A model generated the notes under the pieces. That model was given only the letters and a program-made list of their open reading frames with translations. It ran no database searches and was not told where the DNA came from. From positions 130,087 through 194,086 of the forward strand of contig JAWKHU010000038.1 in the NCBI GenBank assembly GCA_041394685.1: 64,000 nt of DNA, in the 5' to 3' direction. Numbering within the stretch: the stretch's first letter is position 1; each line of letters starts with the position of its first letter. This DNA comes from Vicinamibacterales bacterium. GTDB lineage: Bacteria > Acidobacteriota > Vicinamibacteria > Vicinamibacterales > UBA2999. Positions 1 through 64,000 of the stretch are shown in pieces. The position numbers were made by a program, and so were the translations under genes.

Positions 1-1501
1 GGCGCAGCTCGAGAGCCGCGCACGACCGATCGTCCTCGTGCGCCGCCGCGAAGGGTCCGGTGTCTCGCCGCACGTGGCGCCGGGACAGGATCACCTCGGC
101 GTGATGCTGCCCTACTCGCCGCTCCATCACCTGCTGGTCACCGACGGGCCGTGGGTCCTGACGTCCGGCAATCGTTCGGACGAGCCCATCGCGCGCGACA
201 ACGACGAGGCTCGCACCCGCCTTGCGTCCCTTGCGGACGCGTTCCTGTTTCACGATCGCGACATCCACGCGGTGTGCGACGACTCGGTCGTGCGCGTGGC
301 TCGCGGCGCGCCACTTCCCATCAGGCGTTCGCGCGGCTTCGCTCCGTTTCCGGTCAGGCTGCCCTTCGAGGTGCCGCCGGTGCTCGCGGTCGGCGGGGAG
401 CTCAAGGCCACCTTCTGCGTGGCTGCCGGCCACGACGCCTACCTGAGCCAGCACATCGGCGACATGGAAACCGTCGAAACCCTCACCGCGTTCGAGCGCG
501 CGGTGGACCATCTCCTGCGCCTTTTCGACATCGCGCCGTCGGTGGTGGCCGTGGACCACCATCCCGGCTACCTGTCGTCGCAGTGGGGTTCCGCGTGGGC
601 CGCCGCGCGCGGGCTTCCGGTCGTGCGCGTGCAGCACCACCACGCCCACCACGCCGCCATCCTGGCCGAACACGGGATCGCACTGGACCAGCAGGCACTG
701 GGCCTCATCTTCGATGGCACCGGCTACGGCCTCGACGGCACCGTCTGGGGCGGTGAGGCACTGGCCGGCGGGTACACCGGCATCGAGCGCGCGGCGCGCC
801 TCGGGCTGACGCCGCTGCCTGCCAGCGACGCGGACGTTCGCCACGGCTTCCGGCTCGCGCTGGCACACCTCGCTGCCGCGGGGGTCGAGTGGGACGACGA
901 CCTCCCCCCGGTCCGCGCGTGCGCACCCGCGGATCGCGCGGTGCTCGCCCGCCGCTTCGCGCAGGGCATCGGCATGGTGGGGTCCAGCAGCATGGGCCGG
1001 CTCTTCGACGCGGTCGCCTCGCTCTGCGGCGTCCGCCACGCGTCCGCGTACGAGGCACAGGCGGCCATCGAGCTGGAGGCGGCCGCGCGCGGCATCGCCG
1101 ATGACGATGCGGGCGTGCGCTACGGGTTCGCACGGGTCGCCCTTGGCGGTCCGGTCGAGTGGCTCGCCGCCCCGCTCATCCACGCCATCGTGGACGACGT
1201 GCGCGCCGGTGTCAGCATCGGACGGATCTCGGCTCGGTTTCACGACGCGGTCGCACGGCTCGGCCTGCAGATGGCGCGCGACGCCCGCGCCACGGAGGGA
1301 GTGGACATCGTCGGGCTGTCGGGGGGCGTGTTCCAGAACGTGCGGCTGCTCGATCGAACGGTGGCACTGCTCGAGGCCGACGGGTTCCGCGTGCTCACGC
1401 ACCGGCTCGTGCCACCCAACGACGGCGGGCTGTCGCTCGGGCAGGCGGTGTACGCGGCGCAATCGGTACGGCTGCCGGCCGCAGCGCCGCCGGCAGCCTA
1501 G
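1..1501 (+). CDS. hypF: [NiFe]-hydrogenase maturation carbamoyltransferase HypF, C-terminal part (5' end outside window)
   Basis: ORF 38..1501 stays open to the window edge. It has the YrdC-like motif TSGNRSDEPI followed by the Kae1/ASKHA-like C-terminal domain (VQHHHAH, GLSGGVFQN, NDGGLSLGQA). Confidence 0.85.
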   Translation, partial: AQLESRARPIVLVRRREGSGVSPHVAPGQDHLGVMLPYSPLHHLLVTDGPWVLTSGNRSDEPIARDNDEARTRLASLADAFLFHDRDIHAVCDDSVVRVARGAPLPIRRSRGFAPFPVRLPFEVPPVLAVGGELKATFCVAAGHDAYLSQHIGDMETVETLTAFERAVDHLLRLFDIAPSVVAVDHHPGYLSSQWGSAWAAARGLPVVRVQHHHAHHAAILAEHGIALDQQALGLIFDGTGYGLDGTVWGGEALAGGYTGIERAARLGLTPLPASDADVRHGFRLALAHLAAAGVEWDDDLPPVRACAPADRAVLARRFAQGIGMVGSSSMGRLFDAVASLCGVRHASAYEAQAAIELEAAARGIADDDAGVRYGFARVALGGPVEWLAAPLIHAIVDDVRAGVSIGRISARFHDAVARLGLQMARDARATEGVDIVGLSGGVFQNVRLLDRTVALLEADGFRVLTHRLVPPNDGGLSLGQAVYAAQSVRLPAAAPPAA

Positions 1502-3891
1502 TCGCCCCGCAACGCGTCAGCGGGCGCCACGCGGCTGGCGCGCGCCGCGGGCCAGGCACACGCCAGCGTGGCAATGGCGACGACCACGACGGTGACGCCG
1601 GCATAGGTGAGTGTGTCGGTCGGCGCCACGCCGTAGAGCAGGCCCGACAGGACGCGTCCCACTGCCAACGCGCCGACGAGCCCCGCGGCAACACCGACGA
1701 CGGCGGGCCGGAGGCCATACCAGAGCATGAGCGCCACCACCTCGCGGCGGCGTGCGCCGAGTGCCATGCGGACGCCAATCTCGCGGGACCGCTGCGTCAC
1801 TGCGTAGGCCACCACCCCGTAGATGCCCACTGCCGCCAGGGTGACCGCCAGCAGCGCGAAGACGCCGATGAGGAACAGGTAGAAGCGGGGACGCGCCAGC
1901 GCGGCCTCTTCGAGCGCCGACAGCGTGCCGGGGAAGACGAGGGGCAGGCGTGCGTCGCGGCGGCGGACGACATCGCGGGCGGACGCGAGCACCTGAGCCG
2001 CCGGCAGCTGGCTCTGGACGACGAAGGTGACGGCACGCGTGCCGGCCTGGGCGTGTGGGACGGCCAACTCGGGGTCGGACTCGGCCTGGAGCCGCTGGGA
2101 CCGCACGTTGGCGGCCACGCCGACGATCTCGATCGGGTCGGTCGTGCCGAGGCGGATGGATCGGCCAACGGGATCCTCTCCTGGAAAGAACGTGTCGGCC
2201 AGCATACGGCTCACGATGGCCACGCGTGGAGCGGCGTCCCGATCGGCAGCGGTGAACGCGCGGCCGGACTCGATGGGGATCCCCATGACGGCGAAGTACC
2301 TGGCATCGACCACGCGGTAGAGGGCGTTGGGCATCTGGCCCGGGTCGGGCATCGGCCGATCGGTGCGGGTGAAATTGAGCACGTTCTCCGAGGGGCCGAG
2401 CGGAAGGCCCGCAATCCGCGCCACGGCGGACACACCCGGCATGGCCGCGAACGCGGTGTCGAGTTCGTCGAAGGTCCGCACGACCTGATCGTCCGGGTAG
2501 CGTGCCTGTGGAAGGGCCAGCAGGAACGTCGTGAGCCCCTCGGCGCGCCATCCCGGATCGATCCGCTGCTGCGCCGCGAGGCTCCGCCACAGGAGGCCGG
2601 CGCCGAGCAGCAGGAGGATCGAGAGTGCCACTTCGATGGTGAGCAGACCCGCGCGGCCGCGTCCCGGCCCCGATACCTGCCCTCGGTGGCCGAGGACGGC
2701 AGCCAGGGGCACCCGCGACAGCCGCAGCGACGGGCCGAAGCCGAAGAGCATGGTGGTCAGCGCGACGAGACCGAGCGCGAACACGAACGCCGGACCGTCG
2801 AACGCGATCTCGTCCAGGCGCGGCAGGTCCGGCGGGGCCAGCCACCGCAGCACGTCCACGCCCCACGCCGCGACGATGAGGCCGGCCGCGCCGCCGCCGA
2901 GCGCCAGCACGAAGTTCTCGGTGAGGAGGTAGGACACGACACCGCGGCGACCCGCGCCGAGTGCGGTCCGCACCGCCAGCTCGTTCTGCCGCGCGGCGCC
3001 TCGCACGAGCACGAGGTTGGCCACGTTGGCACAGGCGATGAGGAGCACCATCGCGACGGCACCGAGCAGGACGAGCACCGCCAGCCGCACGTCGCCCACC
3101 GTCCGCTCGTGCAGGGTCGTGACGTCCACGGTGACGTTCGCGTTGGCGTTCGGATACTCCGCTTCGAGCGCGCCGGCGATCGCCGTCAGCTCCGCCCGTG
3201 CCTCGTCCACCGTGGTGCCGTCAACGAGCCGCGCGATGCCGTTGGTGTAGTCACACGCCCGGCCGCAGTTCTCGTCGTCGTTCGCGAGCGGCATCCAGAG
3301 CTGGGCGCCCTCGGGGAAGTCGAAGCCCCGCGGCGCCACGCCCACGATGGGCCTCGGGCGTCCGCTCACCTCCACGACCTGCGAGAGCACGTCGGCTCGG
3401 CCGCCGAGCCGTTCCTGCCAGAACGCGTAGCTGACGACGATCGCCTCGGGCCCTCCGGCGCGATCCTCGCCGGCCGTGAACTCGCGGCCGACGACCGGGG
3501 CCGAGCGGAAGACGTGGAAGAAGTCCGTCGTCACCACGGCGGCATCGACGACCTCGGCGTCGCCCAGGTTGGTGACGATGAAGCGCGAACGAGCCCAGAG
3601 GGCCATGGACTGGACGGAGTGCGCCTGCTGCTTCCAGTCCAGGTAGTTGAGGTGGGAGACCGACCCGCTGACGGCGCGCTCGCCGCTGCCCTTCGTCACC
3701 TGTCCGATTGTGATCAGCCGGCTCGAGTCCGGGTACGGCAACGGCTTGACCAGCACCACGTAGGCGACGCTGAACAGGGCGGTGGTGGCGCCCACGCCCA
3801 GTGCGAGCGTCAGCACGGCAACCAGGGTGAAGGCGCGGTTGCGCATCAGCGTCCGGATGGCGACCTTGAGGTCCTGGCGAAGGCGGTCCAT
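1498..3891 (-). CDS. ADOP-family duplicated MacB/FtsX-like ABC permease (orphan, no adjacent ATPase)
   Basis: 836-aa ORF; the likely start is MDRLRQDLKVAIRTLMRN at 3891. An N-terminal TM is followed by a MacB-type periplasmic domain and an FtsX 4-TM module, then a second copy of the module ending in AARASRVAPADALRGD. Confidence 0.85.
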   Translation of the reverse strand: MDRLRQDLKVAIRTLMRNRAFTLVAVLTLALGVGATTALFSVAYVVLVKPLPYPDSSRLITIGQVTKGSGERAVSGSVSHLNYLDWKQQAHSVQSMALWARSRFIVTNLGDAEVVDAAVVTTDFFHVFRSAPVVGREFTAGEDRAGGPEAIVVSYAFWQERLGGRADVLSQVVEVSGRPRPIVGVAPRGFDFPEGAQLWMPLANDDENCGRACDYTNGIARLVDGTTVDEARAELTAIAGALEAEYPNANANVTVDVTTLHERTVGDVRLAVLVLLGAVAMVLLIACANVANLVLVRGAARQNELAVRTALGAGRRGVVSYLLTENFVLALGGGAAGLIVAAWGVDVLRWLAPPDLPRLDEIAFDGPAFVFALGLVALTTMLFGFGPSLRLSRVPLAAVLGHRGQVSGPGRGRAGLLTIEVALSILLLLGAGLLWRSLAAQQRIDPGWRAEGLTTFLLALPQARYPDDQVVRTFDELDTAFAAMPGVSAVARIAGLPLGPSENVLNFTRTDRPMPDPGQMPNALYRVVDARYFAVMGIPIESGRAFTAADRDAAPRVAIVSRMLADTFFPGEDPVGRSIRLGTTDPIEIVGVAANVRSQRLQAESDPELAVPHAQAGTRAVTFVVQSQLPAAQVLASARDVVRRRDARLPLVFPGTLSALEEAALARPRFYLFLIGVFALLAVTLAAVGIYGVVAYAVTQRSREIGVRMALGARRREVVALMLWYGLRPAVVGVAAGLVGALAVGRVLSGLLYGVAPTDTLTYAGVTVVVVAIATLACAWPAARASRVAPADALRGD

Positions 3892-4011
3892 GAACGCCCT
3901 GGATGGCAAGCGGCGTGCCGCCTGCGTCCGCTGCAAATCGGTCCACATCGCGACGCGGCAGCGGCCGCCGTGCCGCGCGCGGGATTCCGACTGGCCGCGT
4001 GCGGACACCGC

Positions 4012-5597
4012 TCAGCGGCAGTTGGCCTGATAGCGGCCAACCGCCGCCTGCAGGGGCCCCACCATCGCGGGGCGCTCACGCTGGGCGCGCGCCAGGAGCT
4101 CGCCCAGCCAGCGCACCGCCTCGTCGCACCGGCCGAGACCCGCCAGCGCGGCCGCGACGACGGTGCCGTCGGCGAGGTCGTGCGTGGTGTCGTACACGCT
4201 CCGGCCGAGCGTGAGGGCCCGGGCATAGTCGCGGCGATCGACGAGCGGCCCGGTGGCCAGGACCGATGCGAGCCGCGCGGCGATGCGGCCCTGGACGCGT
4301 CGGCCGCATGACCGCGCTCGAGGGCGGCGAGGGCCTCGGTGTGCCGGCCGAGTGCGGTGAGCGCTTCGACCTCACCAAGCCGCGCGTCCTCGTCGGCGGC
4401 GTCGAGTGCCAGGGCCTGCGCGAAGACGGCGCGGGCCTCGTCGTAGCGGCCCACGCGGCCGAGCTCGCGACCGAGCAGGTGCAGCGCCTCCGCGTCGCCG
4501 GGCGCCAGTTCCGCGAGATGCGTCAGGTGCCGGATGGCAGTGTCGTGCTCCGCGGCCTCCGATCGGAGGGCGGCCGCGTTGAAGAGCGCGGTTCGATGGT
4601 CGGGGTCGGCGGCCAGGACCGCATCGAACTGCTCCAGTGCACCTGTGCGGTCGCCGATGCGGCCGAGCGCGGTGCCGAGATTGACCCGCGCGATGAGATT
4701 GTCGGGTTCGGTCGCAAGCGCCCTGCGGAAGGCGGCCGCGGCCTCGTCGACCCGGCCGGCCGCGAACGCCACGCGACCGCGGACGATCGCGAGGCGAACA
4801 CCGCGCATGGTGTCGTCGAGGGAGTCGCGCAGGGGATCGGCAACCTTGACCCCCACGCTGCCCTGCCGGTCGAGCTCGGCCCGCGCCTCGTCGAGCCGGC
4901 CCAGCCCTCGATACGCCATGCCGAGCACGTAGTGCACGCGCGTGGCCGCGGGCACCTGCTGCAGTACGCGCGAGAACGCGTCAACGGCGCGCGCGAAGTC
5001 GCCGCGCGCCATGGCGACCTGTCCCACGCCGAATCGAGCGGCCGCCAGCTCCGGCTCGAGCGCGAGTGCCGCGTCGTAGGCCGCCTGGGCCTCGTCTCTC
5101 TGGTCCAGCGACAGATGCAGGTCGCCGAGGCGAACGAGCAGCGGCGCGTAGTCGGGCCGAATCGCGCGCGCGGCCGCGAAAGCCGCTTGCGCCTTCGCCG
5201 TGTCGTTCCGTTCCTGATGGAGGCAGCCCTGCAGGGAGGGCCAGCGGAAGTCGGCGGGGGCGAGCGCGCGCGCCGTGGCGTAGCTGGCCTCGGCGGCCTC
5301 CGTGAGCGCGTACGCGTGATAGGCCTGGGCCAGGTCGCCATGCGCATCGGCGCGGGTGGACGCCGCCGCACCATCCCGTTCGAGTGCCGCGACGGACTCC
5401 GCCAGGGCGCGGATGTGCTCCGCGACAGCAGGCTCGAGCGCATCGAGGCCGGCCGGAGGGACGACCACCGGCAACTGCCGGGACACCCGCGGCCCGGCAT
5501 CGGCCAGCGGTGTGACCGCGGCGCCACCCAGCAGCACGATCAGCGCGCCGACGCCGAGAGTGCTGACGGCCGCACGCCGATAGCGGGGTCTGTCCAT
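4012..5597 (-). CDS. TPR-repeat protein with N-terminal membrane anchor (one frame break near 4290 as sequenced)
   Basis: N-terminal TM is GVGALIVLLGGAAV, followed by a long run of TPR-like A/L/Y/G-rich repeats. After ...ALERGHAAD the main ORF turns into RS-rich nonsense. A plausible C-terminus (VYDTTHDLADGTVVAAALAGLGRCDEAVRWLGELL...QANCR) sits in ORF 4012..4197. Confidence 0.7.
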
Positions 5598-5606
5598 GTG
5601 CGCGTC

Positions 5607-7457
5607 CTACCGCACGGCCGTTCCGGCGCCCTGCTGCAGGGTCGTATAGGCGCCTTCGCGCAGCCCCGTCCAACGCTCCGTCTCACCCGACGGCCACCGC
5701 ACCCGCACCTCGCGCACACCCGACGATTCCAGGCCCGCGAGCACGCGCGGGTCGTGCGCGGACAGGTAGCCGCCATCCGTGTGCACGCGACGCCGCAGGG
5801 CGCGCCCGTCCGAGCGCACGACGATGACCTCCGCTCCGAGCATGTCGCGGGCGGGCGTCCGTCCGGCCAGCCGCAGGCCCACCCAGCGGGACTGGCCTGG
5901 GGTGTCGTTGCGCAGCACCCGCGCCGGGCCGTTGCTGTTGAGCAGCACGATGTCGGTGTCGCCGTCGTTGTCGAGGTCGCCGAGCGCCATGCCGCGGCTC
6001 ACCTCCGCCACGCGGAACGCCGGGCCGGCCTCAGCGGACGCGTCACGAAAGCGGCCGCCCGTGTGGATGAAGAGCTGAGTGGGCTGCGCGAGCGGATAGG
6101 GATCGCGCGGGTCGGTGGTGAGGCGCAGCACGGCGCCGTTGGCGGCCACCAGGTCGAGCCACCCGTCGTTGTTCACATCGGCCCACAATGTCCCGAAGCC
6201 GGTGTAGCGCGTGCCGAGCCCAAGCCCGGCCTCCCGCGTCCGATCCTCGAACACCGTCTTGCCGAGGTTCACGTACAGCGTGTTGGTCTCGTCCATCAGG
6301 TGCGTGAGGAAGATGTCGGGCCGGCCGTCGCCATTGAAATCCCCGGAGTCCACGCCCATGCCGGCTTCCGCCTGCCCGTCCCGGTTGAGGGCCGTGCCGC
6401 TCAGCAGTGCCGCGTTCTCGAACGTGCCGTCGTGACGGTTCATCCAGAGCTGGTTCTCGTAGCCGTCGTTGGCCACGTAGAGGTCCAGCCAGCCATCGCC
6501 GTCGAAGTCGTCGGCCACCACGCCGAGGCCGGCGCCGAACGCGCGCGCGATGCCGGCCGACGCCGTGACGTCCTGAAAGGTCCCATCACCCTTGTTGCGA
6601 TAGAGGATGTCGGGCACCGGCGGAAAGGACTTCGGGCCGCAGTAGTCGCGGGCGCTCGTGGCGGCGTAGCAGGCAGGCGGTCGCGCGAGATCCACCTCGA
6701 CATAGTTGGTGACGAACAGGTCGAGCCAGCCGTCGCGGTCGTAGTCCACGAACGACGCGCTCGTGCCCCAGCGCCGATCGCCCGTCCCCGAACGCGCGGT
6801 GGCGTCCTCGAAGCGGCCGCCGCCACGGTTCATCCACAACTGGTTGGCGCCAAGGTTGGTGATGGCAGGTCCACGCGGCCGTCGTTGTCCACGTCGCCGG
6901 CGGCCACTCCCATCCCGTAGCCACGCGCCTCGATCCCGCTCGCCGCGGTCACGTCAGTGAAGGTCAGGCGGGCCGACCCAGGCGCGAGGTCGTTGCGGTA
7001 GAGCCGTCCGGACGGCGGCTGCGCGCCGGTCCACGGCGTCAGCGTCTTCGCCGCATCGTCGGACGGCCGCAAGGTCGTGCCCTGCACGAGGAAGAGATCG
7101 AGATCGCCGTCGTTGTCGAAGTCGAACAGCGCGGCGCCGGAGCCGACTATCTCGGGATAGAGGTAGTCGCCGGTGAGGCCGTTGTAGTGACGGAAACGGA
7201 TGCCGGCCGCAGAGGTGATGTCGGTAAAGGTGGCGGGGGCCGCAGATGGCGCAGATGACACAGAGGCCGCAGATTGCGCGGAACTCGCAGAAGCCGCAGA
7301 TGGCGCAGATGACGCAGAGGCCGCAGATTGCGCGGATGACACAGGGGACGCAGATGGCGCAGATGGCGCGAATGAGGCGAAGGGGTGGAGGGTGCGAGGG
7401 GGCCACGCCCGAAACGGCGAGCACGAGGGCGACGATTGGGAGGGGAGGGCGGTGCAT
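5607..7457 (-). CDS. CRTAC1-family FG-GAP/VCBS repeat protein with ASPIC/UnbV C-terminal domain (frame breaks near 6850 and near 7385-7420)
   Basis: Repeats include FDFDNDGDLDLF, GDVDNDGRVDL, VDYDRDGWLDLFVTNY, DDFDGDGWLDLYVANDG, GDFNGDGRPDIF and GDLDNDGDTDIV. The C-terminus is ...GAEVIVV..GGYLSAHDPRV..VRVRWPSG. The gene is split over ORFs 5607..6839 and 6830..7342. The signal peptide MHRPPLPIVALVLAVSG (ATG at 7457) is in a third frame. Confidence 0.75.
7242..7385. repeat. Tandem 9-mer array, 16 units (GCAGATGGC/GCAGATGAC/GCAGAGGCC family) with a 54-bp higher-order period
   Basis: Read directly: gcagatggc gcagatgac acagaggcc gcagattgc gcggaactc gcagaagcc, repeated, then decaying (gcgaatgag gcgaagggg). 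On the minus strand it translates as a Ser/Ala linker between the signal peptide and the mature CRTAC1 domain. Confidence 0.9.
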
Positions 7458-7497
7458 CGTGAGGCGGGACGCGTGCCGGGTGGTCCGGCGCGTCGCG

Positions 7498-8208
7498 TTA
7501 CGGTGGCGGGGGCCGGCGCGGCGGGGCGGCGCGGCCGTCCGGGGGTTCGTTTGACGGGGGCGGCGCGGGGCTGGGCGCGGTGGATGGCACACCGGGGCGT
7601 GCGCCTTCGGGGCGACCGTTGCTCAGGCTTTCGGGGCGGGGTTCGGACGACGCGGCCGACGGCGTGCGGTCGGCGGGCGTGGCGCCGCCATCACGACCGT
7701 TCGCACGATTCTCCTTGTCTTCCGCAGAATCGGCGGCGGCGTCTGGCAGGTTGGTGACGAGGCTGTCTGGTTCGAACGCAGCATTCTCCGCGGCACCGAC
7801 GATCCGCTCGAGTACGGACGCCGGCGTCGTGCCCGCCGGCACGTCACCCTTGGCCAGCACCAGGATCAGATCGATATCCGATGCGCCGCCGGCGCCCGAG
7901 CGCCGGCGGGCGACGTAGCCGGCCGCGTCGCCGAAGATGGCGGCCAGCGCTTCGGCTTCGGGGACGGCGTGCAGCCGCATCGACAGGGTGCGTGCGCCCA
8001 GCAGGTCGGCATTGATCACGGTGGTGCCGCCGGCGCGGGACCATTCCTGCAGCACGCGCGTCGCCGGGATGTCGTCGGCCACCAGTGTCACGCGGCCGGC
8101 GTCGAACGACACGGCGAGCTGGCGGGCGTCGGCGCCCATCGACCATCCGGCCAGGATCGCCAGGGCAAACCCCACCAGTCGCCACGCCGGCGTGCTGCGC
8201 CGCTTCAT
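7498..8208 (-). CDS. Hypothetical secreted protein with Pro-rich C-terminal tail
   Basis: Likely start is MKRRSTPAWRLVGFALAILAGWSMGADA (signal peptide). A structured N-domain is followed by a low-complexity P/S/A tail. GC3-rich codon usage. No family recognised. Confidence 0.5.
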   Translation of the reverse strand: MKRRSTPAWRLVGFALAILAGWSMGADARQLAVSFDAGRVTLVADDIPATRVLQEWSRAGGTTVINADLLGARTLSMRLHAVPEAEALAAIFGDAAGYVARRRSGAGGASDIDLILVLAKGDVPAGTTPASVLERIVGAAENAAFEPDSLVTNLPDAAADSAEDKENRANGRDGGATPADRTPSAASSEPRPESLSNGRPEGARPGVPSTAPSPAPPPSNEPPDGRAAPPRRPPPP

Positions 8209-8224
8209 CCCGACGATTGTACCG

Positions 8225-9604
8225 CTACCGGTCCGCGGCCGCGGCCGGGCGGCCCGCCTCTTCGTGCAGCGGCATGCCACCCTGACACGTGGCCGCGTGC
8301 GCAGCGCGCTCCGCGACAAACCGCGCCAGCAGGTCGTTGCCGAGCTGGTTCAGATGGCAGCAGTCGTCGGCGTACACCGGCCTCGATTCCGTGTCGAACA
8401 GGTCCACCGCACTGGTGATGTCCACGCCCCTGGCGGCCAGCGCGGGCAGGCGTGCGAGCAGCCGCGGATACCCGGCGCGTGCGGCGTCGGCGTAGGGCGA
8501 CGCCGGATTGATCGCGACGCGGCGCTCCTCGTCACTGAACGGCTTGTGGGAGACGTACTGATTGGGCTGGATGACCTGCGCGGAGGGCACGCCTTCCGCG
8601 CAGAGCAGGTCGCGCACCTCGGCGGCCGCGCGTGCCCACAGCGAGACGGCGGCGTCCAGGTGGTCCGGGTCGTCCGCCGTGGCTCCGCGGCGCCAGGGCT
8701 CGAGGCGCAGGACGCCGTCCTGCGCACCGACATATTCGACCAGGGCGCGATTGGCCGCGGCGGCACTGCGTGCGGCCGCGTCGCGGCGCAGCCGGGCGAG
8801 AGCCAGACAGCGGCGGCTCGCGTCCGCGCCATCTGCGACTCGAAATCGCGATGCGCGCTGCCCGTCGCGCCGGGCGCGCACCACGAGTTCCAGCCGGTCG
8901 ATCAGCACGGCCTGCGCGTCGAGCAGGACTTCAGCGGCAGCAGCACCTGCGCTGGGGACGGACGGATCGATACCGCTCTGCACGTTGCCGGAGGCCAGCA
9001 CCACGTCGTTGAAGCCGTCCACCGTGACGGCGAGGATGCGCTGGCGCGCGCGCGCAGAGATAGGCGAGCACCGCCAGCGTCTGCGGCTGCTTGAACGCCC
9101 CTGCACGCCAGGTTGAGGATCTCGATGGGGCGCCCGCGCGGCGCCAGCTCAGCCGTGCAGCGAGCGCGGGTTCTCCTGGAGCATAGCCCACTGCGCCACC
9201 GACCCGCCGAGCACGGCGACGACAAACGTCTGCGCACCGGGCGCCGTCAGGTAGTCGGCCGTCGCGAAGAAGCCGAGGTTGTTGGCCCGTCGTGATGCCC
9301 ACTCCGGCGTCGCACCGTCGGTCGTCATGGCGTCGAGGCGCGAGCGGCCACCGCCTCCGCCACCGACTGCCCCGGCCGGCGGATGAAGCCGAGCACCGGA
9401 TGGAGCACCAGGCCCGGAGACGTCTCGGCGTCGGTCGCCTCACCGGCAACCGCGGCCAACGCGCCTGCCTGGCGCGCATCAAGACCCCGCCGTCGGGCCG
9501 CGCATACGCCCGAGGACGCCCGCCGCCTCGCACAGCAGCGCGATCGCAACCAGATTGACGGCGACACGACAGCCGCGACGCGAGGCACGCCTCACTGTTC
9601 TCAT
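8225..9604 (-). pseudogene. SGNH/GDSL-like hydrolase or acyltransferase-like membrane-anchored protein, fragmented over at least 4 frames as sequenced
   Basis: The largest piece (8225..9106) ends with a block-V-like DDCCHLNQLGNDLLA motif. Upstream pieces in other frames are NNLGFFATADYLTAPGAQTFVVAVLGGSVAQWAMLQENP, ELAPRGRPIEILNLA and the N-terminal TM VAVNLVAIALLCEAAGVLG. Confidence 0.4.
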
Positions 9605-10282
9605 GGGCAGCACACGCGGTGCGGTATACAGTCTGGAACCGCGTGTCCGACCACCAGAATACGGCCGACCGCCCGTGGCGCGCACGTCGGAGGCATGGGA
9701 CACCATCGGGCGGCTGCAGTTCGACTTCCTCGTGTCCCGAGGGCCTCAGGCCCGTCGCCGGCTGCTCGACGTGGTGCGGGTGCCTGCGGGGAGGCGTGCA
9801 CTTCGTCTCCTACCTCGCCGACGGCCACTACTTCGGCATGGACCGCAGCGAGGCACTGCTGGACGCGGGACGCGAGCACGAGCTGGCCGCCGAACGGCCG
9901 ATCGCCGCGTGACGCTGCTCTGCCGCGACGACTTCGCCTTCGGCGAGTTCGGCACGCTTCGACATGGCGCTGGCCCAGTCCGTCTTCACGCACCTTCGGA
10001 ACTCCATCCTTCGCTGTCTCGGAGATGCGGGCGGTGCTCGACGTGGACGGCCTCTTCTTCGCCACCTGGTTCGAGGACGCGGACGCTCGCACAAGACGAC
10101 GAGCATCACGCACGACCCGGGCGGCGTGACCACGTTCCCGGATCGGGATCCCTACCACTACGAGTTCTCCGTCTTCGAGGACCTCGCCCGCCGCGCCGGG
10201 CTCATCGTCGCGGACCTCGGCGCCTGGAACCACCCGCGCGCGCAACGGCTGATGGTGTTCCGGCGCCCGGAACTCCCGCTGA
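9603..10282 (+). CDS. Class I SAM-dependent methyltransferase (several frame breaks as sequenced; boundaries approximate)
   Basis: Pieces are SEAWDTIGRLQFDFLVSRG, GGVHFVSYLADGHYFGMDRSEALLDAGRE, FDMALAQSVFTHL and HDPGGVTTFPDRDPYHYEFSVFEDLARRAGL..AWNHPRAQRLMVFRRP. Confidence 0.55.
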
Positions 10283-11275
10283 TGCACGGCCCGTCGGCTC
10301 CCGCCCTCTCCGTCGTCGTTGTCGTGTTCGACATGGCGCGCGAGGCGCCGCGGACGCTCTTCACGCTGTCGCCGGCGTATCAGGGCCTGCCCGCCGACAC
10401 CTACGAGGTCATCGTCGTGGACAACGGCTCGTCGCCGCCGCTCGGGCGCGAGACCGCGGAGGCCGTCGCGGCAACGTGCGGTGCACGTGTACGTGGACGA
10501 CGCGGCACCGTCGCCTGCAGCCGCGCTGAACCTGGAAGCGTGCTGAACGCGCGGAGGGACTGATCAGGTTCATGGTGGACGGCGCGCGCATGCTGTCGCC
10601 GGGCGTTCTCGGCTACGCGCATCAGGCGGCCCGTGCCTATCGACGGCCGGTCGTGAGCACGCTGGGCTTTCACCTGGGCCACGAGCCCCAGGTGACCGCC
10701 ATGACAAGGGGCTACGACCAGGCCGTCGAGGACACCTTGCTCGACACCGTGGACTGGCGCGGCAACGGCTACGAGCTCTTCCGGATCTCGACGCCGGCAT
10801 CTCGTCCGGCCACGGCTGGTGGGGACCGCTCGCCGAGAGCAACTGCGTGTTCGTGACCCGCGACACCTTCGAGGCCCTCGGTGGCTTCGACGAGCGGTTC
10901 GACATGCCAGGCGGCGGGCTGGTGAACCTCGACTTCTACCGCCGCGCCTGCGAAGCTCCTGGGACCGAGCTGGTGGTCCTCCTCGGCGAGGGCTGCTTTC
11001 ACCAGTTCCACGGCGGCGCCATGACAGGACAGCGCATGGAAGACGTCGCCGCACGGTTCGCCACCCAGGACGCGCAGTACCGCGAGCTGCGTAGTGAACC
11101 GTACCGGCTGCCGCTGGTCCGCTGCGACTACATCGGTCACGCCCCGCCGGCGGCGCACGCCTCGCTGGCGGACGGCGTGGCCAGGTTCGAGGCGTTCCGG
11201 ACCGCCTCACCCGAAGACGCGCGGGCGTACGCCGCCGGGGCCACTTCCGCCCAACCGGCCGCAGCCGGCCACGGC
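10282..11275 (+). CDS. Family 2 glycosyltransferase (frame breaks near 10540 and 10850; may be fused to the following sulfotransferase)
   Basis: Pieces are LSVVVVVFDMAREAPRTLFTLSPAYQGLPADTYEVIVVDNGSSPPL, a mid piece GVLGYAHQAARAYRRPVVSTLGFHLG, then FVTRDTFEALGGFDERFDMPGGGLVNLDFYRRA (a DxD/ED-type GT2 core). Confidence 0.6.
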
Positions 11276-12004
11276 TCCTCAGCGCCAGGTCATCGTCGTC
11301 GGCATGCATCGCAGCGGCACGAGCATGCTGACCGGAAGCCTGCAGCAGGCGGGGCTGGTGCTCGGCGAGGTCGTCACCGAGGCCCCGCACAACGCCAAGG
11401 GCAACCGCGAGTATCCCGCCATCCTGCACATGCAGGAGGAGCTGCTCGTCGCGAGCGGTGGCTCGTGGGACCGGCCGCCAGCGGAGGTGCGCTGGGGAGT
11501 CGCGGCACCGCGCCGTGCGCGACCTCTTCATCGCGCGCTTCCGGACGAGCCGCTCTGGGGTTCAGGATCCGCGCACGCTGCTGACGCTCGAGGGGTGGCT
11601 CAGGCGCTGCCGTCCGCGGAGTTCGCCGGCATCTTCCGCCATCCGGCCCTGGTGGCGCGCTCCCTGCGCCGCCGCACTGGGCTCGACATGGACACGGGCC
11701 TCGAGCTCTGGCGCGTCTACAACACGCGGCTACTCGAGCTGCACCGCCGCCATGCGTTCCCGCTCATGGAGTTCACGACGACGCCGCGGAAGTTCGGCGG
11801 CAGATGGCGACGATGATCGCGCGGCTGGAGCTGCCGAACCGGCAGGCGCCGTCGTTCTTCGAGGACCGGTTGCGGACACGTCCCGCCGACGAGGCGCCGT
11901 TGCCGGACGCGGTGTCGAGGCTGTACGCGGAGCTGCGGGAGCGAGCGGGTACGCCCCGGCCGGCGCCCGATGAGCAGCCGGCCGGGAGTCGAACGGACGG
12001 TTAG
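11276..12004 (+). CDS. Sulfotransferase-family protein (frame breaks near 11520 and 11810; start uncertain)
   Basis: The 5'-PSB-type motif VIVVGMHRSGTSMLTGSL is followed by GNREYPAILHMQEELL, then FRHPALVARSLRRRTG..LELWRVYNTRLLELHRRHAFPLMEF. It is paralogous to the N-domain of 13859..15312. Confidence 0.55.
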
Positions 12005-13641
12005 CGCTGCGGCAGGCTGCGCTCGAGCGCCTCGAGCCGCATCTTCAGCGCGTCGAACTGCTGCTGCTGCTCGGTGAGCTGCCGCTGCAACTGCTCGATG
12101 TAGATGTGGGCCTTCTCCAGCTCGTTGAGCATGCCGGCGGCCTTGCGCCCGATGTTCCACGGCGCGTCCTCGGGTGTCGGCCCGACGGCCGGCAGGTAGC
12201 CGTTGCCCCACATCTCGGCCGCGTGATCCTCGATCGTGGGCATCGCGTAGTCCGGGTGGAACACACGGTCGCAGCCGTCCACGCCGCCGCCGCCGCCGTT
12301 GCCGTCGCTGCAGTTGCCACCGACGACCAGGTTGCCGCGGAGCGTGAGGTTGCCGCCGGTGTCCAGCGTGGCTTCCGTTGCGCCCGTGCCGCTCTTCGAG
12401 AACACGAGGGCCTCGCCGGCCGCTCGCATGCTCACGTTCCAGAAGCTGCTGTTGTTGCCGGCATCGAGCTGGAAGGCCACGTCCCCGTCGGAGTTCGCCA
12501 GCTTGAGGGCCGCGTTGCCGGTGCCGATGTTGCTCGCCGTGCCACGCACGTCGATCGGCGCTTGCGGGGTCGTCAGACCGAACCCGACGCGCCCCGTGGC
12601 GGAGATGTCCACGGCGCTCGTCGGCGCGCCCGGACGGACGCGGAACGGATAACGGTCACCGGCGGTGGAGTCGCGGACGAAGAAGTTGGCCTCGTTCCCG
12701 CCGATGTCCCATCGCTGCGCCGCAAAGCCGCCGGAGTTGTTCTGCTCCAGGCGCAGGGCGGGCGTGTTGCTGGTGTTGAAGTGGGCATCCAGCGCCGGCG
12801 AACTGGTGCGGAAACCGACGCGACCGGTGCTGTCCACGTACAGCGAACTGGTCGGGGAGTTGGCCTCCACGAGGAAGGGCGTCCGGCCGGCCGTCGAGTC
12901 CTCGACGGCGAAGTAGTTGGCGCCTCCGTTGGTCGTGTCGTTGATCACGATGCGCCAGTCGTTGGCCGGGAAGGTGCCGGTGGACGTGTCGTCGAAATGG
13001 ATGCGGAGGTTGTTCTCCCTCAGGCGGATCGAATCGGAGCCGAAGTTCTCCGGCACCACGCAGTCGACGCCCACGCAGGCAGCGTTGTAGACGTATAGGT
13101 TGTCGTTCGCGGTGAGGCTCGGCGAGTCGGTGCCGGCCAACGACGGCGGCACGCCGTCACCATCCGGGGCGGGAAGCGCCGTCTTCTCGTCGCTGCCCGG
13201 CTTCGGATACCGGCCGTTGAGCACGAACGCGTCGAGCGGCAGGCCGCCTACCGTCTCGGCATCGGCCGCCTTGAGCGCGTACGGCACGCTGGCCCAGAAG
13301 GAACGAGGGCCCTCGGGCGCGCCGTCCACCGAGATGCCCAGCCATCGAGCCTCGCCCTTGGTGAAGAGGTCCGAGGGCAGGCCCTCGGGCTGGGTGGCGC
13401 CGAGCAGGGTCGAGTACTGCCCGTTGGCGTCGAGCGCCAGCGCCTGGGTCTCACTCCAGATGGGGGCGCCGCCTTCCTTCTCGCTGTAGATCGCGAAGGT
13501 GATGGTGACGCCGCCAGCCAGCAGGTTGCCGCCGGCATCGCGGGCCACGCCCGAGGCGGGCACGACACGCGGAGGCGCCTGAGCAGACGTGGACTGCAGC
13601 CCCAGCAGCCCGATTCCGATGGCGATCAACAAGCCCTTCAT
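12001..13641 (-). CDS. Secreted tail-fibre-like repeat protein with C-terminal coiled coil
   Basis: Intact 546-aa ORF with a GGGAGGA RBS and signal peptide MKGLLIAIGIGLLGLQSTSAQA. It has repeated STGRVGFRTSSPA / ATGRVGFGLTTPQAPIDV beta-strand units typical of tail-fibre-domain proteins. The C-terminus is FHPDYAMPTIEDHAAEMWGNGYLPAV...LEKAHIYIEQLQRQL. Confidence 0.75.
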   Translation of the reverse strand: MKGLLIAIGIGLLGLQSTSAQAPPRVVPASGVARDAGGNLLAGGVTITFAIYSEKEGGAPIWSETQALALDANGQYSTLLGATQPEGLPSDLFTKGEARWLGISVDGAPEGPRSFWASVPYALKAADAETVGGLPLDAFVLNGRYPKPGSDEKTALPAPDGDGVPPSLAGTDSPSLTANDNLYVYNAACVGVDCVVPENFGSDSIRLRENNLRIHFDDTSTGTFPANDWRIVINDTTNGGANYFAVEDSTAGRTPFLVEANSPTSSLYVDSTGRVGFRTSSPALDAHFNTSNTPALRLEQNNSGGFAAQRWDIGGNEANFFVRDSTAGDRYPFRVRPGAPTSAVDISATGRVGFGLTTPQAPIDVRGTASNIGTGNAALKLANSDGDVAFQLDAGNNSSFWNVSMRAAGEALVFSKSGTGATEATLDTGGNLTLRGNLVVGGNCSDGNGGGGGVDGCDRVFHPDYAMPTIEDHAAEMWGNGYLPAVGPTPEDAPWNIGRKAAGMLNELEKAHIYIEQLQRQLTEQQQQFDALKMRLEALERSLPQR

Positions 13642-13858
13642 GCCAGACGTCCTCCCTCACCCGGACCGCGCACGTCCGTGCGCCGCCAGGTCACCCATCG
13701 CACCCGCGGACGAACGACCGTGATGGACGCCCGGACGGGTGCTGCTTCGGTCAGTATCGGCCATTCTCCGAGGAACTGTAGAGCTGTCGCGCGCCCGGCC
13801 GTTCATCGTGTGCAAACGCGGGGAACCGCGGGCGACACTACCAAGAGACGGGATTAAC

Positions 13859-15312
13859 ATGAGCGCGATGGCCGGCAATGCCCAGGGGCCGGAGTCCAGC
13901 CGCGCGCCGCTGACGGCACCCGTGTCGTCCACCGTGATCTGCGTGGTGGGCATGCACCGCAGCGGCACCTCGGTGGCCTCCCGCCTGTTGAACCTCGTCG
14001 GCGTGTTTCTCGGCGACCAGCGGTCGATGATGCGGCCCGCGGGCGACAATCCCACCGGGTTCTGGGAGCACGAGCCGATCATGGTCGTCAACGACCAGGT
14101 GCTCGAGCGATTCGGCGGGCGATGGGATGCGCCGCCCAGCCGGGCGCAGGATCCCGGGCTCGACGACCTGAAGCACCAGGCCCGCGAGCTCCTCGCCCGC
14201 GACTTCCACGCGGCTGCCCTGTGGGGCTTCAAGGATCCACGGACCGCCATCACCCTGCCGTTCTGGCAGGAGGTCATCGGGCCGATGCGCTACGTGGTCT
14301 GCCTCCGGAGCCCGGCCGCCGTCGTCGCATCGCTGGCCCGGCGCGACCGAATGCCCTCGGAGACCGCGGAACGCCTCTGGTTGCAGCACGTCCGCGGCTG
14401 CCTCGCCTACACGCGCCACCAGCCGCGCATGTTCCTCTACTACGACGACGTGCTCGACGACTGGAAGACGGAGCTCGGCCGGCTCGCCGCATTCGCCGGC
14501 GTACCCGACCGCGCCGACGACCCGCGCGTGCAGCGTGCCGTCAGCGGCTTCCTCGACCGCGAACTGGCGCACCACGATGGGTCCGCCGTGCTGCTGGCGG
14601 CAGACCGGCGCCTCTCGATGGCCACGACGGGCCTGTACCTGACCATTCGCGGGCTGGCGCCCCGCCACGCGCCCTCACCCACGGCCACGATCGACCACGC
14701 CGAGAGAGGCAGCGATCCCGACGACCTGCTGGACCTGCTGGCGACGCGCGCGCTCGACACCTTCGACGACGCCAGGGCGACCGCGGCCGACCGCGCGCGT
14801 CTGGCCGCGCAGGCGGACGCCCTGCAGGACGCGCTCCGCCAGATGCGGACGCGCACGGCGGAGCTGGATACGCGCCTCGCACGGCTCCAGGCGGACCGTG
14901 ACGCGATCGCAACCGAAGCCGGAGAGTGGCGGACCACGGCCGCGGCCGCGCAGGAGGCCGCCGCACGCCTCGAGGCCGAACGCGACCGCACGGCGGAGCA
15001 GTTGGCCGAGGCACACGCGTCGGCCGCCCGCCTCAGGGCGGAGCATGATGCGTTGATGGCGCGTGCGCGCAGCCTGGAGGACGGCCTTGCCGCGCTCGGC
15101 ACGTCCCTCGACGCCGTGACGACCGACCGTGACGGCCTGGCCGCGGCCCTGGTCCGAGCGGACGCCGAGTTGACCGAGATTCAGTCCAGCCGGGCGTGGA
15201 CGGCCGTCACCGCCGCGCGCACGGCCGTCGTCCGGCTCCTGCCGCGGGATCCCGACGGCGGCGGCAATACGACCGCGCCGTCGCGCGCCTGCCGGGACGT
15301 CCGCGGGCCTGA
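13859..15312 (+). CDS. Sulfotransferase domain fused to a long Ala/Arg-rich coiled-coil domain (frame break near 15235)
   Basis: N-domain motifs are VICVVGMHRSGTSVASRLL, FKDPRTAITLPFW and CLRSPAAVVASLARRD, followed by about 200 aa of heptad-like A/R/E/L sequence. The natural end ...GSRRRRQYDRAVARLPGRPRA-TGA (15310..15312) is in another frame. The ORF-track extension to 16090 is antisense read-through. Confidence 0.7.
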
Positions 15313-15325
15313 CGCGCCCGGCGGC

Positions 15326-16746
15326 TCAGCGCACCATGCGGCGGATGACGCCGTCGCCCTTGTTGATCATGAGGATCTGATCGTCGAGCGCCGCGTTCAG
15401 CCGCAGGTCGGCGCGCGTGGCTGGCGTCTTGCCCTGCGCCGCGTTGGTCTCCTGAATCACCTGCAGGAACGTCCGGTCGCCGGCAGGCGTGCGCACGAGG
15501 ACGCGCCGAATGGGATCCTGGCCGCCTTCGGGCAAGTCGTCGGCGCTCACGTAGAACATCTCGCCGCTCGGGTTGTCGGTGAAGAGGACGCGGTTGGCGA
15601 CCTGCGGAATGGCCGTCCCGCGGTAGATCACCAGGCCGCATGCCGCCGACTGCGGCTGCAGCAGAGGGTCGAGCTGCCCGTACTCCGCGAACGGGAACGT
15701 CACCGCCGGATCGCCGCGGCGTCCCTCGGCCTCCACCGCCTGCCGGCCGACGAACTGTACGAGCCCTCCCAGACGTTCCAACCGAGGTTGCCGCCCTTCG
15801 GCACCAGCGTCACCTTCTCGACGATGTTCTGGCCGATGTCGGCGAGGAAGAGGTTTCGCGTCTTCGCGTCCCACGCGAAGCGCTGGCGTTGCGGATGCCG
15901 TAGGCATAGATTTCGGGAGGGCCCCGGCGCGGGCGACGAAGGGATTGTCCGACGGGATGCCGCACTGCGTCGCATGCCCGTTGGTCCCGAGCGGGTCGAT
16001 GCGGAACATCTTGCCGAACGCCGAGCCGAGGTTCTGCGCCATGTTGAACGGATCGCCGCCACTGCCGCCGTCGGCGATGGTGATGAGTAGGAGGCCCGCC
16101 TCGGTGCTTCCCGCCGCGGCCGTGGGATCGAACGCGAGGTGGCCGGCGTTGTGGTTGGCGAAGGGCTGCCGGATGCGGAAGAGCACGCGCGGCGGTCCGC
16201 CGTCGTAGGTGGCCGCGGACGGATCCTTCGCCGTCCACTCGAGGAGGACCGTGTCGTGGGTGGGCTTGTCGCCGCCGGCAGGCAGGAAGTCCGGTTCCGG
16301 CGTCATGTTCGACGTGTCGGTGAACGTGTAGAACCTGCCGTAGCCCGGAGCGCCGGCGCGCCCGAACTGCGGATGGAACGTGAAGCTCTGGAACCCGCGT
16401 TCGCGACCCGACGATTGCACGGGATGCCCCCACGCAGACGCGTTGGTGTCCACATATAGCGCCACCGAGGCGCCGTCGTAGCTGACGCTGTAGAGCGGTC
16501 CGCGCATGTCGTTGACGAAGAGGCGCCGGGTCGTAGTCTCGTCCACCAGGTTCATCATGCGCGCCGCGACACCGTCGATGTCGGGCAGCCGGGCGAACTC
16601 CGACACGCCGACGCGAATGACGTCCCGATCGGTCGCGATCGGTCCGGGGAACGGATCGTTGGTCTGCCCTGGCGCAGCGTGCCGGGCGCACGGACGAACG
16701 CGGCGGCGAGGAGCGCGGACAGGAGCCGGGTGAGTGCGATGGGCAT
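15326..16746 (-). pseudogene. PQQ-dependent sugar (glucose/sorbosone) dehydrogenase, secreted; four frame breaks as sequenced
   Basis: The signal peptide MPIALTRLLSALLAAAFVRA is in ORF 16555..16746. The body is in 15326..17077 (NDMRGPLYSV, FHPQF, RIRQPFANHNAGHLAFDP, ADGGSGGDPFNMAQN). The central part is in two other frames (EIYAYGIRNA; RFAWDAKTRNLFLADIGQNIVEKVTLVPKGGNLGWNVWEG). Confidence 0.7.
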
Positions 16747-16761
16747 GGGGGAGTTTAGTCT

Positions 16762-16844
16762 GGGGCGTGGGGCGGGGGCGTGGGGCGTGGGGCGTGGGAC
16801 CTGGGGCTTGGGGCTTGGGGCTTGGGGCTTGGGGCCTGGGACTT
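16762..16844 (+). repeat. Tandem G-rich 7-mer array (GGGGCGT then GGGGCTT), 12 G-tracts
   Basis: Read directly: GGGGCGT GGGGC GGGGGCGT GGGGCGT GGGGCGT GGGACCT GGGGCTT x4 GGGGCCT GGGACTT. It lies in the 161-bp divergent spacer between the dehydrogenase start (16746, minus) and the propeller-gene start (16908, plus). Confidence 0.9.
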
Positions 16845-16907
16845 GAGCTAAGCTCGGCGCTGGTTCGTCCGGGCGCGCGCCCCCCTCGCCTGCCTCTGGA
16901 GGTCCAC

Positions 16908-19889
16908 ATGTCTTGCCTTCTCCGGCGCCTGGCCGGCATCGTCTGGATGCTGGCGCTCGTTCCCCACCCGGCCCTCGCGCAGTACGCCGAGACCGCGCGA
17001 ACGCTGCCGGTCGCCGACGGGCTCGTGTACACCGGCACCCAGATCGGGTCGCGCCTCTTCATCGGCGGGACGTTCACGCACGTCGCGCCGCCAACCGGCG
17101 GCGCCGCGGTGTTCGACGACGCCGATCAGCCCGTTCCGGGTAACTGGCCCGTCATCGGCGGCACCATCTCGCGCATCATCCCGGACACACTCGGCGGGTG
17201 GGTGGCCGTGGGTTCGTTCACCACGGTGAACGGGCAGCCGCACGCGGGGCTCGTGCACGTGACGGGCGCCGGCGAGGTGGACCCGCGGTTCCGCATCGTG
17301 GCCGATGGAGGCATCTCGTCCGTGGCGCTGGCGCACGGACGCCTCTACCTTGCCGGGCCCTTCACCACCGTGAACGGCGCTCCGCGCCGCGGCCTGGCCG
17401 CGCTCGACGCCTCGTCGGGTGCGCTGTTGGCGTGGGGACAGGCCTTCCAGGCCTTCGACATCAGCTTCGTCGCCGCGCTGGTGACCTCGTCCACCGGCGT
17501 CTACGTGAGCCTGACGGGTGCGCCGGGCGGCGGAACCTGGGGGCTCGCGGCCAGTGACGGCCACGTGCTCTTCCACCTGCCCATCATCTACGGGGCCCTT
17601 GCGCCCACCTCGACGCGTCTCTACGCCGCCGGCTACGTCCCCGCCGTGCAGCAGAATCGCGTCGTCGTCCTCGATCCGCAGACGGGCGCCGTCGATCCCT
17701 CGTGGGTGTCGCCCGTCCGGTTCCAGACCATCAGTACTACCAGCGGCGACCGCACGTTCTTCTCCCGCATGATCCTCGACGGCGACACGCTCTACGTGGC
17801 GGGGGCGTTTCGGACCGCCGGGGCGAGCCGGCAACACCTGATGGCGCTGAGCGCGTCGAGCGGCGCGCTGCTGCCCTGGCAGCCGGACGCCGCGTTCAAT
17901 CCGAGCAACGGGGTGCGCGACATCGTCCTGCTGCCGTCGCAGGTCATCGCCGTACACGAGAGCATCGGGTTCCCGGGACCGCTGCACGACGTCACGACAT
18001 TCGATCGGGTGAGCGCCGCCGCGACCCCTCGGCTCCTGCCCGTCTTCGGCAACGTCGCCACCGTCGCCCCGGTGGCCGCCGGAGTCGTGGTCGGCGGCAG
18101 CTTCGGCGGGTTCGGCGGAGAGGCGCGCGCCCAGCTCGCGGCCATCGACCTGGACACCGGCCTGCTCGACGCGTGGGCCCAACCGGCCGGCTCGCCGGCC
18201 AGCGTGATCGTGCTCGCCACGGATGGCGCCGCGCTCTTCGCGTGCCGCGTCCGGGACGTGGGCGGCCTGCCGCAGCCGACGATCGACAAGCTCGATGCCG
18301 ACGACGGCCACGTCGTGGCATCGCTCGACCTCGGTGGGCCGCTGGCGACGGCGCTGCTGCAGATGCGGGCCGCGGGCGGCCGCCTCTACGTCTGGGGGCT
18401 CTTCGACAGCCTGGGCGGACAGAGCCGCACCGGGCTGGCGGCCATCGACATCGCGACGTGGACGGTCCTGCCCTGGGCGCCCGCCACGGACAACCGGGTC
18501 TTCGATCTCGACGTGGTGGGCAACACCGTCTACCTGGCAGGCCACTTCTCCACCATCGACGCCACGCCGCGGCCGGGCCTGGCCGCGATCGACGCAACGA
18601 CCGGCGCGCTCCTGCCGTGGAACCCCGACGCCGACACGGCGCGGTTCTCCGGCGTTCGCGTCCGTGCCGGCCGTGTCCTCGTGAGCGGGGACTTCCGCCG
18701 AATCTCGGCCGTGCGCCGACGAGGGTTTGCCGCGCTGGACCCGGTGACGGCGGACGCCGACGCGTGGAATCCCGACTCGCCACCAGGATTCCCACAGGGG
18801 ATCAACGGCTTCGCGCTGGATGCCGCAGGCATCCTCTACGCGATGGGCGGGTTCTCCACGATCGTCGGCGGTCAACCCTCGGTCGGGCTCTTCGCCCTGT
18901 CGTCCGAGACCGGCCTCCGGCTGCCATGGCAGCCGCCCGGTCCCCTCTCGCTGAGCCGCGCGTCGGCGCTCCCGAGCTGTCTGCTTCTCGTCAGCGTCTC
19001 CCGGGTCGAGACGCCAATCCTGAACAGCTACGCCTGCCTGCCACCGCTGCCGCCGCCCACGAACGTATCCGCCAGCCTCTCGGGCGCGACGGCAACGCTG
19101 TCGTGGACGCCACCAGCGGCGGATGTGACCGGGTACCGCATCGAGGTCGGGCGCGGCGCCGGGCAGCGCGACCTGGCCACCGTGGCCGTGGATGCGGGCA
19201 CGACATCCGCATCGGGCTCCCTGCCGGCCGGTTCGTACGTCGCACGCATCCGCGCGGTGCACGGCGAGGTCGCCAGCATGCCCTCACCCGACGTGAGCTT
19301 CGCGGTCGCGCCGCCGGATGTACCGGGCATCCCGCTGGATCTCTCCGTGGCCACCGAGGGTCAGCGCGTGCGGTTCTCGTGGCGCCCGCCGACGGTCGGC
19401 ACGCCCGCCGGGTACCTCCTGGAAGTCGGCGTGGCTCCGGGCCGCGCGGACTTCGCGTCGCTCACGCTCCCGCCGACGTCCACGTTCGAGGTGCCCACCG
19501 CACCAACCGGCATCTACTGGGCGCGTCTCCGCGCGATCAACGCAGCCGGCGCCAGCGGGCCGTCGAACGAAGTCGTGATCAACGTCGACGGCAGCGCCGC
19601 GCCCTGCTCGCTACCCCCACTCGCACCCGCCGGCCTGGCGGCCAGTGTCACCGCGCGCGTCGTCACCCTCACCTGGATACCGGCCACGACGGGCGCCGTC
19701 TCCAACGCGCAGCGCATCGTTGTCGGGTCGGCCTCGGGACTGGACAATCTCGGCGTGTTCGAAGTGGCGGGTCCGGCCACGACGTTCAGCGCACCGGCGC
19801 CGCCGGGCACGCACTTCGTTCGCGTCTACGGGTTCAACGCGTGCGGCGCAAGCCCGTTCAGCAACGAAGTGCAGGTGGTCGTCCCGTGA
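16908..19889 (+). CDS. Secreted beta-propeller repeat protein (DUF5122/delta-60-like repeats) with three C-terminal FN3 domains
   Basis: Intact ORF with likely start MSCLLRRLAGIVWMLALVPHPALAQ after a TGGAGG RBS. About 12 repeats of the pattern G.V.ALA..G.LY.GG.F..V.G..R.GLAA.D..TGALL.W. Three FN3 modules have the W..P...Y..EVG...G and G.Y.ARIRA.N..G.S.PS..V signatures. Confidence 0.8.
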   Translation: MSCLLRRLAGIVWMLALVPHPALAQYAETARTLPVADGLVYTGTQIGSRLFIGGTFTHVAPPTGGAAVFDDADQPVPGNWPVIGGTISRIIPDTLGGWVAVGSFTTVNGQPHAGLVHVTGAGEVDPRFRIVADGGISSVALAHGRLYLAGPFTTVNGAPRRGLAALDASSGALLAWGQAFQAFDISFVAALVTSSTGVYVSLTGAPGGGTWGLAASDGHVLFHLPIIYGALAPTSTRLYAAGYVPAVQQNRVVVLDPQTGAVDPSWVSPVRFQTISTTSGDRTFFSRMILDGDTLYVAGAFRTAGASRQHLMALSASSGALLPWQPDAAFNPSNGVRDIVLLPSQVIAVHESIGFPGPLHDVTTFDRVSAAATPRLLPVFGNVATVAPVAAGVVVGGSFGGFGGEARAQLAAIDLDTGLLDAWAQPAGSPASVIVLATDGAALFACRVRDVGGLPQPTIDKLDADDGHVVASLDLGGPLATALLQMRAAGGRLYVWGLFDSLGGQSRTGLAAIDIATWTVLPWAPATDNRVFDLDVVGNTVYLAGHFSTIDATPRPGLAAIDATTGALLPWNPDADTARFSGVRVRAGRVLVSGDFRRISAVRRRGFAALDPVTADADAWNPDSPPGFPQGINGFALDAAGILYAMGGFSTIVGGQPSVGLFALSSETGLRLPWQPPGPLSLSRASALPSCLLLVSVSRVETPILNSYACLPPLPPPTNVSASLSGATATLSWTPPAADVTGYRIEVGRGAGQRDLATVAVDAGTTSASGSLPAGSYVARIRAVHGEVASMPSPDVSFAVAPPDVPGIPLDLSVATEGQRVRFSWRPPTVGTPAGYLLEVGVAPGRADFASLTLPPTSTFEVPTAPTGIYWARLRAINAAGASGPSNEVVINVDGSAAPCSLPPLAPAGLAASVTARVVTLTWIPATTGAVSNAQRIVVGSASGLDNLGVFEVAGPATTFSAPAPPGTHFVRVYGFNACGASPFSNEVQVVVP

Positions 19890-20020
19890 CACGAAGGGCA
19901 CGAAGGGGAGAACACGAAGGGGGGCACGGAGGACACGAAGAGCACGAAGGGGACGAAGGGCACGGAGGGCACGGAGAGCACAGGGGGCGCGGAGGGCGCG
20001 GAGGGCTCGAGGGGATCGAG
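19890..20020 (+). repeat. Tandem purine-rich 9-mer array (CACGAAGGG family), about 14 units, decaying 3'-ward
   Basis: It starts on the nucleotide after the TGA stop (19887..19889): cacgaaggg cacgaaggg ... cacggagga cacgaagag cacgaaggg gacgaaggg cacggaggg cacggagag cacaggggg cgcggaggg cgcggaggg ctcgagggg atcgagcgt. Confidence 0.9.
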
Positions 20021-20040
20021 CGTGGAGAACGTTCGCGTGT

Positions 20041-20367
20041 CTACGGGGCGGGGGCGATGGAGTCTACGACGAGCGTGGCGCCCGAGGCGTCCAGCGAACC
20101 TGTGACCACGACGCGGACGCCCGCGTAGGCGGCGGGGGCGTCCTGGTCGGAGAGTTGGTACACCCGGTCATCCGTCACCAGGACGTACGCGGCGTCGTGC
20201 TCGTCGTGACAGGCTTTCGTGCAGGCGGCATCGGTCGGGCCCATGCGCATGCCCGCGTGCGAGGTCTCGCACATGGCGTCGGAGATGATCCCCGTGAAGG
20301 TCCGCGACTGGACCGGGGCGGCTCCGAGGGAACACAGGGCGACGATACCGACGAGCGCAACTCTCAT
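20041..20367 (-). CDS. Small secreted Cys/His-containing protein, function unknown
   Basis: Likely start is MRVALVGIVALCSLGAAPVQS (signal peptide). The mature part is FTGIISDAMCETSHAGMRMGPTDAACTKACHDEHDAAYVLV.... Confidence 0.5.
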   Translation of the reverse strand: MRVALVGIVALCSLGAAPVQSRTFTGIISDAMCETSHAGMRMGPTDAACTKACHDEHDAAYVLVTDDRVYQLSDQDAPAAYAGVRVVVTGSLDASGATLVVDSIAPAP

Positions 20368-20428
20368 GCAGCCTCCGCGCGGGACGGCGGAGCATACCAT
20401 GGCCCCGCCGTCCCCCTGGCGCGGATGC

Positions 20429-20935
20429 TTAGCGGCAGTCGCCGAGGACCTTGACGTCCTTGACGTCGATGCGTCGCGCGACGATGTCGAACTCGCGATC
20501 GTCGTCACCGCGAGCGCTGCCGGACAACCACGTGTTCGGCACGCGGATCTTCTCCTCCTCGCCGTCGAGGTCCAGTTCGATCTCGGTGTAGTCGCCGTCG
20601 CGATCGATCTCCACCTCGCCCGTCTCGAAGTCCTTCAGCTCGCCCTTGAGCTCGACGCGCCGGCCGACGTGCGCCGCCAGGCTGTCGTCGTCGTCAATCC
20701 AGTAGAAGACACGGGACGAGGCCGCGGGGACCGGCATGCCGGCCGCCGCCAGCATGATGTCCCTGCGCGTCCACGCCAGTGTGCGTGACGCGTCGGGTGT
20801 GCCAGCGGCCTCCTGCAGGACGCAGCCGCTGATGGTGATGTCATCGTCGTCCACGGTGATCGACGGCTGTGCGGCCGCCGGCGCGGCGAGCATTGCCAGG
20901 AGCGGGAGCGCGAATCCGAAGTGCAGTGCCCTCAT
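20429..20935 (-). CDS. Secreted acidic hypothetical protein
   Basis: 168-aa ORF with signal peptide MRALHFGFALPLLAMLAAPAAAQ, Asp/Glu-rich beta-like segments and GC3-rich codons. No family recognised. Confidence 0.55.
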   Translation of the reverse strand: MRALHFGFALPLLAMLAAPAAAQPSITVDDDDITISGCVLQEAAGTPDASRTLAWTRRDIMLAAAGMPVPAASSRVFYWIDDDDSLAAHVGRRVELKGELKDFETGEVEIDRDGDYTEIELDLDGEEEKIRVPNTWLSGSARGDDDREFDIVARRIDVKDVKVLGDCR

Positions 20936-20948
20936 GTGAGTCCTCCTG

Positions 20949-21191
20949 CTACGCTTTCAGGTCGTCTGGACCGTGCGCACGACGGTTCGCATCGCGTTCA
21001 CGCCACGCGCCCTTCTCGGGCGCGGCCGGCTCGTCGTTGGCGTTGTCCGTCAGGCTGCGATTCGGGTCGACCGACGCCGACTCGTCAATCGCGGCGTCGT
21101 CGATGTCGATGGGCTTGTCGGTACGTTCCGTTGCCGCATCTGGCGAGCCGCCGTTCGATGTTGTCCGCTCCGATGGGATATGCCGTTCCAT
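20949..21191 (-). CDS. Small acidic hypothetical protein (weak call)
   Basis: MERHIPSERTT...DIDDAAIDESASVDPN.... Third positions are mostly G/C in this frame, and it ends 14 nt upstream of the next same-strand gene. Confidence 0.35.
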   Translation of the reverse strand: MERHIPSERTTSNGGSPDAATERTDKPIDIDDAAIDESASVDPNRSLTDNANDEPAAPEKGAWRERDANRRAHGPDDLKA

Positions 21192-21322
21192 GGCTGATCC
21201 GGGAGCAAGTCCGGTGCCGCCCCTCCCCACCGATGAGCTGTCGCGACGACCGTATGGACGCGGTGCTGACGCGGCGTGATAATGAGCCGCTCTTCATCCG
21301 GCGCGAGTACAGGAGGACGGCA

Positions 21323-23260
21323 ATGCGACGAACGCGAGCGTTGGCGACGTGTGCGGCGGTGGCGGCCTGGGCAACCGTGCTGGCGGCGTCGCAAGCCGGC
21401 CCATCGTCCAGCCGCCTGACGCTGGACCTGTACTGGGAGTACGAAACGGTGTCCGATCCGCGGCTGTCGCCGGACGGATCCGAGATTCTCTACACCCGCC
21501 AGTGGATCGACAAGCTGAACGACAAGCGCGAGTCGTCGCTGTGGATCATGAACGCGGACGGGTCGAAGAACCGCTTCCTGGTTCGCGGCAGCAACGCGCG
21601 CTGGTCACCGACCGGCGATCGCATCCTCTACACGGGACAGGGCGAGCCGAAGGGCACGCAGGTGTTCGTCCGATACATGGACGCGGAAGGCGCGACGACA
21701 CAGGTGACCCGTGTCGAGAAAGCCCCGGCCAGCGTCACCTGGTCCCCTGACGGCCAGTCGATCGCCTTCACGATGAAGGTCGAGAAGAAGAACACCTGGC
21801 CCATCGCGATGACGAAGGCGCCGGACGGCGCCAAGTGGACGGAGGCCCCGCGTATCGTCGAGCGGCTGGACTACCGCCAGGACCGCGAGGGCTTCACCGA
21901 CGATGGGTACCGGCACGTGTTCGTCGTGCCGGCCACGGGCGGCACCGCCCGCCAGCTCACCGACGGCGACTGGGACCACAACGGCGTGGAGTGGACGCCC
22001 GACAACGCCACGATTCTCTTCACTTCGCTGCGCGTCCCCGACGCGGACTACCAGTGGCGCGAGAGCGAGATCTACGCCGTATCCGTCGCCACCGGCACGA
22101 TCGCGCAACTGACGCGACGGAAGGGGCCCGACAGCAACCCGAAGGTGTCCCCGGACGGAAAGCGGGTGGCCTACACCGGCAACGACTGGTCAACGGACAC
22201 GTGGCGCGACACGAAGCTCTACGTGATGAACATCGACGGCAGCGGCGCGCAGCTGGTGTCGGGCGACTGGGATCGCTCACCGCAGAACATCGAGTGGAAG
22301 TCCGACGGCACCGGCCTGTATTTCAGCGCGCAGGACCAGGGCACGCAGAACCTCTACCTGCTGCCGCTGGCAGGGTCGCGGGCCGACGAGGTCCAGCCGG
22401 TGACCACGGGGACGCACATGCTGGCGGCCTCGACCTTCGCCAAGGGCAAGGCCGTGGGCGTCCGCAGCTCGTTCCAGGTGCCGCCGGACATCGTCACGTG
22501 GGACCTGGCGGCGCCGGAGCGCGTCACGCAGCTCACGCACGTGAACGACGACATCCTCGCCGGGCGCACGCTCGGGGAGGTGCACGAGATGTGGTACACC
22601 TCGCCGGATGGCGTGAAGGTGCAGGGCTGGTACATCACGCCGCCGGACTTCGACCCCTCGAAGAAGTACCCGATGCAGCTGCACATCCACGGCGGGCCGC
22701 ACGGGATGTACAACGTCGGCTTCAACTACGGCTGGCAGGAGATGGCGGCCAACGGCTACGTCATCCTCTACACCAACCCGCGCGGCAGCACCGGCTACGG
22801 CAGCGCGTTCGGCAACATGGTCATGCGCGCCTATCCGAGCAAGGACTACGACGACCTGATGGCAGGCGTCGACACCCTGATCGGCAAGGGCTTCGTGGAC
22901 ACGCAGAACATGTTCGTCACCGGATGCAGCGGAGGCGGCGTGCTGACGGCGTGGGTCGTCGGCAAGACCGATCGGTTTGCCGCCGCGTCGGCCAACTGCC
23001 CCGTCACCGACTGGCTGAGCTTCGTCGGCACCACCGACAGCGCCAGCTGGTACTACAACTTCGACAAGCTGCCCTGGGAGGATCCGTCCGAGCACCTGCG
23101 CCGCTCGCCGCTCACCTACGTGGGACAGGTCAAGACGCCGACGATGCTGATGACGGGCGTGCAGGACCTGCGGACGCCCATGCCGCAGACCGAGCAGTTC
23201 TACAGCGCGCTCAAGCTGCTGAAGGTGCCCACGGCGATGATCCGCTTCAACAACGAGTGA
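21323..23260 (+). CDS. S9 family serine peptidase (prolyl oligopeptidase/acylaminoacyl-peptidase type) ending at an in-frame TGA; homology continues to 23374
   Basis: AGGAGGA RBS and a signal peptide, then a beta-propeller N-domain (WSPDG repeats). The catalytic Ser is in GCSGGG and the Asp in GVQDLRTP. The ORF stops at ...RFNNE-TGA, and the same frame continues HGTTTTPSNFVRTQLYLRYWFDRH to a TGA at 23372..23374. Confidence 0.8.
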   Translation: MRRTRALATCAAVAAWATVLAASQAGPSSSRLTLDLYWEYETVSDPRLSPDGSEILYTRQWIDKLNDKRESSLWIMNADGSKNRFLVRGSNARWSPTGDRILYTGQGEPKGTQVFVRYMDAEGATTQVTRVEKAPASVTWSPDGQSIAFTMKVEKKNTWPIAMTKAPDGAKWTEAPRIVERLDYRQDREGFTDDGYRHVFVVPATGGTARQLTDGDWDHNGVEWTPDNATILFTSLRVPDADYQWRESEIYAVSVATGTIAQLTRRKGPDSNPKVSPDGKRVAYTGNDWSTDTWRDTKLYVMNIDGSGAQLVSGDWDRSPQNIEWKSDGTGLYFSAQDQGTQNLYLLPLAGSRADEVQPVTTGTHMLAASTFAKGKAVGVRSSFQVPPDIVTWDLAAPERVTQLTHVNDDILAGRTLGEVHEMWYTSPDGVKVQGWYITPPDFDPSKKYPMQLHIHGGPHGMYNVGFNYGWQEMAANGYVILYTNPRGSTGYGSAFGNMVMRAYPSKDYDDLMAGVDTLIGKGFVDTQNMFVTGCSGGGVLTAWVVGKTDRFAAASANCPVTDWLSFVGTTDSASWYYNFDKLPWEDPSEHLRRSPLTYVGQVKTPTMLMTGVQDLRTPMPQTEQFYSALKLLKVPTAMIRFNNE

Positions 23261-23380
23261 CACGGCACGACGACGACCCCGTCGAACTTCGTACGCACGC
23301 AGTTGTACCTGCGCTACTGGTTCGACCGGCACGCGCGCGGGCGCGAGGCCGCAACGTCCGGCCAGCCTCGCTGAGGCCGA

Positions 23381-24022
23381 TCAGTCGCGCGGAATCCCCT
23401 CGCGGTCCAGTGCCGCGGCAAAGGCGTCGAAGGTCGCCTCGGCCGCGCGCACGACCCGCACCTGCTCGGAGGGCGTGGCCGAGAGGCCGAAGTGTTCGAG
23501 CGCGGCGATGAAGCGGAACCAGGCCCCACCGGCCTTGCCGTCGTGCAGCCGCAGGTACGACACGTGCTCGGGCCCCAGGCCCAGGCCCCCAGTGACCGCC
23601 CGCGCGATGATCTCGCCCCCGAGGTGCGAGCCCTGAATCACGTAGGCGGCACCGAACGCGTCGGCGTCGTCGGTAATCTCCGGGACGTCGGGCGCCGGTG
23701 GCGCGGGTTCGGCCTCGAGGGCCGCCAGGTTCTGCAGCAGGCGCACGGCGCGCTCGCCCGCCGAGCGTGCGACGAACACGTAGCCCAGCTCCGCGGCCAG
23801 CGGCGGCTCCAGCGGCAGGACCACCGCGCTGGTGGCCCGGACGAACCTCCGGTACCGATCCAGCGTCAGGACGTCGGGATCGATGAGCCCGAGCCGTCGG
23901 TCCAGCGCACGGTGGCGGGACGAGGTCGCGTTCCGGAGCGATTGGAGCAGCCGTGCATGGCCCGCCAGCGGCGGGAGGGCGGTTTCGAGGCCGGTCATAC
24001 GAGGTCGCTTTGCACGGGTCAT
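23381..24022 (-). CDS. Heme oxygenase-like protein (BphO-type biliverdin-producing family)
   Basis: LLQSLRNATSSRHRALDRRL (proximal-His helix), AYVIQGSHLGG and WFRFIAALE. The start is either 24022 or 23998. Confidence 0.6.
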   Translation of the reverse strand: MTRAKRPRMTGLETALPPLAGHARLLQSLRNATSSRHRALDRRLGLIDPDVLTLDRYRRFVRATSAVVLPLEPPLAAELGYVFVARSAGERAVRLLQNLAALEAEPAPPAPDVPEITDDADAFGAAYVIQGSHLGGEIIARAVTGGLGLGPEHVSYLRLHDGKAGGAWFRFIAALEHFGLSATPSEQVRVVRAAEATFDAFAAALDREGIPRD

Positions 24023-24187
24023 GCCGCCGGTTTCCGCGGTTCCGGCGCCCGGTCGAACGCCGGCCGAGGTAACGCGTTGGCCCGAATGGGAGGCACCCTG
24101 CCCACACACAGCAGAGGCCGGCCCATGGCCGGGCTGGTTGTCGAGCGCCGGCGGCCCGGCGCCCGACACGTCCCGTGAGGAAAGGGC

Positions 24188-25831
24188 TCAGGGCAACCGC
24201 GCCTGCAGGGTCCGGCTGAAGACCGACAGGCCGTCGATATCCCGCAGGTCCACGGTGAGGTCGCCGCTGTGAGCGTTGATGTTCACCTCGCCGAAGAACT
24301 GGAGCCCGGCGTAGGGCGACAGGTTGGACTGCCCCGGCGGCGGCGCCTTGTAGAACACGACCTGCGGCCCGAACGTCCCGTCGAGCGTGTTGGGCCCGAA
24401 GCTGCCGGCATTGAGCGGGCCCGACACGAACTCCCAGAACCCGTCGAAGTACGGGAAGGCGGCACGGCCCGGATCGTAGTAGTGCGCGGCGCAGTAGTGC
24501 ACGTCGGCCGTCAGCCACACCACGTTGTGCACGCGCTTGTTCTTGAGGTACGCGAGCAGCTCGGCGAACTCCAGCTCGCGGCCCTTCGGCCCGCCGGGCT
24601 CGCCGTTGGCAATCGCTTCCCAGCGGGCCTCTCCGGACGGCGTCACGCCGTCACCCACGTTGAGACCGATGGGCATGTCGGCGGCCACCACCTTCCACGT
24701 GGCCCTCGAGTTCTTCAGCCCCGACTTGAGCCACTCCAGCTGCTCGCGGCCGAGGAACGCCGTCTGCTCGCTCGGGTACGGCTGCAGGTTCGCGGAGTTC
24801 GGGCCGCGGTAGGAGCGCATGTCGAGCACGAACAGGTCCAGGAGGGGACCGTAGCCGTAGCGGCGGTAGACACGCTGGCTCTCACGCACGTCGTACGACC
24901 ACATCGGCGCGTAGTCCAGGAACGCGCGCGCGCCACGGGCGATGAGCAGCGGCACGTTCTTCTCCGTGTATCGCGCATCGCCGGACAGATCCTTGGCGTC
25001 GGACCAGTTGTTGGTCACCTCGTGATCGTCCCACTGCCAGATCTGCGGCACTTCGGCGTTGAAGCGGCGGACGTTGGCGTCGAGCAGGTTGTACCGGTAC
25101 CGGCCGCGGAACTCGTCCAGCGTCTCGGCGACCTTCGACACCTCGGGCGTCACGAGGTTGGACCAGGGCTGCCCGCCCTCCGCGGTGGCCGACGAGGCGA
25201 TGGGTCCGTCGGCGTAGATGTTGTCCCCGCTGTGGACGAAGAAGTGGGGGTGCCGCAGGCGCATCGCCTCGTAGATCTTCATGCCGCCGAACGCCTCGTT
25301 GATGCCCCACCCCTGGCCCGCGGTGTCGCCGCCCCACACGAAGCGCAGGTCCGTGCCCTGGCGACCACGCCGGCCGCCCAGCTTGCGTTCGTTGTCCAGG
25401 CTGTCGGGAGGCACGATGAACCGGCCGGTGATCGGCTCGCTCAGCGCGCGGTCGTTCTCCAGGCCCTGGAACGCCACGCGGACGAACACCTCGGCGCCGG
25501 GCTCGAGCCCCGCAATCGCCTGCTTCGCCGTGAAGTCCGTGGTGTCGAGGGCGTGCGGGCCCACCATGCGACCGACCTGCGAGAACTGCTCGTCGTACGA
25601 CCACTCGACCAGCATGCGCGCCGGACGATCGCTGCGGCTCCAGACCACCACCGATCCATCGCCGGGATCTCCGAACTGCAGGCCCTGCAGTGCCTGCGGG
25701 CGCTCGGCCTGCGAGGCGATGATGGCGGGTGCTCCGCCGAGCGACCAGCGGGGGACGACGAGACCCGCGGCCGTGACGGCCGAGGTCTGCAGGAACCGAC
25801 GACGGGATGACGAGGGAACCGATTCGCTCAT
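24188..25831 (-). CDS. phoD: Alkaline phosphatase D family protein, Tat-exported
   Basis: Intact 547 aa. Tat signal is SSRRRFLQTSAVTAAG. PhoD motifs are FVHSGDNIYADG, WDDHEVTNNW and NVVWLTADVHYCAAH. Confidence 0.9.
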   Translation of the reverse strand: MSESVPSSSRRRFLQTSAVTAAGLVVPRWSLGGAPAIIASQAERPQALQGLQFGDPGDGSVVVWSRSDRPARMLVEWSYDEQFSQVGRMVGPHALDTTDFTAKQAIAGLEPGAEVFVRVAFQGLENDRALSEPITGRFIVPPDSLDNERKLGGRRGRQGTDLRFVWGGDTAGQGWGINEAFGGMKIYEAMRLRHPHFFVHSGDNIYADGPIASSATAEGGQPWSNLVTPEVSKVAETLDEFRGRYRYNLLDANVRRFNAEVPQIWQWDDHEVTNNWSDAKDLSGDARYTEKNVPLLIARGARAFLDYAPMWSYDVRESQRVYRRYGYGPLLDLFVLDMRSYRGPNSANLQPYPSEQTAFLGREQLEWLKSGLKNSRATWKVVAADMPIGLNVGDGVTPSGEARWEAIANGEPGGPKGRELEFAELLAYLKNKRVHNVVWLTADVHYCAAHYYDPGRAAFPYFDGFWEFVSGPLNAGSFGPNTLDGTFGPQVVFYKAPPPGQSNLSPYAGLQFFGEVNINAHSGDLTVDLRDIDGLSVFSRTLQARLP

Positions 25832-26114
25832 GACACGCTCCTGGGCAACTCATGCAGGCGGCCGGCGGACGCCTGGCGCAGGTCGCGCGGCGATCACCGG
25901 CCTGGCGGAGCGGGACACGCGGGGGTCGTGACCGCGCCCGATTCAGGCAGAGCCGACTGTAGAAAGCGCGTGTAACGTCGGAGGGAGCGAACGCTCGATG
26001 GCCGCGTAAAACTTCGCGGCCGTGCAGCCGCGCGCGTGGCGCCCAGGACCGGGCGGATGGCGGCCCGGTCACGCAAGTGCGCGCGACCGGGCCGGACTCA
26101 GCGGACGAGCGGGC

Positions 26115-27461
26115 TCAGATCCCGCCCGTGCAGCAGAGCACCGTGTACGCGACGGCCTCGCTGCGCACGTCGCCGTGGTCCTTGATGGTGTCGTCGGCGT
26201 TGATGTTGTTCACGGTGCCCGGCGCGAAGCGGTAGGCCGTGCCCTTCGGCCCCATCTTCGCGTCGTGTCCAGCCGCCTCGAGGGTGTGCTGCGCACCGTT
26301 GCGGCCCATGCCGCCGTAGGGGTCGTTCTGATCGCCCAGGGCCGCCGCCACCTGTCGCGCGATGCGCGAGGCCAGCGGGTAGGCCACGCCCACCGCCTGG
26401 TCGTTCTTCGTGTGGGTGATGACGATGGGGCCGGAGACGCGGGCGTCGGCCAGGACCGTCCGGTAGAAGCCCGCCTTGCCCTTGCCGTAGTCGGCCGAGA
26501 GCGCGTTGTGCGAGAACGCCGCCTGCAGGAGCGAGATCGTGACGTTGCCCGTCTGCTTGGCCAGCGCCGAAGCCGCGGCGGTGACCAGCCGGCCGCCGAA
26601 GCTGTGGCCGACGAAGTGGATGCGCAGCTCGGGGTGGGCCTTGCGGCATCGCGTGACGAGCCTGGCGACACCGGTGCTGCCGACCAGGCCCGCACGCTCC
26701 TTCATCTGGTAGTAGGTGACGAAGTTGGCGATGCGGCGCGCGGCGGCGGTGGCGCTCTCGACCATGTCGCGGAAGCCGGCCGCCCCGCCAGCCGGCGGGC
26801 CGAACGACGTGGCGCCCCCACCCTTCGGCTTCGGCTTCGGCGCCGTCACGCCCGCCGCCAGTGCCGTGAACAGCTTCTCGGCGTCCGCCTTCAGGAACTC
26901 CGCGGAGCCATCGTCCACCTCGCGGGCGCCCTTGCTCTTCGGCATGGTCGTGCGGAGGGCGGCAACGAAGGCCTTGCGTGCCGCTGCCGACGTTTCGAGC
27001 CTGGGAACCGCCTTGATCGCCCGGTCGATGGCCTTGACGCGGGAGGCCGGCTGCTCCTTGCCGCCGAGGCGGACGGGGTCGCGCTTCATGGCCTGCAGCA
27101 CCGCAATGAGCGCCTTGTCGCTGGCCTTCGTCGCGCTGGCGGCCCCGCCGCCGGGAATGAGCTCCGCGTCGGTGAACTTCTTGCTGGGCCAGAAAACCTG
27201 GCAGACCGCGTAGGTGCGTCCCTCGAGGGCCTTGATGGCCGGCGGTGCACCCGCCTTGCCGCGCGCGTCGAGCAGCTTCGAGATGTTGCCGACCAGCTCG
27301 TCGTAGAGCGTGCGTGCGTCGGCGATGTCGTTGTTCCAGCCGTGCGAGGCGACGATCAGGTCGGTGACGCCGTCGAGACCGGCGACCAGCGCGTCTGCCT
27401 GGGCGGGCTTGAACACCTCGCCGTCCTTGGTGAACTCGACATCGAAACGGGCGAGCGCCAT
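26115..27461 (-). CDS. Atypical alpha/beta hydrolase, DUF900-like, with a large insertion and a low-complexity linker
   Basis: The start ATG at 27461 follows a GAGGAGG RBS that overlaps the stop of the upstream subtilase. Motifs are LIVASHGWNND, VFWPSKKF and the nucleophile elbow FVGHSFGG. The linker is APKPKPKGGGATSFGPPAGGAAG. No signal peptide. The 703-aa ORF-track extension upstream is spurious. Confidence 0.65.
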   Translation of the reverse strand: MALARFDVEFTKDGEVFKPAQADALVAGLDGVTDLIVASHGWNNDIADARTLYDELVGNISKLLDARGKAGAPPAIKALEGRTYAVCQVFWPSKKFTDAELIPGGGAASATKASDKALIAVLQAMKRDPVRLGGKEQPASRVKAIDRAIKAVPRLETSAAARKAFVAALRTTMPKSKGAREVDDGSAEFLKADAEKLFTALAAGVTAPKPKPKGGGATSFGPPAGGAAGFRDMVESATAAARRIANFVTYYQMKERAGLVGSTGVARLVTRCRKAHPELRIHFVGHSFGGRLVTAAASALAKQTGNVTISLLQAAFSHNALSADYGKGKAGFYRTVLADARVSGPIVITHTKNDQAVGVAYPLASRIARQVAAALGDQNDPYGGMGRNGAQHTLEAAGHDAKMGPKGTAYRFAPGTVNNINADDTIKDHGDVRSEAVAYTVLCCTGGI

Positions 27462-27475
27462 GGCTGCAGTCCTCC

Positions 27476-29308
27476 TCACACCGACTGGATGGCCCGGATC
27501 AGGTCCACCAGGCCGTTGCCTTCGAAATACCGTTCGCGCCCGAGCGGCGTCGCCGTCGTCGTGAACACGCGCTTCACGTCCTGCGGCTTGCCGATGAACT
27601 CGCGGCGGATGGAGAGGAACGCGGCGATGGCGCCCGAGACGTGCGGCGCGGCCATCGAGGTGCCGCTGTCCTCCATGTAGTAGGCGGTGCGCTTGCTGCG
27701 GCGGCCGTGGCGGCCCGCCGAGGCGAGTGCCTGCGCCAGCTTGCGGCCGGCGCCGCACGACGAGATGCGCTCGCCCGGCGCCACGAGATCGGGCTTGATG
27801 CGCCCGTCGCCCGTCGGCCCCTTCGACGAGAAGTACGACACGCCGTAGGTGTGGGGAGAATCGCGATGGGTCGAGCCGACGGTGATGGCCTCGTCGGCAT
27901 TGCCGGGGTCGTTGATGGTGTTCGAGAGCCCGACCTTGGTATCGCGCGCCCACGCGCCGACGGTGCCATAGCCGGTGTTGCCCGCGGCGGCCACCACCAC
28001 GACGCCCGACTGGACGAGACGGTTCACCTCGGCGCAGAGCGGGCTCTGCCCGCAGGCGAACATCTCCGCGTCGAACTCGTAGCCGACGCTCAGGTTCACG
28101 CCGTGGACGCGCAGCAGCTTCGGGTTGTCGTTGAGCCGTTCGCGGATGTAGGCGAGGGCGCGGATGACGTCGCTCGACCGGCCATCGCCGGATCCGTCGA
28201 GCACGCGCAGGCTGATCAGCTTGCACTGCGGCGCCACGCCGCGGAACCGGCTCGGGTCCTTGTGCGGGATTGCCTCGTACTTGCTGCGCTCGCTCTCGAT
28301 CTGGTCGGTGTCCGCCTGGTCGATGCGCAGCACGCGCTCCAGCGAACAGACGGCGGCGTCCTTGCCGTCGGGCGCGCGACCCGCGATGATCCCCGCCACG
28401 TGCGTGCCGTGGCCGAGGTCGTCCACCAGGGCGAGGGCGCGATGGCGATCCAGGAGCTGCTGCCGCTGCTTGCGATCCTTCTCCGCATCGCCCGTGCTCC
28501 GGAGGAGCGAGGGATCCGGCAGGGGCCCCTCACCCGACGGCCCCGGATCCGAGATGAAGTACCGGTGGAGGTCCCGCACCTCGGGGTCGCGCAGCGTGCC
28601 CCCGTCGGCGGGACCGAAGTGGGGGTGCGTGGCGTCGATGCCCGAGTCGATCACGGCCCAGACGATGCCGCGGCCGCCGGCCTCGTAGGACTTGAGCGCC
28701 GCGTCCGCCTTGATGGTGGGCATGGAGCGGTAGATGTGGCCCTTGACCGGGAAATCGGGCCACAGCTTGTAGACGGCGCGGAACATCATCGAGTCGTACT
28801 GCGGCGAGCCCTTGACCTGCGTGCTCTCACGGTTGGCCCTGGCCGCCGCCTCGGTCGCCCGCCGGTCGTCCGCCACCAGCAGCGTGCGCCACTCGTCCAC
28901 CCGGAGACGCCAGGTGAAGTAGGTCTTGGCCAGCGGGATGGGCTCGGGCGCGTCGGGCAATACCTGCTCGTGGAGCTCGAGCAATGCGCCGGACGCGCCC
29001 TCGAGCCCGCCCATGTGCTGCAGGTTGAGCTCGATGACGTAGGGCCCGCGGCGATCGTGCTCGCTCTCGAGGTTCCACGACTTCCGCTTCTCCGGGTCGT
29101 ACAACTCCGGCGGCGCGAACATCTTCGAGAACCGGACGGTCAGGTCGGTGGCGTCGGCGCGCGTGCGTTCGCGCGGCGCGGGCGGCCCCTGCATGGGCGG
29201 CTTGCCGGACGCGGACGTGGCGCGGCGGCGGGCGGTGGCGGACCGGCGGGTGCCTTTGGCGGCCGACCGGCTGCCCCGCGTGGTCGTCGTCTTCTTCTTC
29301 TTGGCCAT
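27476..29308 (-). CDS. Cytoplasmic S8 (subtilisin-family) serine peptidase with basic disordered N-tail and unknown ~200-aa N-domain
   Basis: Intact 610 aa. Catalytic triad motifs are VIDSGID, HGTHVAG and GTSMAAPHVSG. The N-terminus MAKKKKTTTTRGSRSAAKGTRRSATARRR is not a signal peptide. There is an unusually long Asp-to-His spacer. Confidence 0.85.
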   Translation of the reverse strand: MAKKKKTTTTRGSRSAAKGTRRSATARRRATSASGKPPMQGPPAPRERTRADATDLTVRFSKMFAPPELYDPEKRKSWNLESEHDRRGPYVIELNLQHMGGLEGASGALLELHEQVLPDAPEPIPLAKTYFTWRLRVDEWRTLLVADDRRATEAAARANRESTQVKGSPQYDSMMFRAVYKLWPDFPVKGHIYRSMPTIKADAALKSYEAGGRGIVWAVIDSGIDATHPHFGPADGGTLRDPEVRDLHRYFISDPGPSGEGPLPDPSLLRSTGDAEKDRKQRQQLLDRHRALALVDDLGHGTHVAGIIAGRAPDGKDAAVCSLERVLRIDQADTDQIESERSKYEAIPHKDPSRFRGVAPQCKLISLRVLDGSGDGRSSDVIRALAYIRERLNDNPKLLRVHGVNLSVGYEFDAEMFACGQSPLCAEVNRLVQSGVVVVAAAGNTGYGTVGAWARDTKVGLSNTINDPGNADEAITVGSTHRDSPHTYGVSYFSSKGPTGDGRIKPDLVAPGERISSCGAGRKLAQALASAGRHGRRSKRTAYYMEDSGTSMAAPHVSGAIAAFLSIRREFIGKPQDVKRVFTTTATPLGRERYFEGNGLVDLIRAIQSV

Positions 29309-29516
29309 AGGCGTGAGGGGGCGAGGGACACGGATTCTGCGTGAACCCTTCTGATGGTGTCAACCGAACGCGCCAACGTTACAGGAGCCGCGCGTGCGAT
29401 GCCATCGCAACCCGACGGCCTGGCGGGCCGGGCGCCGTCGTCGGCCCCCGTCCACGCACCTCCGGCGGATGTGCGAAGATGCCCGTCGCCACCTCGACCC
29501 ATCACGGACCACGACC

Positions 29517-31121
29517 ATGCGCCAACTCCTGACCCTCGCCGCCCTCGTGACCGCCTCCATCGCCCTGTCGGCGCAGACACCCGCGCGAACGACGACGCTG
29601 GCCGGGCTCGACCCCGCCACCATCGGCCGCATCCGGACCGAGGCCACGCGGAGCTCGCAGGCGGTGGATCACATCTGGTGGCTGTCGGAGGTGTACGGCC
29701 CGAGGCCCACCGGGTCGCCCGCCTTCCAGCAGGCGTCGGAGTGGGCGATGAAGCGCTTCTCCGACTGGGGACTGTCCAACGTGCACCAGGAGCGCTTCCC
29801 GTTCGGCCAGGGATGGACCATCGAACGGTTCTCCGCGCACCTGGTGGCGCCGCAGACGCAGGCCTTCATCGGCGCGCCGCGCTGGTACTCCCCGTCGACG
29901 GACGGTCCGGTGCTCGCCGACGTGGTCCACGTGGACGCTCGCAGCGAGGCCGACCTGGCGAAGTACGCCGGGCAGCTGCGCGGCAAGATCGCCGTGATGC
30001 AGCCGGCCCGGCGCGTCCGCCTGCTGGACGGCCGCATCGTGCTCCGCATGGGGGATCAGGAGTGGGACGAGGCGATGCGCACGCCGATCGAGCCCGCCTC
30101 GGGCGGAGGGCCCGGCCAGGCGTTCCGCAACGCGCAGGCCTTCCAGCAGGCCGTCCAGACGTTCCTCGTGGCGGAAGGCGCCGCCGTGCTGCTCGAGCGC
30201 GGGTCCGACAACGACGAGACGCCGGGCGGCAGCGACCTGCCGTGGATGCAGCAGCGTGTGGACGGTGGGACCGTGTTCCCGACCAATGGCGGCAGCCGCG
30301 ACCCGGATGCCCCGAAGCCTGTGCGCCGTCGGCCACGTTTCGCCGCAGCGCACCGGCAACTGCGACCGTGCGGCTTCGTCGATCGCGCCCGTGCGGATGG
30401 AAGTGAACATCCAGACCCGGTTCCATCCCGAGACGGACCCGGCCGGCAACGCCATCAACACGATCGCGGAGATCCCGGGCACCGACCGCCGAGTGTCGTG
30501 ATCCTCGGCGCCCACTTCGACAGCCATCCCTACGCGGGCGGCGCCACCGACAACGCGACGGGCTCCTCGGCCATGATGGAGGCGGTCCGGGCGTCATCCG
30601 TGCCCTCGGCCTGAAGCCGCGCCGCACGATTCGCGTCGCCCTGGGCCGCCGAGGAGCAGGGGCTGCTGGGATCGCGCGCCCATGCGCAGCGCCACTTCTA
30701 CGACCCGCAGACGGGGAGGTGAAGCCCGATCACGCGCGCGTGGCCGCGCATACTTCAACCTCGACAACGGCACGGCCGCATTCGCGGCGTGTGGGGGCAG
30801 GGCAACCTCGGCGCCATGCCCATCCTCGAGCAGTGGGGCGTCGGTGCAGGACCTCGGCTTCAAGGCGGTCAGCCCGAGGAGCGTGACCTCCACCGACCAC
30901 GTGCCGTTCGACGCGGCGGGCCTGCCCGGCTTCCAGTTCATCCAGGAACGGCTCGAGCATCAGGCGCGCACGCACCATCTGAACATGATAACCTTCGATC
31001 ACGTGCAGGCCGAGGACCTGTGCAGGGGCGCGGTGGCCGCCGTGTTCGCAGGGCATGCGGCCAACTGGCCGGAAAAGCTCCCGCGAAGGCGATGCCGGCG
31101 CGCACGGGCACCGGGCAGTAG
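29517..31121 (+). pseudogene. M28 family aminopeptidase, secreted; at least 4 frame breaks as sequenced
   Basis: Signal peptide is MRQLLTLAALVTASIALSAQ. Pieces in different frames are VRMEVNIQTRFHPETDPAGNAINTIAEIPGTD, VILGAHFDSHPYAGGATDNATGSSAMMEAVR, AYFNLDNGT, and SVTSTDHVPFDAAGLPGFQFIQERLEHQARTHH. Confidence 0.65.
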
Positions 31122-31136
31122 CACGACGCGCTCGCG

Positions 31137-31880
31137 TCAGGGACTCTTGCGCCCGCCCGGGTAGTGCACCTGCCGGTCGTGGTTGATGGGCGACGCCAGC
31201 AGACGCCGCCGGTCAGCCGCCCGGCGCGGGCAAGCCCAGCGCCTGACCATCAACGTCTGCTCGAAGCGCGTGGCGCCCTCGTCCTCGAGGAACAGCCGCT
31301 CGTTGCCCGCCCGGGGTGATGAGGAGGTGGCCAGTTGGAGTAGTGCACTTCGCCCAGCGCGTAGGACACGCCCGCGTGGCTGCGATGTGGCGGCGATTCG
31401 CGTGCCCGGCCCGTCGGGGAAGCGCAGGCGAGGCGCCGCGCCGGATCGAGATTTCAGCAGGGCCTCCGGCCCCGGTGGTCGCCGTAGAACTCCGTGTAGG
31501 AGAGCTTGAGGCAGTCGTCGAGGCGTGGTTTCGTTCTGGAGGATCTCGACCGCCGAGGCCAGCAGGCCCGGCACGCGGGTCGGGAAGCCGTTCCGGCAGA
31601 GGCCGGGCGCGTCCTGCAGGAGCATGTCGTCCTCGAAGAACGCCGCGATCTCCGCGTCGGTCTGCTGCGCAACGTGTGGCGCACCAGGCGCGGCCGCCCA
31701 TGATGCCCAGTTGCCGTCGCTCACGCGCGAACCTGTAGCGCGCCGCCAGCTCGCGGTTGGCCGTGTGCCGACTCGTCGGTCGAGCTGTCGAGCAGGATGC
31801 GGCGCGCCGCCTGCGACGAGCGCGGGCTCGACGGCCGACGCGCTCGAACCATCGCGCGAGCTGCGCCGGCGCGTCGGCGA
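31137..31880 (-). pseudogene. Hypothetical protein, fragmented over several frames (weak call)
   Basis: Coding-like pieces are ILADAPAQLARWFERVG, TANRELAARYRFAR, SDGNWASWAAAPGAPHVAQQTDAEIAAFFEDDMLLQDAPG, LDDCLKLSYTEFYGDH and the end ...PINHDRQVHYPGGRKSP. No family recognised. Confidence 0.3.
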
Positions 31881-31883
31881 GGA

Positions 31884-34690
31884 TTTACACCGCGAGATGT
31901 CCTGAGGCCGCCTCGACGGCCGGGGCCGGCGTCACCCGCGTGCCGCGCTTCACCCGGCACGTCCATGCCGCCGGCGCGAAAGCAGGTCCGCGGCCAACGG
32001 TCGAGCTCGTGCTCCCGGCCGACGGCCTCGAAGTCGCGGTCCGTGATCTCACACCAGTTCCACAGCCGGCCGCGCATCGTCTGCTCGAAGGTGTCGGTCG
32101 AGGCCGCGTAGTCGTGGGCCATGACCAGATCGCCGGTCTTCAGGTACGGCGCCAGGCGCGTCACGTCCCCGAGCTTGTCCGGGCCGTCGCACACGAGCAG
32201 CGTGATGCCGGGCCCCTGGATCTCGCGGGCGATCTCGGCGGCGGCAAATGGCTCGGCGACGTCCCGGCGACGCGCGTCCACATCCAGCGGCTCGAACAGC
32301 GCGCGCGCCGCCGTGTCGTGCACGCTGCGATCGACGGTGACGAACCGGGCGCCGGTGACGCGCGCGTACAGGTGGAAGAGCACGGTGAGACCGCCGACGC
32401 CCGTGCCCAGTTCCACGATCCGCGCCACGCGACGTCCCTCGTCCTCCAGCGTCCGCAGGAGGCGATCGATGGCGAGGATGGCGTGCCGGTTCTGCATCAT
32501 CGGCAGGCCGAAGAACGTGGTGTGGCCGCGCTCGACGTCGTCCGGGACCTCGATGGGGTCCGCCTGCGCGGTGCGCACGGGAAACGGCACGACCTCGACC
32601 GCGCGCCGTTCCGGCGCCTGGCGTCGCCCGGCTGCCCGGCCGGCGAGGAGATCCTGGAAGAACGGTCCCAGCAGGCCATCGCGCTCGACGAGGTAGTGCG
32701 CGTACCGCGACGGCTCCCGGTACGCGAGCACGGTGAACAGGCTCTCCTCGGTGCCCATGAGCCCGCGCGCCAGCGTGTCGCGCCGGAGCGCCTCGAACTG
32801 CGCCTCCACCGCCGGAATCTCCTCCACGCGTCCACCGAAGAAGCCGCCGCGAACCACGCGGTCCACCATGGACACGCCTGCCAGCGCCGCGAGCGCGGGA
32901 CGTGGGAAGCCGTGTATCTCGTCACCGTCCGGGTAGGGATACTCCACCCAGAGGAAGGGGCCCGCGGCGTCGGCCAGGCGGCCGGCCAGCGCCGGCGCCT
33001 CGAACACGGCGCCGGGCACCGTGTGCACGAGGCCGGCGTCCACCCAGAACAGGTGACTGGCGCCGAAGGCGTTCGCGCGCGCGGCCTCGGCCAGCCAGCG
33101 CATCTTCGAGAAGACGAGCGCGTTGTAGTGCGCCAGGGCGGCCTGCGGACTGTCGGCCAGCCAGCCGGCCTGCGCGAGCCAGTTCGCGTCGGCCCGAATG
33201 CGCTGGATGTCGGCAAAGCCGTCCCCGGCCTCGAGATCCTCGGGCCGGACGAGCTCGAGCCGCGTGTTGGAGGGGTGCCGGTGCCGCCACACCAGGGCTT
33301 CGAGCCGCGGTTCGGCGTACACCACCATGGGCAGCGGCGTCTCGAGCAGTTGCTCGAAGAGCGGCAGGTAGTGCGCCTCGAAGGACCGGCCGAAGCCGCC
33401 GCCGAGGGCCTCGCGGCCCAGGTCCACGAGCGCGGTCACCAGGGTGACGGGCGGGTGGAGCGGCAGCACCGGCCCGTCGATGCGCTCGAGCCAGCCGCGT
33501 GTGTCGCTGACCGGCCACACCGTCCAGCTCGCCGGCGTGCGGTCGGTCTCGAAGGCACAGCGGATGACGGCGTGCGCGCCCGCATCCGCCAGCAGCGCGC
33601 GCACGCCCTCGCGGTCCACGTCCTGCCGCACGATCTCCAGGCCGTGCGCGTCGTGTACGCCGACGTACCAGAAGTGATAGTCGTGCACGTCGGCCGGCAG
33701 CCGGCGCTTCTCGATGGCCAGGTCGAGCGCGTAGCCGCGGATGCGGTCGGCCCAGCCCTCGTCCGCCGGCGGGTTCGGCGGCTCGAAGCCCGCGCGGGTG
33801 TACTCCTGCGCGCGACGCCGCGAGATGCTGACGCCCGCATACGCCTCGTACTCGTCGAACGTCCGCGCGACACCCAGCCCCAACCGCCCCGGCTCCGGCT
33901 GCGCCAGGAAGGCGGCCACCTTGTCGAGGCTGGCCCGATCGCGCGCGTGCCACGCCATCTCCACCTCGGGACCGCCGTCGTGGTCGGTCCAGTGCTTGTG
34001 CGGACGATAGGCGCGCGTGTACTCGTGCCAGACGATGACGTGGCGGGGGTGGAAGAGGTCGTAGCCGTGCGTGAAGGCGCGCACGGCCAGGGTGATCTCC
34101 TCACCCGTGAAGTAGAGGTCCGGGTCGTACGGCACGTCCTCGACGAAGCGGCCGGGGGCGAACAGGAAGTGCGCCGAGAGGAAGCGGGCGCGGGCCGGGC
34201 GAGACAATCGCTGCCAGTCGCGCAGCTCGCCGGGCCGGAAGAGGATGATGCCCTCGCTGGTGAACCGATCGAAGTTCATCTGCATGGGGACGTGCTCGCG
34301 CGCGTCCTCGTGCTCGGGATCGAACGGTGTCGCGGAGGTGGTCAGGATGGGCCGATCGGACGGGCACGATCGAGCTCGTCGATCGCCAGCTCGTCCCACC
34401 CGTCCGCGAAGCGGTGGTGCGAGTCCAGCTGCAGGTAGTAGTCCTCGCCCGCGTAGCGACCCATGATCTCGGCGCGCGCCCAGCACGCGCCGCGGCTGGC
34501 CTGCCAGGGACGTCGATGATGCGGAACCGGCCGTCCGCCGTCCACGGCAGGGGCGCCTCGTCGGCGCCGTGCTGCCAGCAGACGCCGAAGCGCAGGCGCT
34601 CGGGATGCCGGGCGCGCGCGTGCAATCCTCCACCGTCGGCACGAGCTGCGGGTCGCGATACGCCGCAATCGAGACGAAGATGGTCCGCAC
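31884..34690 (-). pseudogene. Three-domain enzyme: GlcNAc-transferase-like (PF11397-type) + HtrL/YibB-like + CmcI/class I methyltransferase-like; at least 3 N-terminal frame breaks; 3' end uncertain (31884 TAA or 31721 TGA)
   Basis: A GTG start follows a GAGGAGG RBS that overlaps the upstream stop. The N-domain pieces are IFVSIAAYRDPQLVPTVEDC, RLRFGVCWQHG and YYLQLDSHHRFADGWD, spread over three frames. The middle domain has VTLVTALVDLGRE...HLFWVDAGLVH. The C-terminal domain has IVELGTGVGGLTVLFHLYA...LLVCDGPDK. Confidence 0.6.
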
Positions 34691-34698
34691 CGTCCTCC

Positions 34699-36624
34699 TC
34701 AGAAGACGTCCACGCGCATGTCGGCCGTCGCCGGACCGATGCCCGCCACGTTCATCGCCCGCACGCGCACGTAGTAGGTGCCCGGAGGCGCGTTGGCGGC
34801 CACCAGCGACTCCTGCGGCGTCATCATCGTGCCCACGTCCGTGAGACCGATCTGCGATCCCACCTCGACGATGTAGTTGTCAACGGGACCGCCGGCCGAT
34901 GGTGCCTGCCACGCAAGCGTGACGGTGCGGCCCGTCAGCAGGTGTGTGAGGCCGTCGGGCGCGCCCGGCGGGGCCACGCTGGTGGACAGGGTGACGGCGA
35001 CGTCGTTGGAGGGCGCACCGGTACCGCAGGCGTTGAGCCCGCGCACGCGCAGGTAATAGGTCCCCGGAGGGCCCGTCGCCACCAGCGCCGGCAGGCCACC
35101 GATGTTGCGGCGGCCGTGCTCGACGCCGCCCGGCGTGGCTCCCACTTCGAGCAGGTAGGCAGTGGCTCCAGGCGCGGCGCCCAGTGCGAGCGACATCTGC
35201 AGGCCGTCCACCGTGGCCGCCAGCGGTCCGGGCGCCTGCGGCTCCGACATGCACCCGGTAGCGCCCAGCGTCACCAGCAGCTCGCTCGATGGCGGGCCGA
35301 GCCCGTATGCGTTTCGTCCCCGCACGCGCACGTAGTAGGTGCCGGCCGGCGCGTCGGCGTCGAAGGTGGTCGCCGCTCCCGCCGTGGCCTGGACCAGCAG
35401 GTTGCTTGCTCCAGCCACCGACCCCGCCTCGATGATGTAGTCGGCCGGAAGGCCGCCGGTGGTCGGCGGCAGCCACGACAGCCGCACGCGGAACGTCGTT
35501 GCGGTTGGCGAGTCGCCCATGCGGGCGATGCGCCCCTGCGCAGGCTGGAGCTGGTCGAACCCGAACGTGCGAATCGCGAAGCCCCAGGCCGCGTCTGCAC
35601 CAGGCGCGGTCACCGCCGCATCGCCTTGCTGACCCGCGACGGCATAGGACAACAGGAGGGGCGCACCGGGCACGCGCGAGAAGGTGGGTGACGGCGTCGG
35701 CGTAGGTATTGGAGTCGCCGACGGCGTCGGCGTCGGTACGGGAGTCGCCGACGGCGTCGGTGTCGGCACCGGGCTGGCCGATGGCGTCGGTGTCGGCACC
35801 GGACTCGCCGATGGCGTCGGCGTCGGCACCGGACTCGCCGATGGCGTCGGCGTCGGCACCGGACTCGCCGATGGCGTGGGGGTCGGCACCGGACTCGCGG
35901 AGGGCGTCGGTGTAGGCACCGGGCTCGCTGACGGCGTCGGCGTCGGCGTGACGTCGAAGTGATTGAACACGAGCGCGGGGCCCGCCTGCCCACCGTTCTC
36001 GCGGGAGGCCAGGAACATGCCGCCGTCGCCGCTGGTGGTCGTCCGGCGGATCCGGAACGTCGTGGCGCCGCCGTTGACCAGGGCGGTGACGTCGAAGCTC
36101 AGCTCTCCCGGGCCGGTGTAGCCGCCCTCGGCGCCCGGGGGCGTCCCGGCCGCCGTGTTGTTGAAGGTCGCGTCTCCCTCCGTCTGCGTCGTCGAACACG
36201 CTTCGGCCGTGATTGTCTCGAACGTGGGCGTGAAGTCGATGACCACCTGCGTCACCAGCGTGACCTCGTCGGCCGGGCCGTAGGTGGACAGCAGGGTCGA
36301 GACGGCGGTGGGGTCGAAGATCACCAGCGCATCGGCGCTGTCGGCGCCCTGCACCTCCACCGTCAGCTGCCCGTCGGTGCCGAAGTTGGTATCGGGCTGG
36401 TCCGACCGCAGCGTGGTGTCGCCGGCCACGTCGATCTGCCGCAGGACGGCGTGCGCGGCCGTCACGCCGAAGAGCGGCCCCAGGGCCGCACCGCCGACGA
36501 TGCGACTGAGGTAGCTGACGCCGCCAGAGGCGGTGAAGCCGGTGCCGCCGACGAGCCGCTGCACGAAGCCGCGACGGGACAGCGGATAGCGAGGCCGGGG
36601 ATCGCCGGGGCCGGATGTCTCCAT
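34699..36624 (-). CDS. Tat-exported DNRLRE-domain protein with Pro/Thr/Ser decapeptide linker and three FN3 domains
   Basis: Intact 641 aa. Twin-arginine motif is [17 protein letters not shown]-like motif is [21 protein letters not shown]. There are nine [10 protein letters not shown] repeats. Three FN3 modules carry [13 protein letters not shown] signatures. Confidence 0.8.
35683..35949 (-). repeat. In-frame 30-bp tandem repeat x9 encoding (TPTPSA[ST]P[VI]P)n linker
   Basis: Read directly. Several units differ only by synonymous changes (gcgagt versus gccagc for Ala-Ser) while the peptide stays identical. Confidence 0.9.
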
Positions 36625-36772
36625 GGTCGGGCGTATTATCGGACGCCGCGCGGACGGACGGCAGGGCCTCGGCGCGCGCGCCGGAGAATTCAGTGCAAGC
36701 CACTTCGGACGCCGCCCGACGGCCCGCCGTCGATCATCCCTTGCGTCGAGGCCGGGGTTCGCAGTGCGCTCT

Positions 36773-36930
36773 GTGACCGTGACGTTCGTCGTTCATCACG
36801 CGCATCGGGCCCATCACCACCGTTCCACGAACGGCCCGGCCGGACTGCGCGCGTAACACGACGAAGACATTCACGACGATTCGTTTCACGCGAAGGCCCG
36901 CTGGGAAACCAGCGGGCCTTTGTCGTTTCT
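36773..36930 (+). promoter_or_regulatory. Candidate his-operon leader: His-rich leader ORF (GTG 36773 or 36779 to TAA 36854..36856) plus terminator = putative attenuator
   Basis: The codons read GTG ACC GTG ACG TTC GTC GTT CAT CAC GCG CAT CGG GCC CAT CAC CAC CGT ... TAA, giving (M)[26 protein letters not shown] with 6 His in 9 codons. A small hairpin CCGTTC-CAC-GAACGG (36820..36834) follows, then the terminator. It lies 22 nt upstream of the hisI ATG. Confidence 0.6.
36893..36930 (+). terminator. Intrinsic terminator hairpin upstream of hisI
   Basis: A 12-bp stem AAGGCCCGCTGG / CCAGCGGGCCTT with a GAAA tetraloop, followed by TTGTCGTTTCT. Confidence 0.7.
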
Positions 36931-36951
36931 GGCCGGCAACCGGGAGTGGTT

Positions 36952-37312
36952 ATGGATTTCAGCAAGCTGGACGGGCTCATCCCCGCCGTCGTGCAGGACC
37001 GCACGAGCGGCGAGGTGTTGATGGTGGGTTTCATGAACGACGAGGCCTGGGCGATCACGCAGCGCACCGGGTACGTCACCTTCTTCAGCCGCACGCGCAA
37101 CACGCTCTGGACCAAGGGCGAGACCTCTGGCAACCGCCTGGCGGTAGCGGCAGATCTGGACCGACTGCGACGACGACACGGTGCTGGTGAAGGTGGACCG
37201 GGAAGGCGACGGAAACGTGTGCCACACCGGGCAGCGCTCGTGCTTCTACACGGAAGTGCCGCTGACCGGCGGCGGGCAGCCGGCGGCGGGCGCGGCGGGA
37301 GCAGCCCGATGA
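36952..37312 (+). CDS. hisI: Phosphoribosyl-AMP cyclohydrolase, monofunctional (one frame break near 37150)
   Basis: GGGAG RBS. The N-terminal part is [61 protein letters not shown]. In the next frame it continues [29 protein letters not shown]. The stop TGA overlaps the hisG ATG (ATGA). Confidence 0.8.
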
Positions 37313-38194
37313 AGCTGCGGCTCGGCATTCCCAAGGGCTCGCTCGAGCAGGCCACCGTCCAGCTCTTCCAGCGGGCGGGCTTCCAGGTGCTGGTCTCGTC
37401 GCGCTCCTACTTCCCCTCCATCGACGACCCCGAGATCGAGTGCATGCTGATCCGCGCGCAGGAGATGGCCCGCTACGTGGCCGACGGCATCCTCGACGCG
37501 GGCCTCACCGGCTTCGACTGGATTCGCGAGCACGAGATCGGCCACCCCGAGCAACCACCGCTGGTGCCGTCGCCGACCTCATCTACTCGAAACAGAGCTT
37601 CGGCAAGGTGCGCTGGGTGCTGGCCGCGCCGGAGGCTCCCCGTTCCAGACGGCAAAGGACTTCGAGGGCAAGCGCATCGCGACCGAGCTGGTGCGCGTGA
37701 CACGCGACTACTTCCAGCGCCACGGCGTGAACGTGGACGTCGAGTTCTCGTGGGGCGCCACCGAGGTCAAGCCGCCCGTGCTGGCCGACGCCATCGTCGA
37801 GGCCACCGAAACCGGGTCCACCCTGCGGGCCAACCGGCTCCGCATCCTGGACACGATCCTGGAGTCCAACACCCAGCTGATTGCCAACGACACAGCCATG
37901 GCCGACGACTGGAAGCGGACGAAGATCGAGAACCTCGCACTGCTGCTCAAGGCCGCGATAGAGGCACAGGGCCGCGTGGGGCTGATGCTCAACGTGCCGA
38001 AGGCGAGCCTCGACGAGGTGCTGGGCCTGCTGCCCGCCCTGCAGCGGCCCACGGTGAGCGCGCTCAGCGACCCCGAGTGGGTGGCCGTCAACACCATCCT
38101 GGAAGAGAAGACCGCGCGCGACCTGATCCCCAAGCTGAAGGCCGCCGGCGGACAAGGCATCGTGGAGTATCCGCTGACGAAGATCGTCATGTAG
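37309..38194 (+). CDS. hisG: ATP phosphoribosyltransferase, long form (two single-base frame breaks near 37540 and 37640)
   Basis: The protein is [20 protein letters not shown]...[15 protein letters not shown], then [22 protein letters not shown], then [25 protein letters not shown]...GLMLNVPK...EYPLTKIVM. The length of 886 nt equals 888 minus 2. Confidence 0.8.
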
Positions 38195-38250
38195 GAATTC
38201 AGAAGTCAGAATTCAGAATTCAGAAGTCAGAACGGAGAAGGCGGAGCACA
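38195..38250 (+). repeat. Tandem 7-mer array filling the hisG-hisD spacer (GAATTCA/GAAGTCA family, 8 units)
   Basis: GAATTCA GAAGTCA GAATTCA GAATTCA GAAGTCA GAACGGA GAAGGCG GAGCACA, running from the base after the hisG TAG to the A of the hisD ATG. The decayed 3' units supply the hisD RBS (GGAGAAGG). Confidence 0.9.
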
Positions 38251-39551
38251 TGATCCGGGTCGTTCCTTCCACCAATCGCAGGGCCGTGACGGCGCTGCTG
38301 TCCTCCACGCGGGTGCGCGACCGTGTCACCGACCGCAAGGCGGCCGCGATCGTCGAGCGCGTGCGCGCGGGCGGAGACCAGGCGTTGCGTGCCTGCGTGC
38401 GGGAGTTCGACGGCGTGTCCGGACCGCTGGAGATTCCGCGGGCACGCTGGGCGGAGGAGGCCGCGTCGGTTCCCGACGCCGTGCGTGAGGCCATTCGCAC
38501 GGCCGCCCGCCACATCCACCGGGTGGCCCGCGCGCAGGTGCCGCGCGGGTGGCGCGTGCGCGTCGAGCGCGGCGTCACCGTGGAGCAGCGCGTGGTGCCG
38601 CTGTCGCGCGTGGGCTGCTATGTCCCGGCCGGCCGGTATCCGCTGCCGTCGTCGCTGCTGATGACGGCGCTGCCCGCCAGGGCGGCCGGTGTGCCCGAGG
38701 TGATCGTGGCGTGCCCGCGGCCGGACGCCACCGTGTTCGCCGCGGCCATCGAAGCCGGCGTGGACCGCGTCTTTCGGATGGGCGGCGCCCACGCGATTGC
38801 GGCCCTGGCCTACGGCACGCGGAGCGTGCCGCGGGTGGACAAGATCGTGGGGCCGGGCAATCGCTGGGTCTCGGCGGCCAAGTCGCTCGTCACCGCGGAC
38901 TGCGCCATCGACTTCTATGCGGGCCCGACCGAGATCCTCGTGCTCGCGTCGAAGACCCCGCCGGCGTGGGTGGCAGCCGATCTCATTGCCCAGGCCGAGC
39001 ACGATCCGGACGCCCGGGCCGTGTGCGTCACCACGAGCCAGGCGTACGCCAACCGGATCGCGGCCGAAGTGGCCGCCCAGCTCCCCGCCACCGGGCCCGC
39101 GGCCACCTCGCTGGCGCGCCACGGCGGCATCATCGTCGCGCGCTCCCAGCGGGAGGCCGTGGATCTCGCCAACCAGGCGGCTTCCGAGCACCTGGTCGTG
39201 GAGAGCGACGCCGTCGCGGAGCAGATCGTGAACGCGGGCGCGATATTCGTGGGGAGCTGGACCGCCCAGGTGGCGGGCGACTACGCCATCGGCTCGAACC
39301 ACGTGCTGCCGACGGCCGGCGCGGGACGCTACCGCGGCGGGCTGAACGCCGCGGACTTCGTGAAGCTGATCTCCGTGCAGCGCGCCACGGAGCGGGGCCT
39401 GCGGGCCATTGCCGGCGCCGTGACGACGCTGGCGCGAGCCGAGGGCCTGGAGGGACACGCTCGGTCCATCGACGTGCGCATGGGGACCGGCACGCCGCCA
39501 CGAGCCGCACGCGGGGCGCGCGCGACAGCAGGGACGGAGACGACGCGATGA
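38250..39551 (+). CDS. hisD: Histidinol dehydrogenase
   Basis: Intact 433 aa with motifs [27 protein letters not shown] and EGLEGHARS. Confidence 0.9.
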
Positions 39552-40625
39552 CGAGGATACAGGGAGTGCCCGACCTGGGACCTGGGCTCAGGCTGCACCT
39601 GAACGAGAACACCGGCGGCTGTTCGCCGCGCGTGGTGGAGGCCGTCCGCGGATTCACCGCGGAGCGCCTGGCGCTGTGCCCGGACTTCACCGACGCCGTC
39701 ATGGAAACGGCCGCCTTCCTCGGGGTGGACGCCGACCGCCTGGTGCTCACCAACGGGTTGGACGAGGGCATCCTGCTCGCGTCGATCGCCTACACGGTGC
39801 CGCGCGCGCCGGAAGCACTCGTCGAGCTCGGCGCCCCGCTCGTGGTGCTGTCGGGTGTGCCGGAGGTCGTCGTGGCGCTGCCGACCTTCGAGCCGTACTG
39901 CACGCAGCCAGGGGCATGGGGGCGCGCGTCGTCTCGGTGCCCGCCGCGCCCGACTACGCGTTTCCACTCGAGGGCATGCTGCGGGCCATCACGCCGAACA
40001 CGCGGCTCGTCTACGTGAACTCTCCGAACAACCCCACCGGCCAGGTGGTCCCCGCCGACGCCATTCGCGCGGTGGCGGCCGCGGCCGGCCACGCTCTGGT
40101 GTTCGTGGACGAGGCGTAGCCCACGACTTCGCCGGCGAGAACTTCCTCGCCGAGGCGGCCGCGTTCCCCAACGTGCTGATCGGACGGACGTTCTCGAAGG
40201 CGTTCGGCCTGGCGGGCATGCGCGTCGGGGTGATGGCGGCGTCGCCGGCCGTGCTGGAGCCCATCCGGCGCGTCATGCCGCTCTTCAACCTGAACGTGGT
40301 CGCCGTGGCGGCGCTGCGGGCGGCGTTGGCCGATCCCGACTACCGGGCGTGGTATCTCGAGCAGGCCGCGGCGTCGAAGGCCCTCGTCTACGAGACGTGC
40401 GAGCGCCTCGGTCTTCGCTGCTGGCCGAGCGCGGCCAACTTCGTCCTGATCGATGGCGGCGACCGGGCAAGAGCGCTCGTCGCCGGCCTGATCGCGCGCG
40501 GCGTGTTCGTTCGCGACCGCACCGCCGATCCCTCGTGCCCGAACTGCTTCCGGCTGACGGCCGGCGTGGTCGAGCACACCCGGCGTGCCGTGGAGGCACT
40601 GGAGGCCGTATGCGCCGCGGCGTGA
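39548..40625 (+). CDS. hisC: Histidinol-phosphate aminotransferase (two single-base frame breaks near 39900 and 40115)
   Basis: ATGA overlap with hisD. Pieces are [25 protein letters not shown], and in a third frame [15 protein letters not shown] (the PLP-Lys motif). The length of 1078 nt equals 1080 minus 2. Confidence 0.8.
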
Positions 40626-41197
40626 CCGACCGCCGCACGGCGGAAACCCAGATTCGTGTCTCTATCTCGCTGGACGGGACGGGACGCTTCGACAACCGCA
40701 CGGGCATCCGCTTCCTGGACCACATGCTGGATCTCGTGGCACGGCACGGCGGTTTCGACCTGTCGGTGCGGGCGACCGGGGACCTGGACGTGGACCAGCA
40801 CCACACCGTCGAGGACGCGGGGATTGCCCTGGGCGAGGCGGTCTCGAAGGCGCTGGGCACGCGGCGCGGCATCAACCGGGCCGGCTACTTCGTCATGCCG
40901 ATGGACGAAACGCTGGCCGTGGCCGCCATCGACCTGAGCGGCCGGCCGCACACCGTCGTGGACACGCGCGTACGGGTCCGCCTGGTTGGGGACCTGCAGA
41001 CGGAGCTGGTGTACGACTTCTTCGAGGGCTTCGCGATGGGCGCGCGTGCCAACGTGCACCTGAAGGTGCTGTATGGCCGCTCGAACCATCACAAGATCGA
41101 GGCCTGCTTCAAGGCCTTCGGCCGCGCACTGCGCGTGGCCTGCGCGAAGGACAAGCGGCTGGCGAAGATGCTGCCCAGCACGAAAGGGCTGCTGTGA
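40610..41197 (+). CDS. hisB: Imidazoleglycerol-phosphate dehydratase
   Basis: Intact 195 aa: [49 protein letters not shown] and [16 protein letters not shown]. Confidence 0.9.
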
Positions 41198-41829
41198 TTG
41201 CACTGGTCGACTACGGCGCCGGCAACCTTACCTCGGTGCGCAAGGCGCTCGGCGCCATCGGTGCGTCGTTCTGGACGCCCGCGGCGCCGTCGGAGATTGC
41301 CGATGCGGCAGCGGTGGTCGTACCCGGGGTCGGGCACTTCAGCGCCACAGCGGCGCTGGACGAACCGTGGCGCGACGCGATTCGACGCGCACTTGCCGGC
41401 GGACGCCCGCTGCTCGGCATCTGCGTCGGCCTGCAGTGGCTGTTCGACGGCTCCACCGAGGCGCCAGACGTCCCCGGTCTTGGCGTGGTCGCGGGCACGT
41501 GCCGCCACCTGGGCGACCGGGACCCGGACGCGCGGACGGATGCCGGCGCCGACGGACTGAAGATTCCGCACGTCGGCTGGAACGACCTCACGTTCCCTCG
41601 CCCCACGCGCCTGTTCGACGGCCTCGCCGATGGCACGCAGGTGTACTTCACGCACTCGTTCGCGGCGCCCGTGGTGGCCGCGACCGCGGCCGTCACCACT
41701 TACGGCGTCGCGTTCAGCGCCGCCGTCGAGGACGGCCTGGTGTCCGGCGTGCAGTTCCACCCCGAGAAGTCCGGCGACGCGGGGCTTCGCATCCTGCGCA
41801 ACTGGGCCGCTGATACGGGCCGCAGATGA
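41194..41829 (+). CDS. hisH: Imidazole glycerol phosphate synthase, glutamine amidotransferase subunit
   Basis: The GTG start overlaps the hisB stop (GTGA). Motifs are [33 protein letters not shown] and VQFHPEKSG. The stop TGA (41827..41829) lies inside the first repeat unit. Confidence 0.85.
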
Positions 41830-42149
41830 CGCAGATAGCGCAGATGGCGCAGGGGCCGCAGATGACGCAGATGGCGCAGGGGCCGCAGATGGCGCAGATG
41901 ACGCAGAGGAGGCAGAGGAGGCAGAGGCGGCAGAGGCGGCAGAGGAACCTCGGGAGGGGACTCGAGGCGGCCAGGACCTCTCTGTCGGCTCCACATGCAT
42001 TGATGACGATGACGCCTACGCCCTCACCCTCTGGTCTTGATCCGTGGCATCCGTGGCATTCGCGCCCTCTGCGCTATCTGCGTCATCTGCGGCCTCCGCG
42101 CCCTCTGCGGCCTCTGTGCCATCTGCGGCCTCTGCGCCATCTGCGGCTC
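41822..42149. repeat. Inverted-arm tandem 9-mer element filling the hisH-hisF spacer (14 units, ~92-nt core, 12 inverted units)
   Basis: The left arm at 41822..41947 is GCAGATGAC GCAGATAGC GCAGATGGC GCAGGGGCC ... GCAGAGGCG GCAGAGGAA. The right arm at 42042..42149 is CCGTGGCAT CCGTGGCAT TCGCGCCCT CTGCGCTAT CTGCGTCAT CTGCGGCCT ... CTGCGCCAT CTGCGGCTC, the reverse-complement family. It is the same family as 7242..7385. Confidence 0.9.
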
Positions 42150-42163
42150 CAGGGATCGCGCTG

Positions 42164-42928
42164 ATGCTGTCCAAGCGCATCATTGCCTGTCTCGACGTCC
42201 GCGACGGTCTCGTCGTCAAGGGCATCAACTTCGAGGGGCTCCGCGAGGCGGGCGATCCGGCTGCCCTCGCGCGACGCTACAACGTCGAGGGCATCGACGA
42301 GATCGTGATCCTCGACGTGACGGCCACCATCGAGGCCCGCCAGGCGCGGGCGCACACCATTGCGGCCGTCGCTGGGGAGATCTTCCTGCCGCTCTGTGTC
42401 GGCGGCGGCATCCGCACCGAAGACGACGCCGCGGCGGCGGTCGAGGCGGGGGCCGACAAGGTGAGCCTCAATACTGCGGCGCTGCAGAACCCGGCGCTGA
42501 TCACGACGCTGGCGCGGCGCTACGGCAGCCAGGCGGTCATCGTCGCCGTGGACGCCAAGCGCCAGGACGGCCGGTTTGCCGTCTACGCGCGGAGCGGACA
42601 GGCCGAGACGCCGAAGGACGCCGTGGACTGGGCGCGGGAGGCGACCGATCGCGGCGCCGGAGAGATTCTGCTGACCTCGATCGACAAGGACGGTACGCGC
42701 AGCGGGTTCGACTGCGAGATGACGGCGGCGGTGTCGTCGGCGGTCAACATCCCGGTCATCGCCTCCGGCGGCGCCGGCAGCTTCGCGCACTTCGCCGAGG
42801 TGTTCACCGACGGCCGCGCGGACGCGGCGCTGGCGGCGTCCATCTTCCACTTCAACGAGCACAGCGTCGAGGCACTGAAGCAGTTCCTCCACGCGCGCCA
42901 CATCCCCGTACGGTTGCCCCCATGCTGA
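42164..42928 (+). CDS. hisF: Imidazole glycerol phosphate synthase, cyclase subunit
   Basis: MLSKRIIACLDVRDGLVVKGINFEGLREAGDP..., motifs GGGIRT and ASGGAG. The ORF-track start at 42044 is read-through of the repeat. Confidence 0.9.
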   Translation: MLSKRIIACLDVRDGLVVKGINFEGLREAGDPAALARRYNVEGIDEIVILDVTATIEARQARAHTIAAVAGEIFLPLCVGGGIRTEDDAAAAVEAGADKVSLNTAALQNPALITTLARRYGSQAVIVAVDAKRQDGRFAVYARSGQAETPKDAVDWAREATDRGAGEILLTSIDKDGTRSGFDCEMTAAVSSAVNIPVIASGGAGSFAHFAEVFTDGRADAALAASIFHFNEHSVEALKQFLHARHIPVRLPPC

Positions 42929-43644
42929 TTCCGTCCATCGACCTCCAGAACGGCCGCGTCGTGCAGCTCGTGCAGGGCGAGACGCTGGCCATTGCGAGCG
43001 ATGACATCGATGCCTGGATCGCGAAGTTCTCGCGCTTCCCGAAGGTGCAGCTCATCGATCTCGACGCCGCGATGTCCCGCGGCAACAACGATGCACTCGT
43101 GCGGCGGATCGCGGCCGTCCTGCCCTGCCGCGTCGGCGGCGGCGTGCGCACGGTGGGCCGCGCCGAGGAACTGCTGGCGGCGGGCGCGCAGGCGGTCATT
43201 GCCGGGTCGGGCCTCTTCCGCGGACCGGGCCAGTGGGGCGATGCGTCCGGCGGGGCGCCGCCGCCTGCCGCGGTGGTCAACCACGAGTTCGCCGAGGCGC
43301 TCGCCACCACCGTGGGTGCCGATCGCGTGATCGCCGCGGTGGACGCGCGCGGCGGCCGCGTGGTCATTCATGGGTGGAAGACGGCGCTTCCATTGAGCCC
43401 GGTGGACGCGGTGCAGCTACTGGACCGCCACTGCGGCGAGTTCCTCTACACGCACGTGGACAAGGAAGGGCTGATGCAGGGCACCGACATGGACGCCATC
43501 CGCGCGGTGCGCGACGCGACGAGCCGCCGCGTCACCGCGGCCGGGGGCATCACCACGCAGGAGGAAATCGCCGCCCTCGACGCCCTCGGCGTCGACGCGG
43601 TCGTCGGGATGGCGATCTATACGGGCACATTGGCGGTCGATTGA
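42922..43644 (+). CDS. hisA: HisA-type ProFAR isomerase (HisA/HisF family TIM barrel)
   Basis: The start overlaps the hisF end. Sequence is MLIPSIDLQNGRVVQLVQGE, then LIDLDAA, GGGVRT, YTHVDKEGLMQG and AAGGITT. 240 aa. Confidence 0.8.
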   Translation: MLIPSIDLQNGRVVQLVQGETLAIASDDIDAWIAKFSRFPKVQLIDLDAAMSRGNNDALVRRIAAVLPCRVGGGVRTVGRAEELLAAGAQAVIAGSGLFRGPGQWGDASGGAPPPAAVVNHEFAEALATTVGADRVIAAVDARGGRVVIHGWKTALPLSPVDAVQLLDRHCGEFLYTHVDKEGLMQGTDMDAIRAVRDATSRRVTAAGGITTQEEIAALDALGVDAVVGMAIYTGTLAVD

Positions 43645-43646
43645 CT

Positions 43647-43681
43647 TTCTTAATTCTGAATTCTGAATTCTGAATTCAGAA
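43647..43681. repeat. Tandem 7-mer array, inverse orientation (TTCTGAA family, 5 units) ending in a 14-bp perfect palindrome
   Basis: TTCTTAA TTCTGAA TTCTGAA TTCTGAA TTCAGAA, starting 2 nt after the hisA TGA. The palindrome TTCTGAATTCAGAA is at 43668..43681. It lies between convergent genes. Confidence 0.9.
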
Positions 43682-44250
43682 GCGCCCCTGACCGCCTCGC
43701 TGAGCGTATCGAGCAGCACCTGATCGCGGGCTTCGGCACGGTCACCGGGCTGCGCGCCCCACGTTTCGTCCAGCGCCGTCATGGTCCTCGCGACGCATCC
43801 CGCGTCGCAGGGCGCCAGCCCCCGCTGCGTGCTGAGCGAAGAGGCCCGGGCGGAAAGGGCGGCGAACCAACGGTCGAACAGCGACGTCTCGTATTCGGCG
43901 GAGCGGTTGCCCGGCTCCCACTTCAGGAGCCGATCCATGGCCTGGACGACCTGCGGGTCCACGGGCTTGCGCTTGCTGAGCGTGACCGAGAACACGGTCG
44001 TCGGCTGGCCGGTGAACGGCGAGTTGGGCGCGCCGCCGCCGACCTGGGTGTCCACGGGCGCCTCGACGCGCTGCTTGACGTCCTCGAGCAGCGGGATGAT
44101 GGCGCGCGCGGCGTCGGTACGTGCAGCCAGCGTTGCGGTATCCACCTCGATCGGCGTCGGTTGCTGGGCCCGGGCGCGGGTGGCCAGGGGCGCTGCTGCC
44201 AGGGCGATGAACGCCGCGATCGTGATGGTCGAGACGGATGGCTGCCTCAT
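43655..44250 (-). CDS. Hypothetical secreted protein (3' end uncertain)
   Basis: The start is MRQPSVSTITIAAFIALAAAPLATRARAQQ (signal peptide). The ORF formally runs to 43417 through the 7-mer array and 228 nt antisense into hisA, which looks non-coding. The true stop is probably at or just after the repeat. Confidence 0.45.
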
Positions 44251-44342
44251 GCGTGAGCTCCTGACTTCCACTACACCATGATTTGGCAGGCCGGGGAAGA
44301 GAGACGGATCGAGGAGACGAGGCCCGCGGGTAGAATCCGCGG

Positions 44343-45089
44343 GTGGCCGTCGGCTACCGCCCGCTCCTGCAGACACAGCGCGACCTCTACGCCCTTCCGC
44401 GAGACCTGTCGCGGTTCCGCGCCTACCTTGCCACGCTGCGCGATGAGGCGACCGGCGAGATGGCGCTCCCGCTGTCGGCGATGAACCCCATGGGCAAGGA
44501 CCACGTGCCCGCGCTGCTGGACGCGTATCTCGCGCTCGGGGCCGACGACATCGGCGCCCGCGCCGCCGCGGAGGCCGGCGCTGTATCCGCCAGCGAACCC
44601 GGAGCGGTGGAGGCCACCCTGGTCGTCTCCGACGACCTGCACGGCGGCTGGACGAATCGGTGGGCCAGCGAGTTCGGCCATCGATTCGAGTGCCAGGCCA
44701 TGATCACGCGCGGATGGGCAGTGGGCATCCTGTGGACGTCCGAGCCGGCATCGGCCGACGCGGCCCGTCGGGCGGTGCTGACCGCCATCCACCGGTTCGC
44801 CTACGTCCGCGCCCACGGGACGCCGACGACGCTGCGGGACATGCTCGCGCAGGAGGGCCACGTGATGGCACTCGGAGAGGACGCCACTCCCCGTCTCGAC
44901 GCCGAGGACCTGGCCTACACACGCGAGGTGATTGGCCCCCACCTCGACGCCACGGATCGCGCCACGCAGATGGCGTGCTGCTTCGGCGACGCCTGCGCCC
45001 GCGCACTGGGTTACGACCCCATGGGGCTGTCGGACCGCGCGGGCTTCGCGCTGGCCCTGGCCGACTACGCCGCGGTCCGATCGCGATAG
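44343..45089 (+). CDS. Conserved-looking hypothetical protein
   Basis: Intact 248-aa ORF with GC3-rich codon usage and a balanced composition. No family recognised. Confidence 0.55.
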   Translation: MAVGYRPLLQTQRDLYALPRDLSRFRAYLATLRDEATGEMALPLSAMNPMGKDHVPALLDAYLALGADDIGARAAAEAGAVSASEPGAVEATLVVSDDLHGGWTNRWASEFGHRFECQAMITRGWAVGILWTSEPASADAARRAVLTAIHRFAYVRAHGTPTTLRDMLAQEGHVMALGEDATPRLDAEDLAYTREVIGPHLDATDRATQMACCFGDACARALGYDPMGLSDRAGFALALADYAAVRSR

Positions 45090-45127
45090 GCCGCGTTTTT
45101 CCTCGCCCGGAGCTGGAGGCTGACCTC

Positions 45128-47566
45128 ATGCACGCCGATCTCATCGCCGCCCTGCGATCGCTCTCCGGTTCGAAGACCTACTCGCTGGTCGCGCTGCTCG
45201 TGCTGGCGCTGGGCATCGGCTCCGCCACCGCCATCTTCTCCGTCGTGGACGCCGTCGTCATCCGCGCGCTGCCGTTCGACGAACACGACCGGCTCGTCGC
45301 CGTCGGCGAGCGCCACCCCCCGCGCCCGGGCGCGGAGCCCGCGTCGGATCCGCTGGCCCTCGACAGCGCCTCGCCGCAGAACTACCTCGACTGGGCCGAA
45401 CGCCAGGAGGTCTTCGAGTCCGTCGCGGCGCTCACGCGTGGAAGCGCGGTCCTCCAGGAGCCGGGAGCGGCACCCGAGGACGTGCCGGTGCTCCGCACGA
45501 CGGCTGGCTTCTTCGACGTCCTCGGCGTCTCGCTGGCGATCGGTCAGCCCTACGCGGCGGACAACGAAATCGACGGGCGCCATCGCGTCGTCGTCCTCAG
45601 CGACGGGTTCTGGCGTCAGCGCTTCGGCGGCGATCCCGCGGTCGTCGGCCGCACGCTTCCCCTCGACGGCGACAGGTTCGAGATCCTGGGCGTGACACCG
45701 CCCGGGTTCGCGTACCCGCTCGCATCGGGCCGGCCCACCGATCTGTACCTGCCCTACGTCGTCCCCGAGAGCGAGCGCATCCGCAGGCCAGGCTGGGTCA
45801 GCGTCTATCTCCAGACCATTGCCCGGCTCCGGCCCGGCGTGTCGATCACCCAGGCGCAGGCGCAGATGGATACCATCGCCGCCTCACTCACGGCGGAGCA
45901 CCCGGACTGGAACAAGGACTCCTTCGTCGGCGTGCGGCCGCTGCACGATCACATCGTCGGCGCGTCCACGCAGTCGTGGATGACGATGCTCCTGGCGGCC
46001 TCGGGCGTGCTGCTGGCCATCGTGTGTGTGAACGTGGCCATGCTGCAGCTGGCGCGAGCGTCAACCCGCACGCGCGATCTCGGGGTGCGGGCGGCGCTCG
46101 GTGCGGGCCGTGGGCGGCTGATCCGCCAGGTGCTGGTCGAGAACCTGATCCTCGCGCTTGCCGGGGCCGCCCTTGGCGCGCTGATCGCCTGGTGGGGCGT
46201 GTGGATCCTCAAGGCGGCCATGCCGGCCAGTGTGCCGCGCGTCAGCGCGATTGCGCTGAACCTGCGCGTGCTGGCCGTGACCGGCCTCACGTCCGTGCTG
46301 GCTGGCGTCGCCTTCGGCCTCGGCCCGGCCCTGCGCCTGTCGAGGCCGAACCTCGTGACGGTCCTGAAGAGCGGGGCTCGAGGCACGGCCGGACGGGAGC
46401 ATCATCGTACGCACGGCATCTTGATCGTGGCCGAGGTCGCGCTCGCGGTGGTGCTGCTCGTCGGCGCCGCGCTGTTCGCCGCGAGCTTTGCCCGCGTGGT
46501 GCGCATCGAGCCGGGATTCGACACGAGCCAGGTGCTCACCGCCCAGATCTACCCTCAGGACATCCTGCCGGGCCAGCCGCCGCCGGACATGCGGGCACAG
46601 TTGATGGAACTGGCGGACCGCGCCTCGACGGAACCCGGTGTCGTCGGCGCTGCCGTCGTCAACGGCGGCATCCCGCTCGGCGCCGGCATGTGGACGACGA
46701 CGCTGCGCGTGCCCGGACATGTCGTGGACGGGCCGTCCACGGTCAGCGTGCGCGTCGTCACCGCCGCCTATCACGACGTGCTGCGGATTCCACTCCGGAG
46801 CGGCCGCCTCTTCAGCGACGACGACCGCGAGGGCGCGCCGAGGGCGCTCATCATCAACGAGTCCGCCGCGCGCATGTTCTTTCCGTCGGAGTCGCCGCTC
46901 GGACGCACCGCCACCTTCTCCGATCAGCCATGGACGATCGTCGGCGTGGTCGGTGACATCCACCAGACCGACCTCGAGATCGACCCGCGGCCCGAGATCT
47001 ACGTGCCGCTCGCGCAGTTCGGCCAGGGCACGGGCGAACTGCTGATCCGGACCGCCGGCGACCCATTGGCCGTGCTGCCACGCATGCGGACCGTCGTGTC
47101 GCAGGTGCTGCCGGGCGTTCCGCTGCGGAACGTGCGCACCCTCGACCAGCTGCTGGCGGGCCGCCTGGCGCAGCGCAGCCTGAGCATGATGCTGTTCAGC
47201 CTCTTCGGCGTGCTGGGGCTGGTGATCTCGGCCGTGGGCATCTACGGGATGCTGGCGCAGGTCGTCACCGATCGCACGCGGGAGATCGGCGTGCGCATGG
47301 CACTCGGGGCGTCGCGAGGGTCGGTGGTCCTCATGGTGACGCGGCGGGCTGGGGCACTGGTGGCGCTGGGGCTGGCGGCGGGCAGCGCGCTGGCCTGGTC
47401 CGCGGCCGACGGCGCGCAGCCCTTCCTCTACGACCTGGAGGCCACCGACGCCAAGGCGTTTGCCGTCTCCCTCGGGATCCTGGCGATGGCCGCCGTCGCG
47501 GCGTCGGCCATCCCGGCCCGTCGCGCGGCCAGCGTGGACCCGGCGGAGGCGCTGCGGGCCGAGTGA
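45128..47566 (+). CDS. ADOP-family duplicated MacB/FtsX-like ABC permease (second copy, orphan)
   Basis: GGAGG RBS. The start is MHADLIAALRSLSGSKTYSLVALLVLALGIGSATAIFSVVDAVV. Two FtsX modules are present, and the C-terminus is IPARRAASVDPAEALRAE. It is a paralogue of 1498..3891. Confidence 0.85.
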   Translation: MHADLIAALRSLSGSKTYSLVALLVLALGIGSATAIFSVVDAVVIRALPFDEHDRLVAVGERHPPRPGAEPASDPLALDSASPQNYLDWAERQEVFESVAALTRGSAVLQEPGAAPEDVPVLRTTAGFFDVLGVSLAIGQPYAADNEIDGRHRVVVLSDGFWRQRFGGDPAVVGRTLPLDGDRFEILGVTPPGFAYPLASGRPTDLYLPYVVPESERIRRPGWVSVYLQTIARLRPGVSITQAQAQMDTIAASLTAEHPDWNKDSFVGVRPLHDHIVGASTQSWMTMLLAASGVLLAIVCVNVAMLQLARASTRTRDLGVRAALGAGRGRLIRQVLVENLILALAGAALGALIAWWGVWILKAAMPASVPRVSAIALNLRVLAVTGLTSVLAGVAFGLGPALRLSRPNLVTVLKSGARGTAGREHHRTHGILIVAEVALAVVLLVGAALFAASFARVVRIEPGFDTSQVLTAQIYPQDILPGQPPPDMRAQLMELADRASTEPGVVGAAVVNGGIPLGAGMWTTTLRVPGHVVDGPSTVSVRVVTAAYHDVLRIPLRSGRLFSDDDREGAPRALIINESAARMFFPSESPLGRTATFSDQPWTIVGVVGDIHQTDLEIDPRPEIYVPLAQFGQGTGELLIRTAGDPLAVLPRMRTVVSQVLPGVPLRNVRTLDQLLAGRLAQRSLSMMLFSLFGVLGLVISAVGIYGMLAQVVTDRTREIGVRMALGASRGSVVLMVTRRAGALVALGLAAGSALAWSAADGAQPFLYDLEATDAKAFAVSLGILAMAAVAASAIPARRAASVDPAEALRAE

Positions 47567-47573
47567 TCGGCGA

Positions 47574-48854
47574 TCAGGCCGCGCGCTCGAGCACGTTCCC
47601 GCCGTAGCGCTCGACCCAGAGGCTGCCGATCAGCGCGAGCAGGCCGCAGGCCATCATCACGTAGGCGGGAGACACCGGCGTGCCCGTCCGCCCGATGAGC
47701 GTCGTCGCGACGAGCGGCGCGGTCCCGCTGAAGAGCGTGAAGCTCACGTTGAACGCCAGCGCCACGCCCGTGAAGCGGATGCGGGTGGGGAAGAGGTCGG
47801 TCAGCAGCACCGCGAACGATCCGTTGGTCAGCCCGGCGATCAGGCCGGCAGCCACGCACAGCAACGTCAGATCGATCGACCGGTCCGCGAGCGCGGCGTA
47901 GAAGGGCCACGCGAACGCGATCAGGAGCGCCACACCCGTCCGGAGCAGGTAGCGGGGCGCCACGCGGTCGGCCAGCCAGCCCACCGACAGGATGCCCGCC
48001 GCCGACGCCAGCACGCCCACCGTCTGGGAAAACACCGCCTGGCGCGGGTCGTAGGAGAGCACCGCCGTCAAGTACGCGGGCAGGTGCGAGAAGAACAGCC
48101 CGTTGAACGCGCCGGTGCCGGCCAGCAGCGCGCACCCGACGAGGACCTGCGCCGTGTGCGTGCGCAGCAGTTCACGGAAGGGTTGTCGCGACGCCAGGCT
48201 CTTCATCCGCTCGAACTCCGGCGACTCCTCGAGCGACCGCCGCAGCACGAAGCTCAGCACGCCCCCGAGCCCGCCCAGCACGAACGCGATGCGCCAGCCG
48301 TAGAGCGGCACCATCGCCGGGTCCAGGAAGGTCCGCACCGACAAACTCACCCCCGTGGCCACGGCCACCCCCATCGTCACGCACGCGAAGACCACGCCGC
48401 AGACGAAGGGGGCGATGCGCGGCGCGGTTTCGACGACGTAGGTGAGCGCGCCGGGCAGCTCGCCGCCGAGACAGAAGCCCTGGATGATGCGGAGCAGCAC
48501 CATGAGCAGGCTCGCCGCCACTCCCCACTGCGCGAAGGACGGCACGAGCCCCATGCCGAGCGTCGCGCCCGACATCACGAACACCGACCAGAGGAACACC
48601 GTCCGGCGTCCGTAGCGGTCGCCGTAGTGGGCCAGCACCACGCCGCCGATCGGACGCGCGAAGTAGCCGACCGCAAAGGTCCCGAACGACGCCATCAGCG
48701 AGGCCAGCGGGTCGGCGGCCGGAAACACCGCGTCGGCGATGTCCTTGGCGAAGATGCCGAAGATGACGAAATCGTAGAACTCCAGCGTGCCGCCCAGGCT
48801 GGCGAGCAGGACGATGCGCCAGCCGGCGGCGGTGATGCGGTCGGTCGGGGACAT
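47574..48854 (-). CDS. MFS transporter, metabolite:H+ symporter (ProP/KgtP-like) family
   Basis: The start is MSPTDRITAAGWRIVLLASLGGTLEFYDF. Motif GDRYGRR is present, with 12 predicted TM segments. Confidence 0.85.
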   Translation of the reverse strand: MSPTDRITAAGWRIVLLASLGGTLEFYDFVIFGIFAKDIADAVFPAADPLASLMASFGTFAVGYFARPIGGVVLAHYGDRYGRRTVFLWSVFVMSGATLGMGLVPSFAQWGVAASLLMVLLRIIQGFCLGGELPGALTYVVETAPRIAPFVCGVVFACVTMGVAVATGVSLSVRTFLDPAMVPLYGWRIAFVLGGLGGVLSFVLRRSLEESPEFERMKSLASRQPFRELLRTHTAQVLVGCALLAGTGAFNGLFFSHLPAYLTAVLSYDPRQAVFSQTVGVLASAAGILSVGWLADRVAPRYLLRTGVALLIAFAWPFYAALADRSIDLTLLCVAAGLIAGLTNGSFAVLLTDLFPTRIRFTGVALAFNVSFTLFSGTAPLVATTLIGRTGTPVSPAYVMMACGLLALIGSLWVERYGGNVLERAA

Positions 48855-48889
48855 GCAGCGAGGATTGTAACGGCTGGCCGCGCGGGGCG

Positions 48890-49828
48890 TTACCGCATCT
48901 TTGCCAGCGCGGCGAGGATCGCGCGGGCGGCCGCGGCGCCCGCTGCCGTCGGCGACGCGTCCATCGACAGCGCCGCGTGGAGGCTGCGCATCACCTGGCG
49001 CGCGTTCTCGACGCGGACGAACTGCGCCGGCTGCACCATGGGCCCGCGAGCCCACAGCTCTTCGTAGTCGCCGAGCCAGCGGGCGAGCCACGCGTCAAGG
49101 GCGGGCGGATCGACTTCCCCCCGGCGCACCGTGGCGTGCAGCGCGAGCGCCATGCGGTCGTTCTCGCCCCACGTGAACACGGCATCCGCCTGGTGGATCT
49201 TGCCCGAGACGGCATCGAGCAGGCGAACGCCGCTGCCGGCTGCCAGCTTCGGGCTGCGTGCGAGGAACTTGAGCAGATCCGCGGTGTGGGCGACGCTGTG
49301 CATCCACCCGTGCTCCGCGTCGAATCCTCGCAGGTCGCGCTCGCGGGCGAAGTAGTCGAGCGCACGGTCAAGGAGGGCCTGCACCTCGCGCGGGTCGAAC
49401 ACCGGCCGCGTCAGGTCGGCGGCCGCCGCCACCGACAGGCACAGGGCCGAGAAGCTGCGGAGATAGATCGTGTCCGTGCCGGCCTCGCCGAGACCGACGT
49501 CGAGGTTGCGGCTCCACATCGCGACGACCTGCCGGACCTCGTCCGGGGAGAGCCGGCGATCGCGCAGCAGCCAGCGCTCGGCGGCGCCGTAGGCCACGTC
49601 GTCGCGGAGGACCGGGTCGGGGGAGCCGAGCAGCGCGTTCATCTCCGTGAGGAGTTCGACGGCCGTGCTCCCGGCCGGCACCTCGAACCCACCGCCGGCG
49701 AGCGCGACCCAGAACGCCCGATCGTGGGCGGCCGCCGGCTGCGCGCCGGCGCGTCCGGCAAGTCCCAGGATGGCCCCGAGCAGGAGCACTGCTGCGCGCA
49801 CGACCACACGATGCCTCGAGGACCCCAT
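48890..49828 (-). CDS. DUF2785-like secreted protein
   Basis: The start is MGSSRHRVVVRAAVLLLGAILGLAGRAGA. The body is helical repeat, with LGSPDPVLRDDVAYGAAERWL and GWMHSVAHTADLLKFLA. The 722-aa ORF-track extension is spurious. Confidence 0.6.
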   Translation of the reverse strand: MGSSRHRVVVRAAVLLLGAILGLAGRAGAQPAAAHDRAFWVALAGGGFEVPAGSTAVELLTEMNALLGSPDPVLRDDVAYGAAERWLLRDRRLSPDEVRQVVAMWSRNLDVGLGEAGTDTIYLRSFSALCLSVAAAADLTRPVFDPREVQALLDRALDYFARERDLRGFDAEHGWMHSVAHTADLLKFLARSPKLAAGSGVRLLDAVSGKIHQADAVFTWGENDRMALALHATVRRGEVDPPALDAWLARWLGDYEELWARGPMVQPAQFVRVENARQVMRSLHAALSMDASPTAAGAAAARAILAALAKMR

Positions 49829-49867
49829 GGACCGACGGCGATGATAGCGCGTCGGGGCGGGGCTATC

Positions 49868-50833
49868 ATGCCGCCCATGCGCGTGCTCCGACTCAGCCTG
49901 CTCATCGCCCTCGTGGCCGCCATCCCGGGCCTGGCGGCCCAGCCGTCCGGCACCCTGACGATCACGCTGCTCGGCACGGGAAACCCGAGGCCCAACCTCG
50001 ATCGCTTCGGCCCCTCCATCCTGGTCGAGGCCGGGGACGTGCGCCTGCTGTTCGATGCGGGGCGAGGCAGCGCCCAGCGCCTCTTCGAGATCGGGGCGCG
50101 CGACTCGCTCGTGGGCGTTGACGCGGTGTTCTTCACTCACCTGCACTCCGATCACGTGGTGGGCCTGCCCGATCTGTGGCTCACCAGCTGGGTCTTCGGG
50201 CGGAGCCGGGCACTCGAGGTCGCCGGTCCGCCGGGCACGGCGGAGATGGCCGGACACCTCGAACAGGCCTACGCGTGGGACATCGACATGCGGTCGAAGG
50301 ACGAAGGGTTTCCGCGCGAGGGCGTGCGGCTCGCTGCCCGCAACGTCCAGCCAGGCGCCGTGTTCGAGAAGTCGGGCGTGAGGGTGACGGCGTTCGCCGT
50401 CGATCACGGCGGCGTCACGACACCCGCCTATGGCTACCGCGTGGACTATCGGGGACGCTCGGCCGTCTTCAGCGGCGACACGCGCTCCTTCGAGCCCATC
50501 GTGGAGCACGCCAGGGGCGTGGACGTGCTCGTGCACGAAGTGATCAGTCCGGAGGTGGAGATGCGCCGCGCGCAGGTGCCGGACCCGAAGGCGCTCGAGC
50601 GCATCCTCGCCCACCACACCTCTCCCGAGCAGGTGGGTGCCCTCCTGAGCCGCATCCGGCCGCGGCTGGCCGTGTACTCGCACATCGTGCCGTCTCCGGC
50701 GACGGCCGAGGATCTGGTGGCCCCGACACGCCGGACCTACGACGGTCCCCTGGCAGTGGGCTACGACCTCATGACGATCGTGATCGGCGACACAATCGAC
50801 GTGTATCCGCGGCGCACGCTGAGCGACAAGTAG
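49868..50833 (+). CDS. MBL-fold metallo-hydrolase (RNase Z/BN-like), secreted
   Basis: A signal peptide is followed by LLGTGNPRPN, the zinc motif FFTHLHSDHVVGL, and the later HEV and H residues. Confidence 0.8.
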   Translation: MPPMRVLRLSLLIALVAAIPGLAAQPSGTLTITLLGTGNPRPNLDRFGPSILVEAGDVRLLFDAGRGSAQRLFEIGARDSLVGVDAVFFTHLHSDHVVGLPDLWLTSWVFGRSRALEVAGPPGTAEMAGHLEQAYAWDIDMRSKDEGFPREGVRLAARNVQPGAVFEKSGVRVTAFAVDHGGVTTPAYGYRVDYRGRSAVFSGDTRSFEPIVEHARGVDVLVHEVISPEVEMRRAQVPDPKALERILAHHTSPEQVGALLSRIRPRLAVYSHIVPSPATAEDLVAPTRRTYDGPLAVGYDLMTIVIGDTIDVYPRRTLSDK

Positions 50834-50855
50834 GGCGCCCGCATAGAATGCGGCC

Positions 50856-51338
50856 ATGGCCGCATCCGCCGATTCGATCCGCGAGCACCTGGTCCGCGCG
50901 CTGGAATGGAAGGAAGCGCACGCGAGCTTCGAGCAGGCGGTCGAGGGACTGCCCGCCGACCGCCGTGGCGCACGCGCGCCGGGGTTCGAGCACTCGCCGT
51001 GGCAACTCGTCGAGCACCTGCGCATCGCGCAGGACGATCTCCTGGATTTCTGCGTCAACCCGCACTACACCCACGACCGGCAGTGGCCCGACGACTACTG
51101 GCCCCGCCATCCCGAGCCACCCAGCGAGGTCGCGTGGACCGACAGCCTTGCCGCATTCGCGGCCGCGCGCGAGCGGCTCGTCGGCGTGGTGCGCACGGCC
51201 CCGGACCTCTCGGCGCTGGTGCCGACCGGCAGCGGTCAGCAGACCATCCTGCGCGCGGTGCTCCTCGTGCTCGATCACAACGCCTACCACGTCGGCCAGA
51301 TCGTGGCGGTGCGTCGGGCGTTGGGCCTCTGGGGCTGA
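50856..51338 (+). CDS. DinB-family protein
   Basis: 160 aa. It has the four-helix DinB pattern with conserved His residues (SPWQLVEHLRIAQDD, LDHNAYHVGQIVAVRR). Confidence 0.75.
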   Translation: MAASADSIREHLVRALEWKEAHASFEQAVEGLPADRRGARAPGFEHSPWQLVEHLRIAQDDLLDFCVNPHYTHDRQWPDDYWPRHPEPPSEVAWTDSLAAFAAARERLVGVVRTAPDLSALVPTGSGQQTILRAVLLVLDHNAYHVGQIVAVRRALGLWG

Positions 51339-51377
51339 CGGGCGCCACGAGCGGCGCGGGAGAAGGACGCCGCCGGC

Positions 51378-51608
51378 CTAGAGGAAGCCGAGCAGGCTGG
51401 CCAGGGCGCGCCCCACGGCCTTCACCAGCGCTTCGGCCACCGGCATGAGGCTGTTCTCGGCGGCCACGTCAGCCGCCACACCGGGATCCGTCACGAGCAG
51501 CCAGGTGCCTGCCGCCGCGACGGGAGCCAGGCACGCCGCGATCAGGCCGACGGTCGTGAGCGCGGCCAGGGTGCGGGAGCGGCGGAGAGGCTGGGTGGGA
51601 CGATCCAT
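51378..51608 (-). CDS. Small membrane protein (weak call)
   Basis: MDRPTQPLRRSRTLAALTTVGLIAACLAPVAAAGTWLLV... contains one TM. No homology recognised. Confidence 0.35.
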   Translation of the reverse strand: MDRPTQPLRRSRTLAALTTVGLIAACLAPVAAAGTWLLVTDPGVAADVAAENSLMPVAEALVKAVGRALASLLGFL

Positions 51609-51881
51609 CGGTAGCGGTCCTACCAGCTTAGAGCGAGCATCGTGCCAAATGGTTGGGAGCGGCCCAACGCGCTCTGCCACAACGGCTTAGCGGATTTCTG
51701 GTCAGTCGCAGGCGCACGGCCAATGTCCGTTTCCGGGACTGTGCCGTCTGGCCCGGGGCAGGTCCCGCCGGCCGGGTGGACATCCAGAAAGCCCCCGCCC
51801 GCGATGTCGAGAAGCGCCCGGCGGCTCCGACTCCACCACACACACCCCGAGCGGACAGCTCGGGCATTCCAGGAGACCCCG

Positions 51882-52286
51882 ATGAAGTACATGCTGATGA
51901 TGCACGTCCCCGGCCAGGGCCCCTACGCCATCATGTCGTGGCCGAAGGAAGACATCCAGGCGCACATCGCGTTCATGATCGATCTCAACCGGCGTCTGAG
52001 TGCCAGCGGCGAGCTGGTCGGCGCCGAAGGCCTGGCCTTCCCCGATCAGGCACGCATCGTCAGGGCCGGGGACGGCGGCGAGCCGGTGACCGACGGCGTG
52101 TTTCCCGAGACCAAGGAGTTCCTGGTGGGCTACTGGATCGTGGACGTCGAGTCGCCGGAGCGTGCGTACGCGATTGCGGCCGAGGCCTCGTCGGCACCCG
52201 GCCAGGGCGGCGCGCCCCTGCGCATGCCGATCGAGGTGCGGCAGGTGATGGCCGGGCCGCCGTCGGACGAGACGCCGGGCGCATGA
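51882..52286 (+). CDS. YCII-related / DGPF-domain protein
   Basis: MKYMLMMH..., with the DGPF-like motif DGVFPETKEFLVGYWIVDV. ATGA overlap with the sigma factor gene. Confidence 0.8.
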   Translation: MKYMLMMHVPGQGPYAIMSWPKEDIQAHIAFMIDLNRRLSASGELVGAEGLAFPDQARIVRAGDGGEPVTDGVFPETKEFLVGYWIVDVESPERAYAIAAEASSAPGQGGAPLRMPIEVRQVMAGPPSDETPGA

Positions 52287-53545
52287 CCCCGCGGCTGGAC
52301 GAGGACGGCCAGCGCCTGCTGCGCGAGCTGGCGCCACGGGTGCTCGCCATCCTCGTCCGGCGGTATCGCGACTTTTCGGGCTGCGAGGATGCGGCGCAGG
52401 AAGCCCTGATCGCCGCCGCCCGGCAGTGGCCGTCGGAAGGCAGGCCCGACCATCCGCTGGCCTGGCTCGTACGCGTGGCCACCCGGCGCCTCACCGACCA
52501 GATCCGCGCGGACGCGGCGCGGCGGCATCGCGAACACCTCGTCGTCAGCCTGGTACCGGCCGAATCGCAGATTGCGCTGGCCGCCGACGCGGGGGGCCGC
52601 GACGAGCGGGACGAGACGCTGGACCTGTACTTCATGTGCTGCCACCCGGCGCTGACGCCGGCGTCTCAAGTGGCGCTGACGCTGCGTGCCGTGGGCGGGC
52701 TCACGACGGCCGAGATCGCGCGGGCGTTCTACGTGCCCGAGTCCACGATGGCGCAGCGCTTGAGCCGGGCGAAGCAGGCCATCCGTGCGGCCGGCCGCGC
52801 CTTCGAGCCGCTCGAGTCGGCGGGCCGCGATGCCCGATTGCCGCGCGTGCTCCAGATCCTCTACCTGATCTTCAGCGAGGGATACGCTTCCAGCTCGGGC
52901 TCGACGGTCTATCGCGTGGACCTGTCGGCGGAAGCCATCCGGGTGGTGCGGCTCCTGCTGACCCTCGTACCGGACCATGCGGAGGTGGAAGGCCTGCTGG
53001 CGCTGATGCTGCTGACCGATGCCAGGCGCGCGGCCCGGATCGGCGCGCTCGGCGAGCTCGTGCCTCTCGACGCCCAGGACCGATCGCAGTGGCATGGCCT
53101 CGCCATCGCCGAAGGCACGGCGCTGCTCTGCGCGGCGTTCGGGCGAGGGGCCCCGGGCCCGTATCAGGTGCAGGCCGCCATCGCCGCCCTGCACGACGAG
53201 GCGCCGTCGTTCGACGCCACGGACTGGCCGCAGATCGTCGCGCTCTACGACGTGCTGATCGGCATGCAGGACTCGCCCGGCGCGCGCCTCAGCCGCGCCA
53301 TTGCCTTCGCCATGGTGCACGGTCCGCGCGCAGGACTCGCCGCGCTGGAGGACCTGGAAGCGGATCCCCGCCTGCACGGGTCCGCTCGCGTGGAGGGCGC
53401 GCGAGCCCACCTGCTGGAGCGCGCCGGAGAGACCGCCGCGGCCGTGGACGCCTATCGCCGGGCCGCCCGAGGCACGACGAGCACCGCGGAACGCGACTAC
53501 CTCCTGCTCCACGCGGCGGAGCTCGCCGGCCGGCTCGGCCGCTGA
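52283..53545 (+). CDS. ECF sigma factor with C-terminal TPR-like extension (ECF42-type)
   Basis: Sigma2 region is EDAAQEALIAAARQWP. Sigma4 region is LTTAEIARAFYVPESTMAQRLSRAK. A ~200-aa helical-repeat C-terminal extension follows. No anti-sigma gene is adjacent. Confidence 0.8.
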   Translation: MTPRLDEDGQRLLRELAPRVLAILVRRYRDFSGCEDAAQEALIAAARQWPSEGRPDHPLAWLVRVATRRLTDQIRADAARRHREHLVVSLVPAESQIALAADAGGRDERDETLDLYFMCCHPALTPASQVALTLRAVGGLTTAEIARAFYVPESTMAQRLSRAKQAIRAAGRAFEPLESAGRDARLPRVLQILYLIFSEGYASSSGSTVYRVDLSAEAIRVVRLLLTLVPDHAEVEGLLALMLLTDARRAARIGALGELVPLDAQDRSQWHGLAIAEGTALLCAAFGRGAPGPYQVQAAIAALHDEAPSFDATDWPQIVALYDVLIGMQDSPGARLSRAIAFAMVHGPRAGLAALEDLEADPRLHGSARVEGARAHLLERAGETAAAVDAYRRAARGTTSTAERDYLLLHAAELAGRLGR

Positions 53546-53637
53546 TGGCGCTGGACAGCCACGCGCTTCTCGCCAGAGACTAGTCGGTGCGCGCCACTCA
53601 CGGTGCCGCACCAATGGCCCTCTCAGCGGAGACACCC

Positions 53638-54516
53638 ATGGCCGACGACACCCGCCCGTCAGAATCCCCGGACTACTCCCGTCGCGACTTCGTCGGCATG
53701 TCGGTCGCCGCGGGCCTGGCCGCCGCCACCGGTAATCTCCACGCGCAATCCGGCGTCGTCGAGACCATGGTGGACGTGAAGACGGCCGATGGTACCTGCG
53801 ATGCCGCGTTCATCCACCCTGCGAGCGGCGCCCACCCGGCCGTGATCATCTGGCCCGACGCGTTCGGGCTGCGCGCGTCGATGCGCGACATGGGCAAGCG
53901 CCTGGCTGCGGCGGGCTACACGGTGCTCGTACCCAACCCGTACTACCGCGCGACCAAGGCGCCTGGCATCCAGATGGAAGGCTTCAGCTTCCAGAACCAG
54001 GACAACATGGCGGCGCTGCGGAAGCTGATGGGCGGCATCGGCGCGTCCGGGGCCGCGGAGAAGGACGCGGCGGCCTTCGTGGCGTTCCTCGACGCGCAGC
54101 CGCAGGTGGACAAGGCCAGGAAGATCGGGACCCAGGGCTACTGCATGGGCGGTCCGCTGGTGTTCCGGACCATGGCGGCCGTACCCGGTCGGCTCGGCGC
54201 GGGCGGGTCGTTCCACGGCGGTGGGCTGGTGACGCAGGCGCCCGACAGCCCGCACACCCTCATCCCGAAGATGAAGGGCCGGCTCTACGTCGCGGTGGCC
54301 TCCAACGACGATGCACGGCAGCCGGACGCGAAGGATACGCTGAAGGCGGCGTTTGCGGCGGCGAAGGTGCCGGCGGAGGTGGAGGTGTACCAGAGCCTGC
54401 ACGGCTGGTGCGTGCCCGACATGCCGGCCGAGGCCGGCAAGCCCATCTACAACGAGCCCGAGGCCGAGAAGGCCTGGGCCAAGCTCCTGGCGCTCTACAA
54501 GAGCGCCCTGGTGTAA
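53638..54516 (+). CDS. Dienelactone hydrolase family protein, Tat-exported
   Basis: Tat motif is SRRDFVGMSVAAGLAAA. Family motifs are IIWPDAFG, the nucleophile GYCMGG, and HGW near the C-terminus. Confidence 0.8.
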   Translation: MADDTRPSESPDYSRRDFVGMSVAAGLAAATGNLHAQSGVVETMVDVKTADGTCDAAFIHPASGAHPAVIIWPDAFGLRASMRDMGKRLAAAGYTVLVPNPYYRATKAPGIQMEGFSFQNQDNMAALRKLMGGIGASGAAEKDAAAFVAFLDAQPQVDKARKIGTQGYCMGGPLVFRTMAAVPGRLGAGGSFHGGGLVTQAPDSPHTLIPKMKGRLYVAVASNDDARQPDAKDTLKAAFAAAKVPAEVEVYQSLHGWCVPDMPAEAGKPIYNEPEAEKAWAKLLALYKSALV

Positions 54517-54564
54517 GACCGAACGAGTACGCGCCACGGCGCATTCATCAACGGAGTCCCTGCT

Positions 54565-55101
54565 ATGAAGAGTGTTCTGATGCGGTCCTGCGGTGCGGTG
54601 GTTGGCGCCGCGGTGCTGGTGTGGTCGATGTCGGGTGCGGCCAGTGCGCAGATGGGGGGCGGCAAGGCCGAACTCAAGGATGCGAAGGGGGCAACGGTCG
54701 GCACGGCCACCCTCACCGACACGCCCAACGGCGTGCTCATCCACCTGATGTTGACGAGCGGGCCGGCCGGCACGCACGCCTTCCACGTCCACGCCGTCGG
54801 CAAGTGCGAGGCCCCGGGCTTCACCTCCGCGGGCGGCCACTTCAACCCGGCGGGCGTCCCCCACGGGATCGAGGTGAAGGGCGGCGGCCACGCGGGTGAC
54901 CTGCCCAACATCCACGTCCCCGCCGACGGGAAGCTCGACGTCGAGATCCTGGCGCGCGGCACGACCCTGTCGGGCGGCAGCAACGCCATCATGGATGCCG
55001 ATGGCGGCGCGCTGGTGATTCATGCCACCGGCGACGACTACAAGACCGACCCCTCCGGCGCGGCCGGCGATCGCCTCGCCTGCGGCGTCGTCATGAAGTA
55101 G
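54565..55101 (+). CDS. sodC: Periplasmic Cu/Zn superoxide dismutase
   Basis: A signal peptide is followed by HAFHVHAVGKC, GGHFNP, HAGDLPN and DPSGAAGDRLACGVV. Confidence 0.9.
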   Translation: MKSVLMRSCGAVVGAAVLVWSMSGAASAQMGGGKAELKDAKGATVGTATLTDTPNGVLIHLMLTSGPAGTHAFHVHAVGKCEAPGFTSAGGHFNPAGVPHGIEVKGGGHAGDLPNIHVPADGKLDVEILARGTTLSGGSNAIMDADGGALVIHATGDDYKTDPSGAAGDRLACGVVMK

Positions 55102-55122
55102 CGCGCGGTCGAACCACGGCGA

Positions 55123-55144
55123 GCCGGGACGTCCTTGTCCCGGC
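55123..55144 (+). terminator. GC hairpin after sodC (no U-tract; weak terminator candidate)
   Basis: GCCGGGAC-gtcctt-GTCCCGGC, 22 nt downstream of the sodC stop. Confidence 0.3.
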
Positions 55145-55223
55145 CGCCAACTCCCTACCCAGAGCAAAGCCGGCTCGGAACCCGTATTCGACACGGGACT
55201 TGACGTCAGGGAACTGCAGGCTG

Positions 55224-55261
55224 TATTGTCGCGTATAGCTAATTAGCCGGTCGCGACAATA
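55224..55261 (+). promoter_or_regulatory. Nested palindromes abutting the ArsR-family gene start: candidate autoregulatory operator
   Basis: TATTGTCGCG (55224..55233) and CGCGACAATA (55252..55261) form a perfect 10-bp inverted repeat. They flank an inner palindrome GCTAATTAGC. The region is an AT-rich island ending 1 nt before the ATG at 55263. Confidence 0.6.
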
Positions 55262-55262
55262 C

Positions 55263-55610
55263 ATGACAGACCAACTGAGCCTGACCTTCGCCGCGCTTGC
55301 CGATCCCACCCGGCGCGGCATCCTCGCCCGCCTGGCGGACGGCGACGCCACCGTGAACGAGCTCGCCGAGCCCTTCGACCTCACGCTCCCCACCGTGTCC
55401 AAGCACCTCAAGGTGCTGCAACGGGCCGGACTGGTGACGCAGACGCGCAAGGCCCAGTGGCGGCCCTGCCACCTGGAGCCGGCCCCGCTCAAGGACGTGG
55501 CCGACTGGGTGGACCGCTACCGCCGCATGTGGGACAGCCGCTTCGAACAGCTCGACGCCTTCCTCGTCGAGCTCGCACGAAAGGAGACCAACGATGAACG
55601 CCAGCGCTAG
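55263..55610 (+). CDS. ArsR/SmtB-family transcriptional regulator
   Basis: FAALADPTRRGILARLADGDATVNELAEPFDLTLPTVSKHLKVLQRAGLV is a winged helix-turn-helix. Confidence 0.85.
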   Translation: MTDQLSLTFAALADPTRRGILARLADGDATVNELAEPFDLTLPTVSKHLKVLQRAGLVTQTRKAQWRPCHLEPAPLKDVADWVDRYRRMWDSRFEQLDAFLVELARKETNDERQR

Positions 55611-56115
55611 TCAGCAGAGCGATACGCGCCACGTGGGCGCGATGTCCATCAGGGTGCGGTCCGACCTCGAGATCGAGATGCGCCGCACGTTTGCCTTCCC
55701 CCGCCGCCTCGTCTTCGAGGCGCACAGCAAGCCGGAGTACATCAGTCGCTGGTGGGGACCGCGCGGCAGCGAACTCATCAGCTGCGACATGGACTTTCGC
55801 CCGGGCGGCGCGTGGCGCTTCGTGGTCGGGAAGCCCGGCGGGCAGCAGTACGCGTTCCGCGGCGAGTACAAGGAAGTCGTCCCGCCCGAGCGCCTCGTCT
55901 ACACCTTCGAGTTCGAGGGCATGCCCGGATCGATCACCGTGGACGCGATCACCTTCACCGAGCACGAGGGGCACACCACGCTCACCTGCGTCAGCCGGAT
56001 GGACTCGATCGAAGCCCGCGACGCCATGCTGGCCTCCGGCATGGAGAAAGGCGCGGCCGAAACCTACGACCGGCTGGAGGAAATGCTCGGGGGGATCTCG
56101 GGGAATTCAGAATGA
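55594..56115 (+). CDS. SRPBCC / Aha1-domain protein
   Basis: It overlaps the arsR-like gene by 17 nt. Sequence pieces are FAFPRRLVFEAHSKPEYISRWWGP, GGAWRFV and YKEVVPPERLVYTFEFEG. Confidence 0.8.
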   Translation: MNASASQQSDTRHVGAMSIRVRSDLEIEMRRTFAFPRRLVFEAHSKPEYISRWWGPRGSELISCDMDFRPGGAWRFVVGKPGGQQYAFRGEYKEVVPPERLVYTFEFEGMPGSITVDAITFTEHEGHTTLTCVSRMDSIEARDAMLASGMEKGAAETYDRLEEMLGGISGNSE

Positions 56116-56216
56116 AGAAGTCAGAATTCAGAAGGGCCGTTGGCCGACCTCGGCTTTGTGCCTTTTGCCTTCTGCCTTCTTGATTTCGGCATTCTGCATT
56201 CTGAATTCTGAATTCC
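56103..56216. repeat. Inverted-arm tandem 7-mer element (GAATTCA/GAAGTCA family)
   Basis: The left arm is GAATTCA GAATGAA GAAGTCA GAATTCA GAAGG (56103..56135) and contains the SRPBCC stop codon. After a ~25-nt core comes the right arm CCTTTTG CCTTCTG CCTTCTT GATTTCG GCATTCT GCATTCT GAATTCT GAATTCC (56161..56216). The outer ends GGGAATTC...GAATTCCC are complementary. Confidence 0.9.
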
Positions 56217-56233
56217 CAGCAGGAGCACACGCG

Positions 56234-56734
56234 ATGCAGATGACCGAATTCTTCCTGACCACGTTCGACCGCGAAGTCGAGCGCAGCCGGCATGCACTTC
56301 AACAATTTCCCTCGGGCAAGCGCGACTGGAAGCCGCACGACAAGTCCATGCCGTTCGGCTACCTCTCGGACATCGTGGCCACGATCCCGTCGTGGTTCGC
56401 GATGATGATCACCCGGGACGAGCTCGACATCGCGCCGAAGGACGGCCAGTCCTCCGGCCGCCGCCGAGCCAGACCGCGGATGAGTTCGTGGCCGCGCTGG
56501 ACACGGCGGCCGCGGAGGCGCGGGCCGCGATCCGGCACGACCGACGCCCACCGGCCACCACGTGGCGGCTGCTGGCGGGCGACGTCGCGGCCGAGCAGCC
56601 CCGCTACGAGATGATCCAGACACCTTCGGCCACTGGGCACATCATCGCGGTCAGATGACGGTTACCTGCGGCTGCTCGGGGCCACGGTGCCCGCCATCTA
56701 CGGTCCCTCGGCCGACGACCGCCGCTTCGCCTGA
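56234..56734 (+). pseudogene. DinB-family protein, about 3 frame breaks as sequenced
   Basis: The sequence is MQMTEFFLTTFDREVERSRHALQQFPSGKRDWKPH...IPSWFAMMITRDELD, then in other frames ADEFVAALDTAAAEARAAI, and DTFGHWAHHRGQMTV...PAIYGPSADDRRFA-TGA (56732..56734). Confidence 0.55.
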
Positions 56735-56786
56735 TCTTCCGCCCGGTGCGCCTCGGCTACACTCTCCCCCAACAGCCGGAGGCCCG

Positions 56787-57926
56787 ATGACCGAGTCACG
56801 ACGTCCCATCAGCCGCCGCCGCTTCGGCGCCACCGTTGGCGCCGGAGCGGGCGCCCTCCTCGCCGCGTCCCGCCCGGGCGCCGCGCAGTCCTCGCAGGCG
56901 GACGGCTCCGTCTACACCCGCGGCATCGTCATCGACGCGCTGGCGAACCCGGGGTCGATGAACGTGTCGTGGCCACCCCGGGGACCGCTCTCGCCCACCC
57001 AGCGCGAAGCCATCCGCTCGTCGGGCATCACCGCCATCAACGTCACCGTCAGCGCCGACGACTTCGAGACGACGACGCGCAACATCGCCCTGCCACAGGG
57101 CGAGGCCGACCGCTATCCCGACCTGCTGTCGGTCGTGCGGCGCCACGCGGACATCGCCCGCGCGAAGGCCGACGGCACCCTCGGGTTGATCCTGGGATTC
57201 CAGAACACCGAGATGCTCGGCCGCGACCTGTCACGCGTGGACGTCTTCTACCGGCTCGGCATCCGCATCATCCAGCTCACCTACAACGATCGCAACCTGC
57301 TGGGCGACGGCTGCCTCGAACCCGGCAACGCCGGCCTCAGCCGCTACGGCCACGAGGTGGTTGAGCGGATGAACAGCCTCGGCATCGCGGTGGACCTGAG
57401 CCACTGCGGCACCCGGACGACGGCCGACGGGATCGCGGCCTCGACGAAGCCTCCGCTCATCACCCACAGCGGCTGCCGCGAGGTCTACCGACACCCGCGG
57501 AGCAAGGAAGACCGGGAGCTGAAGGCGATGGCCGACAAGGGCGGCGTGGTGGGCATCTACTTCATGCCCTTCATCGGGCCCGGGCCAGGGGCGCCATCCG
57601 TCGAGATGCTGATGCGCCAGATCGATCACGCCATCTCGGTGTGCGGCGAGGACCACGTCGGCATCGGCAGCGACCTCAGCACCGCGCCGATCGAGGAGAC
57701 GCCGGAATACCTGGCCGAGGCGCGGCGCTTCGTGGACGGCCGCAAGGCGCGCGGGATCTCGGCCCCGGACGAGGACCGGCCGCTCTTCATCGCCGAGCTC
57801 AATCACTCGCGCCGCATCGAGGGCGTCGCGCGCGGCCTGCAGCAGCGCAAATACGCCCCGGCGGTGATCGAGAAGATCATCGGCGGCAACTTCCACCGCG
57901 TGTTCAAGGAGATCTGGACACTCTGA
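56787..57926 (+). CDS. M19 family membrane dipeptidase, Tat-exported
   Basis: Tat motif is SRRRFGATVGAGAGALL. Family motifs are IIQLTYNDRNLLGDG, VDLSHCG, ITHSGCREV and GIGSDL. Confidence 0.85.
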   Translation: MTESRRPISRRRFGATVGAGAGALLAASRPGAAQSSQADGSVYTRGIVIDALANPGSMNVSWPPRGPLSPTQREAIRSSGITAINVTVSADDFETTTRNIALPQGEADRYPDLLSVVRRHADIARAKADGTLGLILGFQNTEMLGRDLSRVDVFYRLGIRIIQLTYNDRNLLGDGCLEPGNAGLSRYGHEVVERMNSLGIAVDLSHCGTRTTADGIAASTKPPLITHSGCREVYRHPRSKEDRELKAMADKGGVVGIYFMPFIGPGPGAPSVEMLMRQIDHAISVCGEDHVGIGSDLSTAPIEETPEYLAEARRFVDGRKARGISAPDEDRPLFIAELNHSRRIEGVARGLQQRKYAPAVIEKIIGGNFHRVFKEIWTL

Positions 57927-57956
57927 GCGCCCGGTGCTCCGGACGGCCCCCGGACG

Positions 57957-60272
57957 TCAGTCCTTCGGCGTGCCGAGCGCCTCGCGAATCGTGCCGAGGA
58001 GCACGGCCGGCGTGAACGGCTTCTGCACGAACGCCAGCGTCGCGTCGCGGACGCCCTCGGCCAGGCGCTGGTCGTTGGTGAAGCTCGACATGTAGACCAC
58101 GCGGAGCCCCGGCAGGCTGGCGACGAGCCGATCCGCCAGCTCGTGACCGCCCATGTCCGGCATCTGCATGTCGGTCAGCACCAGATGGATGCGCTCCCGG
58201 TAGCTGGCGGCCAGCCCGATGGCCTGCGGCCCGCTCCCGGCCTCGAGGACGGTGTACCCGTGCCGCCGCAGGATCTCCCCGACCACGGCGCGGACGTCCT
58301 GCTGATCGTCCACCACGAGGATGGTCTCGGTGCCGCCGCCGGCCTCGGTGGTCGGCACCAGGTTGGGGCGGCGAAGCTCCGGGAGATTCGTCACGGGGAA
58401 CGACACCCTGAAGGTCGAGCCGACGCCGACCGTGCTCTCCACCTGGATGGCGCCCTGGTTCTGCTTGACGATGCCGTAGACGGTCGCGAGGCCGAGCCCC
58501 GTGCCCTTGCCCGTGCCCTTCGTCGTGAAGAAGGGCTCGAACACCCGCTTCATCGTTTCCTCGTCCATCCCGGTGCCGGTGTCCGAGACGACCAGCATCA
58601 CGTGCGGCGTCTCGGCCTGCGGGGTGTCGGCGCCTTCGGGCGCGACGTTGAGGGTTTCGATGGTGAGCCGGCCGCCGCCGGGCATGGCGTCGCGCGCGTT
58701 GAGGATCAGGTTCATCACGACCTGCTCCATCTGGCCCGCGTCGGCGCGGATGCGCCCGAGCGAGTCCGCCAGGCGCACGTCGAGCGCGATCGACTTGCCG
58801 AGCGCGCGGCGCAGCAGGTTCTGGACGCTGCGGACGGCGTCGTTGAGGTCCACGTCCTGCGGCTGGAGGATCTGCCGCCGGCTGAAGGCCAGGAGCTGGC
58901 GCGTCAGCGTCTCGGCGGTGCGGGCGGCCTGGCGGATCTGATCGACGTCCGGATGCGAGGGATGATCCGCACCGAGATCCTCGAGCAGCAGATCGCTGAA
59001 GCCGAGGATGGCCGACAGCAGGTTGTTGAAGTCGTGGGCGATGCCACCGGCGAGCCGGCCGATCGCTTCCATCTTCTGTGACTGCTGCAGTTCCTCGTCG
59101 CTGCGGCGTGTCTCGGTGATGTCCTCGGCCAGGGCCACCATGCGCTGCACCTGCCCGTTCTGCGATCGCACCGGGAACGCCCGTGTCCGGATCCAGCACC
59201 AGCTGCGATCCGGCCGCTCGATGCGGAAGACGTCCACCGTCGGTTCGCCAGCGGCGATGCGGATCTGGTTGTCGAGGACGCCCTGCCGGTCGTCGGGGTG
59301 AATGGTGTGGAACCAGAGGGTCTGGTCGTCGAACGCCTCCTGCGTCGGGCGGCCCCAGATCTGTTCCCACGCGCCGCTCAGGTAGATGGGGCGGAACGAC
59401 GGCAGTTCCGTGATGATGAAGGCCTCGTTGATGTGATCGGCGAGGAGGCGGAAGCGCTCCTCGCTGACCCGCAGGTCGGCCTCCATCTGCTTGCGGGCGG
59501 TGATGTCCACCACCGTCTCGAGCACTGCCGGCTCGTCGTCCCACACGACGGGCGAGGTGATGCAGTCGAGCCAGATGCGGGTGCCGTCGTGCCGGATGCA
59601 CCGGACCTCGAACCTGACGGCATCGGGCGTGCCCCTGGACCTCGCCTCGACGAACTGCTCGAGGCGGGCGCGATCGTCGGGGTCGATGAAGGTCCAGATG
59701 CTCGTGCCCTCGAGCGCGTCGGCGCCGGGCGCGCCCAGCATCCGCGCGAACGCGGGATTGGCAAAACGGATGGTGCCGCCGGCATGAATCAGGATGCCCT
59801 GGATGGAGCCTTCCACCAGGCTGCGGTACCGGCGCTCGCTCAGGCCGAGCTGTGCGGTCACCGCGTAGCGCTCGACGGCGTAGCGCAGCGACTGGTACAG
59901 CGCGCGGCCGTCCACCTGGCCCTTGACGAGATAGTCCTGCGCTCCCTCGCGGACGGCGCTGGCGGCCACCTGTTCGTCGGCGAGTCCCGTCAACACGACG
60001 ATCGGGACGCGCGACGCACCGGCGCGGGCCCGTACGAAGGTCTCCAGCCCCTGGCTGTCCGGCAGGCTCAGGTCGAGAAGGATCGCGTTGAAGTTCTGCG
60101 TCTCGAGAAAGGTGAGCGCCTCGCGAAGCTTCGTCGCGTGCGTCACCGCGATCTCGTCGTCGTGCTCCTCCCGCAGGTACTCGCGCACGAGACGCGCGTC
60201 CGCCGGGTTGTCCTCGACGAGGAGGATGGAGAAGTCCACCCCAGCCGCGCGCTGGAGCTGCTGGGGCGTCAT
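57957..60272 (-). CDS. Hybrid sensor histidine kinase: REC - 3x PAS - HisKA - HATPase - REC
   Basis: Intact 771 aa. The N-terminal REC is ILLVEDNPADARL..LDLSLPD. HisKA is GGIAHDFNNLL. HATPase is DTGTGMD..GLGLATVYG. The C-terminal REC is ILVVDDQQD..TDMQMPDMGG. ATGA overlap with the upstream RR gene. Confidence 0.85.
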   Translation of the reverse strand: MTPQQLQRAAGVDFSILLVEDNPADARLVREYLREEHDDEIAVTHATKLREALTFLETQNFNAILLDLSLPDSQGLETFVRARAGASRVPIVVLTGLADEQVAASAVREGAQDYLVKGQVDGRALYQSLRYAVERYAVTAQLGLSERRYRSLVEGSIQGILIHAGGTIRFANPAFARMLGAPGADALEGTSIWTFIDPDDRARLEQFVEARSRGTPDAVRFEVRCIRHDGTRIWLDCITSPVVWDDEPAVLETVVDITARKQMEADLRVSEERFRLLADHINEAFIITELPSFRPIYLSGAWEQIWGRPTQEAFDDQTLWFHTIHPDDRQGVLDNQIRIAAGEPTVDVFRIERPDRSWCWIRTRAFPVRSQNGQVQRMVALAEDITETRRSDEELQQSQKMEAIGRLAGGIAHDFNNLLSAILGFSDLLLEDLGADHPSHPDVDQIRQAARTAETLTRQLLAFSRRQILQPQDVDLNDAVRSVQNLLRRALGKSIALDVRLADSLGRIRADAGQMEQVVMNLILNARDAMPGGGRLTIETLNVAPEGADTPQAETPHVMLVVSDTGTGMDEETMKRVFEPFFTTKGTGKGTGLGLATVYGIVKQNQGAIQVESTVGVGSTFRVSFPVTNLPELRRPNLVPTTEAGGGTETILVVDDQQDVRAVVGEILRRHGYTVLEAGSGPQAIGLAASYRERIHLVLTDMQMPDMGGHELADRLVASLPGLRVVYMSSFTNDQRLAEGVRDATLAFVQKPFTPAVLLGTIREALGTPKD

Positions 60273-60709
60273 GAATAGGGTCTCAGCAGCCGGGCGTTGC
60301 TCAGCCAGAACTGCTCGATGGCGTGGACGGACGCGAAGAACTGGTCCAGGTCCACGGGTTTGGTGATGACGGCGTTGGCGCCGACCCGGTAGCTGCGGAA
60401 GATGTCGGCCTCCGCGCGCGAGGTGGTGAGCACGACCACGGGGATGTGGCGGAGCATGTCGTCGGTCTTGATGGCCTCCAGCACCTCCCGGCCATCCATT
60501 TTCGGGAGGTTGAGGTCGAGCAGGATCAGGTCAGGCATCGGGTCCGGGTTGTCCACGGCCCTGAGCACGCGCATCGCCTCCTGGCCGTCCCTCGCCACGC
60601 GCAGGCGGCTCTGGACGCTGCTCTGGCGCAGCGCCTCGACTGTGAGCCGGACGTCGGCGGGGTTGTCCTCGACGAGCAGGATCTCGATGGGCGCGGTGGC
60701 GGTCTGCAT
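60269..60709 (-). CDS. Stand-alone receiver-domain response regulator (Rcp-like)
   Basis: The start is MQTATAPIEILLVEDNPADVRL, followed by LLDLNLPKMDG, VVVLTTS and ITKP. Confidence 0.85.
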   Translation of the reverse strand: MQTATAPIEILLVEDNPADVRLTVEALRQSSVQSRLRVARDGQEAMRVLRAVDNPDPMPDLILLDLNLPKMDGREVLEAIKTDDMLRHIPVVVLTTSRAEADIFRSYRVGANAVITKPVDLDQFFASVHAIEQFWLSNARLLRPYS

Positions 60710-60716
60710 GACGGTC

Positions 60717-62179
<1,463 letters not shown>

Positions 62180-62321
62180 CGACTAATCTCGACTTATATA
62201 CCGCTCTTTCGCCCTGAGATCACCCCGTCGTCAGCGGATATCTGCATCCATTTGCGCACTCTCTCGTCCCCGGACAGGAAATCCGGGTCGGCGCGTCCAA
62301 TCTCATGTAGAAATCAGGCAC

Positions 62322-63482
62322 GTGACCGCAGATACCACCCCACCGCGAGCCCTGATCGTCGACGACGACGAGCAGGTGCTGTTCGTGCACCAGCGGGTGC
62401 TGAAGATGGGCGGGTTCGACGTCGAGACCGCCGCCAGCGGCAACGCGGCGATGGACGCCCTGCGCCGCACCCAGTTCGACGTGGTCCTCAGCGACATCGA
62501 CATGCCGGGCATGGACGGCATCCGGCTCCTGGAGCAGGTCCGGTCGCACGACGTCGATGTCCCCGTGATCCTCATCACCGGTGCGCCCACGCTCGAGACA
62601 GCGGTGCAGGCGCTCGACCGCGGCGCGCTGCGCTACTTGTCCAAACCGACGCCGCTGCCCGAGCTCCTGAAGGTGGCGCGCGACGCCGTCCGGCTCCATC
62701 GCATCGCCAAGGCCAAGCGCGAGGCGCTGGCGCTCCTCGACGGCGCCGGTCACTTCGCCGGAGACCACGCCGGCCTCAAGGTCAGCTTCGAACGGGCCAT
62801 GGACACCATGCGCATGGCCTACCAGCCGATCGTCTCGTGGTCGAAGCGATCCGTCGTGGCCTACGAAGCCCTGCTGCGATCGTCCGAGCCCAACCTGCCG
62901 TCGCCCGCGGCCGTCCTCGACGCGGCCGAGCGGCTGGACCGCGTCCACGCCCTGGGCCGGCGCCTCCGCAGCCTGGCGGTGTCGTCGATCGACCGCCTGC
63001 CGCACTCGGCGACGCTCTTCCTCAACATCCACCCTCACGACCTGCTGGACGAGGAGTTGCACAACCCGCGCGGCGAGATCGCGCGCGCGGCCGAGCGCGT
63101 CACGCTCGAGGTGACCGAGCGTGCGTCGCTCGAGACCGTCGAGGACGTCCGCACGCGGCTGGCCTCCATCCGCCAGCGCGGCTTCCGCCTGGCCCTGGAC
63201 GACTTCGGCGCCGGCTTCGGCGGGCTGACCAGCTTCGCCCTGCTGGAGCCGGAGGTCGTCAAGATCGACAACCGCCTGGTCCGCGGCATCGAGCGCGAGC
63301 CCGTCAAGTGGAACCTCGTGAAGACGATGACGAACATGTGCAACGAGCTCGGCATCACCGTCATCGCCGAGGGCATCGAGACCGTCGCGGAGCGCGACGA
63401 GATCGCGCGCGCGGGCTGCGACCTCATGCAGGGCTACCTCTTCGCCGCGCCGTCCGAGACCTTCGGGACGGTCGCGTTCTAG
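62322..63482 (+). CDS. Response regulator with EAL (c-di-GMP phosphodiesterase) output domain
   Basis: GTG start. The REC domain is ALIVDDDEQVL..LSDIDMPGMDG. The EAL domain has YEALLR, LFLNIHP, LEVTE, ALDDFGAG and QGYLF. Confidence 0.85.
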   Translation: MTADTTPPRALIVDDDEQVLFVHQRVLKMGGFDVETAASGNAAMDALRRTQFDVVLSDIDMPGMDGIRLLEQVRSHDVDVPVILITGAPTLETAVQALDRGALRYLSKPTPLPELLKVARDAVRLHRIAKAKREALALLDGAGHFAGDHAGLKVSFERAMDTMRMAYQPIVSWSKRSVVAYEALLRSSEPNLPSPAAVLDAAERLDRVHALGRRLRSLAVSSIDRLPHSATLFLNIHPHDLLDEELHNPRGEIARAAERVTLEVTERASLETVEDVRTRLASIRQRGFRLALDDFGAGFGGLTSFALLEPEVVKIDNRLVRGIEREPVKWNLVKTMTNMCNELGITVIAEGIETVAERDEIARAGCDLMQGYLFAAPSETFGTVAF

Positions 63483-63484
63483 CG

Positions 63485-64000
63485 TCAGAGAAAATAGAAG
63501 GTCATCGCGAGGATCGTGTAGATCGCCAGCAGCTGCACGCCCTCGAACCAGTGCGTGCGCCCATCCAGCACGAGGTAGGACACGGCCATCACCGACAGCA
63601 TGACGGCCGACACCTCGAGGACGGTGAACTCGAGCCCGAGCGGGTGGCCGATGAGGTGGCCCGCGATCACCAGCACCGGCGCCACGAAGAGCGCAATCTG
63701 CATCGCCGACCCCATGGCGATGCCCAGAGCCAGGTCCATCTTGCCCTTGCGGGCGACGAGGATCGCGGTGGAGTGCTCGGCGGCGTTCCCCACCACCGCA
63801 ATCACGATCACGCCCATGAAGACCTTGCCGAGCCCCAGCTCGGTGCCCGCCTCGTCAACGGCCCCGACGAGGAACTCGCTCACCAGCCCGACGGCCGACG
63901 CCGCGCCCAGTAGCGTGACGAGGCTCCGCGCCATCGACCAGGGCGGCTCACCGCTCTCCCCTGCCGCCTCGCCCTCCTGCGCGTCCGCGTCCTCGCTTGC
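63485..64000 (-). CDS. CaCA-family Ca2+/cation:H+ antiporter, C-terminal half (5' end outside window)
   Basis: The alpha-2 repeat is [18 protein letters not shown]. An acidic loop ([15 protein letters not shown]) lies at the window edge. The ORF stays open to position 64000. Confidence 0.8.

Follow-up and report, generated by a model that had tools for sequence, protein, structure and literature searches.

We found a tandem array of 9-bp units lying exactly between a segment that codes for a signal peptide and the conserved mature region of a CRTAC1-family gene, in a window of 64 kb (the whole stretch of DNA analysed here, with a G+C content of 70.8%). It is a member of the repeat family that also forms an element between hisH and hisF in this window, it has no counterpart in the orthologous loci, and it sits in an assembly that clearly carries indels. 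We consider it probable, if by no great measure, that the array is an in-frame, slippage-prone repeat tolerated as a disordered spacer, and that the breaks in the reading frame of the gene are 1-nt assembly errors.

The array and its host gene

The core array consists of 15 ungapped units, each matching at least four of the six core bases in the CGCAGA register, and nine of the 15 units are perfect. The unit reads CGCAGAKGN on the plus strand and NCMTCTGCG on the minus strand, which is the sense strand of the gene. Tandem Repeats Finder, with scores of 111-198, resolved a period of 9 at 7241-7369 (14.3 copies, 0% indels), a period of 27 at 7238-7365 (80% matches) and a period of 54 at 7239-7365 (2.4 copies, 89% matches). 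The initial annotation had described sixteen tandem 9-mers at 7242..7385 with a 54-bp period; this is the same array in a shifted register. Past the core, the units become ever more degenerate up to ~7405, and CGCGAATGA, GGCGAAGGG, GTGGAGGGT and GCGAGGGGG represent the decay away from it. Within 6900-7800 there is no inverted partner arm with which it could form a long hairpin. The RNA of the array folds with z = +1.3, i.e. it is no more structured than shuffled sequence. The array is a solitary arm that cannot form a hairpin. The Rfam covariance models gave no match in the window and none on the arrays of 16 loci.

The host gene carries the domains that define the CRTAC1 family, FG-GAP_3 (PF13517, 7.9e-42) and UnbV_ASPIC (PF07593, 1.7e-12). 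Once repaired, its mature region of 542 aa aligns over 100% of its length with CRTAC1 family proteins of 590 aa at 73-74% identity. A tblastn search with an orthologue places the start of the conserved domain at 7228, the F of ATFTD, and finds residues 47-180 of the orthologue in frame -1 and residues 172-590 in frame -3, which locates a frame break at ~6864. The gene lies in a conserved cluster, in which a gene of ~250 aa is followed by the CRTAC1 gene and a TPR gene, and this order is also found in the orthologue loci. The ATG at 7457 lies 40 nt past the stop codon of the upstream gene, and the equivalent gap in the orthologous loci is 18 nt. Exact-sequence look-ups of HisF, of the 410-aa ORF and of the annotated piece P0001 matched no record, and metagenome scans with the back-translated host-gene peptides TDITSAAGIRFRHYNG and IFLTHLMDETNTLYVNLG returned 0 matches, and so neither a second, independent assembly nor a closer relative. 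The coordinates of all features are collected in Table 1.

Table 1. Features of the CRTAC1 locus and of the hisH-hisF element (positions in the window)
Feature	Position	Strand	Remarks
TPR gene downstream, part of the conserved cluster	4012..5597	-	Frame break at 4293-4305 beside a CCAGG site
P0001, other annotated piece of the gene, 408 aa	5607-6833	-	
Mature CRTAC1-family region, FG-GAP/VCBS repeats and UnbV_ASPIC	5607..7234	-	1-nt frame break near 6864
P0121, public CDS, 143 aa, VCBS repeat-containing protein	6830..7261	-	GTG start in the array; stop from the frame break
Second C5 run, junction of array and mature domain	7235..7239	-	An error here would place the array in the Cys-rich frame A
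Core array, 15 x 9 bp, with higher-order periods of 27 and 54 bp	7241..7375	-	(S-A-X)n in frame B
C-rich degenerate units with C5 (7398-7402) and C4 (7382-7385) runs	7376..7406	-	Likely site of a 1-nt error between frames A and B
Signal-peptide-coding segment, ATG 7457, MHRPPLPIVALVLAVSG	7407..7457	-	Frame A; sole hydrophobic h-region
Conserved upstream operon gene, no Pfam family	7498..8319	-	tblastn matches from 250/256-aa genes upstream of orthologues
Purine arm (CGCAGAKGN)n of the hisH-hisF element	41821..41946	+	hisH stop TGA 41827-41829 in the first unit
Pyrimidine arm (NCMTCTGCG)n of the hisH-hisF element	42038..42145	+	Ends 18 nt before the hisF ATG at 42164

Reading frames and the quality of the assembly

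Two minus-strand frames matter for the interpretation of the array. Frame B reads ...FAPSAPSASPVSSAQSAASASSAPSAASASSAQSAASVSSAPSAAP and then directly ATFTDITSAAGIRF, so that a Ser/Ala stretch runs without interruption into the conserved start of the mature domain, just as the initial annotation had it. Frame A reads MHRPPLPIVALVLAVSG from the ATG at 7457 and is one base off the frame shared by array and domain. The proposal that this segment is the signal peptide, placed just upstream in a different frame, is supported: frame A alone is hydrophobic there, and the segment from ATG 7457 aligns with the signal peptides of the orthologues. What the sequence shows for an N-terminal signal peptide of the host protein is a signal-peptide-like segment, one base out of frame with the domain, in an assembly with many indels. 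The further claims that a 9-bp array is frame-neutral and that all three frames of the strand are free of stops hold for the whole of 7225-7460, and a single base in the C run indeed suffices to join the two frames. The idea of the array as a Ser/Ala linker came through in part. Its position exactly between the signal-peptide segment and the domain stands, and past the array no possible start codon is left before the conserved domain start; the sequence as given is frame-broken, and the public CDS begins with MSSAPSAAPATFTD at GTG 7261, inside the array.

We consider it most likely that the array would be translated as an (S-A-X)n spacer of ~48 aa, probably a floppy Ser/Ala stretch that connects the export signal with the folded portion of the protein. 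On this reading the segment before the domain measures 76 residues. Among 109 relatives its length ranges from 5 to 83 with a median of 40, and because 76 lies within this range, such a length appears tolerable. A protein search with the translation of the repeat gave nothing at E <= 1, for which the composition filter is probably responsible. There are precedents for units of this kind within genes: in well-assembled genomes, same-core 9-mers are read in frame as S-A-X in inter-domain linkers of enzymes from Nocardioides (GH3) and Nonomuraea (RamC-like), and same-core in-frame 9-mers are read as R-P-L in a linker of an MFS/spermidine-synthase protein of a subdivision-6 acidobacterium.

Is the frame offset a property of the genome or of its assembly? 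We discount the CRTAC1 frame break mainly because the assembly is full of 1-nt indels, at a rate of very roughly 0.3 to 2 per kb. The hisC gene is broken twice and spread over three frames within an otherwise complete his operon, four or more frame changes occur in the GT2/sulfotransferase region at 10-12 kb, and the TPR gene and the CRTAC1 gene contain one frame break each. CCAGG sites lie at two of the frame breaks, and one way of repairing a third yields CCTGG. This pattern would fit long-read miscalls at methylated sites. C homopolymers are hot spots of sequencing errors as well, and C5 runs flank the array on both sides (7398-7402 and 7235-7239); one correction in the first would yield the Ser/Ala reading and one correction in the second a Cys-rich reading. 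The second run and the alternative that it opens had been overlooked in the initial annotation. Taken together, we hold an assembly error to be the probable cause of the offset and a real break to be the distinctly less probable one.

If the break were real, the array or an adjacent indel would have severed the signal peptide from the domain. The array would then be an untranslated 5' leader, like the family's other pyrimidine arms, and the gene would be a recent pseudogene or would be re-initiated at GTG 7261 without a signal peptide. We regard this as unlikely. The break is, after all, present in the sequence as given, and the public annotation, which starts the CDS at that GTG, leaves most of the array non-coding and thereby speaks against the linker reading. 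So do the other pyrimidine arms in this genome, whose place is directly ahead of start codons; across the family, such arms stand 10-20 nt before the starts at hisF, at 56215 and at L111, a locus in an orthologue genome. The average indel rate provides only a modest prior for an error in precisely this place, since a rough estimate puts the chance of one in this 170-nt stretch at only 10-30%. Against a real break, the gain or loss of 9-bp units cannot shift the frame, and a separate, independent mutation would therefore be required. Every relative whose true N-terminus was read carries a signal peptide, and a propeller protein lacking it would not function. Apart from a single error-like break, however, the domain is free of decay. 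That a biosynthetic gene such as hisC is broken twice in the same assembly and that C homopolymers are prone to errors both point in the same direction.

Kinship, orthologues and codon usage

The array had been assigned to the same family as the hisH-hisF element, and our comparison agrees, as the core, the spacer triplets and the three-unit period are common to both. The family was searched with the two-unit pattern CGCAGATGNCGCAGA, allowing up to 2 mismatches, which gave 32 matches in comparison to 1.6 expected in shuffles. All but three of them fall within 7241-7372 on the plus strand, 41821-41916 on the plus strand and 42068-42145 on the minus strand, i.e. in the CRTAC1 array and, ~34 kb away, in the two hisH-hisF arrays. 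The spacer triplets TGG, TGA and GGC occur in all three arrays, and the period of 27 is found at 7238-7365 as well as at 41821-41946. In register, the CRTAC1 array is 78-83% identical to the hisH-hisF arms, which is the same as arm versus arm. A recent copying between the arrays was considered and rejected, as this identity is no higher than that within the hisH-hisF element. Together, the two hisH-hisF arms form a hairpin with a folding energy of -220 kcal/mol (z = -8.8). The hisF-proximal arm, previously said to translate to a near-identical SA-rich peptide, can be read over 40 residues in frame with hisF.

The orthologues, at 73-74% identity and with the same gene order, encode a signal peptide followed by a non-repetitive linker of ~20 aa, e.g. 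ADPGMDDGQRPSASTGSGSDG, and none of the orthologue loci contains a tandem repeat at the linker position. One orthologue genome, the metagenome-assembled JBFWQE01, carries the 9-mer family at other loci: at L111 a pyrimidine arm lies ~10 nt upstream of a DapA-like start, and at L116 an inverted pair begins right after a stop codon. Because this genome has the family elsewhere and its linker is unexpanded, we conclude that the 9-mer family predates the split and that the linker array is lineage-specific. The codon usage of the array is equally telling. In the Ser/Ala frame, TCT accounts for 11/19 and TCA for 4/19 of the Ser codons, whereas they make up 2.1% and 0.7% of the Ser codons in a reference of 4970 codons from clean genes (P ~2e-14), and GC3 is 0.50 in the array in comparison to 0.894 in the genome reference. 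These rare codons and the low GC3 mark the array as repeat DNA, presumably read through, and neither as convergent low complexity nor as a linker moulded by the codon preference of this genome. The initial annotation had held that an unrelated, non-repetitive linker in the orthologues would indicate convergence. Formally, such a linker is what the orthologues have, but the idea of a shared repeat family stands, given the family unit, the higher-order period and the rare codons.

It could be argued that the array arose locally, by slippage of ancestral linker codons, and that its likeness to the intergenic family is convergence. An orthologue reads CCT TCT GCA TCG, i.e. P-S-A-S, at the homologous spot, orthologue linkers contain RPSAS and RPVAS at the equivalent position, and many unrelated genomes hold same-core 9-mers in coding linkers. 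We nevertheless find this origin improbable. The array shares the same 6-base core, spacer triplets and three-unit structure with two intergenic arms 34 kb away, a genome with a GC3 of 0.89 should not yield a dominance of TCT, TCA, CCA and CAA, and the family exists in a relative with an unexpanded linker.

Finally, translation of the array might follow the signal-peptide frame and give a hydrophobic repeat rich in Cys (AICAICVPCVIRAICGLCVICAICG...; AICAICVPCV...), with the error in C5 7235-7239, where a single-base fix restores the ORF equally well; yet this is very improbable, as it would place 15 cysteines in a hydrophobic stretch of 50 residues where the linkers of the relatives read are hydrophilic and rich in S/A/G/P/T, and as the coding examples elsewhere read S-A-X or R-P-L. 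The GC3 of this frame (0.89) is like that of real genes and so speaks against the linker reading, though it is a property of the repeat unit itself, being equally high in the intergenic arms, and for this reason GC3 was rejected as a guide to the translated frame. Three points keep an assembly error short of certainty. To join the signal peptide to the array, one would have to correct either a 1-base insertion or a 2-base deletion, whereas the other breaks examined look like 1-base deletions; the array has a C5 run at either end; and it is solely on protein grounds that the Cys-rich reading is rejected.

How could a translated spacer have come about? In the explanation that we favour, an in-frame repeat with assembly errors around it, the array would be a long simple-sequence repeat. 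Its 9-bp family is common in this Vicinamibacterales lineage and between the genes of this soil bacterium. Elsewhere the family occupies gene boundaries, in many cases with two inverted arms that fold into a hairpin. Here, a solitary copy in a stop-free orientation would fill the unstructured stretch that leads from the signal peptide to the first beta-propeller repeat in a secreted protein of the CRTAC1 family. When 9-bp units are gained or lost by slipped-strand events, the frame stays intact, and the periods of 27 and 54 bp point to duplications of several units at a time. Read in the domain frame, the resulting ~48 residues of (Ser-Ala-X)n would extend the pre-domain segment from the family median of 40 to 76 residues. 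On this view, the array would be young, or it would be kept by repeat dynamics rather than by codon selection. The shift of frame from signal peptide to array would then be a 1-nt assembly error, as would the break at 6864.

Is the array part of a wider class of elements? In a scan of one genome per species, restricted to this core, three or more units occur together at no fewer than 119 loci, in cyanobacteria, Chloroflexi, Planctomycetes, Verrucomicrobia, Acidobacteria, Gemmatimonadetes, Proteobacteria, Bacteroidetes and Actinobacteria. At high GC, the majority of loci have non-coding DNA on either side. An inverted partner lies on the 3' side in 40 of 125 arrays and on the 5' side in only 1 of 125. 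A rule of orientation, with purine arms after stop codons and pyrimidine arms before start codons, fits the window and the high-GC loci; it was rejected as it fails for solitary arrays of low-GC cyanobacteria. A literature search for the repeat strings retrieved no relevant paper on CGCAGAKGN arrays. One might see in these arrays a functionally coherent class of intercistronic elements in many phyla, with the purine arm first, often anchored at a stop codon and near a downstream start, of which the CRTAC1 array would be a captured pyrimidine arm turned linker; we rate this as doubtful.

Comparison with known repeat systems

The array offers a clear example of a genome-specific non-coding repeat that a secreted protein would have taken up as a disordered spacer, and its source family can be seen 34 kb away in the same window. 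It also calls for caution, as the public annotation of an indel-rich metagenome-assembled genome splits what would be a secreted protein of 617 residues in two and conceals the repeat within what passes for an intergenic gap. Of wider value is the repeat family as such, with its location at the borders of genes and its arm polarity, a question that is separate from the linker.

Among repeats of known kinds, REP, BIME and REPIN elements (PMC3733652, PMC3116915) resemble the hisH-hisF relative, which is likewise an intercistronic palindrome within an operon. The CRTAC1 copy is unlike them: it is a single arm of tandem, non-palindromic 9-mers without any palindrome, rather than a palindromic unit of 20-40 bp with GTAG/CGTC heads. 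Families of heptamers near stop and start codons have also been described (PMC4679880, PMC4692102). The cyanobacterial STRR with TAACTGA (PMC4679880) and the GGGNATC repeats of Xanthomonas and Nostoc (PMC4692102) are, like the 9-mer family, characteristic of lineages, placed near stop or start codons and found across distant phyla. Unlike the heptamers, the unit of the array has 9 nt, is frame-neutral, lacks G-quadruplex potential and is often paired as inverted arms. With its period of 9 the array does not belong to the families with a 7-nt unit, which do occur elsewhere in the window.

Closer at hand are long simple-sequence repeats. According to Mrazek 2007, in the summary given in PMC4679880, repeats with units of 5-11 nt are abundant in some bacterial genomes, and units divisible by three are found in genes. 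As far as this summary goes, the array corresponds to such repeats, and to VNTRs, in its short head-to-tail units that extend beyond chance, its period divisible by three and its presumed slippage, and the present genome is rich in arrays of 7-9 nt. It differs from them, within the same limits, in that a single unit family provides here the inverted arms of an intergenic hairpin and, at another place, a solitary array in frame. Tandem repeats that make disordered protein regions are known from Borg elements (bioRxiv 10.1101/2022.05.18.492195). These, and the Ser/Ala/Pro/Thr-rich linkers of secreted enzymes, are likewise recent repeats with a period divisible by three that are read through as a low-complexity linker, as we infer for the CRTAC1 array. 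In contrast to the Borg repeats, the array lies in an ordinary chromosomal gene of an acidobacterium, its unit is taken from a genome-wide non-coding family, and its translation is putative. In-frame linker repeats with periods divisible by three are an already known kind, and the CRTAC1 array is an ordinary event of this kind.

Linker and in-frame arrays

At the position equivalent to the solitary 9-mer array of the CRTAC1-family gene, the linker of the orthologue at locus L001 contains CCT TCT GCA TCG (P-S-A-S), which is similar to one 9-mer repeat unit. This P-S-A-S might have seeded an expansion; alternatively, the similarity might be coincidental. In other genomes, arrays of the same core are found internally and in frame within real genes (L074, L027, L083 and L025 in the table). 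Since single-nucleotide frame errors are numerous in the window assembly, any frame-based claim in the window has to be treated with caution. Besides the breaks listed in the table, hisG (36959-38191) probably contains some frame errors too, and CCAGG sites coincide with two of the window's frame breaks.

Features in the window and at loci of other genomes (L handles); coordinates without a handle are window positions
Feature	Coordinates	Observation
TPR gene	4293-4305	one frame break
CRTAC1 gene	about 6864	one frame break
GT2/sulfotransferase stretch	10050-12010	at least 4 frame breaks
hisC	39400-40625	reading split over three frames
Heptamer array (TGGGGCG)n	16761-16840	G-tract; ~65 nt upstream of ATG of 997-aa fn3/beta-propeller gene
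9-mer array	19890-20014	related 9-mers, CACGAAGGG drifting to CGCGGAGGG
30-bp repeat	35690-35947	8.6 copies, 89% matches; inside minus-strand coding region
7-mer copy	38195-38239	starts directly after hisG stop
hisH-hisF element	41821-42145	hisH TGA 41827-41829
7-mer copy	43647-43681	starts directly after hisA-like stop
7-mer element	56106-56215	upstream gene's TGA 56113-56115
Orthologue linker	L001 6095-6115	
MFS/spermidine-synthase protein	L074 1901-1963	array read as RPL
GH3 enzyme	L027 5644-5679	linker, array read as S-A-X
RamC-like enzyme	L083 4079-4114	linker, array read as S-A-X
RecD2-like helicase	L025 272-361	array read as AEG
26-bp-period array	L111 6294-6553	CGCAGATGGCGCGGACAGGACCGGGC, 10 copies
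Acido-Lenti-1 RNA (RF01687)	L100 219-329	two matches, opposite strands

Arrays at gene junctions of the window

In the hisH-hisF element, the purine arm already contains the hisH stop codon in its first unit, the hisF ATG follows 18 nt beyond the end of the pyrimidine arm, and the hairpin formed from both arms has a folding energy of -220 kcal/mol. Each of the two arrays has a sharp, gene-adjoining outer end and a degenerate inner end.

The same architecture was observed for a 7-mer family (GAATTCA/GAAGTCA), in which a purine arm enclosing the upstream gene's TGA is followed by a spacer, an inverted pyrimidine arm and, ~20 nt further, an ATG. This family also fills two more his operon junctions, and its copy behind the hisA-like stop is a short perfect palindrome centred on GAATTC. 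The first base of the CACGAAGGG/CGCGGAGGG array directly follows the TGA of the fn3/beta-propeller gene. The 30-bp repeat is presumably a 10-residue protein repeat.

Distribution of the 9-mer family across genomes

Scanning genome_contigs with the CGCAGAKGN core alone, we found arrays of at least 3 units at no fewer than 119 loci (L008-L126) in many phyla. An inverted partner was located on the 3' side in 40 of 125 arrays and on the 5' side in only one. The flanks TTTTTTAAC ... AGAGAAGAGAGA are common to the Microcoleus copies, and in a Synechococcales MAG (L016) a 7-mer of the GAATTCA/GAAGTCA family adjoins a CGCAGATGR array. At L111, from a related Vicinamibacterales MAG, the 9-mer core is embedded in a longer 26-bp unit. 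At L100, from an Acidobacteriota MAG, the RF01687 matches are located just next to a CGCAGAGGC inverted pair.

Follow-up and report, generated by a model that had tools for sequence, protein, structure and literature searches.

Seven loci built of short tandem units are scattered along a 64,000-nt stretch of DNA (the window), raising the question of whether they arose through one process or as seven separate accidents, and whether such arrays belong to a class already described. The window is part of a MAG of Vicinamibacterales (Acidobacteriota), a soil bacterium. All seven loci are found where the initial annotation placed them (TRF and sequence). With an array called as a TRF row of period 7 or 9 and score of at least 50, the window yields eight rows; among 30 dinucleotide shuffles of the window, 29 gave no row and one gave a single row (about 0.03 per shuffle). 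The 7- and 9-base tandem arrays are real and occur far above chance. An independent JGI metagenome contig (L250, 97.1% identical) begins inside the right arm of array 5, and no Rfam family matches at gathering score across the 64-kb window. The features are as follows.

7238–7369, plus strand: array 1, about 14 nonamers (9 bp × 14) of the GCAGATGGC family (TRF)
16761–16840, plus strand: array 2, 11.6 G-rich heptamers (7 bp), GGGGCGT × 5 then GGGGCTT × 6 (TRF and sequence)
19890–20014, plus strand: array 3, about 14 nonamers (9 bp × 14) of the CACGAAGGG family (TRF and sequence)
38195–38239, plus strand: array 4, 5.4 heptamers (7 bp), GAATTCA/GAAGTCA (TRF and sequence)
41821–41946, plus strand: array 5 left arm, 14 nonamers (9 bp), period 27 (TRF and sequence)
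41947–42039, no strand: locus 5 core, 93 nt, non-repetitive, between the arms
42040–42147, minus strand: array 5 right arm, 12 nonamers (9 bp) (TRF)
43645–43681, minus strand: array 6, five heptamers (7 bp × 5), TTCTGAA on the plus strand and GAATTCA on the minus strand (TRF and sequence)
56101–56137, plus strand: array 7 left arm, 7-bp units GAATTCA, GAATGAA, GAAGTCA, GAATTCA and GAAGGGC (sequence)
56154–56217, minus strand: array 7 right side, inner TGCCTTY heptamers (56154–56190) and outer ATTCTGA heptamers (56185–56217) (TRF)

Located within a minus-strand CRTAC1/ASPIC-like gene (Pfam FG-GAP_3 and UnbV_ASPIC), after the signal peptide and before the first FG-GAP domain, array 1 translates in the frame of the gene into a Ser/Ala-rich linker. 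It is composed of 27-nt modules, each opening with (G)CC-GCAGAT, and has a 54-bp higher-order period, the TRF match being 71% at period 9, 80% at period 27 and 89% at period 54. Owing to this 27/54-bp order its unit matches are uneven (9, 8, 6, 8, 5, 7, 9, 8, 7, 8, 7, 5, 9, 9), and the monotonic decay of units away from one end described in the initial annotation does not hold; a single degenerate unit is seen only in the short heptamer arrays, at the inner end of array 4 and of the array 7 left arm, and at the hisA-side end of array 6.

Array 2 occupies a divergent gap: upstream of a minus-strand GSDH-like gene, it is 14 nt from the ATG (16746–16744), and it ends 67 nt before a plus-strand gene start at 16908; it is predicted that it could form a G-quadruplex. 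Its GGGGCKT family is also present in the relatives L245 (7889–7926) and L247 (9581–9633). Beginning 0 nt after the TGA (19887–19889) of an fn3/β-propeller gene (16908–19889, Pfam), array 3 has a purine fraction of 0.79 and occupies the convergent gap facing a minus-strand DUF5818 gene (20041–20367); its CACGAAGGG family recurs in the relatives L121, L124, L245, L248 and L249.

Three arrays lie in the region of the his operon. Array 4 fills the hisG–hisD spacer (HisG by Pfam), from 0 nt after the TAG at 38192–38194 to the ribosome-binding site of hisD, the ATG of which is at 38250. Between hisH and hisF is the large inverted pair of locus 5. The hisH stop codon (TGA 41827–41829, placed by alignment of the HisH tail) lies within the first unit of the left arm, whose GCAGATGRC units switch to GGCAGAGGA toward the core; the right arm has two inner ATCCGTGGC units and otherwise consists of GYCATCTGC, the left-arm unit in reverse complement, and 16 nt separate its end from the hisF start codon (ATG 42164). 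The arms are 77% complementary over 99 nt, and the predicted RNA fold has an MFE of −216 kcal/mol (z = −10.8). Array 6 fills a convergent gap 0–2 nt after the hisA stop codon (TGA 43642–43644). The minus-strand gene opposite it (about 43684–44250) no longer has its stop codon, and its reading frame continues across the array: its homologues end in EAVRARK, and the window copy is about 88 residues longer.

At locus 7, the stop codon of an AHSA1-like gene (Pfam AHSA1; TGA 56113–56115) falls in unit 2 of the left arm, and this TGA is created by the variant sequence of that unit. The outer ATTCTGA heptamers of the right side pair with the left arm (56101–56133 with 56185–56217, 33 nt, 82% complementary), with a predicted RNA MFE of −49.9 kcal/mol (z = −4.0), and 16 nt separate the right side from the start codon (ATG 56234) of a DinB-like gene. 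The CRTAC1-like, GSDH-like and DinB-like genes of the window are frameshifted, which suggests indel errors.

Much of the architecture set out in the initial annotation is borne out. The 7- or 9-bp units show purine/pyrimidine asymmetry (purine fraction 0.64–0.79 on the purine-rich strand), a stop codon is touched or contained at five of the seven loci (arrays 3, 4, 5, 6 and 7, the exceptions being array 1, inside a coding region, and array 2, in a divergent gap), and loci 5 and 7 consist of an array, a core and an inverted array. CRISPR arrays have 23–50-nt repeats with unique spacers of similar length between them; the units here are 7–9 nt and directly adjacent, and they were rightly set apart from CRISPR. 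A Pfam scan of about 40 window proteins supports the statement that no transposase is nearby, and finds no RT, HUH enzyme or RAYT among them.

The same kind of array is common in relatives. In 162 kb from eight Vicinamibacterales relatives (about 70% GC, with called CDS making up 82%), 36 of 38 arrays lie outside called CDS, and periods 7 (n = 19) and 9 (n = 12) dominate. Arrays abut or overlap gene ends, encroaching on them; single arrays show only a slight preference for one orientation with respect to the stop codon upstream of them (15 vs 11 and 29 vs 16). Nearly every his-operon spacer of the relatives holds an array, with units of different families at orthologous spacers, and the unit families of the window recur at other spacers in these eight loci. 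Two of the relatives, L121 and L122, which are 99.9% identical, show no copy-number difference across 11 kb.

Beyond this order, GAAKTCA arrays are found at no fewer than 120 genome loci in more than eight phyla, and GCAGATGRC arrays at at least 120 metagenome loci. Viral contigs contain 47 and 53 matches to the unit families, against 8, 8, 2 and 10 for scrambled controls of the same composition; the families are common to several phyla and viral contigs, 5–25-fold above these controls. In nonamer arrays a 27-nt module of three units is repeated head to tail, periods 27 and 54 giving a closer fit than period 9, with a conserved CC(T) at the outer flank (C at 90% in position −1 and 70% in position −2). 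Single three-unit nonamer arms exist, and metagenome copies also take the form of 3 + 3 nonamers; the copy-number modes (three nonamers, four to five heptamers) cannot be separated from the effect of the search patterns.

Facing arrays almost always have the purine- or G-rich strand running 5′ to 3′ inward from both sides. Inward and outward pairs on opposite strands number 16:1 for GAAKTCA (7:0 in viral contigs) and 12:0, with a further 2:0, for GCAGATGGC, giving 37:1 over the sequence scans, and in other families the left arm has more G than C in 44:11; these polarity counts, like the family statistics, come from small, pattern-selected samples. The cores are non-homologous between loci and unrelated even inside one MAG (L102 vs L112). 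In some pairs (for example, in L133 and L198) the arms show poor complementarity or come from different families, as in the hisH–hisF spacer of L245, where a GGGGCGT arm faces a CTTCGTGTT arm. The inverted repeat continues outside the arrays in L146, L177 and L186, and L112, like window locus 7, has nested pairs of different families. The evidence, including the recurring unit families and the fixed pair polarity, supports seven loci that follow common rules rather than seven independent accidents; the novelty of the class and the monotonic decay proposed initially do not hold.

That the arrays are errors of assembly or sequencing in a long-read MAG is extremely improbable. Several window genes are frameshifted, as such an origin would have it, but L250 independently holds the end of array 5R, short-read contigs of relatives (L123, L124 and L250) break at array positions, and independent assemblies of relatives, from ENA, NCBI, JGI and Logan, have arrays at the corresponding spacers. 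Purely neutral replication slippage, whereby arrays arise independently from chance proto-repeats in unconstrained spacer DNA and the shared rules mark only where they are tolerated, would account for the many unrelated unit sequences, the rapid turnover, the existence of scrambled-unit arrays (2–10 viral matches) and the dominance of heptamers, which has been ascribed to polymerase slippage (Mrazek 2007, as relayed in PMC4679880). It gives no reason to expect identical 7- and 9-mers at numerous loci and in numerous phyla, their 5–25-fold excess over composition-matched controls, the conserved CC flank, or the 37:1 polarity in the sequence scans together with that of eight of eight Geobacter pairs. 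The polarity and family statistics already speak against it, and it is quite improbable as a full explanation.

Selection could instead maintain the motifs as binding sites for a sequence-specific protein, such as a nucleoid or global regulator, or a single-strand or RNA binder of the cold-shock-domain type. Runs of three to five identical units, paired convergently at varying distances as described in PMC2700814, and the 5–25-fold enrichment of certain families over scrambled arrays are compatible with this, and periods of 7 and 9, which mismatch the DNA helical repeat, would fit a linear single-strand read-out. Yet the family at an orthologous spacer differs among close relatives, making gene-specific regulation unlikely and requiring several binders per genome, and at least one array (array 6) destroyed a stop codon; we regard binding-site arrays as unlikely. 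Also doubtful, to a similar degree, is an origin as non-autonomous REPIN/MITE-type mobile elements, inserted as inverted pairs by an enzyme encoded elsewhere (RAYT/HUH-like or another transposase), with long arrays as secondary amplification. Such elements would explain the fixed pair polarity, the sharply conserved outer terminus of nonamer arms ((A)TCC immediately before GCAGATG), the inverted repeats reaching past the arrays in L146, L177 and L186, the nested pairs of locus 7 and L112, the presence of the families in viral contigs, and the replacement of families at the same spacer among relatives, which resembles insertion rather than in-situ drift. Against them, no target-site duplications are seen around loci 5 and 7 of the window or in metagenome examples, cores are unrelated even between L102 and L112 of one MAG, the arms of a pair may differ systematically or by family, single arms are common, and there is no transposase or HUH gene among the roughly 40 window proteins scanned.

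The arrays are probably intergenic heptamer and nonamer long simple-sequence repeats (LSSR), amplified by slippage and subject to a directional filter, with a REP-like punctuation role. A module of about 27–35 nt would become established at a spacer boundary; slipped-strand mispairing or unequal recombination would then multiply it, at times as multi-unit blocks, until growth is halted by selection on the neighbouring genes. Since families recur and polarity is fixed, some directional filter or process is likely to act on top of neutral slippage. When transcribed, single arms would give structure-poor purine-rich tails and paired arms long hairpins. From sequence we infer a functional role, the most likely effect being REP-like punctuation of transcripts and DNA at cistron boundaries rather than gene-specific regulation, possibly through 3′-end protection, RNase III-type processing or termination. 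The poorly complementary or different-family arms of L245, L133 and L198 weaken a hairpin-based role, and the equal copy numbers of L121 and L122 give no sign of ongoing slippage. Neither slippage nor hairpin selection explains the same units in distant phyla.

A REP unit is an imperfect palindrome of 20–40 nt whose end, GTAG/CTAC, is conserved, and it has a cognate RAYT (Y1 HUH transposase). The window arrays resemble REP, BIME and REPIN elements in their intergenic position at gene 3′ ends, fixed-polarity inverted doublets folding into hairpins, many copies and non-coding nature, but their arms are tandem 7–9-mers, not palindromic (no palindrome was found inside the single arms of arrays 1, 3 and 4), and their loops are long and unrelated. 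A MITE assignment was rejected on the lack of flanking target-site duplication at loci 5 and 7 and in metagenome examples, and on unrelated cores within one MAG.

The suggestion that the element class is undescribed proved wrong. LSSR are head-to-tail repeats of 1–11-bp units that are longer than genome composition would predict; those with 5–11-bp units, most commonly heptamers, are enriched in the non-coding part of large, GC-rich genomes of free-living bacteria (Mrazek, Guo and Shah 2007, as summarized in PMC4679880 and PMC4692102); the window and its relatives share the above-chance 7/9-bp repeats, non-coding location, GC-rich genomes and prevalence of heptamers. The cyanobacterial STRR heptamers (Mazel et al. 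1990) and TAACTGA repeats (MacGregor 2015, PMC4679880) are likewise intergenic, with one unit dispersed over many loci and a patchy distribution across Cyanobacteria and Bacteroidota, and the kind is also described in Beggiatoaceae. The window unit sequences differ from these, Acidobacteriota fall outside those descriptions, and inverted-pair architecture, polarity and module concatemers do not figure in them.

Closer are the G-rich GGGNATC/GGGGAYT heptamers of Xanthomonas and Nostoc (Rehm et al. 2015, PMC4692102), which form dispersed intergenic arrays whose G-rich strand is the coding strand where they closely follow a stop codon and the non-coding strand where they closely precede an ORF, differ in unit number and sequence among close relatives at one spacer, and have no link to mobile elements. 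The window arrays share this same-spacer variation and the placement and polarity rule, which arrays 2, 3, 4, 5L, 5R, 7L and 7R obey and array 6 obeys only for its convergent gene; nonamers and 27-nt modules are absent from that description. Array 2 and the GGGGATT arrays of L245 are G4-capable, as GGGNATC is. A G-tract of at least three per unit over at least four units is present in array 2, partly in array 3 (CACGAAGGG), and not in GAAKTCA or GCAGATGRC arrays; as the latter make up most of the window arrays, G4 formation cannot be the general explanation.

Closest, judged by sequence and layout, are the paired tandem-repeat 'global regulator binding sites' (classes 1–3) of Geobacter metallireducens (Aklujkar et al. 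2009, PMC2700814): runs of three to five intergenic tandem 7–9-mers on opposite strands with a variable spacer, found also in operons (proB–proA), for which its authors proposed IHF/HU binding. Loci 5 and 7 have this paired arrangement, and the hisH–hisF pair lies within an operon as the proB–proA pair does. The class 3 heptamer consensus MTYCTGA (units ATTCTGA, CTTCTGA and CTCCTGA) is the reverse complement of the GAATTCA/GAAGTCA (GAAKTCA) units of the window; arrays 4, 6 and 7 read ATTCTGA/CTTCTGA on one strand and fit it, and all eight published pairs (Fig. S5 of that study) have the polarity of locus 7. Unlike the Geobacter list, the window, from another phylum, includes 11–14-unit arrays, single arms, G-rich heptamers and nonamer families. 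The arrays belong to a class that is described but unexplained, to which this analysis adds occurrence in Vicinamibacterales, recurrence of unit families across phyla and in viral contigs, and the inward polarity of inverted pairs.

Scattered over the window are seven loci of tandem 7- or 9-bp units, referred to here as arrays 1–7, of which loci 5 and 7 consist of an array, a core and an inverted array (left and right arms, 5L/5R and 7L/7R). Every listed locus was recovered by Tandem Repeats Finder (TRF) with agreeing sequences, and the unit sizes and strand asymmetry described in the initial annotation hold, the purine fraction being 0.64–0.79 on one strand. TRF rows of period 7 or 9 and score ≥50 number eight in the window, against none in 29 of 30 dinucleotide-preserving shuffles and one in the remaining shuffle. 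The adjacency to stop codons claimed for five of the seven loci is exact.

Placement of the arrays in the window.
Array 1, 7238–7369: inside the CRTAC1/ASPIC-like coding region, as a Ser/Ala-rich linker in the FG-GAP domain frame
Array 2, 16761–16840, unit GGGGCKT: divergent gap, 14 nt upstream of a start codon, outside the stop-codon rule
Array 3, 19890–20014: first base directly after a stop codon
Array 4, 38195–38239, unit GAAKTCA: first base directly after a stop codon
Locus 5, 41821–42147, unit GCAGATGRC: hisH stop TGA 41827 within a repeat unit of arm 5L
Array 6, 43645–43681, unit GAAKTCA: starts 0–2 nt past a stop codon
Locus 7, 56101–56217, unit GAAKTCA: stop TGA 56113 of an AHSA1-like gene within a repeat unit of arm 7L

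That the arrays are no artefact is shown by L250, an independent JGI contig that begins 33 nt upstream of hisF, within array 5R, and matches the window without gaps over 1044 nt (97.1% identity). Contigs of relatives (L123 and L124) likewise begin or stop at these his spacers; the ends of all three lie at, or no more than about 75 nt from, hisH–hisF or hisF–hisA arrays. Dispersed heptamer and nonamer arrays break short-read assemblies. The absence of spacers between units rules out CRISPR, and the initial statement that no transposase is nearby extends to reverse transcriptases and HUH enzymes, with none among the roughly 40 window proteins scanned. Rfam gave zero family matches anywhere in the 64-kb window.

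The gene complement of the window, which has a GC content of 68–75% throughout, is ordinary for a soil acidobacterium. It comprises the his operon (hisI-G-D-C-B-H-F-A, 37.4–43.6 kb; HisF at 42164–42928), MacB/FtsX transporters, secreted peptidases, PhoD, FG-GAP/ASPIC and fn3 proteins, a sigma factor and a hybrid histidine kinase. Frame changes in a CRTAC1/ASPIC-like (5607–7457), a GSDH-like (15326–16746, ATG at 16746) and a DinB-like gene (56234–56700), falling between signal peptide and mature part in two of the three and otherwise inside the gene body, suggest assembly indel errors rather than pseudogenes. Separate from the intergenic arrays is a 30-bp unit repeated 8.6 times at 35690–35947 (89% match, TRF score 348), which is a coding decapeptide repeat, since it lies within a minus-strand fn3/CBM96/PPC gene (34702–36564).

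Monotonic decay of the units from one end, as initially proposed, is not what the arrays display. In array 1, unit identity rises and falls every 27/54 bp (80% match at period 27 and 89% at 54, versus 71% at 9), and array 5L, of period 27, switches unit type toward the core. A single degenerate unit occurs in the short heptamer arrays only, the innermost one in array 4 and arm 7L and the one nearest hisA in array 6. Metagenomic copies of the locus 5 nonamer family mostly take the form of a short arm, TCC-GCAGATGAC-GCAGATGRC-GCAGAT, keeping two non-unit bases at its outer edge (C in 90% at position −1 and in 70% at −2) and often paired with an inverted copy over 20–100 nt of unrelated sequence. 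The long nonamer arrays of the window are head-to-tail concatemers of this short module, each 27-nt block beginning CC-GCAGAT; like concatemers occur at periods of 39–42 in two other collected loci, L126 and L152. A fixed composition of exactly three nonamers or four to five heptamers per arm is not claimed as a mode, because the search patterns set these minima.

The array–core–inverted array layout noted at two loci was borne out, with complementary arms and stable predicted RNA folds. The arms of locus 5 are about 99 nt long with 77% complementarity (predicted fold −216 kcal/mol, z = −10.8), and those of locus 7 are 33 nt long with 82% complementarity (predicted fold −49.9 kcal/mol, z = −4.0). 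Concentric nesting of inverted pairs from different families is seen at window 56101–56217 and in the collected loci L112 (5271–5445; CACAGAGAA arms outside, GAAGTCA arms inside), L146 and L177 (AAGAGCGG-type arms outside, GCAGATGAC arms inside).

The arrays are not restricted to the window. His loci were taken from relatives at 85–90% HisF identity (L121/L122, L123, L124 and L245–L249), and arrays were called at period 6–11, at least three copies and a score of at least 40. The eight loci, 162 kb in all, contain 38 arrays, 19 of period 7 and 12 of period 9; 36 of the 38 lie outside called coding sequence, which makes up 82% of the DNA. Arrays occupy almost all his spacers of the window and relatives, and the unit family at one spacer changes between relatives.

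Arrays at three his spacers.
hisG–hisD: window, GAAKTCA; L121 and L245, CACGAAG pairs; L247, CGCGGAG pair; L249, none
hisH–hisF: window, GCAGATGRC pair; L121 and L124, CTTCGTG-type arrays; L245, GGGGCGT facing CTTCGTGTT
hisF–hisA: window, genes overlap; relatives, spacers of 36–128 nt, with short-unit arrays in L121, L123, L124, L247 and L249

The hisF–hisA spacer of L248 (8802–8897) carries a near-perfect 24-nt palindrome pair (CCGGGCCTGGCACGGTTACATCAA ... TTGATGTAACCGTGCCAGGCCCGG) of REP-like look and no tandem array. Families recur at non-orthologous spacers, for example CACGAAGGG, GGGGCKT, GRAGTCA/CTCCTGA, GGGATC and GATTGGG. L121 and L122 show no copy-number difference, a comparison that is uninformative because the two are 99.9% identical.

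Arrays also extend into gene ends. Often the upstream gene takes its final codons and its stop from the array, as in the HisH and HisA tails, and a minus-strand gene convergent with hisA (43417–44376) no longer has its stop codon: in L121, L123 and L124 its homologues end in EAVRARK-stop, and the window copy continues for about 88 more residues through array 6, antisense to hisA.

Beyond the lineage, scanning a single genome of each species for (GAAKTCA)3.4 yielded at least 120 loci, and scanning metagenomes for (GCAGATGRC)2.4 likewise at least 120. Among the GAAKTCA matches listed are Cyanobacteriota, Acidobacteriota, Bacteroidota, Nitrospirota, Planctomycetota, Verrucomicrobiota, Desulfobacterota, Bacillota and others, at a GC content of 27 to 71%; period 7 leads the tandem repeats in these listed loci (300 arrays, versus at most 32 at any other period), and about half belong to other unit families. 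Complete scans of viral contigs gave 47 and 53 matches for GAAKTCA and GCAGATGRC, against 8, 8, 2 and 10 for reversed or permuted units of equal composition; arbitrary arrays thus exist, yet the two families are 5–25 times commoner.

In an Acidobacteriota MAG (L032, 1075–1527), GAAGTCA heptamers pass into hexamers, first GAATCA and later AAATCA, within one 450-bp compound array whose end is formed by inverted CTTCTGA units. Two viral contigs (L287 3248–3947 and L295 7610–8309) carry three same-orientation GAAKTCA arrays 296–343 nt apart, unlike the inverted pairs. Lying between GAAKTCA arms in a Bryobacteraceae MAG (L097, 6710–7156) is a 23S-rRNA-IVS/Avd-like four-helix-bundle gene (PF05635, E = 7e-33), its stop codon supplied by the right arm, and a second such gene is so placed in a Bacteroidetes MAG (L071, 6716–7012). 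A link of the arrays to these genes was rejected, as it holds for only 2 of about 130 arrays and a third match (L108) is an ordinary DGR Avd; the association is a lead only.

When opposite-strand arrays within 600–800 nt are scored as pairs, (purine-rich unit)n–core–(complement)n is nearly the sole arrangement, the purine/G-rich strand reading 5'→3' toward the core from both arms. Pair orientation is invariant to reverse-complementing of a contig, and the bias is therefore intrinsic.

Orientation of array pairs, inward:outward.
GAAKTCA, genome loci and window: 16:1
GAAKTCA, viral contigs: 7:0
GCAGATGGC, metagenome loci and window: 12:0
GCAGATGGC, viral contigs: 2:0
Published G. metallireducens pairs: 8 of 8 inward

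The sequence scans total 37:1 in favour of inward polarity across three collections. Pairs of other unit families, taken with a permissive pairing criterion, have G>C left arms in 44 cases versus 11 and purine>pyrimidine left arms in 44 versus 13. Polarity is kept where the arms come from different families (L245, hisH–hisF), and is thus independent of complementarity; cores are unrelated even inside one MAG (L102 versus L112).

The gene-end orientation bias of single arrays is weaker than pair polarity. Of 129 GAAKTCA arrays, 29 come after the end of a long sense open reading frame, compared with 16 in the opposite orientation; random positions give 3%. For 27 Vicinamibacterales spacers, a crude skew test of the 30 nt at either end found the stretch before a start codon or convergent gene end pyrimidine-rich (18:7) and the stretch after a stop weakly purine-rich (15:11). 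Supply of stop codons was rejected as the cause of orientation, GAAKTCA having no stop in any frame on the gene-following strand. Avoidance of Rho was set aside as the cause of polarity because cyanobacterial loci (L036, L078 and L107) share it and cyanobacteria are generally held to lack the factor.

The arrays are real and spacer-restricted, and their families are dispersed over loci, genomes and phyla. A short module may grow by slippage or unequal recombination until flanking genes are struck, with a directional filter or process probably acting on top. Neutral slippage by itself would leave the excess of the two families over controls, and the polarity, unaccounted for. Paired arms have hairpin potential, but a pure hairpin role is at odds with arms that are non-complementary or mismatched; a classical MITE was rejected on the unrelated cores and the lack of visible target duplications. 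Any role would be that of a generic REP-like structure at cistron boundaries rather than gene-specific regulation, since one and the same spacer carries different unit families in different relatives.

Far more speculative, and in our judgement very improbable, is that a dedicated activity, not accidental slippage, writes purine/G-rich 7–9-nt units from each edge of a spacer toward its middle, in the 5'→3' direction. Candidates would be synthesis, reiterative or templated, at 3' ends exposed by a break, resembling telomere fusion, or a hairpin-recognising HUH- or RT/Avd-type system. Such writing would account for the inward polarity, non-complementary arms, nested pairs and displaced native gene ends, and would also suit the occurrence of the same units in many phyla and in viral contigs. 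Should a dedicated enzyme or binder indeed lie behind the polarity, genomes would be shaped by a widespread system that has escaped recognition; otherwise the arrays are mutational by-products that are tolerated yet can still damage genes, as at the lost stop at 43.68 kb. Whether slippage, mobility, binding or RNA structure is invoked, any mechanism must explain inward polarity, and this simple, testable rule (37:1 plus 8/8 in Geobacter) is the most useful new handle on mechanism.

Although the initial observation was largely correct, its claim of an unrecognised element class is wrong: the arrays are of an already described but unexplained kind, and dispersed arrays of heptamers and nonamers rank with the most frequent such features in large genomes of environmental bacteria. 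Long simple sequence repeats were defined by Mrazek et al. 2007, as cited in PMC4679880 and PMC4692102, with 5–11-bp units, heptamers foremost, in free-living organisms whose genomes are large and GC-rich. Xanthomonas and Nostoc have GGGNATC/GGGGAYT arrays that differ between close relatives and lack a mobile-element link (Rehm et al. 2015, PMC4692102), and TAACTGA arrays, at which contigs end, are common to Beggiatoaceae, Cyanobacteria and Bacteroidetes (MacGregor 2015, PMC4679880). Closest in layout are the paired inverted sites of 3–5 tandem 7–9-mers in G. metallireducens, found also between proB and proA (Aklujkar et al. 2009, PMC2700814), for which IHF/HU binding was the authors' guess; their class MTYCTGA is the other strand of the GAAKTCA family. 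G-tract repeats are confined to arrays 2 and 3, and G-quadruplex formation is inadequate as a general explanation. To these systems the present case adds the occurrence of the kind in Acidobacteriota, with non-G4 heptamers and 27-nt nonamer modules, thereby widening the dispersed-array phenomenon to that phylum and showing that long arrays are built as concatemers of a short module.

Follow-up and report, generated by a model that had tools for sequence, protein, structure and literature searches.

A tail-fibre-like protein gene among sulfotransferase and other glycan-tailoring genes of an acidobacterium: a possible strain-variable cell-surface locus

Phage tail fibres and tailspikes occur with adjacent seroconversion genes that modify the O-antigen, for instance in the P22-type gtr/oac loci, and in Pseudomonas aeruginosa individual pilin alleles come with accessory or modification genes of their own (pilA-tfpO and related). 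In Bdellovibrio bacteriovorus one member of the mosaic adhesive trimer (MAT) fibres binds surface glycans, according to the excerpted text of PMC10769870. Chain terminators with coiled coils are known from ABC-transporter-dependent O-polysaccharide synthesis (WbdD, PMC3482155; WbbB type, PMC11231755), and sulfated polysaccharide clusters, as the titles and abstracts of PMC13125312, PMC11641403 and PMC11766843 present them, include that of synechan in Synechocystis and those of capsules in marine Vibrio and Cobetia.

The locus analysed here belongs to a stretch of 64,000 nucleotides (the window) from a Vicinamibacterales (Acidobacteriota) MAG, whose host lives in soil or sludge. Positions 8225-15312 hold an intact tail-fibre-like gene together with genes of an SGNH enzyme, a SAM-dependent methyltransferase, a GT2-sulfotransferase fusion and a coiled-coil sulfotransferase. 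The original prediction had placed glycan-enzyme genes around a secreted tail-fibre-like protein and had denied that they are a prophage remnant; all the features were found at these positions, and the flanks of the cluster are free of phage genes. As in the P22-type loci, a gene of a possibly glycan-recognising fibre adjoins genes which would alter surface glycans and is inherited with them as a unit. Unlike those loci, ours is chromosomal, contains no phage genes and is conserved with FG-GAP and TPR genes, and its chemistry is sulfation and methylation instead of glucosylation or acetylation by GtrABC/Oac. The pilA-tfpO alleles resemble it in that the gene of a surface filament co-varies, as an allelic cassette, with the modification gene downstream of it, but the protein family, the secretion route and the enzymes are all unrelated to ours, and modification of the fibre is putative here.

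The fibre gene (12001..13641, minus strand) is a single open frame for 546 aa, with uniform GC3 along its length (0.88-0.98), and its fold and PHROG matches support a tail-fibre-like product. Its N-terminus, MKGLLIAIGIGLLGLQSTSAQA, resembles a Sec signal, judged by eye from the sequence, and is followed by an N-terminal beta-sandwich (residues ~22-120), a disordered, S/T/P-rich linker (~120-180), a beta-rich shaft (180-440) with two GRVGF repeats (12811-12825 and 12580-12594), a Cys-bracketed Gly-rich loop, GGNCSDGNGGGGGVDGC (441-457), and a C-terminal helical/coiled-coil module (456-542) with a long helix at 497-542. The signal peptide, repeats, Gly-rich neck and terminal coiled coil of the original prediction are all present. 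Residues 260-434 match PHROG 9942 'tail fiber protein' (E = 1.8e-7), and in the viral structure library 86 matches were obtained at E <= 1e-3, mostly to cyanophage tail-fibre-like and S74-chaperone proteins; Pfam gave no domain and PDB no significant match. The structure model is that of a monomer (pTM 0.49).

According to our analysis the fibre is a member of a large cellular (non-phage) family, usually encoded with FG-GAP/ASPIC and TPR/Sel1 proteins, which includes S74 and non-S74 relatives and whose members are mosaics of a conserved N-terminus and a variable tip; its most conserved block is NEANFFVRD...PFRIRPGAP. In the excerpted text of PMC10769870 the MAT fibres are similarly cell-encoded, phage-tail-fibre-like proteins of families with S74 and non-S74 members, and combine a conserved N-terminal domain with exchangeable C-terminal tips. 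There is a weak fold match to the Bd3182 beta-helix (8ojn, E = 6e-3), but the MAT N-terminal model does not match our fibre (15.8 bits, cut-off 60), which is also much shorter (546 aa versus ~1000) and has a different C-terminal helical module. The host, unlike Bdellovibrio, is non-predatory, and its fibre is flanked by glycan-tailoring enzymes, of which the excerpt of PMC10769870 makes no mention for MAT.

The enzyme at 8225..9588 (minus strand), about 450 aa long, was assigned by fold, motifs and N-terminal helix as a membrane-anchored SGNH/GDSL-fold protein of esterase or O-acyltransferase type. Its model (pLDDT 92.7) has 16 PDB matches at E <= 1e-3 to GDSL/carbohydrate esterases, and the conserved blocks GGS (block I, 9194-9211), GFND (block III, DGFND at 9005-9019) and DxCCH (block V, DDCCH at 8354-8368) are all kept, which upholds the earlier 'SGNH-like' label. 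Comparison with an intact 230-aa orthologue in locus L001 (71% identical) likewise bears out the SAM methyltransferase (9604..10278, plus strand, start approximate), a class I enzyme of the Methyltransf_12/25/11 type. The adjacent gene (10264..12004, plus strand), convergent with the fibre gene and overlapping it by a few bases, encodes an N-terminal GT2 domain (VVDNGS, 10414-10431) fused to a C-terminal Sulfotransfer_3 domain (GMHRSGTS, 11301-11324). It is 67% identical to an intact 563-aa orthologue in L001, where both domains exceed the Pfam cut-offs. The GT2 and the two sulfotransferases that had been predicted are therefore present, but GT2 and the first sulfotransferase as two separate genes had to be rejected, as the intact orthologue is one fused gene.

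The second sulfotransferase, STCC (13859..15310, plus strand, start codon approximate), was recognised by motif and coiled-coil analysis and is transcribed divergently from the fibre gene; the region between them (13642..13858) presumably serves both as promoter region, and no sigma-70-type consensus was found in it. The N-terminal sulfotransferase domain of STCC (GMHRSGTS at 13949-13972) scores weakly in Pfam (25.1 bits, cut-off 27) and is about 29-34% identical to that of the GT2 fusion. The predicted fusion to a coiled coil holds, at a length of about 150-170 aa and not ~200; this coiled coil is variable in length and poorly conserved in sequence, and the C-terminal tail is basic and conserved. 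A capping-type catalytic domain followed by such a coiled coil and tail is also the layout of WbdD and the WbbB-type enzymes (PMC3482155, PMC11231755), and the parallel extends to the fusion of relatives of the sulfotransferase domain to polymerising glycosyltransferases. The catalytic domain is a sulfotransferase here and a kinase/methyltransferase or Kdo transferase there, the Wzm/Wzt transporter and polymerase of those systems are absent from our cluster, and in our literature search for this combination none of the 10 papers listed mentions a sulfotransferase.

Relatives of the sulfotransferase domain form the N-terminal part of much larger enzymes (1000-1400 aa) that carry GT4/GT1, GT2x2, WsaF or WbsX domains. 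Such fusion to polysaccharide glycosyltransferases favours a glycan over a protein, so that the sequence comparison points to a glycan as the probable substrate. The GT2 domain on the other sulfotransferase and the layout of STCC, with its coiled coil and basic tail, speak for a glycan as well. Genes for an initiating transferase, a flippase, a Wzm/Wzt transporter, a polymerase or an O-oligosaccharyltransferase did not turn up next to the cluster; the cluster enzymes are of tailoring type only, and export and polymerisation genes are absent from the cluster. In the clusters that the titles and abstracts of PMC13125312, PMC11641403 and PMC11766843 describe, PAPS-type sulfotransferases are, as here, encoded with glycosyltransferases and concern a surface glycan, but those are biosynthesis clusters, while ours comprises tailoring enzymes and the fibre gene only.

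All five genes recur, intact and in unchanged order, in L001/L002 (fibre 72% identical), and the fibre, STCC and a downstream sulfotransferase-methyltransferase pair are also found in L005-L007 (fibre 47-50% identical) and L140, so that synteny of the fibre gene with sulfotransferase genes extends to relatives at 47-72% fibre identity. Two metagenome contigs, L008 and L007, share 99.87% identity over 6318 bp, and the similarity stops abruptly at fibre codon ~346, about residue 346 of the window fibre and just after the family's most conserved block. Beyond it the identity of the fibre tips falls to 28%, and downstream of them lie genes of the GT2-ST type in L008 and ST520 + MT24 in L007; since tip and downstream enzymes both differ past this codon, they were exchanged together as one cassette in these close relatives. 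Both cassettes encode sulfation and methylation through non-orthologous genes, and the swap suggests a variable cell-surface code, though with two cassette types seen the co-variation could be mere physical linkage. Relative to L007, the flanking genes of the window are 73-80% identical, and u256 (a small secreted protein), the fibre and STCC 45-53%, which makes these three hypervariable. In L139 the same tip type (type A) is directly followed by u256 and FG-GAP genes, enzymes and STCC being absent, and L003 has polysaccharide genes without a sulfotransferase. A sulfotransferase of the cluster type lies within 10 kb in ~10/80 genome loci of the fibre family (~12%), and 48/50 sulfotransferase relatives have no fibre nearby. 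The link is thus lineage-specific and not obligatory, and of the 'dedicated pathway' of the original prediction the synteny stands and the dedication does not.

From the above we would suggest, at even chances, a strain-variable cell-surface locus whose fibre tip is matched to the displayed glycan chemistry; gene content, synteny, the cassette swap and the domain fusions of relatives are observed, and we infer the function, substrate, topology, trimer and tip-glycan interaction. The fibre would be Sec-exported, probably trimeric and probably tethered to the cell by its conserved N-terminal domain, with the C-terminal third as the variable distal part, and glycan-tailoring genes would in this lineage have been wedged around its gene. 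The cytoplasmic GT2-sulfotransferase would add a sugar and then sulfate it, the methyltransferase would belong to the same tailoring set, and STCC would be a second sulfotransferase on a coiled-coil spacer with a probably membrane-binding basic tail. The most likely substrate of these cytoplasmic enzymes is a polysaccharide at the inner membrane, lipid-linked or growing, rather than the polypeptide of the fibre; that of the membrane-anchored SGNH esterase/acyltransferase, which is probably periplasmic, is most likely the exported glycan. Since the tip and the enzyme set are passed on and swapped as a single unit, the tip most likely fits the chemistry of the glycan that the cell displays and, by analogy with phage tail fibres and Bdellovibrio MAT fibres, is probably a binder of that glycan or anchored on it. 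Against this reading speak the enzyme-free L139 and the lack of a sulfotransferase in L003, the small number of cassette types, the missing backbone genes next to the cluster, the weak Pfam score of STCC, the monomeric fibre model and, if they are real, the frame breaks.

Decoration of either the fibre or a glycan had been proposed, and the sulfotransferase-glycosyltransferase fusions favour the glycan. The fibre itself would be the substrate if the neighbours built, sulfated and methylated a glycan subsequently transferred to it, as in S-layer glycoproteins or pilin alleles with modification genes. This seems unlikely to us, even though the enzyme genes are tightly packed, divergent or convergent, around the fibre gene, the tip is swapped with them, the fibre has the S/T/P-rich linker and, readable in the swapped region, N-x-S/T sites, and some sulfotransferase relatives carry fused domains of the WsaF type, which is familiar from the synthesis of S-layer glycans: no signal peptide is present on GT2-ST, methyltransferase or STCC, in contrast to the Sec-exported fibre, no oligosaccharyltransferase gene lies near the cluster, the linker is outside the swapped segment and identical in L007/L008 despite their different enzymes, and L139 has the same tip without enzymes. 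That same locus, the absence of sulfotransferases from most family loci and of fibres near most sulfotransferase relatives, and the breakpoint just past the most conserved block would also agree with no direct functional link at all, fibre and tailoring genes merely sharing a recombination-prone, diversifying surface-antigen locus in which the conserved fibre core provides recombination homology. We hold this to be quite improbable, as the association recurs in 6/8 independent loci of the clade and sporadically in unrelated phyla (Arenicella, Rhodobacterales, Saprospiraceae, Rhizobiaceae), and two non-orthologous cassettes share their chemistry.

It had also been cautioned that the enzyme genes are frame-broken and the fibre gene is not, and the count confirms it: of ~25 breaks about 10 fall in the SGNH gene, 7 in the methyltransferase, 7 in GT2-ST (10471, 10541, 10792, 11246, 11496, 11603, 11776), one in STCC (~15246, giving an artefactual 783-aa read-through ORF to 16090) and 0 in the fibre. 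Were they real, the enzymes would be inactive in this genome, as genuine pseudogenes heading to the enzyme-free state of L139, where they are dispensable, with the fibre alone functional. Two further observations lend weight to such decay: the 3.75 kb at 8.2-12.0 kb hold about 24 breaks, where the rate elsewhere is ~1 per kb (P ~1e-10), and the fibre has none (P(0) = 0.02 for the 0.6 kb of it that is swapped, given the hot-spot rate). It is nevertheless doubtful. The breaks are most likely consensus (assembly) errors, because the histidine operon and other genes switch frame too, with full-length Pfam matches spanning the junctions, because the restored frames, that of GT2-ST among them, contain 0 stops where decay predicts 3.6-22 (P(0) <= 0.03), and because every catalytic motif is kept. 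Besides, enzyme GC3 is 0.86-0.91 versus 0.92 in the fibre, the enzymes are almost as similar to their L001 counterparts (67-71% identity) as the fibre is (72-73%), and four +1 and three -1 events account exactly for all seven breaks in GT2-ST. The local excess at 8.2-12.0 kb has no explanation under consensus error.

Further conserved neighbours, which the original prediction overlooked, lie just beyond the cluster on the minus strand. The u256 protein (7466..8200), with a weak secretin-N-terminal (STN/N0)-like region, is a conserved neighbour of the fibre in acidobacterial relatives and is fast-evolving (45% identical to L007). The FG-GAP/UnbV_ASPIC (CRTAC1-like) gene (5610..7327, frame break at 6864) is the family's most widely conserved neighbour (43/84 loci), and is followed, as in L005/L007, by a conserved TPR-repeat gene (4015..5528, frame break at 4297); FG-GAP/ASPIC and TPR/Sel1 proteins are commoner partners of the family than the sulfotransferase. 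The genes of u453 (alpha/beta-hydrolase-like, 26118-27461) and a subtilase S8 (27479-29197), both on the minus strand and directly beside STCC in L007/L008, are displaced in the window by ~11 kb of unrelated genes, and are intact there and 75-80% identical to L007.

The island predicted from the sequence, a secreted tail-fibre-like protein set among glycan-modifying enzymes, was confirmed as a whole by our analysis. The window has a GC content of about 71%, so that raw ORF lists are crowded with spurious frames, and genes were therefore called from codon-position GC and from intact orthologues. The fibre gene (12001-13641, minus strand) encodes 546 aa in one unbroken frame (GC3 0.88-0.98), and its product is 100% identical to the database entry R2712_10235, annotated as 'MAG: hypothetical protein'. 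All the predicted features were found in this intact ORF, namely an N-terminus of Sec type, as judged from the sequence, the GRVGF motif in two copies, a Cys-bracketed Gly-rich loop and a C-terminal helix. According to the AlphaFold model of the monomer (mean pLDDT 80.8, pTM 0.49), residues 22-120 fold into an N-terminal beta-sandwich, residues 120-180, rich in S/T/P, form a disordered linker and residues 180-440 a shaft rich in beta structure, while the C-terminal module is helical, its long helix being modelled with confidence. Searches of Pfam and NCBIfam returned no significant family, and Peptidase_S74 (PF13884), which takes the place of this C-terminus in some homologues, was not matched in the Pfam search. 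A fold search against the PDB gave nothing at E ≤ 1e-3, the best hits being T4 gp34 and Bd3182 (8ojn, E = 6e-3), both weak. The 'tail-fibre-like' label is nevertheless justified, because PHROG 9942 'tail fiber protein' is matched, by residues 260-434 only (E = 1.8e-7), and because the viral structure library BFVD gave 86 matches at E ≤ 1e-3, with low TM-scores and mainly to cyanophage tail-fibre-like and S74-chaperone proteins.

The identity of the enzymes is clarified by the metagenome contig L001 (and its duplicate L002), which has a fibre 72% identical to that of the window and the same genes, all intact: those of a 336-aa protein (a call truncated at the N-terminus), a 230-aa methyltransferase, a 563-aa GT2-Sulfotransfer_3 fusion, the fibre, and a 475-aa sulfotransferase with a coiled coil (STCC). 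The GT2 and the first sulfotransferase had been taken for two genes; they are one fused gene, GT2-ST (10264-12004, plus strand), as the single protein encoded by its intact L001 orthologue makes plain. That orthologue scores 31.7 against GT2 (PF00535, cut-off 23.3) and 32.7 against Sulfotransfer_3 (PF13469, cut-off 27); the window GT2 fragment reaches only 14.3 against PF00535, due to frame breaks. An acidic nucleotide-sugar-binding motif, VVDNGS, lies at 10414-10431, and each sulfotransferase gene has a 5'-phosphosulfate-binding GMHRSGTS loop (11301-11324 and 13949-13972), invariant across the STCC alignment. STCC itself (13859-15310, plus strand) remains below the Sulfotransfer_3 cut-off of 27 both in the window (25.1) and in L001 (22.4), and the window copy passes that of Sulfotransfer_1 (23.3, cut-off 22) over a short stretch only. 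Its sulfotransferase domain and its basic C-terminal tail are conserved, and the coiled coil between them is poorly conserved and varies in length. The methyltransferase (9604-10278, plus strand) is, after frame restoration, 71% identical to the L001 copy, which matches Methyltransf_12 (42.1, cut-off 30).

The gene called SGNH-like (8225-9588, minus strand) represents a family of proteins about 440 aa long that has no name, and in which GGS, GFND and DxCCH blocks are invariant or nearly so, all three being kept in the window. Its assignment holds by the retained residues of blocks I, III and V and by fold: the model of its homologue P0122 (pLDDT 92.7) has 16 PDB matches at E ≤ 1e-3, to GDSL and acetyl-xylan/carbohydrate esterases, with target TM-scores of 0.6-0.7. 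Sequence searches against the PDB gave marginal matches only for this protein and for the sulfotransferases, whose relatives there are exclusively cytosolic aryl sulfotransferases (E ~0.01-0.05). The SGNH catalytic domain is probably periplasmic, since an N-terminal membrane helix is preceded by basic residues. The catalytic domains of GT2-ST, the methyltransferase and STCC stand at the very N-terminus, so that these three proteins have no signal peptide; the fibre is exported.

The original prediction was accompanied by a caveat that most of the enzyme genes are broken and the fibre is not, and the pattern itself is correct. Frameshift-aware protein-to-DNA alignment counts about 10 frame breaks in the SGNH gene, 7 in the methyltransferase, 7 in GT2-ST, one in STCC (at ~15246, producing a false 783-aa ORF), one each in the neighbouring FG-GAP and TPR genes, and none in the fibre, the S8 peptidase or the alpha/beta-hydrolase-like gene u453. 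A codon-position-GC Viterbi parse finds intragenic frame switches outside the island too. The his operon (36959-41952; hisI, G, D, C, B, H) is frame-switched, with HisI and HisG Pfam domains matching end to end across the junctions, and other ordinary genes switch frame internally (15327-16625, 19885-20926, 31999-36571). Because ordinary genes switch frame and yet Pfam domains span the junctions, the assembly is taken to carry roughly one frame-breaking indel per kb, and at such a rate apparent 'pseudogenes' of this MAG should not be taken at face value. The parse also finds no coherent coding frame between the coding regions at 30256-31998 (1.7 kb), which may be a heavily frame-broken coding sequence.

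Real decay of the enzyme genes would leave other marks than those observed. Their restored frames have zero stop codons, while neutral decay at ordinary substitution-to-indel ratios predicts 3.6-22 in-frame stops (P(0) ≤ 0.03); GC3 is 0.86-0.91 as compared to 0.92 in the fibre, every catalytic motif is kept, identity to L001 is 67-71% for the restored enzymes and 72-73% for the fibre, and the seven events in GT2-ST sum exactly as four +1 and three -1. Breaks are heavily concentrated at 8.2-12.0 kb (~6.4 per kb versus ~1 per kb elsewhere, P ~1e-10), with the fibre spared; this excess may be due to a polymorphic cassette covered by few reads or by reads of several strains. The homopolymer context of the breaks has no clear pattern, at an aligner placement of within ~10 nt only. 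Altogether we consider consensus indel errors, rather than decay, a quite probable cause of the breaks.

The relation of the fibre to the enzymes becomes apparent from its close relatives. Fibres of L005, L006 and L007 are 47-50% identical to that of the window and lie in the order S8, u453, STCC (opposite strand), fibre, a 520-aa sulfotransferase with a Methyltransf_24 enzyme (ST520 and MT24, opposite strand), u256 (a small STN-like secreted protein), FG-GAP/ASPIC and TPR. The window has TPR, FG-GAP and u256 (7466-8200, minus strand) on one side, and S8 and u453 (26118-27461, minus strand) 11 kb further off on the other. Between window and L007 the flanking genes are 73-80% identical and u256, fibre and STCC only 45-53%, and the methyltransferase and the sulfotransferase other than STCC are swapped for non-orthologous genes. 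L008 and L007 share 99.87% identity across 6318 bp, from S8 through u453 and STCC as far as about codon 346 of the fibre, where similarity ends. The L008 tip, i.e. the C-terminal third of the fibre, is 92% identical to that of L001 and 79% to that of the window (type A) and is followed by a GT2-ST-type gene; the L007 tip (type B), with 28% identity to type A, precedes ST520 and MT24, and the type-B tip of L140 is likewise paired with an ST520 orthologue. Since similarity of L007 and L008 ends inside the fibre, and tip and enzymes beyond this point differ together, the C-terminal third of the fibre and the downstream tailoring enzymes are exchanged as one block. Both alternative blocks encode sulfation and methylation. 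The breakpoint within the fibre gene gives a concrete, testable hypothesis in which a surface fibre is tied to the sulfation of glycans, a modification seldom documented in bacteria.

Two further observations concern the borders of the locus. STCC adjoins u453 and S8 in L007 and L008, but in the window's lineage an insertion or rearrangement has put ~11 kb of unrelated genes between them (15327-26117), coding for a PQQ sugar dehydrogenase, a DUF5122 beta-propeller/fn3 protein, a DUF5818 protein, an S9 peptidase, a haem-oxygenase-like protein and PhoD. In L005, L006 and L007 the locus is bordered, at about 18300-21600 and 1-5000, by caspase-like Peptidase_C14 with nSTAND NTPase, TIR/TPR and SIR2-like genes, of the sort typical for conflict or defence systems.

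A fibre of this appearance might belong to a phage, and this possibility was rejected, in agreement with the statement that the island is not a prophage remnant. No phage structural, replication or lysis genes occur in the flanks, which encode HypF, an FtsX permease, TPR, FG-GAP, GSDH, the beta-propeller/fn3 protein, S9 and S8 peptidases, PhoD and the his operon; a tblastn search of the fibre against 50,697 phage records gave a single weak match (27% identity, E = 2e-4), and chromosomal relatives are found in many phyla. Among mobile-island signatures, no tRNA, Rfam family or convincing flanking repeats were found at the locus; consensus scans around the fibre, uninformative for Acidobacteria, found no promoter or terminator. 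The locus is akin to two kinds already known, namely tail-fibre-like adhesins encoded by cells and islands that tailor surface glycans. Among characterised proteins the nearest analogue is the MAT family of Bdellovibrio (PMC10769870), which shares with the fibre family S74 and non-S74 subfamilies, an invariant N-terminus and swappable tips. Glycan binding, described for MAT (PMC10769870), would be a further common trait. Membership in MAT was ruled out, since the MAT N-terminal model (NF053851) is not matched (15.8 bits, cut-off 60, E = 0.009). The architecture of STCC, with a capping-type domain, a coiled-coil spacer and a C-terminal tail, fits that of WbdD and WbbB, two chain terminators with coiled coils, and STCC may like them bind the membrane and act as a ruler. 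Unlike theirs, its neighbourhood in the window has no polymerase or Wzm/Wzt transporter, and for this reason the likeness is only an analogy; among relatives Wzm/Wzt occurs only in the differently organised L003.

In relatives, the sulfotransferase domain forms the N-terminal module of enzymes of 1000-1400 aa that also contain GT4/GT1, GT2x2, WsaF or WbsX domains, and in the window's GT2-ST it is joined to GT2. We infer that GT2-ST, the methyltransferase and STCC modify a glycan on the cytoplasmic side of the inner membrane, that the exported glycan is then a substrate of the SGNH enzyme, and that the fibre tip is matched to this glycan. Going further, tip and sulfation/methylation enzymes might constitute a matched, exchangeable 'serotype cassette', a self-encoded lectin switching with the cell's own sulfated, methylated glycan, although we regard this as rather unlikely. 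If true, it would serve as a code for kin recognition, self-adhesion or self-protection, and its basis would be a very large fibre family, so far uncharacterised, that works together with FG-GAP/ASPIC and TPR proteins. Concerning the proposal of a dedicated pathway that makes or decorates a fibre or its glycan receptor, the fibre-enzyme association is real and stronger than could be known from the window alone, but it is not obligatory, and the substrate and the fibre-glycan interaction are what we infer.

An obligatory fibre-sulfotransferase partnership was rejected by counts in both directions and by L139, where a type-A tip is followed directly by u256 and FG-GAP, with neither the enzymes nor STCC. 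A sulfotransferase of this type lies within 10 kb of the fibre in about 10 of 80 wider-family genome loci, and only two of 50 metagenome loci with a relative of the sulfotransferase domain have the fibre, both being near-orthologues. L003 has polysaccharide genes (Wzm/Wzt, Bac_transf, GT1, GT2) and no sulfotransferase. In the 6 kb on each side of the fibre gene in the wider family (L009-L088), FG-GAP/UnbV_ASPIC genes are found in 43 of 84 loci, a small secreted protein of ~156 aa directly upstream in 34, Sel1/TPR proteins in 24, and GT2 and/or sulfotransferase genes in 23. Because FG-GAP and TPR/Sel1 proteins are the commoner neighbours, the basic unit is the fibre with these partners, and the enzymes are a frequent, lineage-specific insert; acidobacterial loci keep the order fibre, u256, FG-GAP, TPR. 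Across phyla, fibre and neighbours look like a conserved, uncharacterised surface module.

The family gives more than 5,000 database matches and at least 589 genome loci, in Acidobacteriota, Alpha- and Gammaproteobacteria and other phyla, and neither a model in Pfam or NCBIfam nor a function is known for it; as far as we found, cell-encoded tail-fibre-like proteins are characterised only in the predator Bdellovibrio. Cultured members of the family, among them Maricaulis maris DSM 4734, Mameliella alba and Sulfitobacter sabulilitoris HSMS-29, make experiments possible, and the last of these three has a weak sulfotransferase match directly downstream of the fibre gene. Two or more fibre copies occur in 21 of 88 loci. 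Thalassococcus profundi WRAS1 (L045, 480-21035) has 15 paralogues in a row on the same strand, and Primorskyibacter sp. 2E233 (L027, 2671-12307) has seven in a same-strand tandem array. Prepilin-like and prepilin-peptidase-like genes adjoin the fibre in 12 Rhodobacterales loci.

Elsewhere in the window there is a second glycan-related block (31999-36571, minus strand) with several frame switches, where a secreted CBM96 and fn3-repeat protein, containing a 30-nt tandem repeat (35690-35947), is followed by a GlcNAc-type glycosyltransferase (PF11397) and an HtrL_YibB-like region. Tandem arrays of 9-nt period sharing the unit CGCAGATGR occur at 7238-7369, 41821-41946 and 42062-42147, the last in reverse-complement orientation and ~120 bp from the second. 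There are further short-period arrays, with periods of 9 nt (19890-20014) and 7 nt (TGGGGCG, 16761-16840), all of the short-period arrays being situated at gene ends or in intergenic sequence.

Follow-up and report, generated by a model that had tools for sequence, protein, structure and literature searches.

The locus lies in a stretch of Vicinamibacterales DNA of 64 kb (71% GC), which was analysed as a whole and is called the window below. The start codons of two divergent genes, at 16746 on the minus strand and 16908 on the plus strand, bracket an intergenic array of G-rich heptamers, which takes up about half (83 of 161 nt) of the spacer between them. The plus-strand gene (16908-19889, +) encodes a secreted DUF5122 beta-propeller and fibronectin-III protein of 993 aa (Pfam), which starts with a signal peptide and is called the FN3 gene here. 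An identical 993-aa protein with the same start is held by NCBI and comes from a Vicinamibacterales MAG, on a contig of 202 kb. The sequence GGAGG at 16898-16902 is the ribosome-binding site ahead of ATG 16908. Translation of the repeat itself, in an ORF from GTG 16734, was ruled out, since ATG 16908 agrees with the ribosome-binding site, with the signal peptide and with the annotation at NCBI.

The minus-strand gene (15326-16746, -) has its CAT start codon at 16744-16746, 15 nt short of the array, and is matched to GSDH (glucose/sorbosone dehydrogenase, PQQ-type). It has a signal peptide, but the coding sequence runs through four frame changes and all three frames, with the order 2>1>0>2>1 in a three-frame reading. 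The signal peptide (from 16746), the N-terminal domain, the segment EIYAYGIRN, the segment RFAWD...GWN and the C-terminus are found in frames 2, 1, 0, 2 and 1 respectively, and the Pfam GSDH profile is likewise split, with positions 101-173 in one frame and 183-228 in another. Because the long genes next to it are intact and an intact GSDH homolog of 495 aa is present in the related locus L021, we read the gene as a pseudogene in this assembly and not as the result of general sequencing error. An earlier note on this DNA had named it a PQQ dehydrogenase; the family is right according to Pfam, while a working gene is at odds with the frame changes.

Two short stretches separate the array from the start codons. 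On the side of the pseudogene, a 15-nt spacer, GGGGGAGTTTAGTCT (16747-16761, +), holds a further G tract (GGGGG, 16747-16751), the 13th of the region. Its minus strand reads AGACTAAACTCCCCC-ATG, in which TAAACT resembles a -10 box. On the side of the FN3 gene, a unique stretch of 63 nt (16845-16907, +) contains the near-palindrome GAGCT-A-AGCTC (16845-16855) and a GC-rich palindromic stretch. We scanned 16400-17100 and found neither a sigma-70 consensus promoter nor an intrinsic terminator; the -35/-10 candidates TTGAGC (16843), TAAGCT (16849) and TAAACT (minus strand) were dropped for wrong spacings or for lack of a partner. The region had been described as a divergent promoter/5'UTR, which turns out to be an assumption, made where no sigma-70 consensus was found and where the minus-strand gene is a pseudogene. 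As the GSDH gene is dead, half of this "promoter" region is probably under relaxed constraint.

For the two genes, we also searched relatives in other sequences. Exact-protein look-ups with three proteins of the window and with the identical NCBI protein returned no other sequence of this locus. No relatives of the FN3 gene were found among the genome contigs or metagenome contigs searched, and a protein search with its product returned the identical NCBI entry, followed by homologs with at most 44% identity, the closest of which (41-44%) are not syntenic. The FN3 homolog loci L081 and L083 have unrelated neighbourhoods and contain no short-period array, and the GSDH homologs in L016 and L021 stand in other contexts, without upstream arrays. 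Besides, no Rfam family reached its gathering score anywhere in the 64-kb window.

Read in register, the array consists of 12 head-to-tail heptamers at 16762-16844 (+), about 83-84 nt; TRF gave 16761-16840 with period 7, 11.6 copies and 90% matches. Block A (16762-16795, +) contains five GGGGCGT units, starting at 16762, 16769, 16775, 16782 and 16789, of which the second lacks its T (GGGGCG, 6 nt) and the last three (16775-16795) match without mismatch. A junction unit, GGGACCT (16796-16802, +), separates it from block B (16803-16830, +), which contains four GGGGCTT units (16803, 16810, 16817 and 16824). The same unit, as AAGCCCC/GGGGCTT, is also arrayed in the related loci L001, L007 (three arrays), L008 (two arrays) and L015. 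Two degenerate units, GGGGCCT (16831) and GGGACTT (16838), end the array at 16831-16844 (+). The G runs are on the plus strand, which is sense with respect to the FN3 gene and template with respect to the pseudogene.

A pattern of three units with at most 3 mismatches, searched on both strands of the 64-kb window, gave 8 matches, all of them within the array, versus 0.05 +/- 0.22 matches in 100 shuffles. The unbroken head-to-tail heptamers are real and far beyond chance. With the same pattern, neither a second GGGGCKT array nor an inverted partner was found on either strand of the window. Thus far the description agrees with the earlier note, which had named the units at 16762-16844, counted 12 runs of 3-5 G (the loops measure 1-4 nt), placed the array near both start codons (the distances found are 15 nt for the minus gene and 63 nt for the plus gene) and assigned it to the sense strand of the beta-propeller-FN3 gene. 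It had also proposed two expansion episodes. The succession of CGT and CTT blocks behind this proposal is real, and stepwise expansion is plausible, since arrays of this sort typically show their variant units in blocks at other loci too.

Predicted folding of the array

Together with the tract in the 15-nt spacer, the region 16747-16844 counts 13 tracts of 3-5 G, separated by 1-4-nt loops. By the PQS rule (at least four tracts of at least three G with loops of 1-7 nt on one strand), a PQS cluster lies at 16762-16818. Scoring with G4Hunter, a check that the earlier note had proposed, gave a mean of 2.02 over 16762-16844, above the usual threshold of 1.5-2.0, and the array is the only stretch of the 64-kb window in which G4Hunter reaches at least 2.0 (25-nt window). 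For 16755-16850, ViennaRNA with G-quadruplex terms predicted two four-layer quadruplexes, and the free energy went from -43.7 to -82.7 kcal/mol once these terms were added. The G-quadruplex type and the several-fold excess over the canonical pattern, both claimed before, are thereby upheld as a prediction, and no other site in the window is predicted as strongly.

When folding was limited to canonical pairs under DNA parameters, the two strands came out essentially unstructured, at -9.1 and -3.5 kcal/mol and with z-scores close to zero (z = -0.15 for the single-stranded fold at -9.1 kcal/mol). A hairpin or cruciform was ruled out for this array, as Watson-Crick pairing is negligible and there is no reverse-strand match in the window. 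It thus differs from a repetitive extragenic palindrome, for it has neither self-complementarity nor a nearby inverted partner.

Canonical intramolecular G-quadruplex motifs are known from the telomeric (TTGGGG)n repeat of Tetrahymena and from the pilE G4 of Neisseria. The array resembles them in its tracts of 3-5 G and its loops of 1-4 nt, and its 12-13 tracts would suffice to form three quadruplexes in tandem. Adding one C to the TTGGGG of Tetrahymena gives the unit CTTGGGG. The array differs from these motifs in its internal position in a bacterial chromosome, in that folding is predicted, and in belonging to a class of arrays without strand selection.

One possible function, which we consider unlikely, is that two or three tandem quadruplexes act in cis and tune the transcription or translation of the FN3 gene. 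They would work either from the non-template DNA strand, upstream of or inside the FN3 unit, or as RNA in the 5' leader, and in the DNA route negative supercoiling between the divergent genes would help folding. Such a regulator would be in keeping with a G4Hunter score unique in the window (2.02), with 13 tracts and 1-4-nt loops, with the gain of about 39 kcal/mol from the G-quadruplex terms and with the lack of a competing hairpin; G4N3 repeats, such as TTGGGG of Tetrahymena, fold stably in K+, which also counts for it. However, no consensus promoter was found in 16400-17100, and the FN3 homologs in other genomes have no upstream array. Further evidence on this reading comes from arrays of the same kind at other sites.

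Short-period arrays in the window and in related genomes

The window contains at least 10 further intergenic arrays of 7- and 9-nt units, which are unrelated in sequence, such as GAATTCA, CGCAGATGG and CACGAAGGG. For instance, about 14 CACGRAGGG nonamers (19889-20014, +) start at the stop codon of the FN3 gene and form a second array flanking this gene, while the spacer between hisG and hisD is filled, as far as the ribosome-binding site, by GAATTCA/GAAGTCA heptamers (38195-38239, +). Another array of GAATTCA type lies at 43647-43681. Nonamers of CGCAGATGG type are found at 7238-7369 and again at 41821-41946, where the array (CGCAGATGR) has an inverted partner at 42062-42147; the RNA fold of 41815-42150 reaches -216 kcal/mol (z = -10.2). 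An inverted pair of GAATTCA-type heptamers (56102-56134 and 56191-56215) lies between two co-directional genes, and the RNA fold of 56095-56222 has z = -3.6. By these folding models, the inverted pairs would form long hairpins, whereas the G-rich array does not. The array at 16761 had no other match. A miniature mobile element (MITE) was ruled out, as arrays of one unit are alike only up to their borders: they share no flanking homology and hence do not belong to a larger mobile element.

With the histidinol dehydrogenase of the window (38250-39551) as query, we obtained 80 loci from genome records, nearly all of which are labelled Vicinamibacterales or Acidobacteriota (best 76-80% identical). 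TRF was run on these 80 related loci and the window, 1.43 Mb in all. It turned out that 7 is the commonest tandem period (59 array clusters), followed by 9 (30) and 8 (25). With a rough GC3-based gene caller, which called about 70% of the DNA coding, 110 of 114 arrays of period 7-9 lie outside the interiors of called ORFs. Of the arrays with both neighbours called, 47 have co-directional genes on their two sides, 11 have divergent and 3 convergent ones. The distribution is uneven: 43 of 81 sources have no array at all, and the array-rich ones are L001-L010, the closest relatives of the window genome. Of 8 consecutive his-operon junctions in L001, 7 carry an array. That the G-rich array belongs to a lineage-wide class of this kind is the decisive context, which the earlier note had not seen.

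For 96 intergenic arrays (period 7-9, at least 4 copies), we compared the units with random intergenic k-mers; with this gene caller and with genomes that are non-independent, the enrichment and strand tests are indicative only. A run of G3 or C3 is contained in the unit of 51 of the 96 arrays versus 22.5 +/- 4.2 expected, and a run of G4 or C4 in 19 versus 5.5 +/- 2.3. When the set was collapsed to 63 unique units, the corresponding counts are 29 versus 15.0 +/- 3.4 and 9 versus 3.7 +/- 1.9. Among arrays between co-directional genes, the mRNA-sense strand carries the C run in 13 cases and the G run in 12, without bias. Enrichment of G runs with no bias for the transcribed strand is easier to reconcile with a cause at the DNA level than with selected RNA quadruplexes, and such a cause would possibly be structure-assisted slippage or stalling. 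Many arrays of the class have units unable to form a G4. For the quadruplex regulator of the FN3 gene, the roughly two-fold excess of G-run units in the clade is a point in favour, but the G runs show no strand bias relative to transcription, and some arrays of this kind are built from units, GAATTCA and AAGGCAG among them, that cannot form a G4.

The turnover of the arrays is best seen upstream of hisI, where a short His-codon-rich ORF is followed by a terminator hairpin with a T run. In the window, the leader ORF lies at 36773-36856, the terminator starts at 36895 and the hisI ATG is at 36952. The spacer from terminator to hisI varies from 23 to 199 nt across 13 species, while its flanks are conserved. 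There is no array in L003 (23 nt) and in the window (34 nt); L019 has (GGCTGAA)3 in 46 nt, L004 has (GTCGGGA)5 in 59 nt, L023 has (AAGGCAG)5 in 62 nt and L002 has (GATTGRGT)n in 92 nt. In L007, L001 and L008, with 114-145 nt, (GTCGGGA)n is followed by (CCCAAGC)n, the second block counting 6, 6 and 8 copies (in L001, L007 and L008); AAGCCCC arrays flank the conserved histidine leader in these three. L010, with 199 nt, contains (GATTGRGT)n and then a second octamer array. Altogether, some array is found at this site in 10 of 13 species, and presence and copy number both vary between relatives. Since arrays come, go and are replaced at this orthologous, transcribed position while the leader stays intact, arrays of this type would be dispensable. 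This series is the strongest evidence for their being facultative and of fast turnover. It also bears on the quadruplex regulator, against which it can be held that the AAGCCCC/GTCGGGA arrays are absent from the his leader of the window genome and the architecture is kept. On the other hand, arrays at 7 of 8 his junctions in L001 and in 10 of 13 leaders may stem from selection on the length of the spacer or from a function in cis.

Unit families recur between genomes. Heptamer unit classes common to different sources form 43 pairs versus 2.8 +/- 1.8 expected for random k-mers, and arrays of GGGGCTT and CACGAAGG are also found at non-orthologous sites. This is not predicted by a pure model of slippage from random seeds, although orthology and structural bias account for part of it. 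Possible causes of this misfit are unit bias, selected spacer lengths or a factor acting in trans.

The last of these can be put more definitely. The unit families (GGGGCTT, CACGAAGG, AAGACCCC, AGGGATC and others) may be sites for lineage-specific DNA- or RNA-binding proteins, and the arrays would then form a regulatory or nucleoid-organising network, cf. the TAACTGA repeats of Beggiatoaceae. This seems improbable to us. Families common to several species at non-orthologous loci are what it would lead one to expect, many arrays end a few nt from a ribosome-binding site or start codon as the TAACTGA repeats do (PMC4679880), and three heptamers would make 21 bp, two turns of the helix. Nevertheless, the arrays occur in both orientations, many different units occupy one site across species and the site works without an array, no candidate binding protein was identified, and the array studied here stands 63 nt from the start codon. 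A bolder form is that an active family-specific system, either a binding protein or a repeat-propagating activity, seeds GGGGCTT, CACGAAGG, AAGACCCC and AGGGATC into leaders and inter-cistronic spacers across species, with the G-run families acting through G-quadruplex or i-motif DNA. We regard it as a long shot; if true, there would be an undescribed genome-wide layer of cis-regulation or chromosome organisation in a major soil phylum.

GGGGCKT arrays in metagenomes and the question of a switch

In a scan of metagenome contigs, (GGGGCKT) arrays of at least 4 copies were found in at least 120 stretches. Among the matches listed, 80 loci were kept, with GC of 0.42-0.73 and 4-18 units (median 6), so that the 12 units of the window are near the 90th percentile of these arrays; blocks of variant units are usual in them. 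Some of the contigs look eukaryotic, and others are bacterial with several unrelated heptamer arrays. Only two pairs of homologous loci were present among the matches listed: one consists of identical loci from two samples with equal copy number, and the other has flanks of 78.6% identity with 10 versus 11 copies.

An assembly artefact, or a misjudged copy number in the MAG, is very improbable. It is true that the source is a MAG contig and that tandem repeats often break or collapse assemblies, and 17 of 82 metagenome arrays among the matches listed lie at contig ends. But the array is internal to a 202-kb contig, has unique flanks and measures only 84 nt; its variant units are in an ordered structure, and equivalent arrays occur in many independent assemblies.

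The copy numbers matter for another reading, namely that the locus is an adaptive contingency ("volume-control") locus, in which gain or loss of heptamers changes the geometry of promoter or leader and would lead to reversible, heritable variation in a secreted or surface protein. Upstream of hmw1A and hmw2A of H. influenzae, 7-bp repeats give graded and reversible expression of surface proteins. A phase-variable SSR is also formed by AGAT repeats in the leader of Moraxella uspA2 (PMC4679880). Like these, the array is a short tandem repeat upstream of a gene for an exported protein, and its copy number could in principle grade expression. It differs from them in that it is known here from the sequence of a free-living soil bacterium, and the arrays of its class are not concentrated on surface genes.

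We hold a contingency locus to be quite unlikely. A long and fairly pure SSR does adjoin the gene of a secreted beta-propeller/FN3 protein, this gene has an array at its 3' side too, and GGGGCTT-type copy numbers differ between related species (6, 6 and 8; 10 versus 11). However, the array lies neither within an ORF nor between core promoter elements, and with 84 nt it is too long to fit between a -35 and a -10 box. As the units are identical, the change of one unit leaves the spacing to the nearest unit as it is. Moreover, arrays of the class are found beside the his operon and other housekeeping genes with the same frequency as beside surface genes, and the only locus seen in identical form in two samples, among the matches listed, has equal copy number in both. 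The contingency switch by unit-number slippage that the earlier note had envisaged for either gene does not gain from these class-level data, which lean against a regulatory switch.

Known repeat classes and the origin of the array

STRR heptamers of cyanobacteria, e.g. CCCCAGT, were reportedly described by Mazel et al. in 1990. In Nostoc, heptamer repeats lie near promoters or start codons and have modest effects on the expression of recF and recO (bioRxiv 10.1101/2022.06.06.494920). The arrays studied here are similar in that a small number of heptamer families has been amplified in tandem at many sites between the genes of one genome, often near start codons or promoters, and the complement of STRR1, ACTGGGG, is a G4-type unit too. 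They differ from STRRs in belonging to another phylum with 71% GC, in that 8- and 9-nt periods are common, and in being known from their sequence alone.

A second close class is the TAACTGA repeats. A Beggiatoaceae genome contains 169 intergenic sets of them, most just upstream of start codons (PMC4679880), and slippage or a role as post-transcriptional regulator has been proposed (MacGregor 2015, PMC4679880). They are known from marine Beggiatoaceae, Cyanobacteria and Bacteroidetes. Both kinds are intergenic direct repeats of heptamers, many of which stand before start codons, including those of housekeeping operons. In the TAACTGA case, one heptamer dominates with 2-6 copies, whereas here many families occur in both orientations and reach 12-29 copies, and the array studied here is 63 nt from the start codon.

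According to the summary in PMC4679880, LSSRs (Mrazek, Guo and Shah 2007) have units of 5-11 nt and reach high numbers sporadically, in certain lineages; heptanucleotide units are more frequent than any others, and polymerase slippage was proposed as their source. Repeats of 4-11-mers are not suppressed, which Huang and Mrazek (2014, PMC4060949) relate to larger loops being poorly corrected by mismatch repair. The likeness is close: short head-to-tail units attributed to slippage, heptanucleotides commonest, mostly intergenic, abundance specific to lineages, and, unlike repeats of 1-3 nt, no suppression. The period and the intergenic pattern of our census match the published LSSR pattern as far as it is summarised in PMC4679880. 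The repeat-rich genomes given in these summaries (PMC4679880, PMC4060949) contain no Acidobacteria or Vicinamibacterales, and the present clade is special in that units are shared across species, G runs are in about two-fold excess (an indicative value) and inverted pairs occur as predicted long hairpins. A literature search found no paper on tandem or heptanucleotide repeats in Vicinamibacter, Vicinamibacteria or Acidobacteria.

By its defining features, the array is of LSSR/STRR type, and by sequence rules it is a G4 motif. Many arrays per genome with recurring unit families are seen in the at least 10 other arrays of the window and in the GGGGCTT arrays of its relatives. The repeat kind is already known; what appears to be new is the lineage, in which the phenomenon appears to be undescribed.

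The origin that we favour, with some reserve, is slippage: the array is probably a hypervariable heptanucleotide SSR made in this way, one of a clade-wide class of intergenic 7-9-nt arrays, and near-neutral. Slipped-strand mispairing or unequal exchange would add and remove units, and loops of 7 nt would evade mismatch repair. Periods that break the frame would be purged from coding DNA, with the consequence that arrays accumulate only in spacers. Arrays of nine bases, which cause no frame break, are likewise intergenic, an observation that counts against this explanation. Units with G runs would be favoured, probably as G-tetrads or C-rich structures stabilise the misaligned strand, and we infer such a structural bias from the G-run excess. 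The CGT and CTT blocks may then be successive local expansions of variant units. At the locus itself, the array lengthens the stretch that separates the FN3 gene from a dead dehydrogenase gene, and any effect on FN3 expression would be a by-product and not a maintained switch.

The single locus matters little, as a predicted G4-prone microsatellite adjoining a pseudogene and a gene without an assigned role. The wider result is that one clade of Vicinamibacterales, which are abundant and barely studied soil Acidobacteria, is rich in intergenic 7-9-nt arrays. Their shared families, the two-fold G-run excess (indicative) and the series of presence and absence give a comparative handle on whether STRR/LSSR repeats are junk, mutational hot spots or regulators. 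They are also a warning that G4 motif scans in such genomes mostly catch microsatellites. Besides, the CACGRAGGG unit family of the nonamer array behind the FN3 gene is found in other Vicinamibacterales as well.

Genes on either side of the heptamer array

Downstream of the GGGGCKT heptamer array (16762-16844) lies the plus-strand FN3 gene (16908-19889), which encodes a secreted DUF5122 beta-propeller/fibronectin-III protein. A second array, about 14 copies of the nonamer CACGRAGGG (19889-20014), has its first base exactly at the stop codon of this gene, and G-rich arrays on the FN3 sense strand therefore bracket the gene. On its other side the heptamer array adjoins a minus-strand glucose/sorbosone dehydrogenase gene (15326-16746), which contains four frame changes, all in one shared direction, with its coding spread across three frames. 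The long genes in the neighbourhood are intact, and so is the 495-aa homolog in L021, one of the related loci retrieved by histidinol dehydrogenase. The dehydrogenase gene of the window is probably a pseudogene.

For the metagenome contigs retrieved with (GGGGCKT)4, some of the matches look eukaryotic (L099, 5576-6212; L085; L120), with plant-type telomere repeats (AGGGTTT x90) and numerous microsatellites whose units are di- to tetranucleotides. The occurrence of such contigs among the matches means that the pattern is not specific to bacteria.

Inverted arrays with predicted hairpins

Some arrays are paired with an inverted copy. For instance, a CGCAGATGR nonamer array (41821-41946) is followed after 115 nt by its inverted complement (42062-42147). 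The pair occupies the end of a 2.5-kb interval for which our rough GC3-based caller predicted no gene, and as RNA it would fold into an approximately 330-nt hairpin (-216 kcal/mol, z = -10.2). The same unit occurs in another array of the window (7238-7369), immediately downstream of which a series of G-rich segments (7374-7583; G4Hunter about 1.5) was also observed, where no gene was called. Besides, inverted heptamer arrays of the GAATTCA type (56102-56215) are located between the stop codon of one gene and the ribosome-binding site of the next, with a predicted hairpin at z = -3.6; similar inverted pairs were found in L015, L025, L043, L066 and L067.

Arrays and leader of the histidine operon

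In L001, a close relative of the window genome, 7-9-nt arrays occupy 7 of 8 consecutive gene junctions of the his operon region (8108-17309). In the window genome, about 7-8 of 34 junctions carry an array; of the 81 sources surveyed (80 related loci and the window), 43 have none. Upstream of hisD, CACGAAGG/CTTCGTG arrays, frequently as inverted pairs, are present in L001, L002, L006, L008 and L010. In the same five loci the conserved end of hisD is followed by an AAGACCYC octamer array (L001, 11264-11325) that has no in-frame stop codon, and thus the hisD ORF continues through it to a TGA overlapping the hisC ATG; on this reading of the sequence, the array may code for a C-terminal tail.

A leader upstream of hisI is conserved across 13 Vicinamibacterales (window, 36773-36951; L001, 8262-8563; L007; L008; nine further loci). 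Its elements are a short ORF containing 6-7 His codons and, after it, a terminator hairpin plus T run; an Rfam search gave no match at the gathering score. Elsewhere in the window, a minus-strand high-GC3 ORF (34699-36624) contains a 30-nt tandem repeat (35690-35947; 8.6 copies, 89% matches), which presumably encodes a 10-residue protein repeat.
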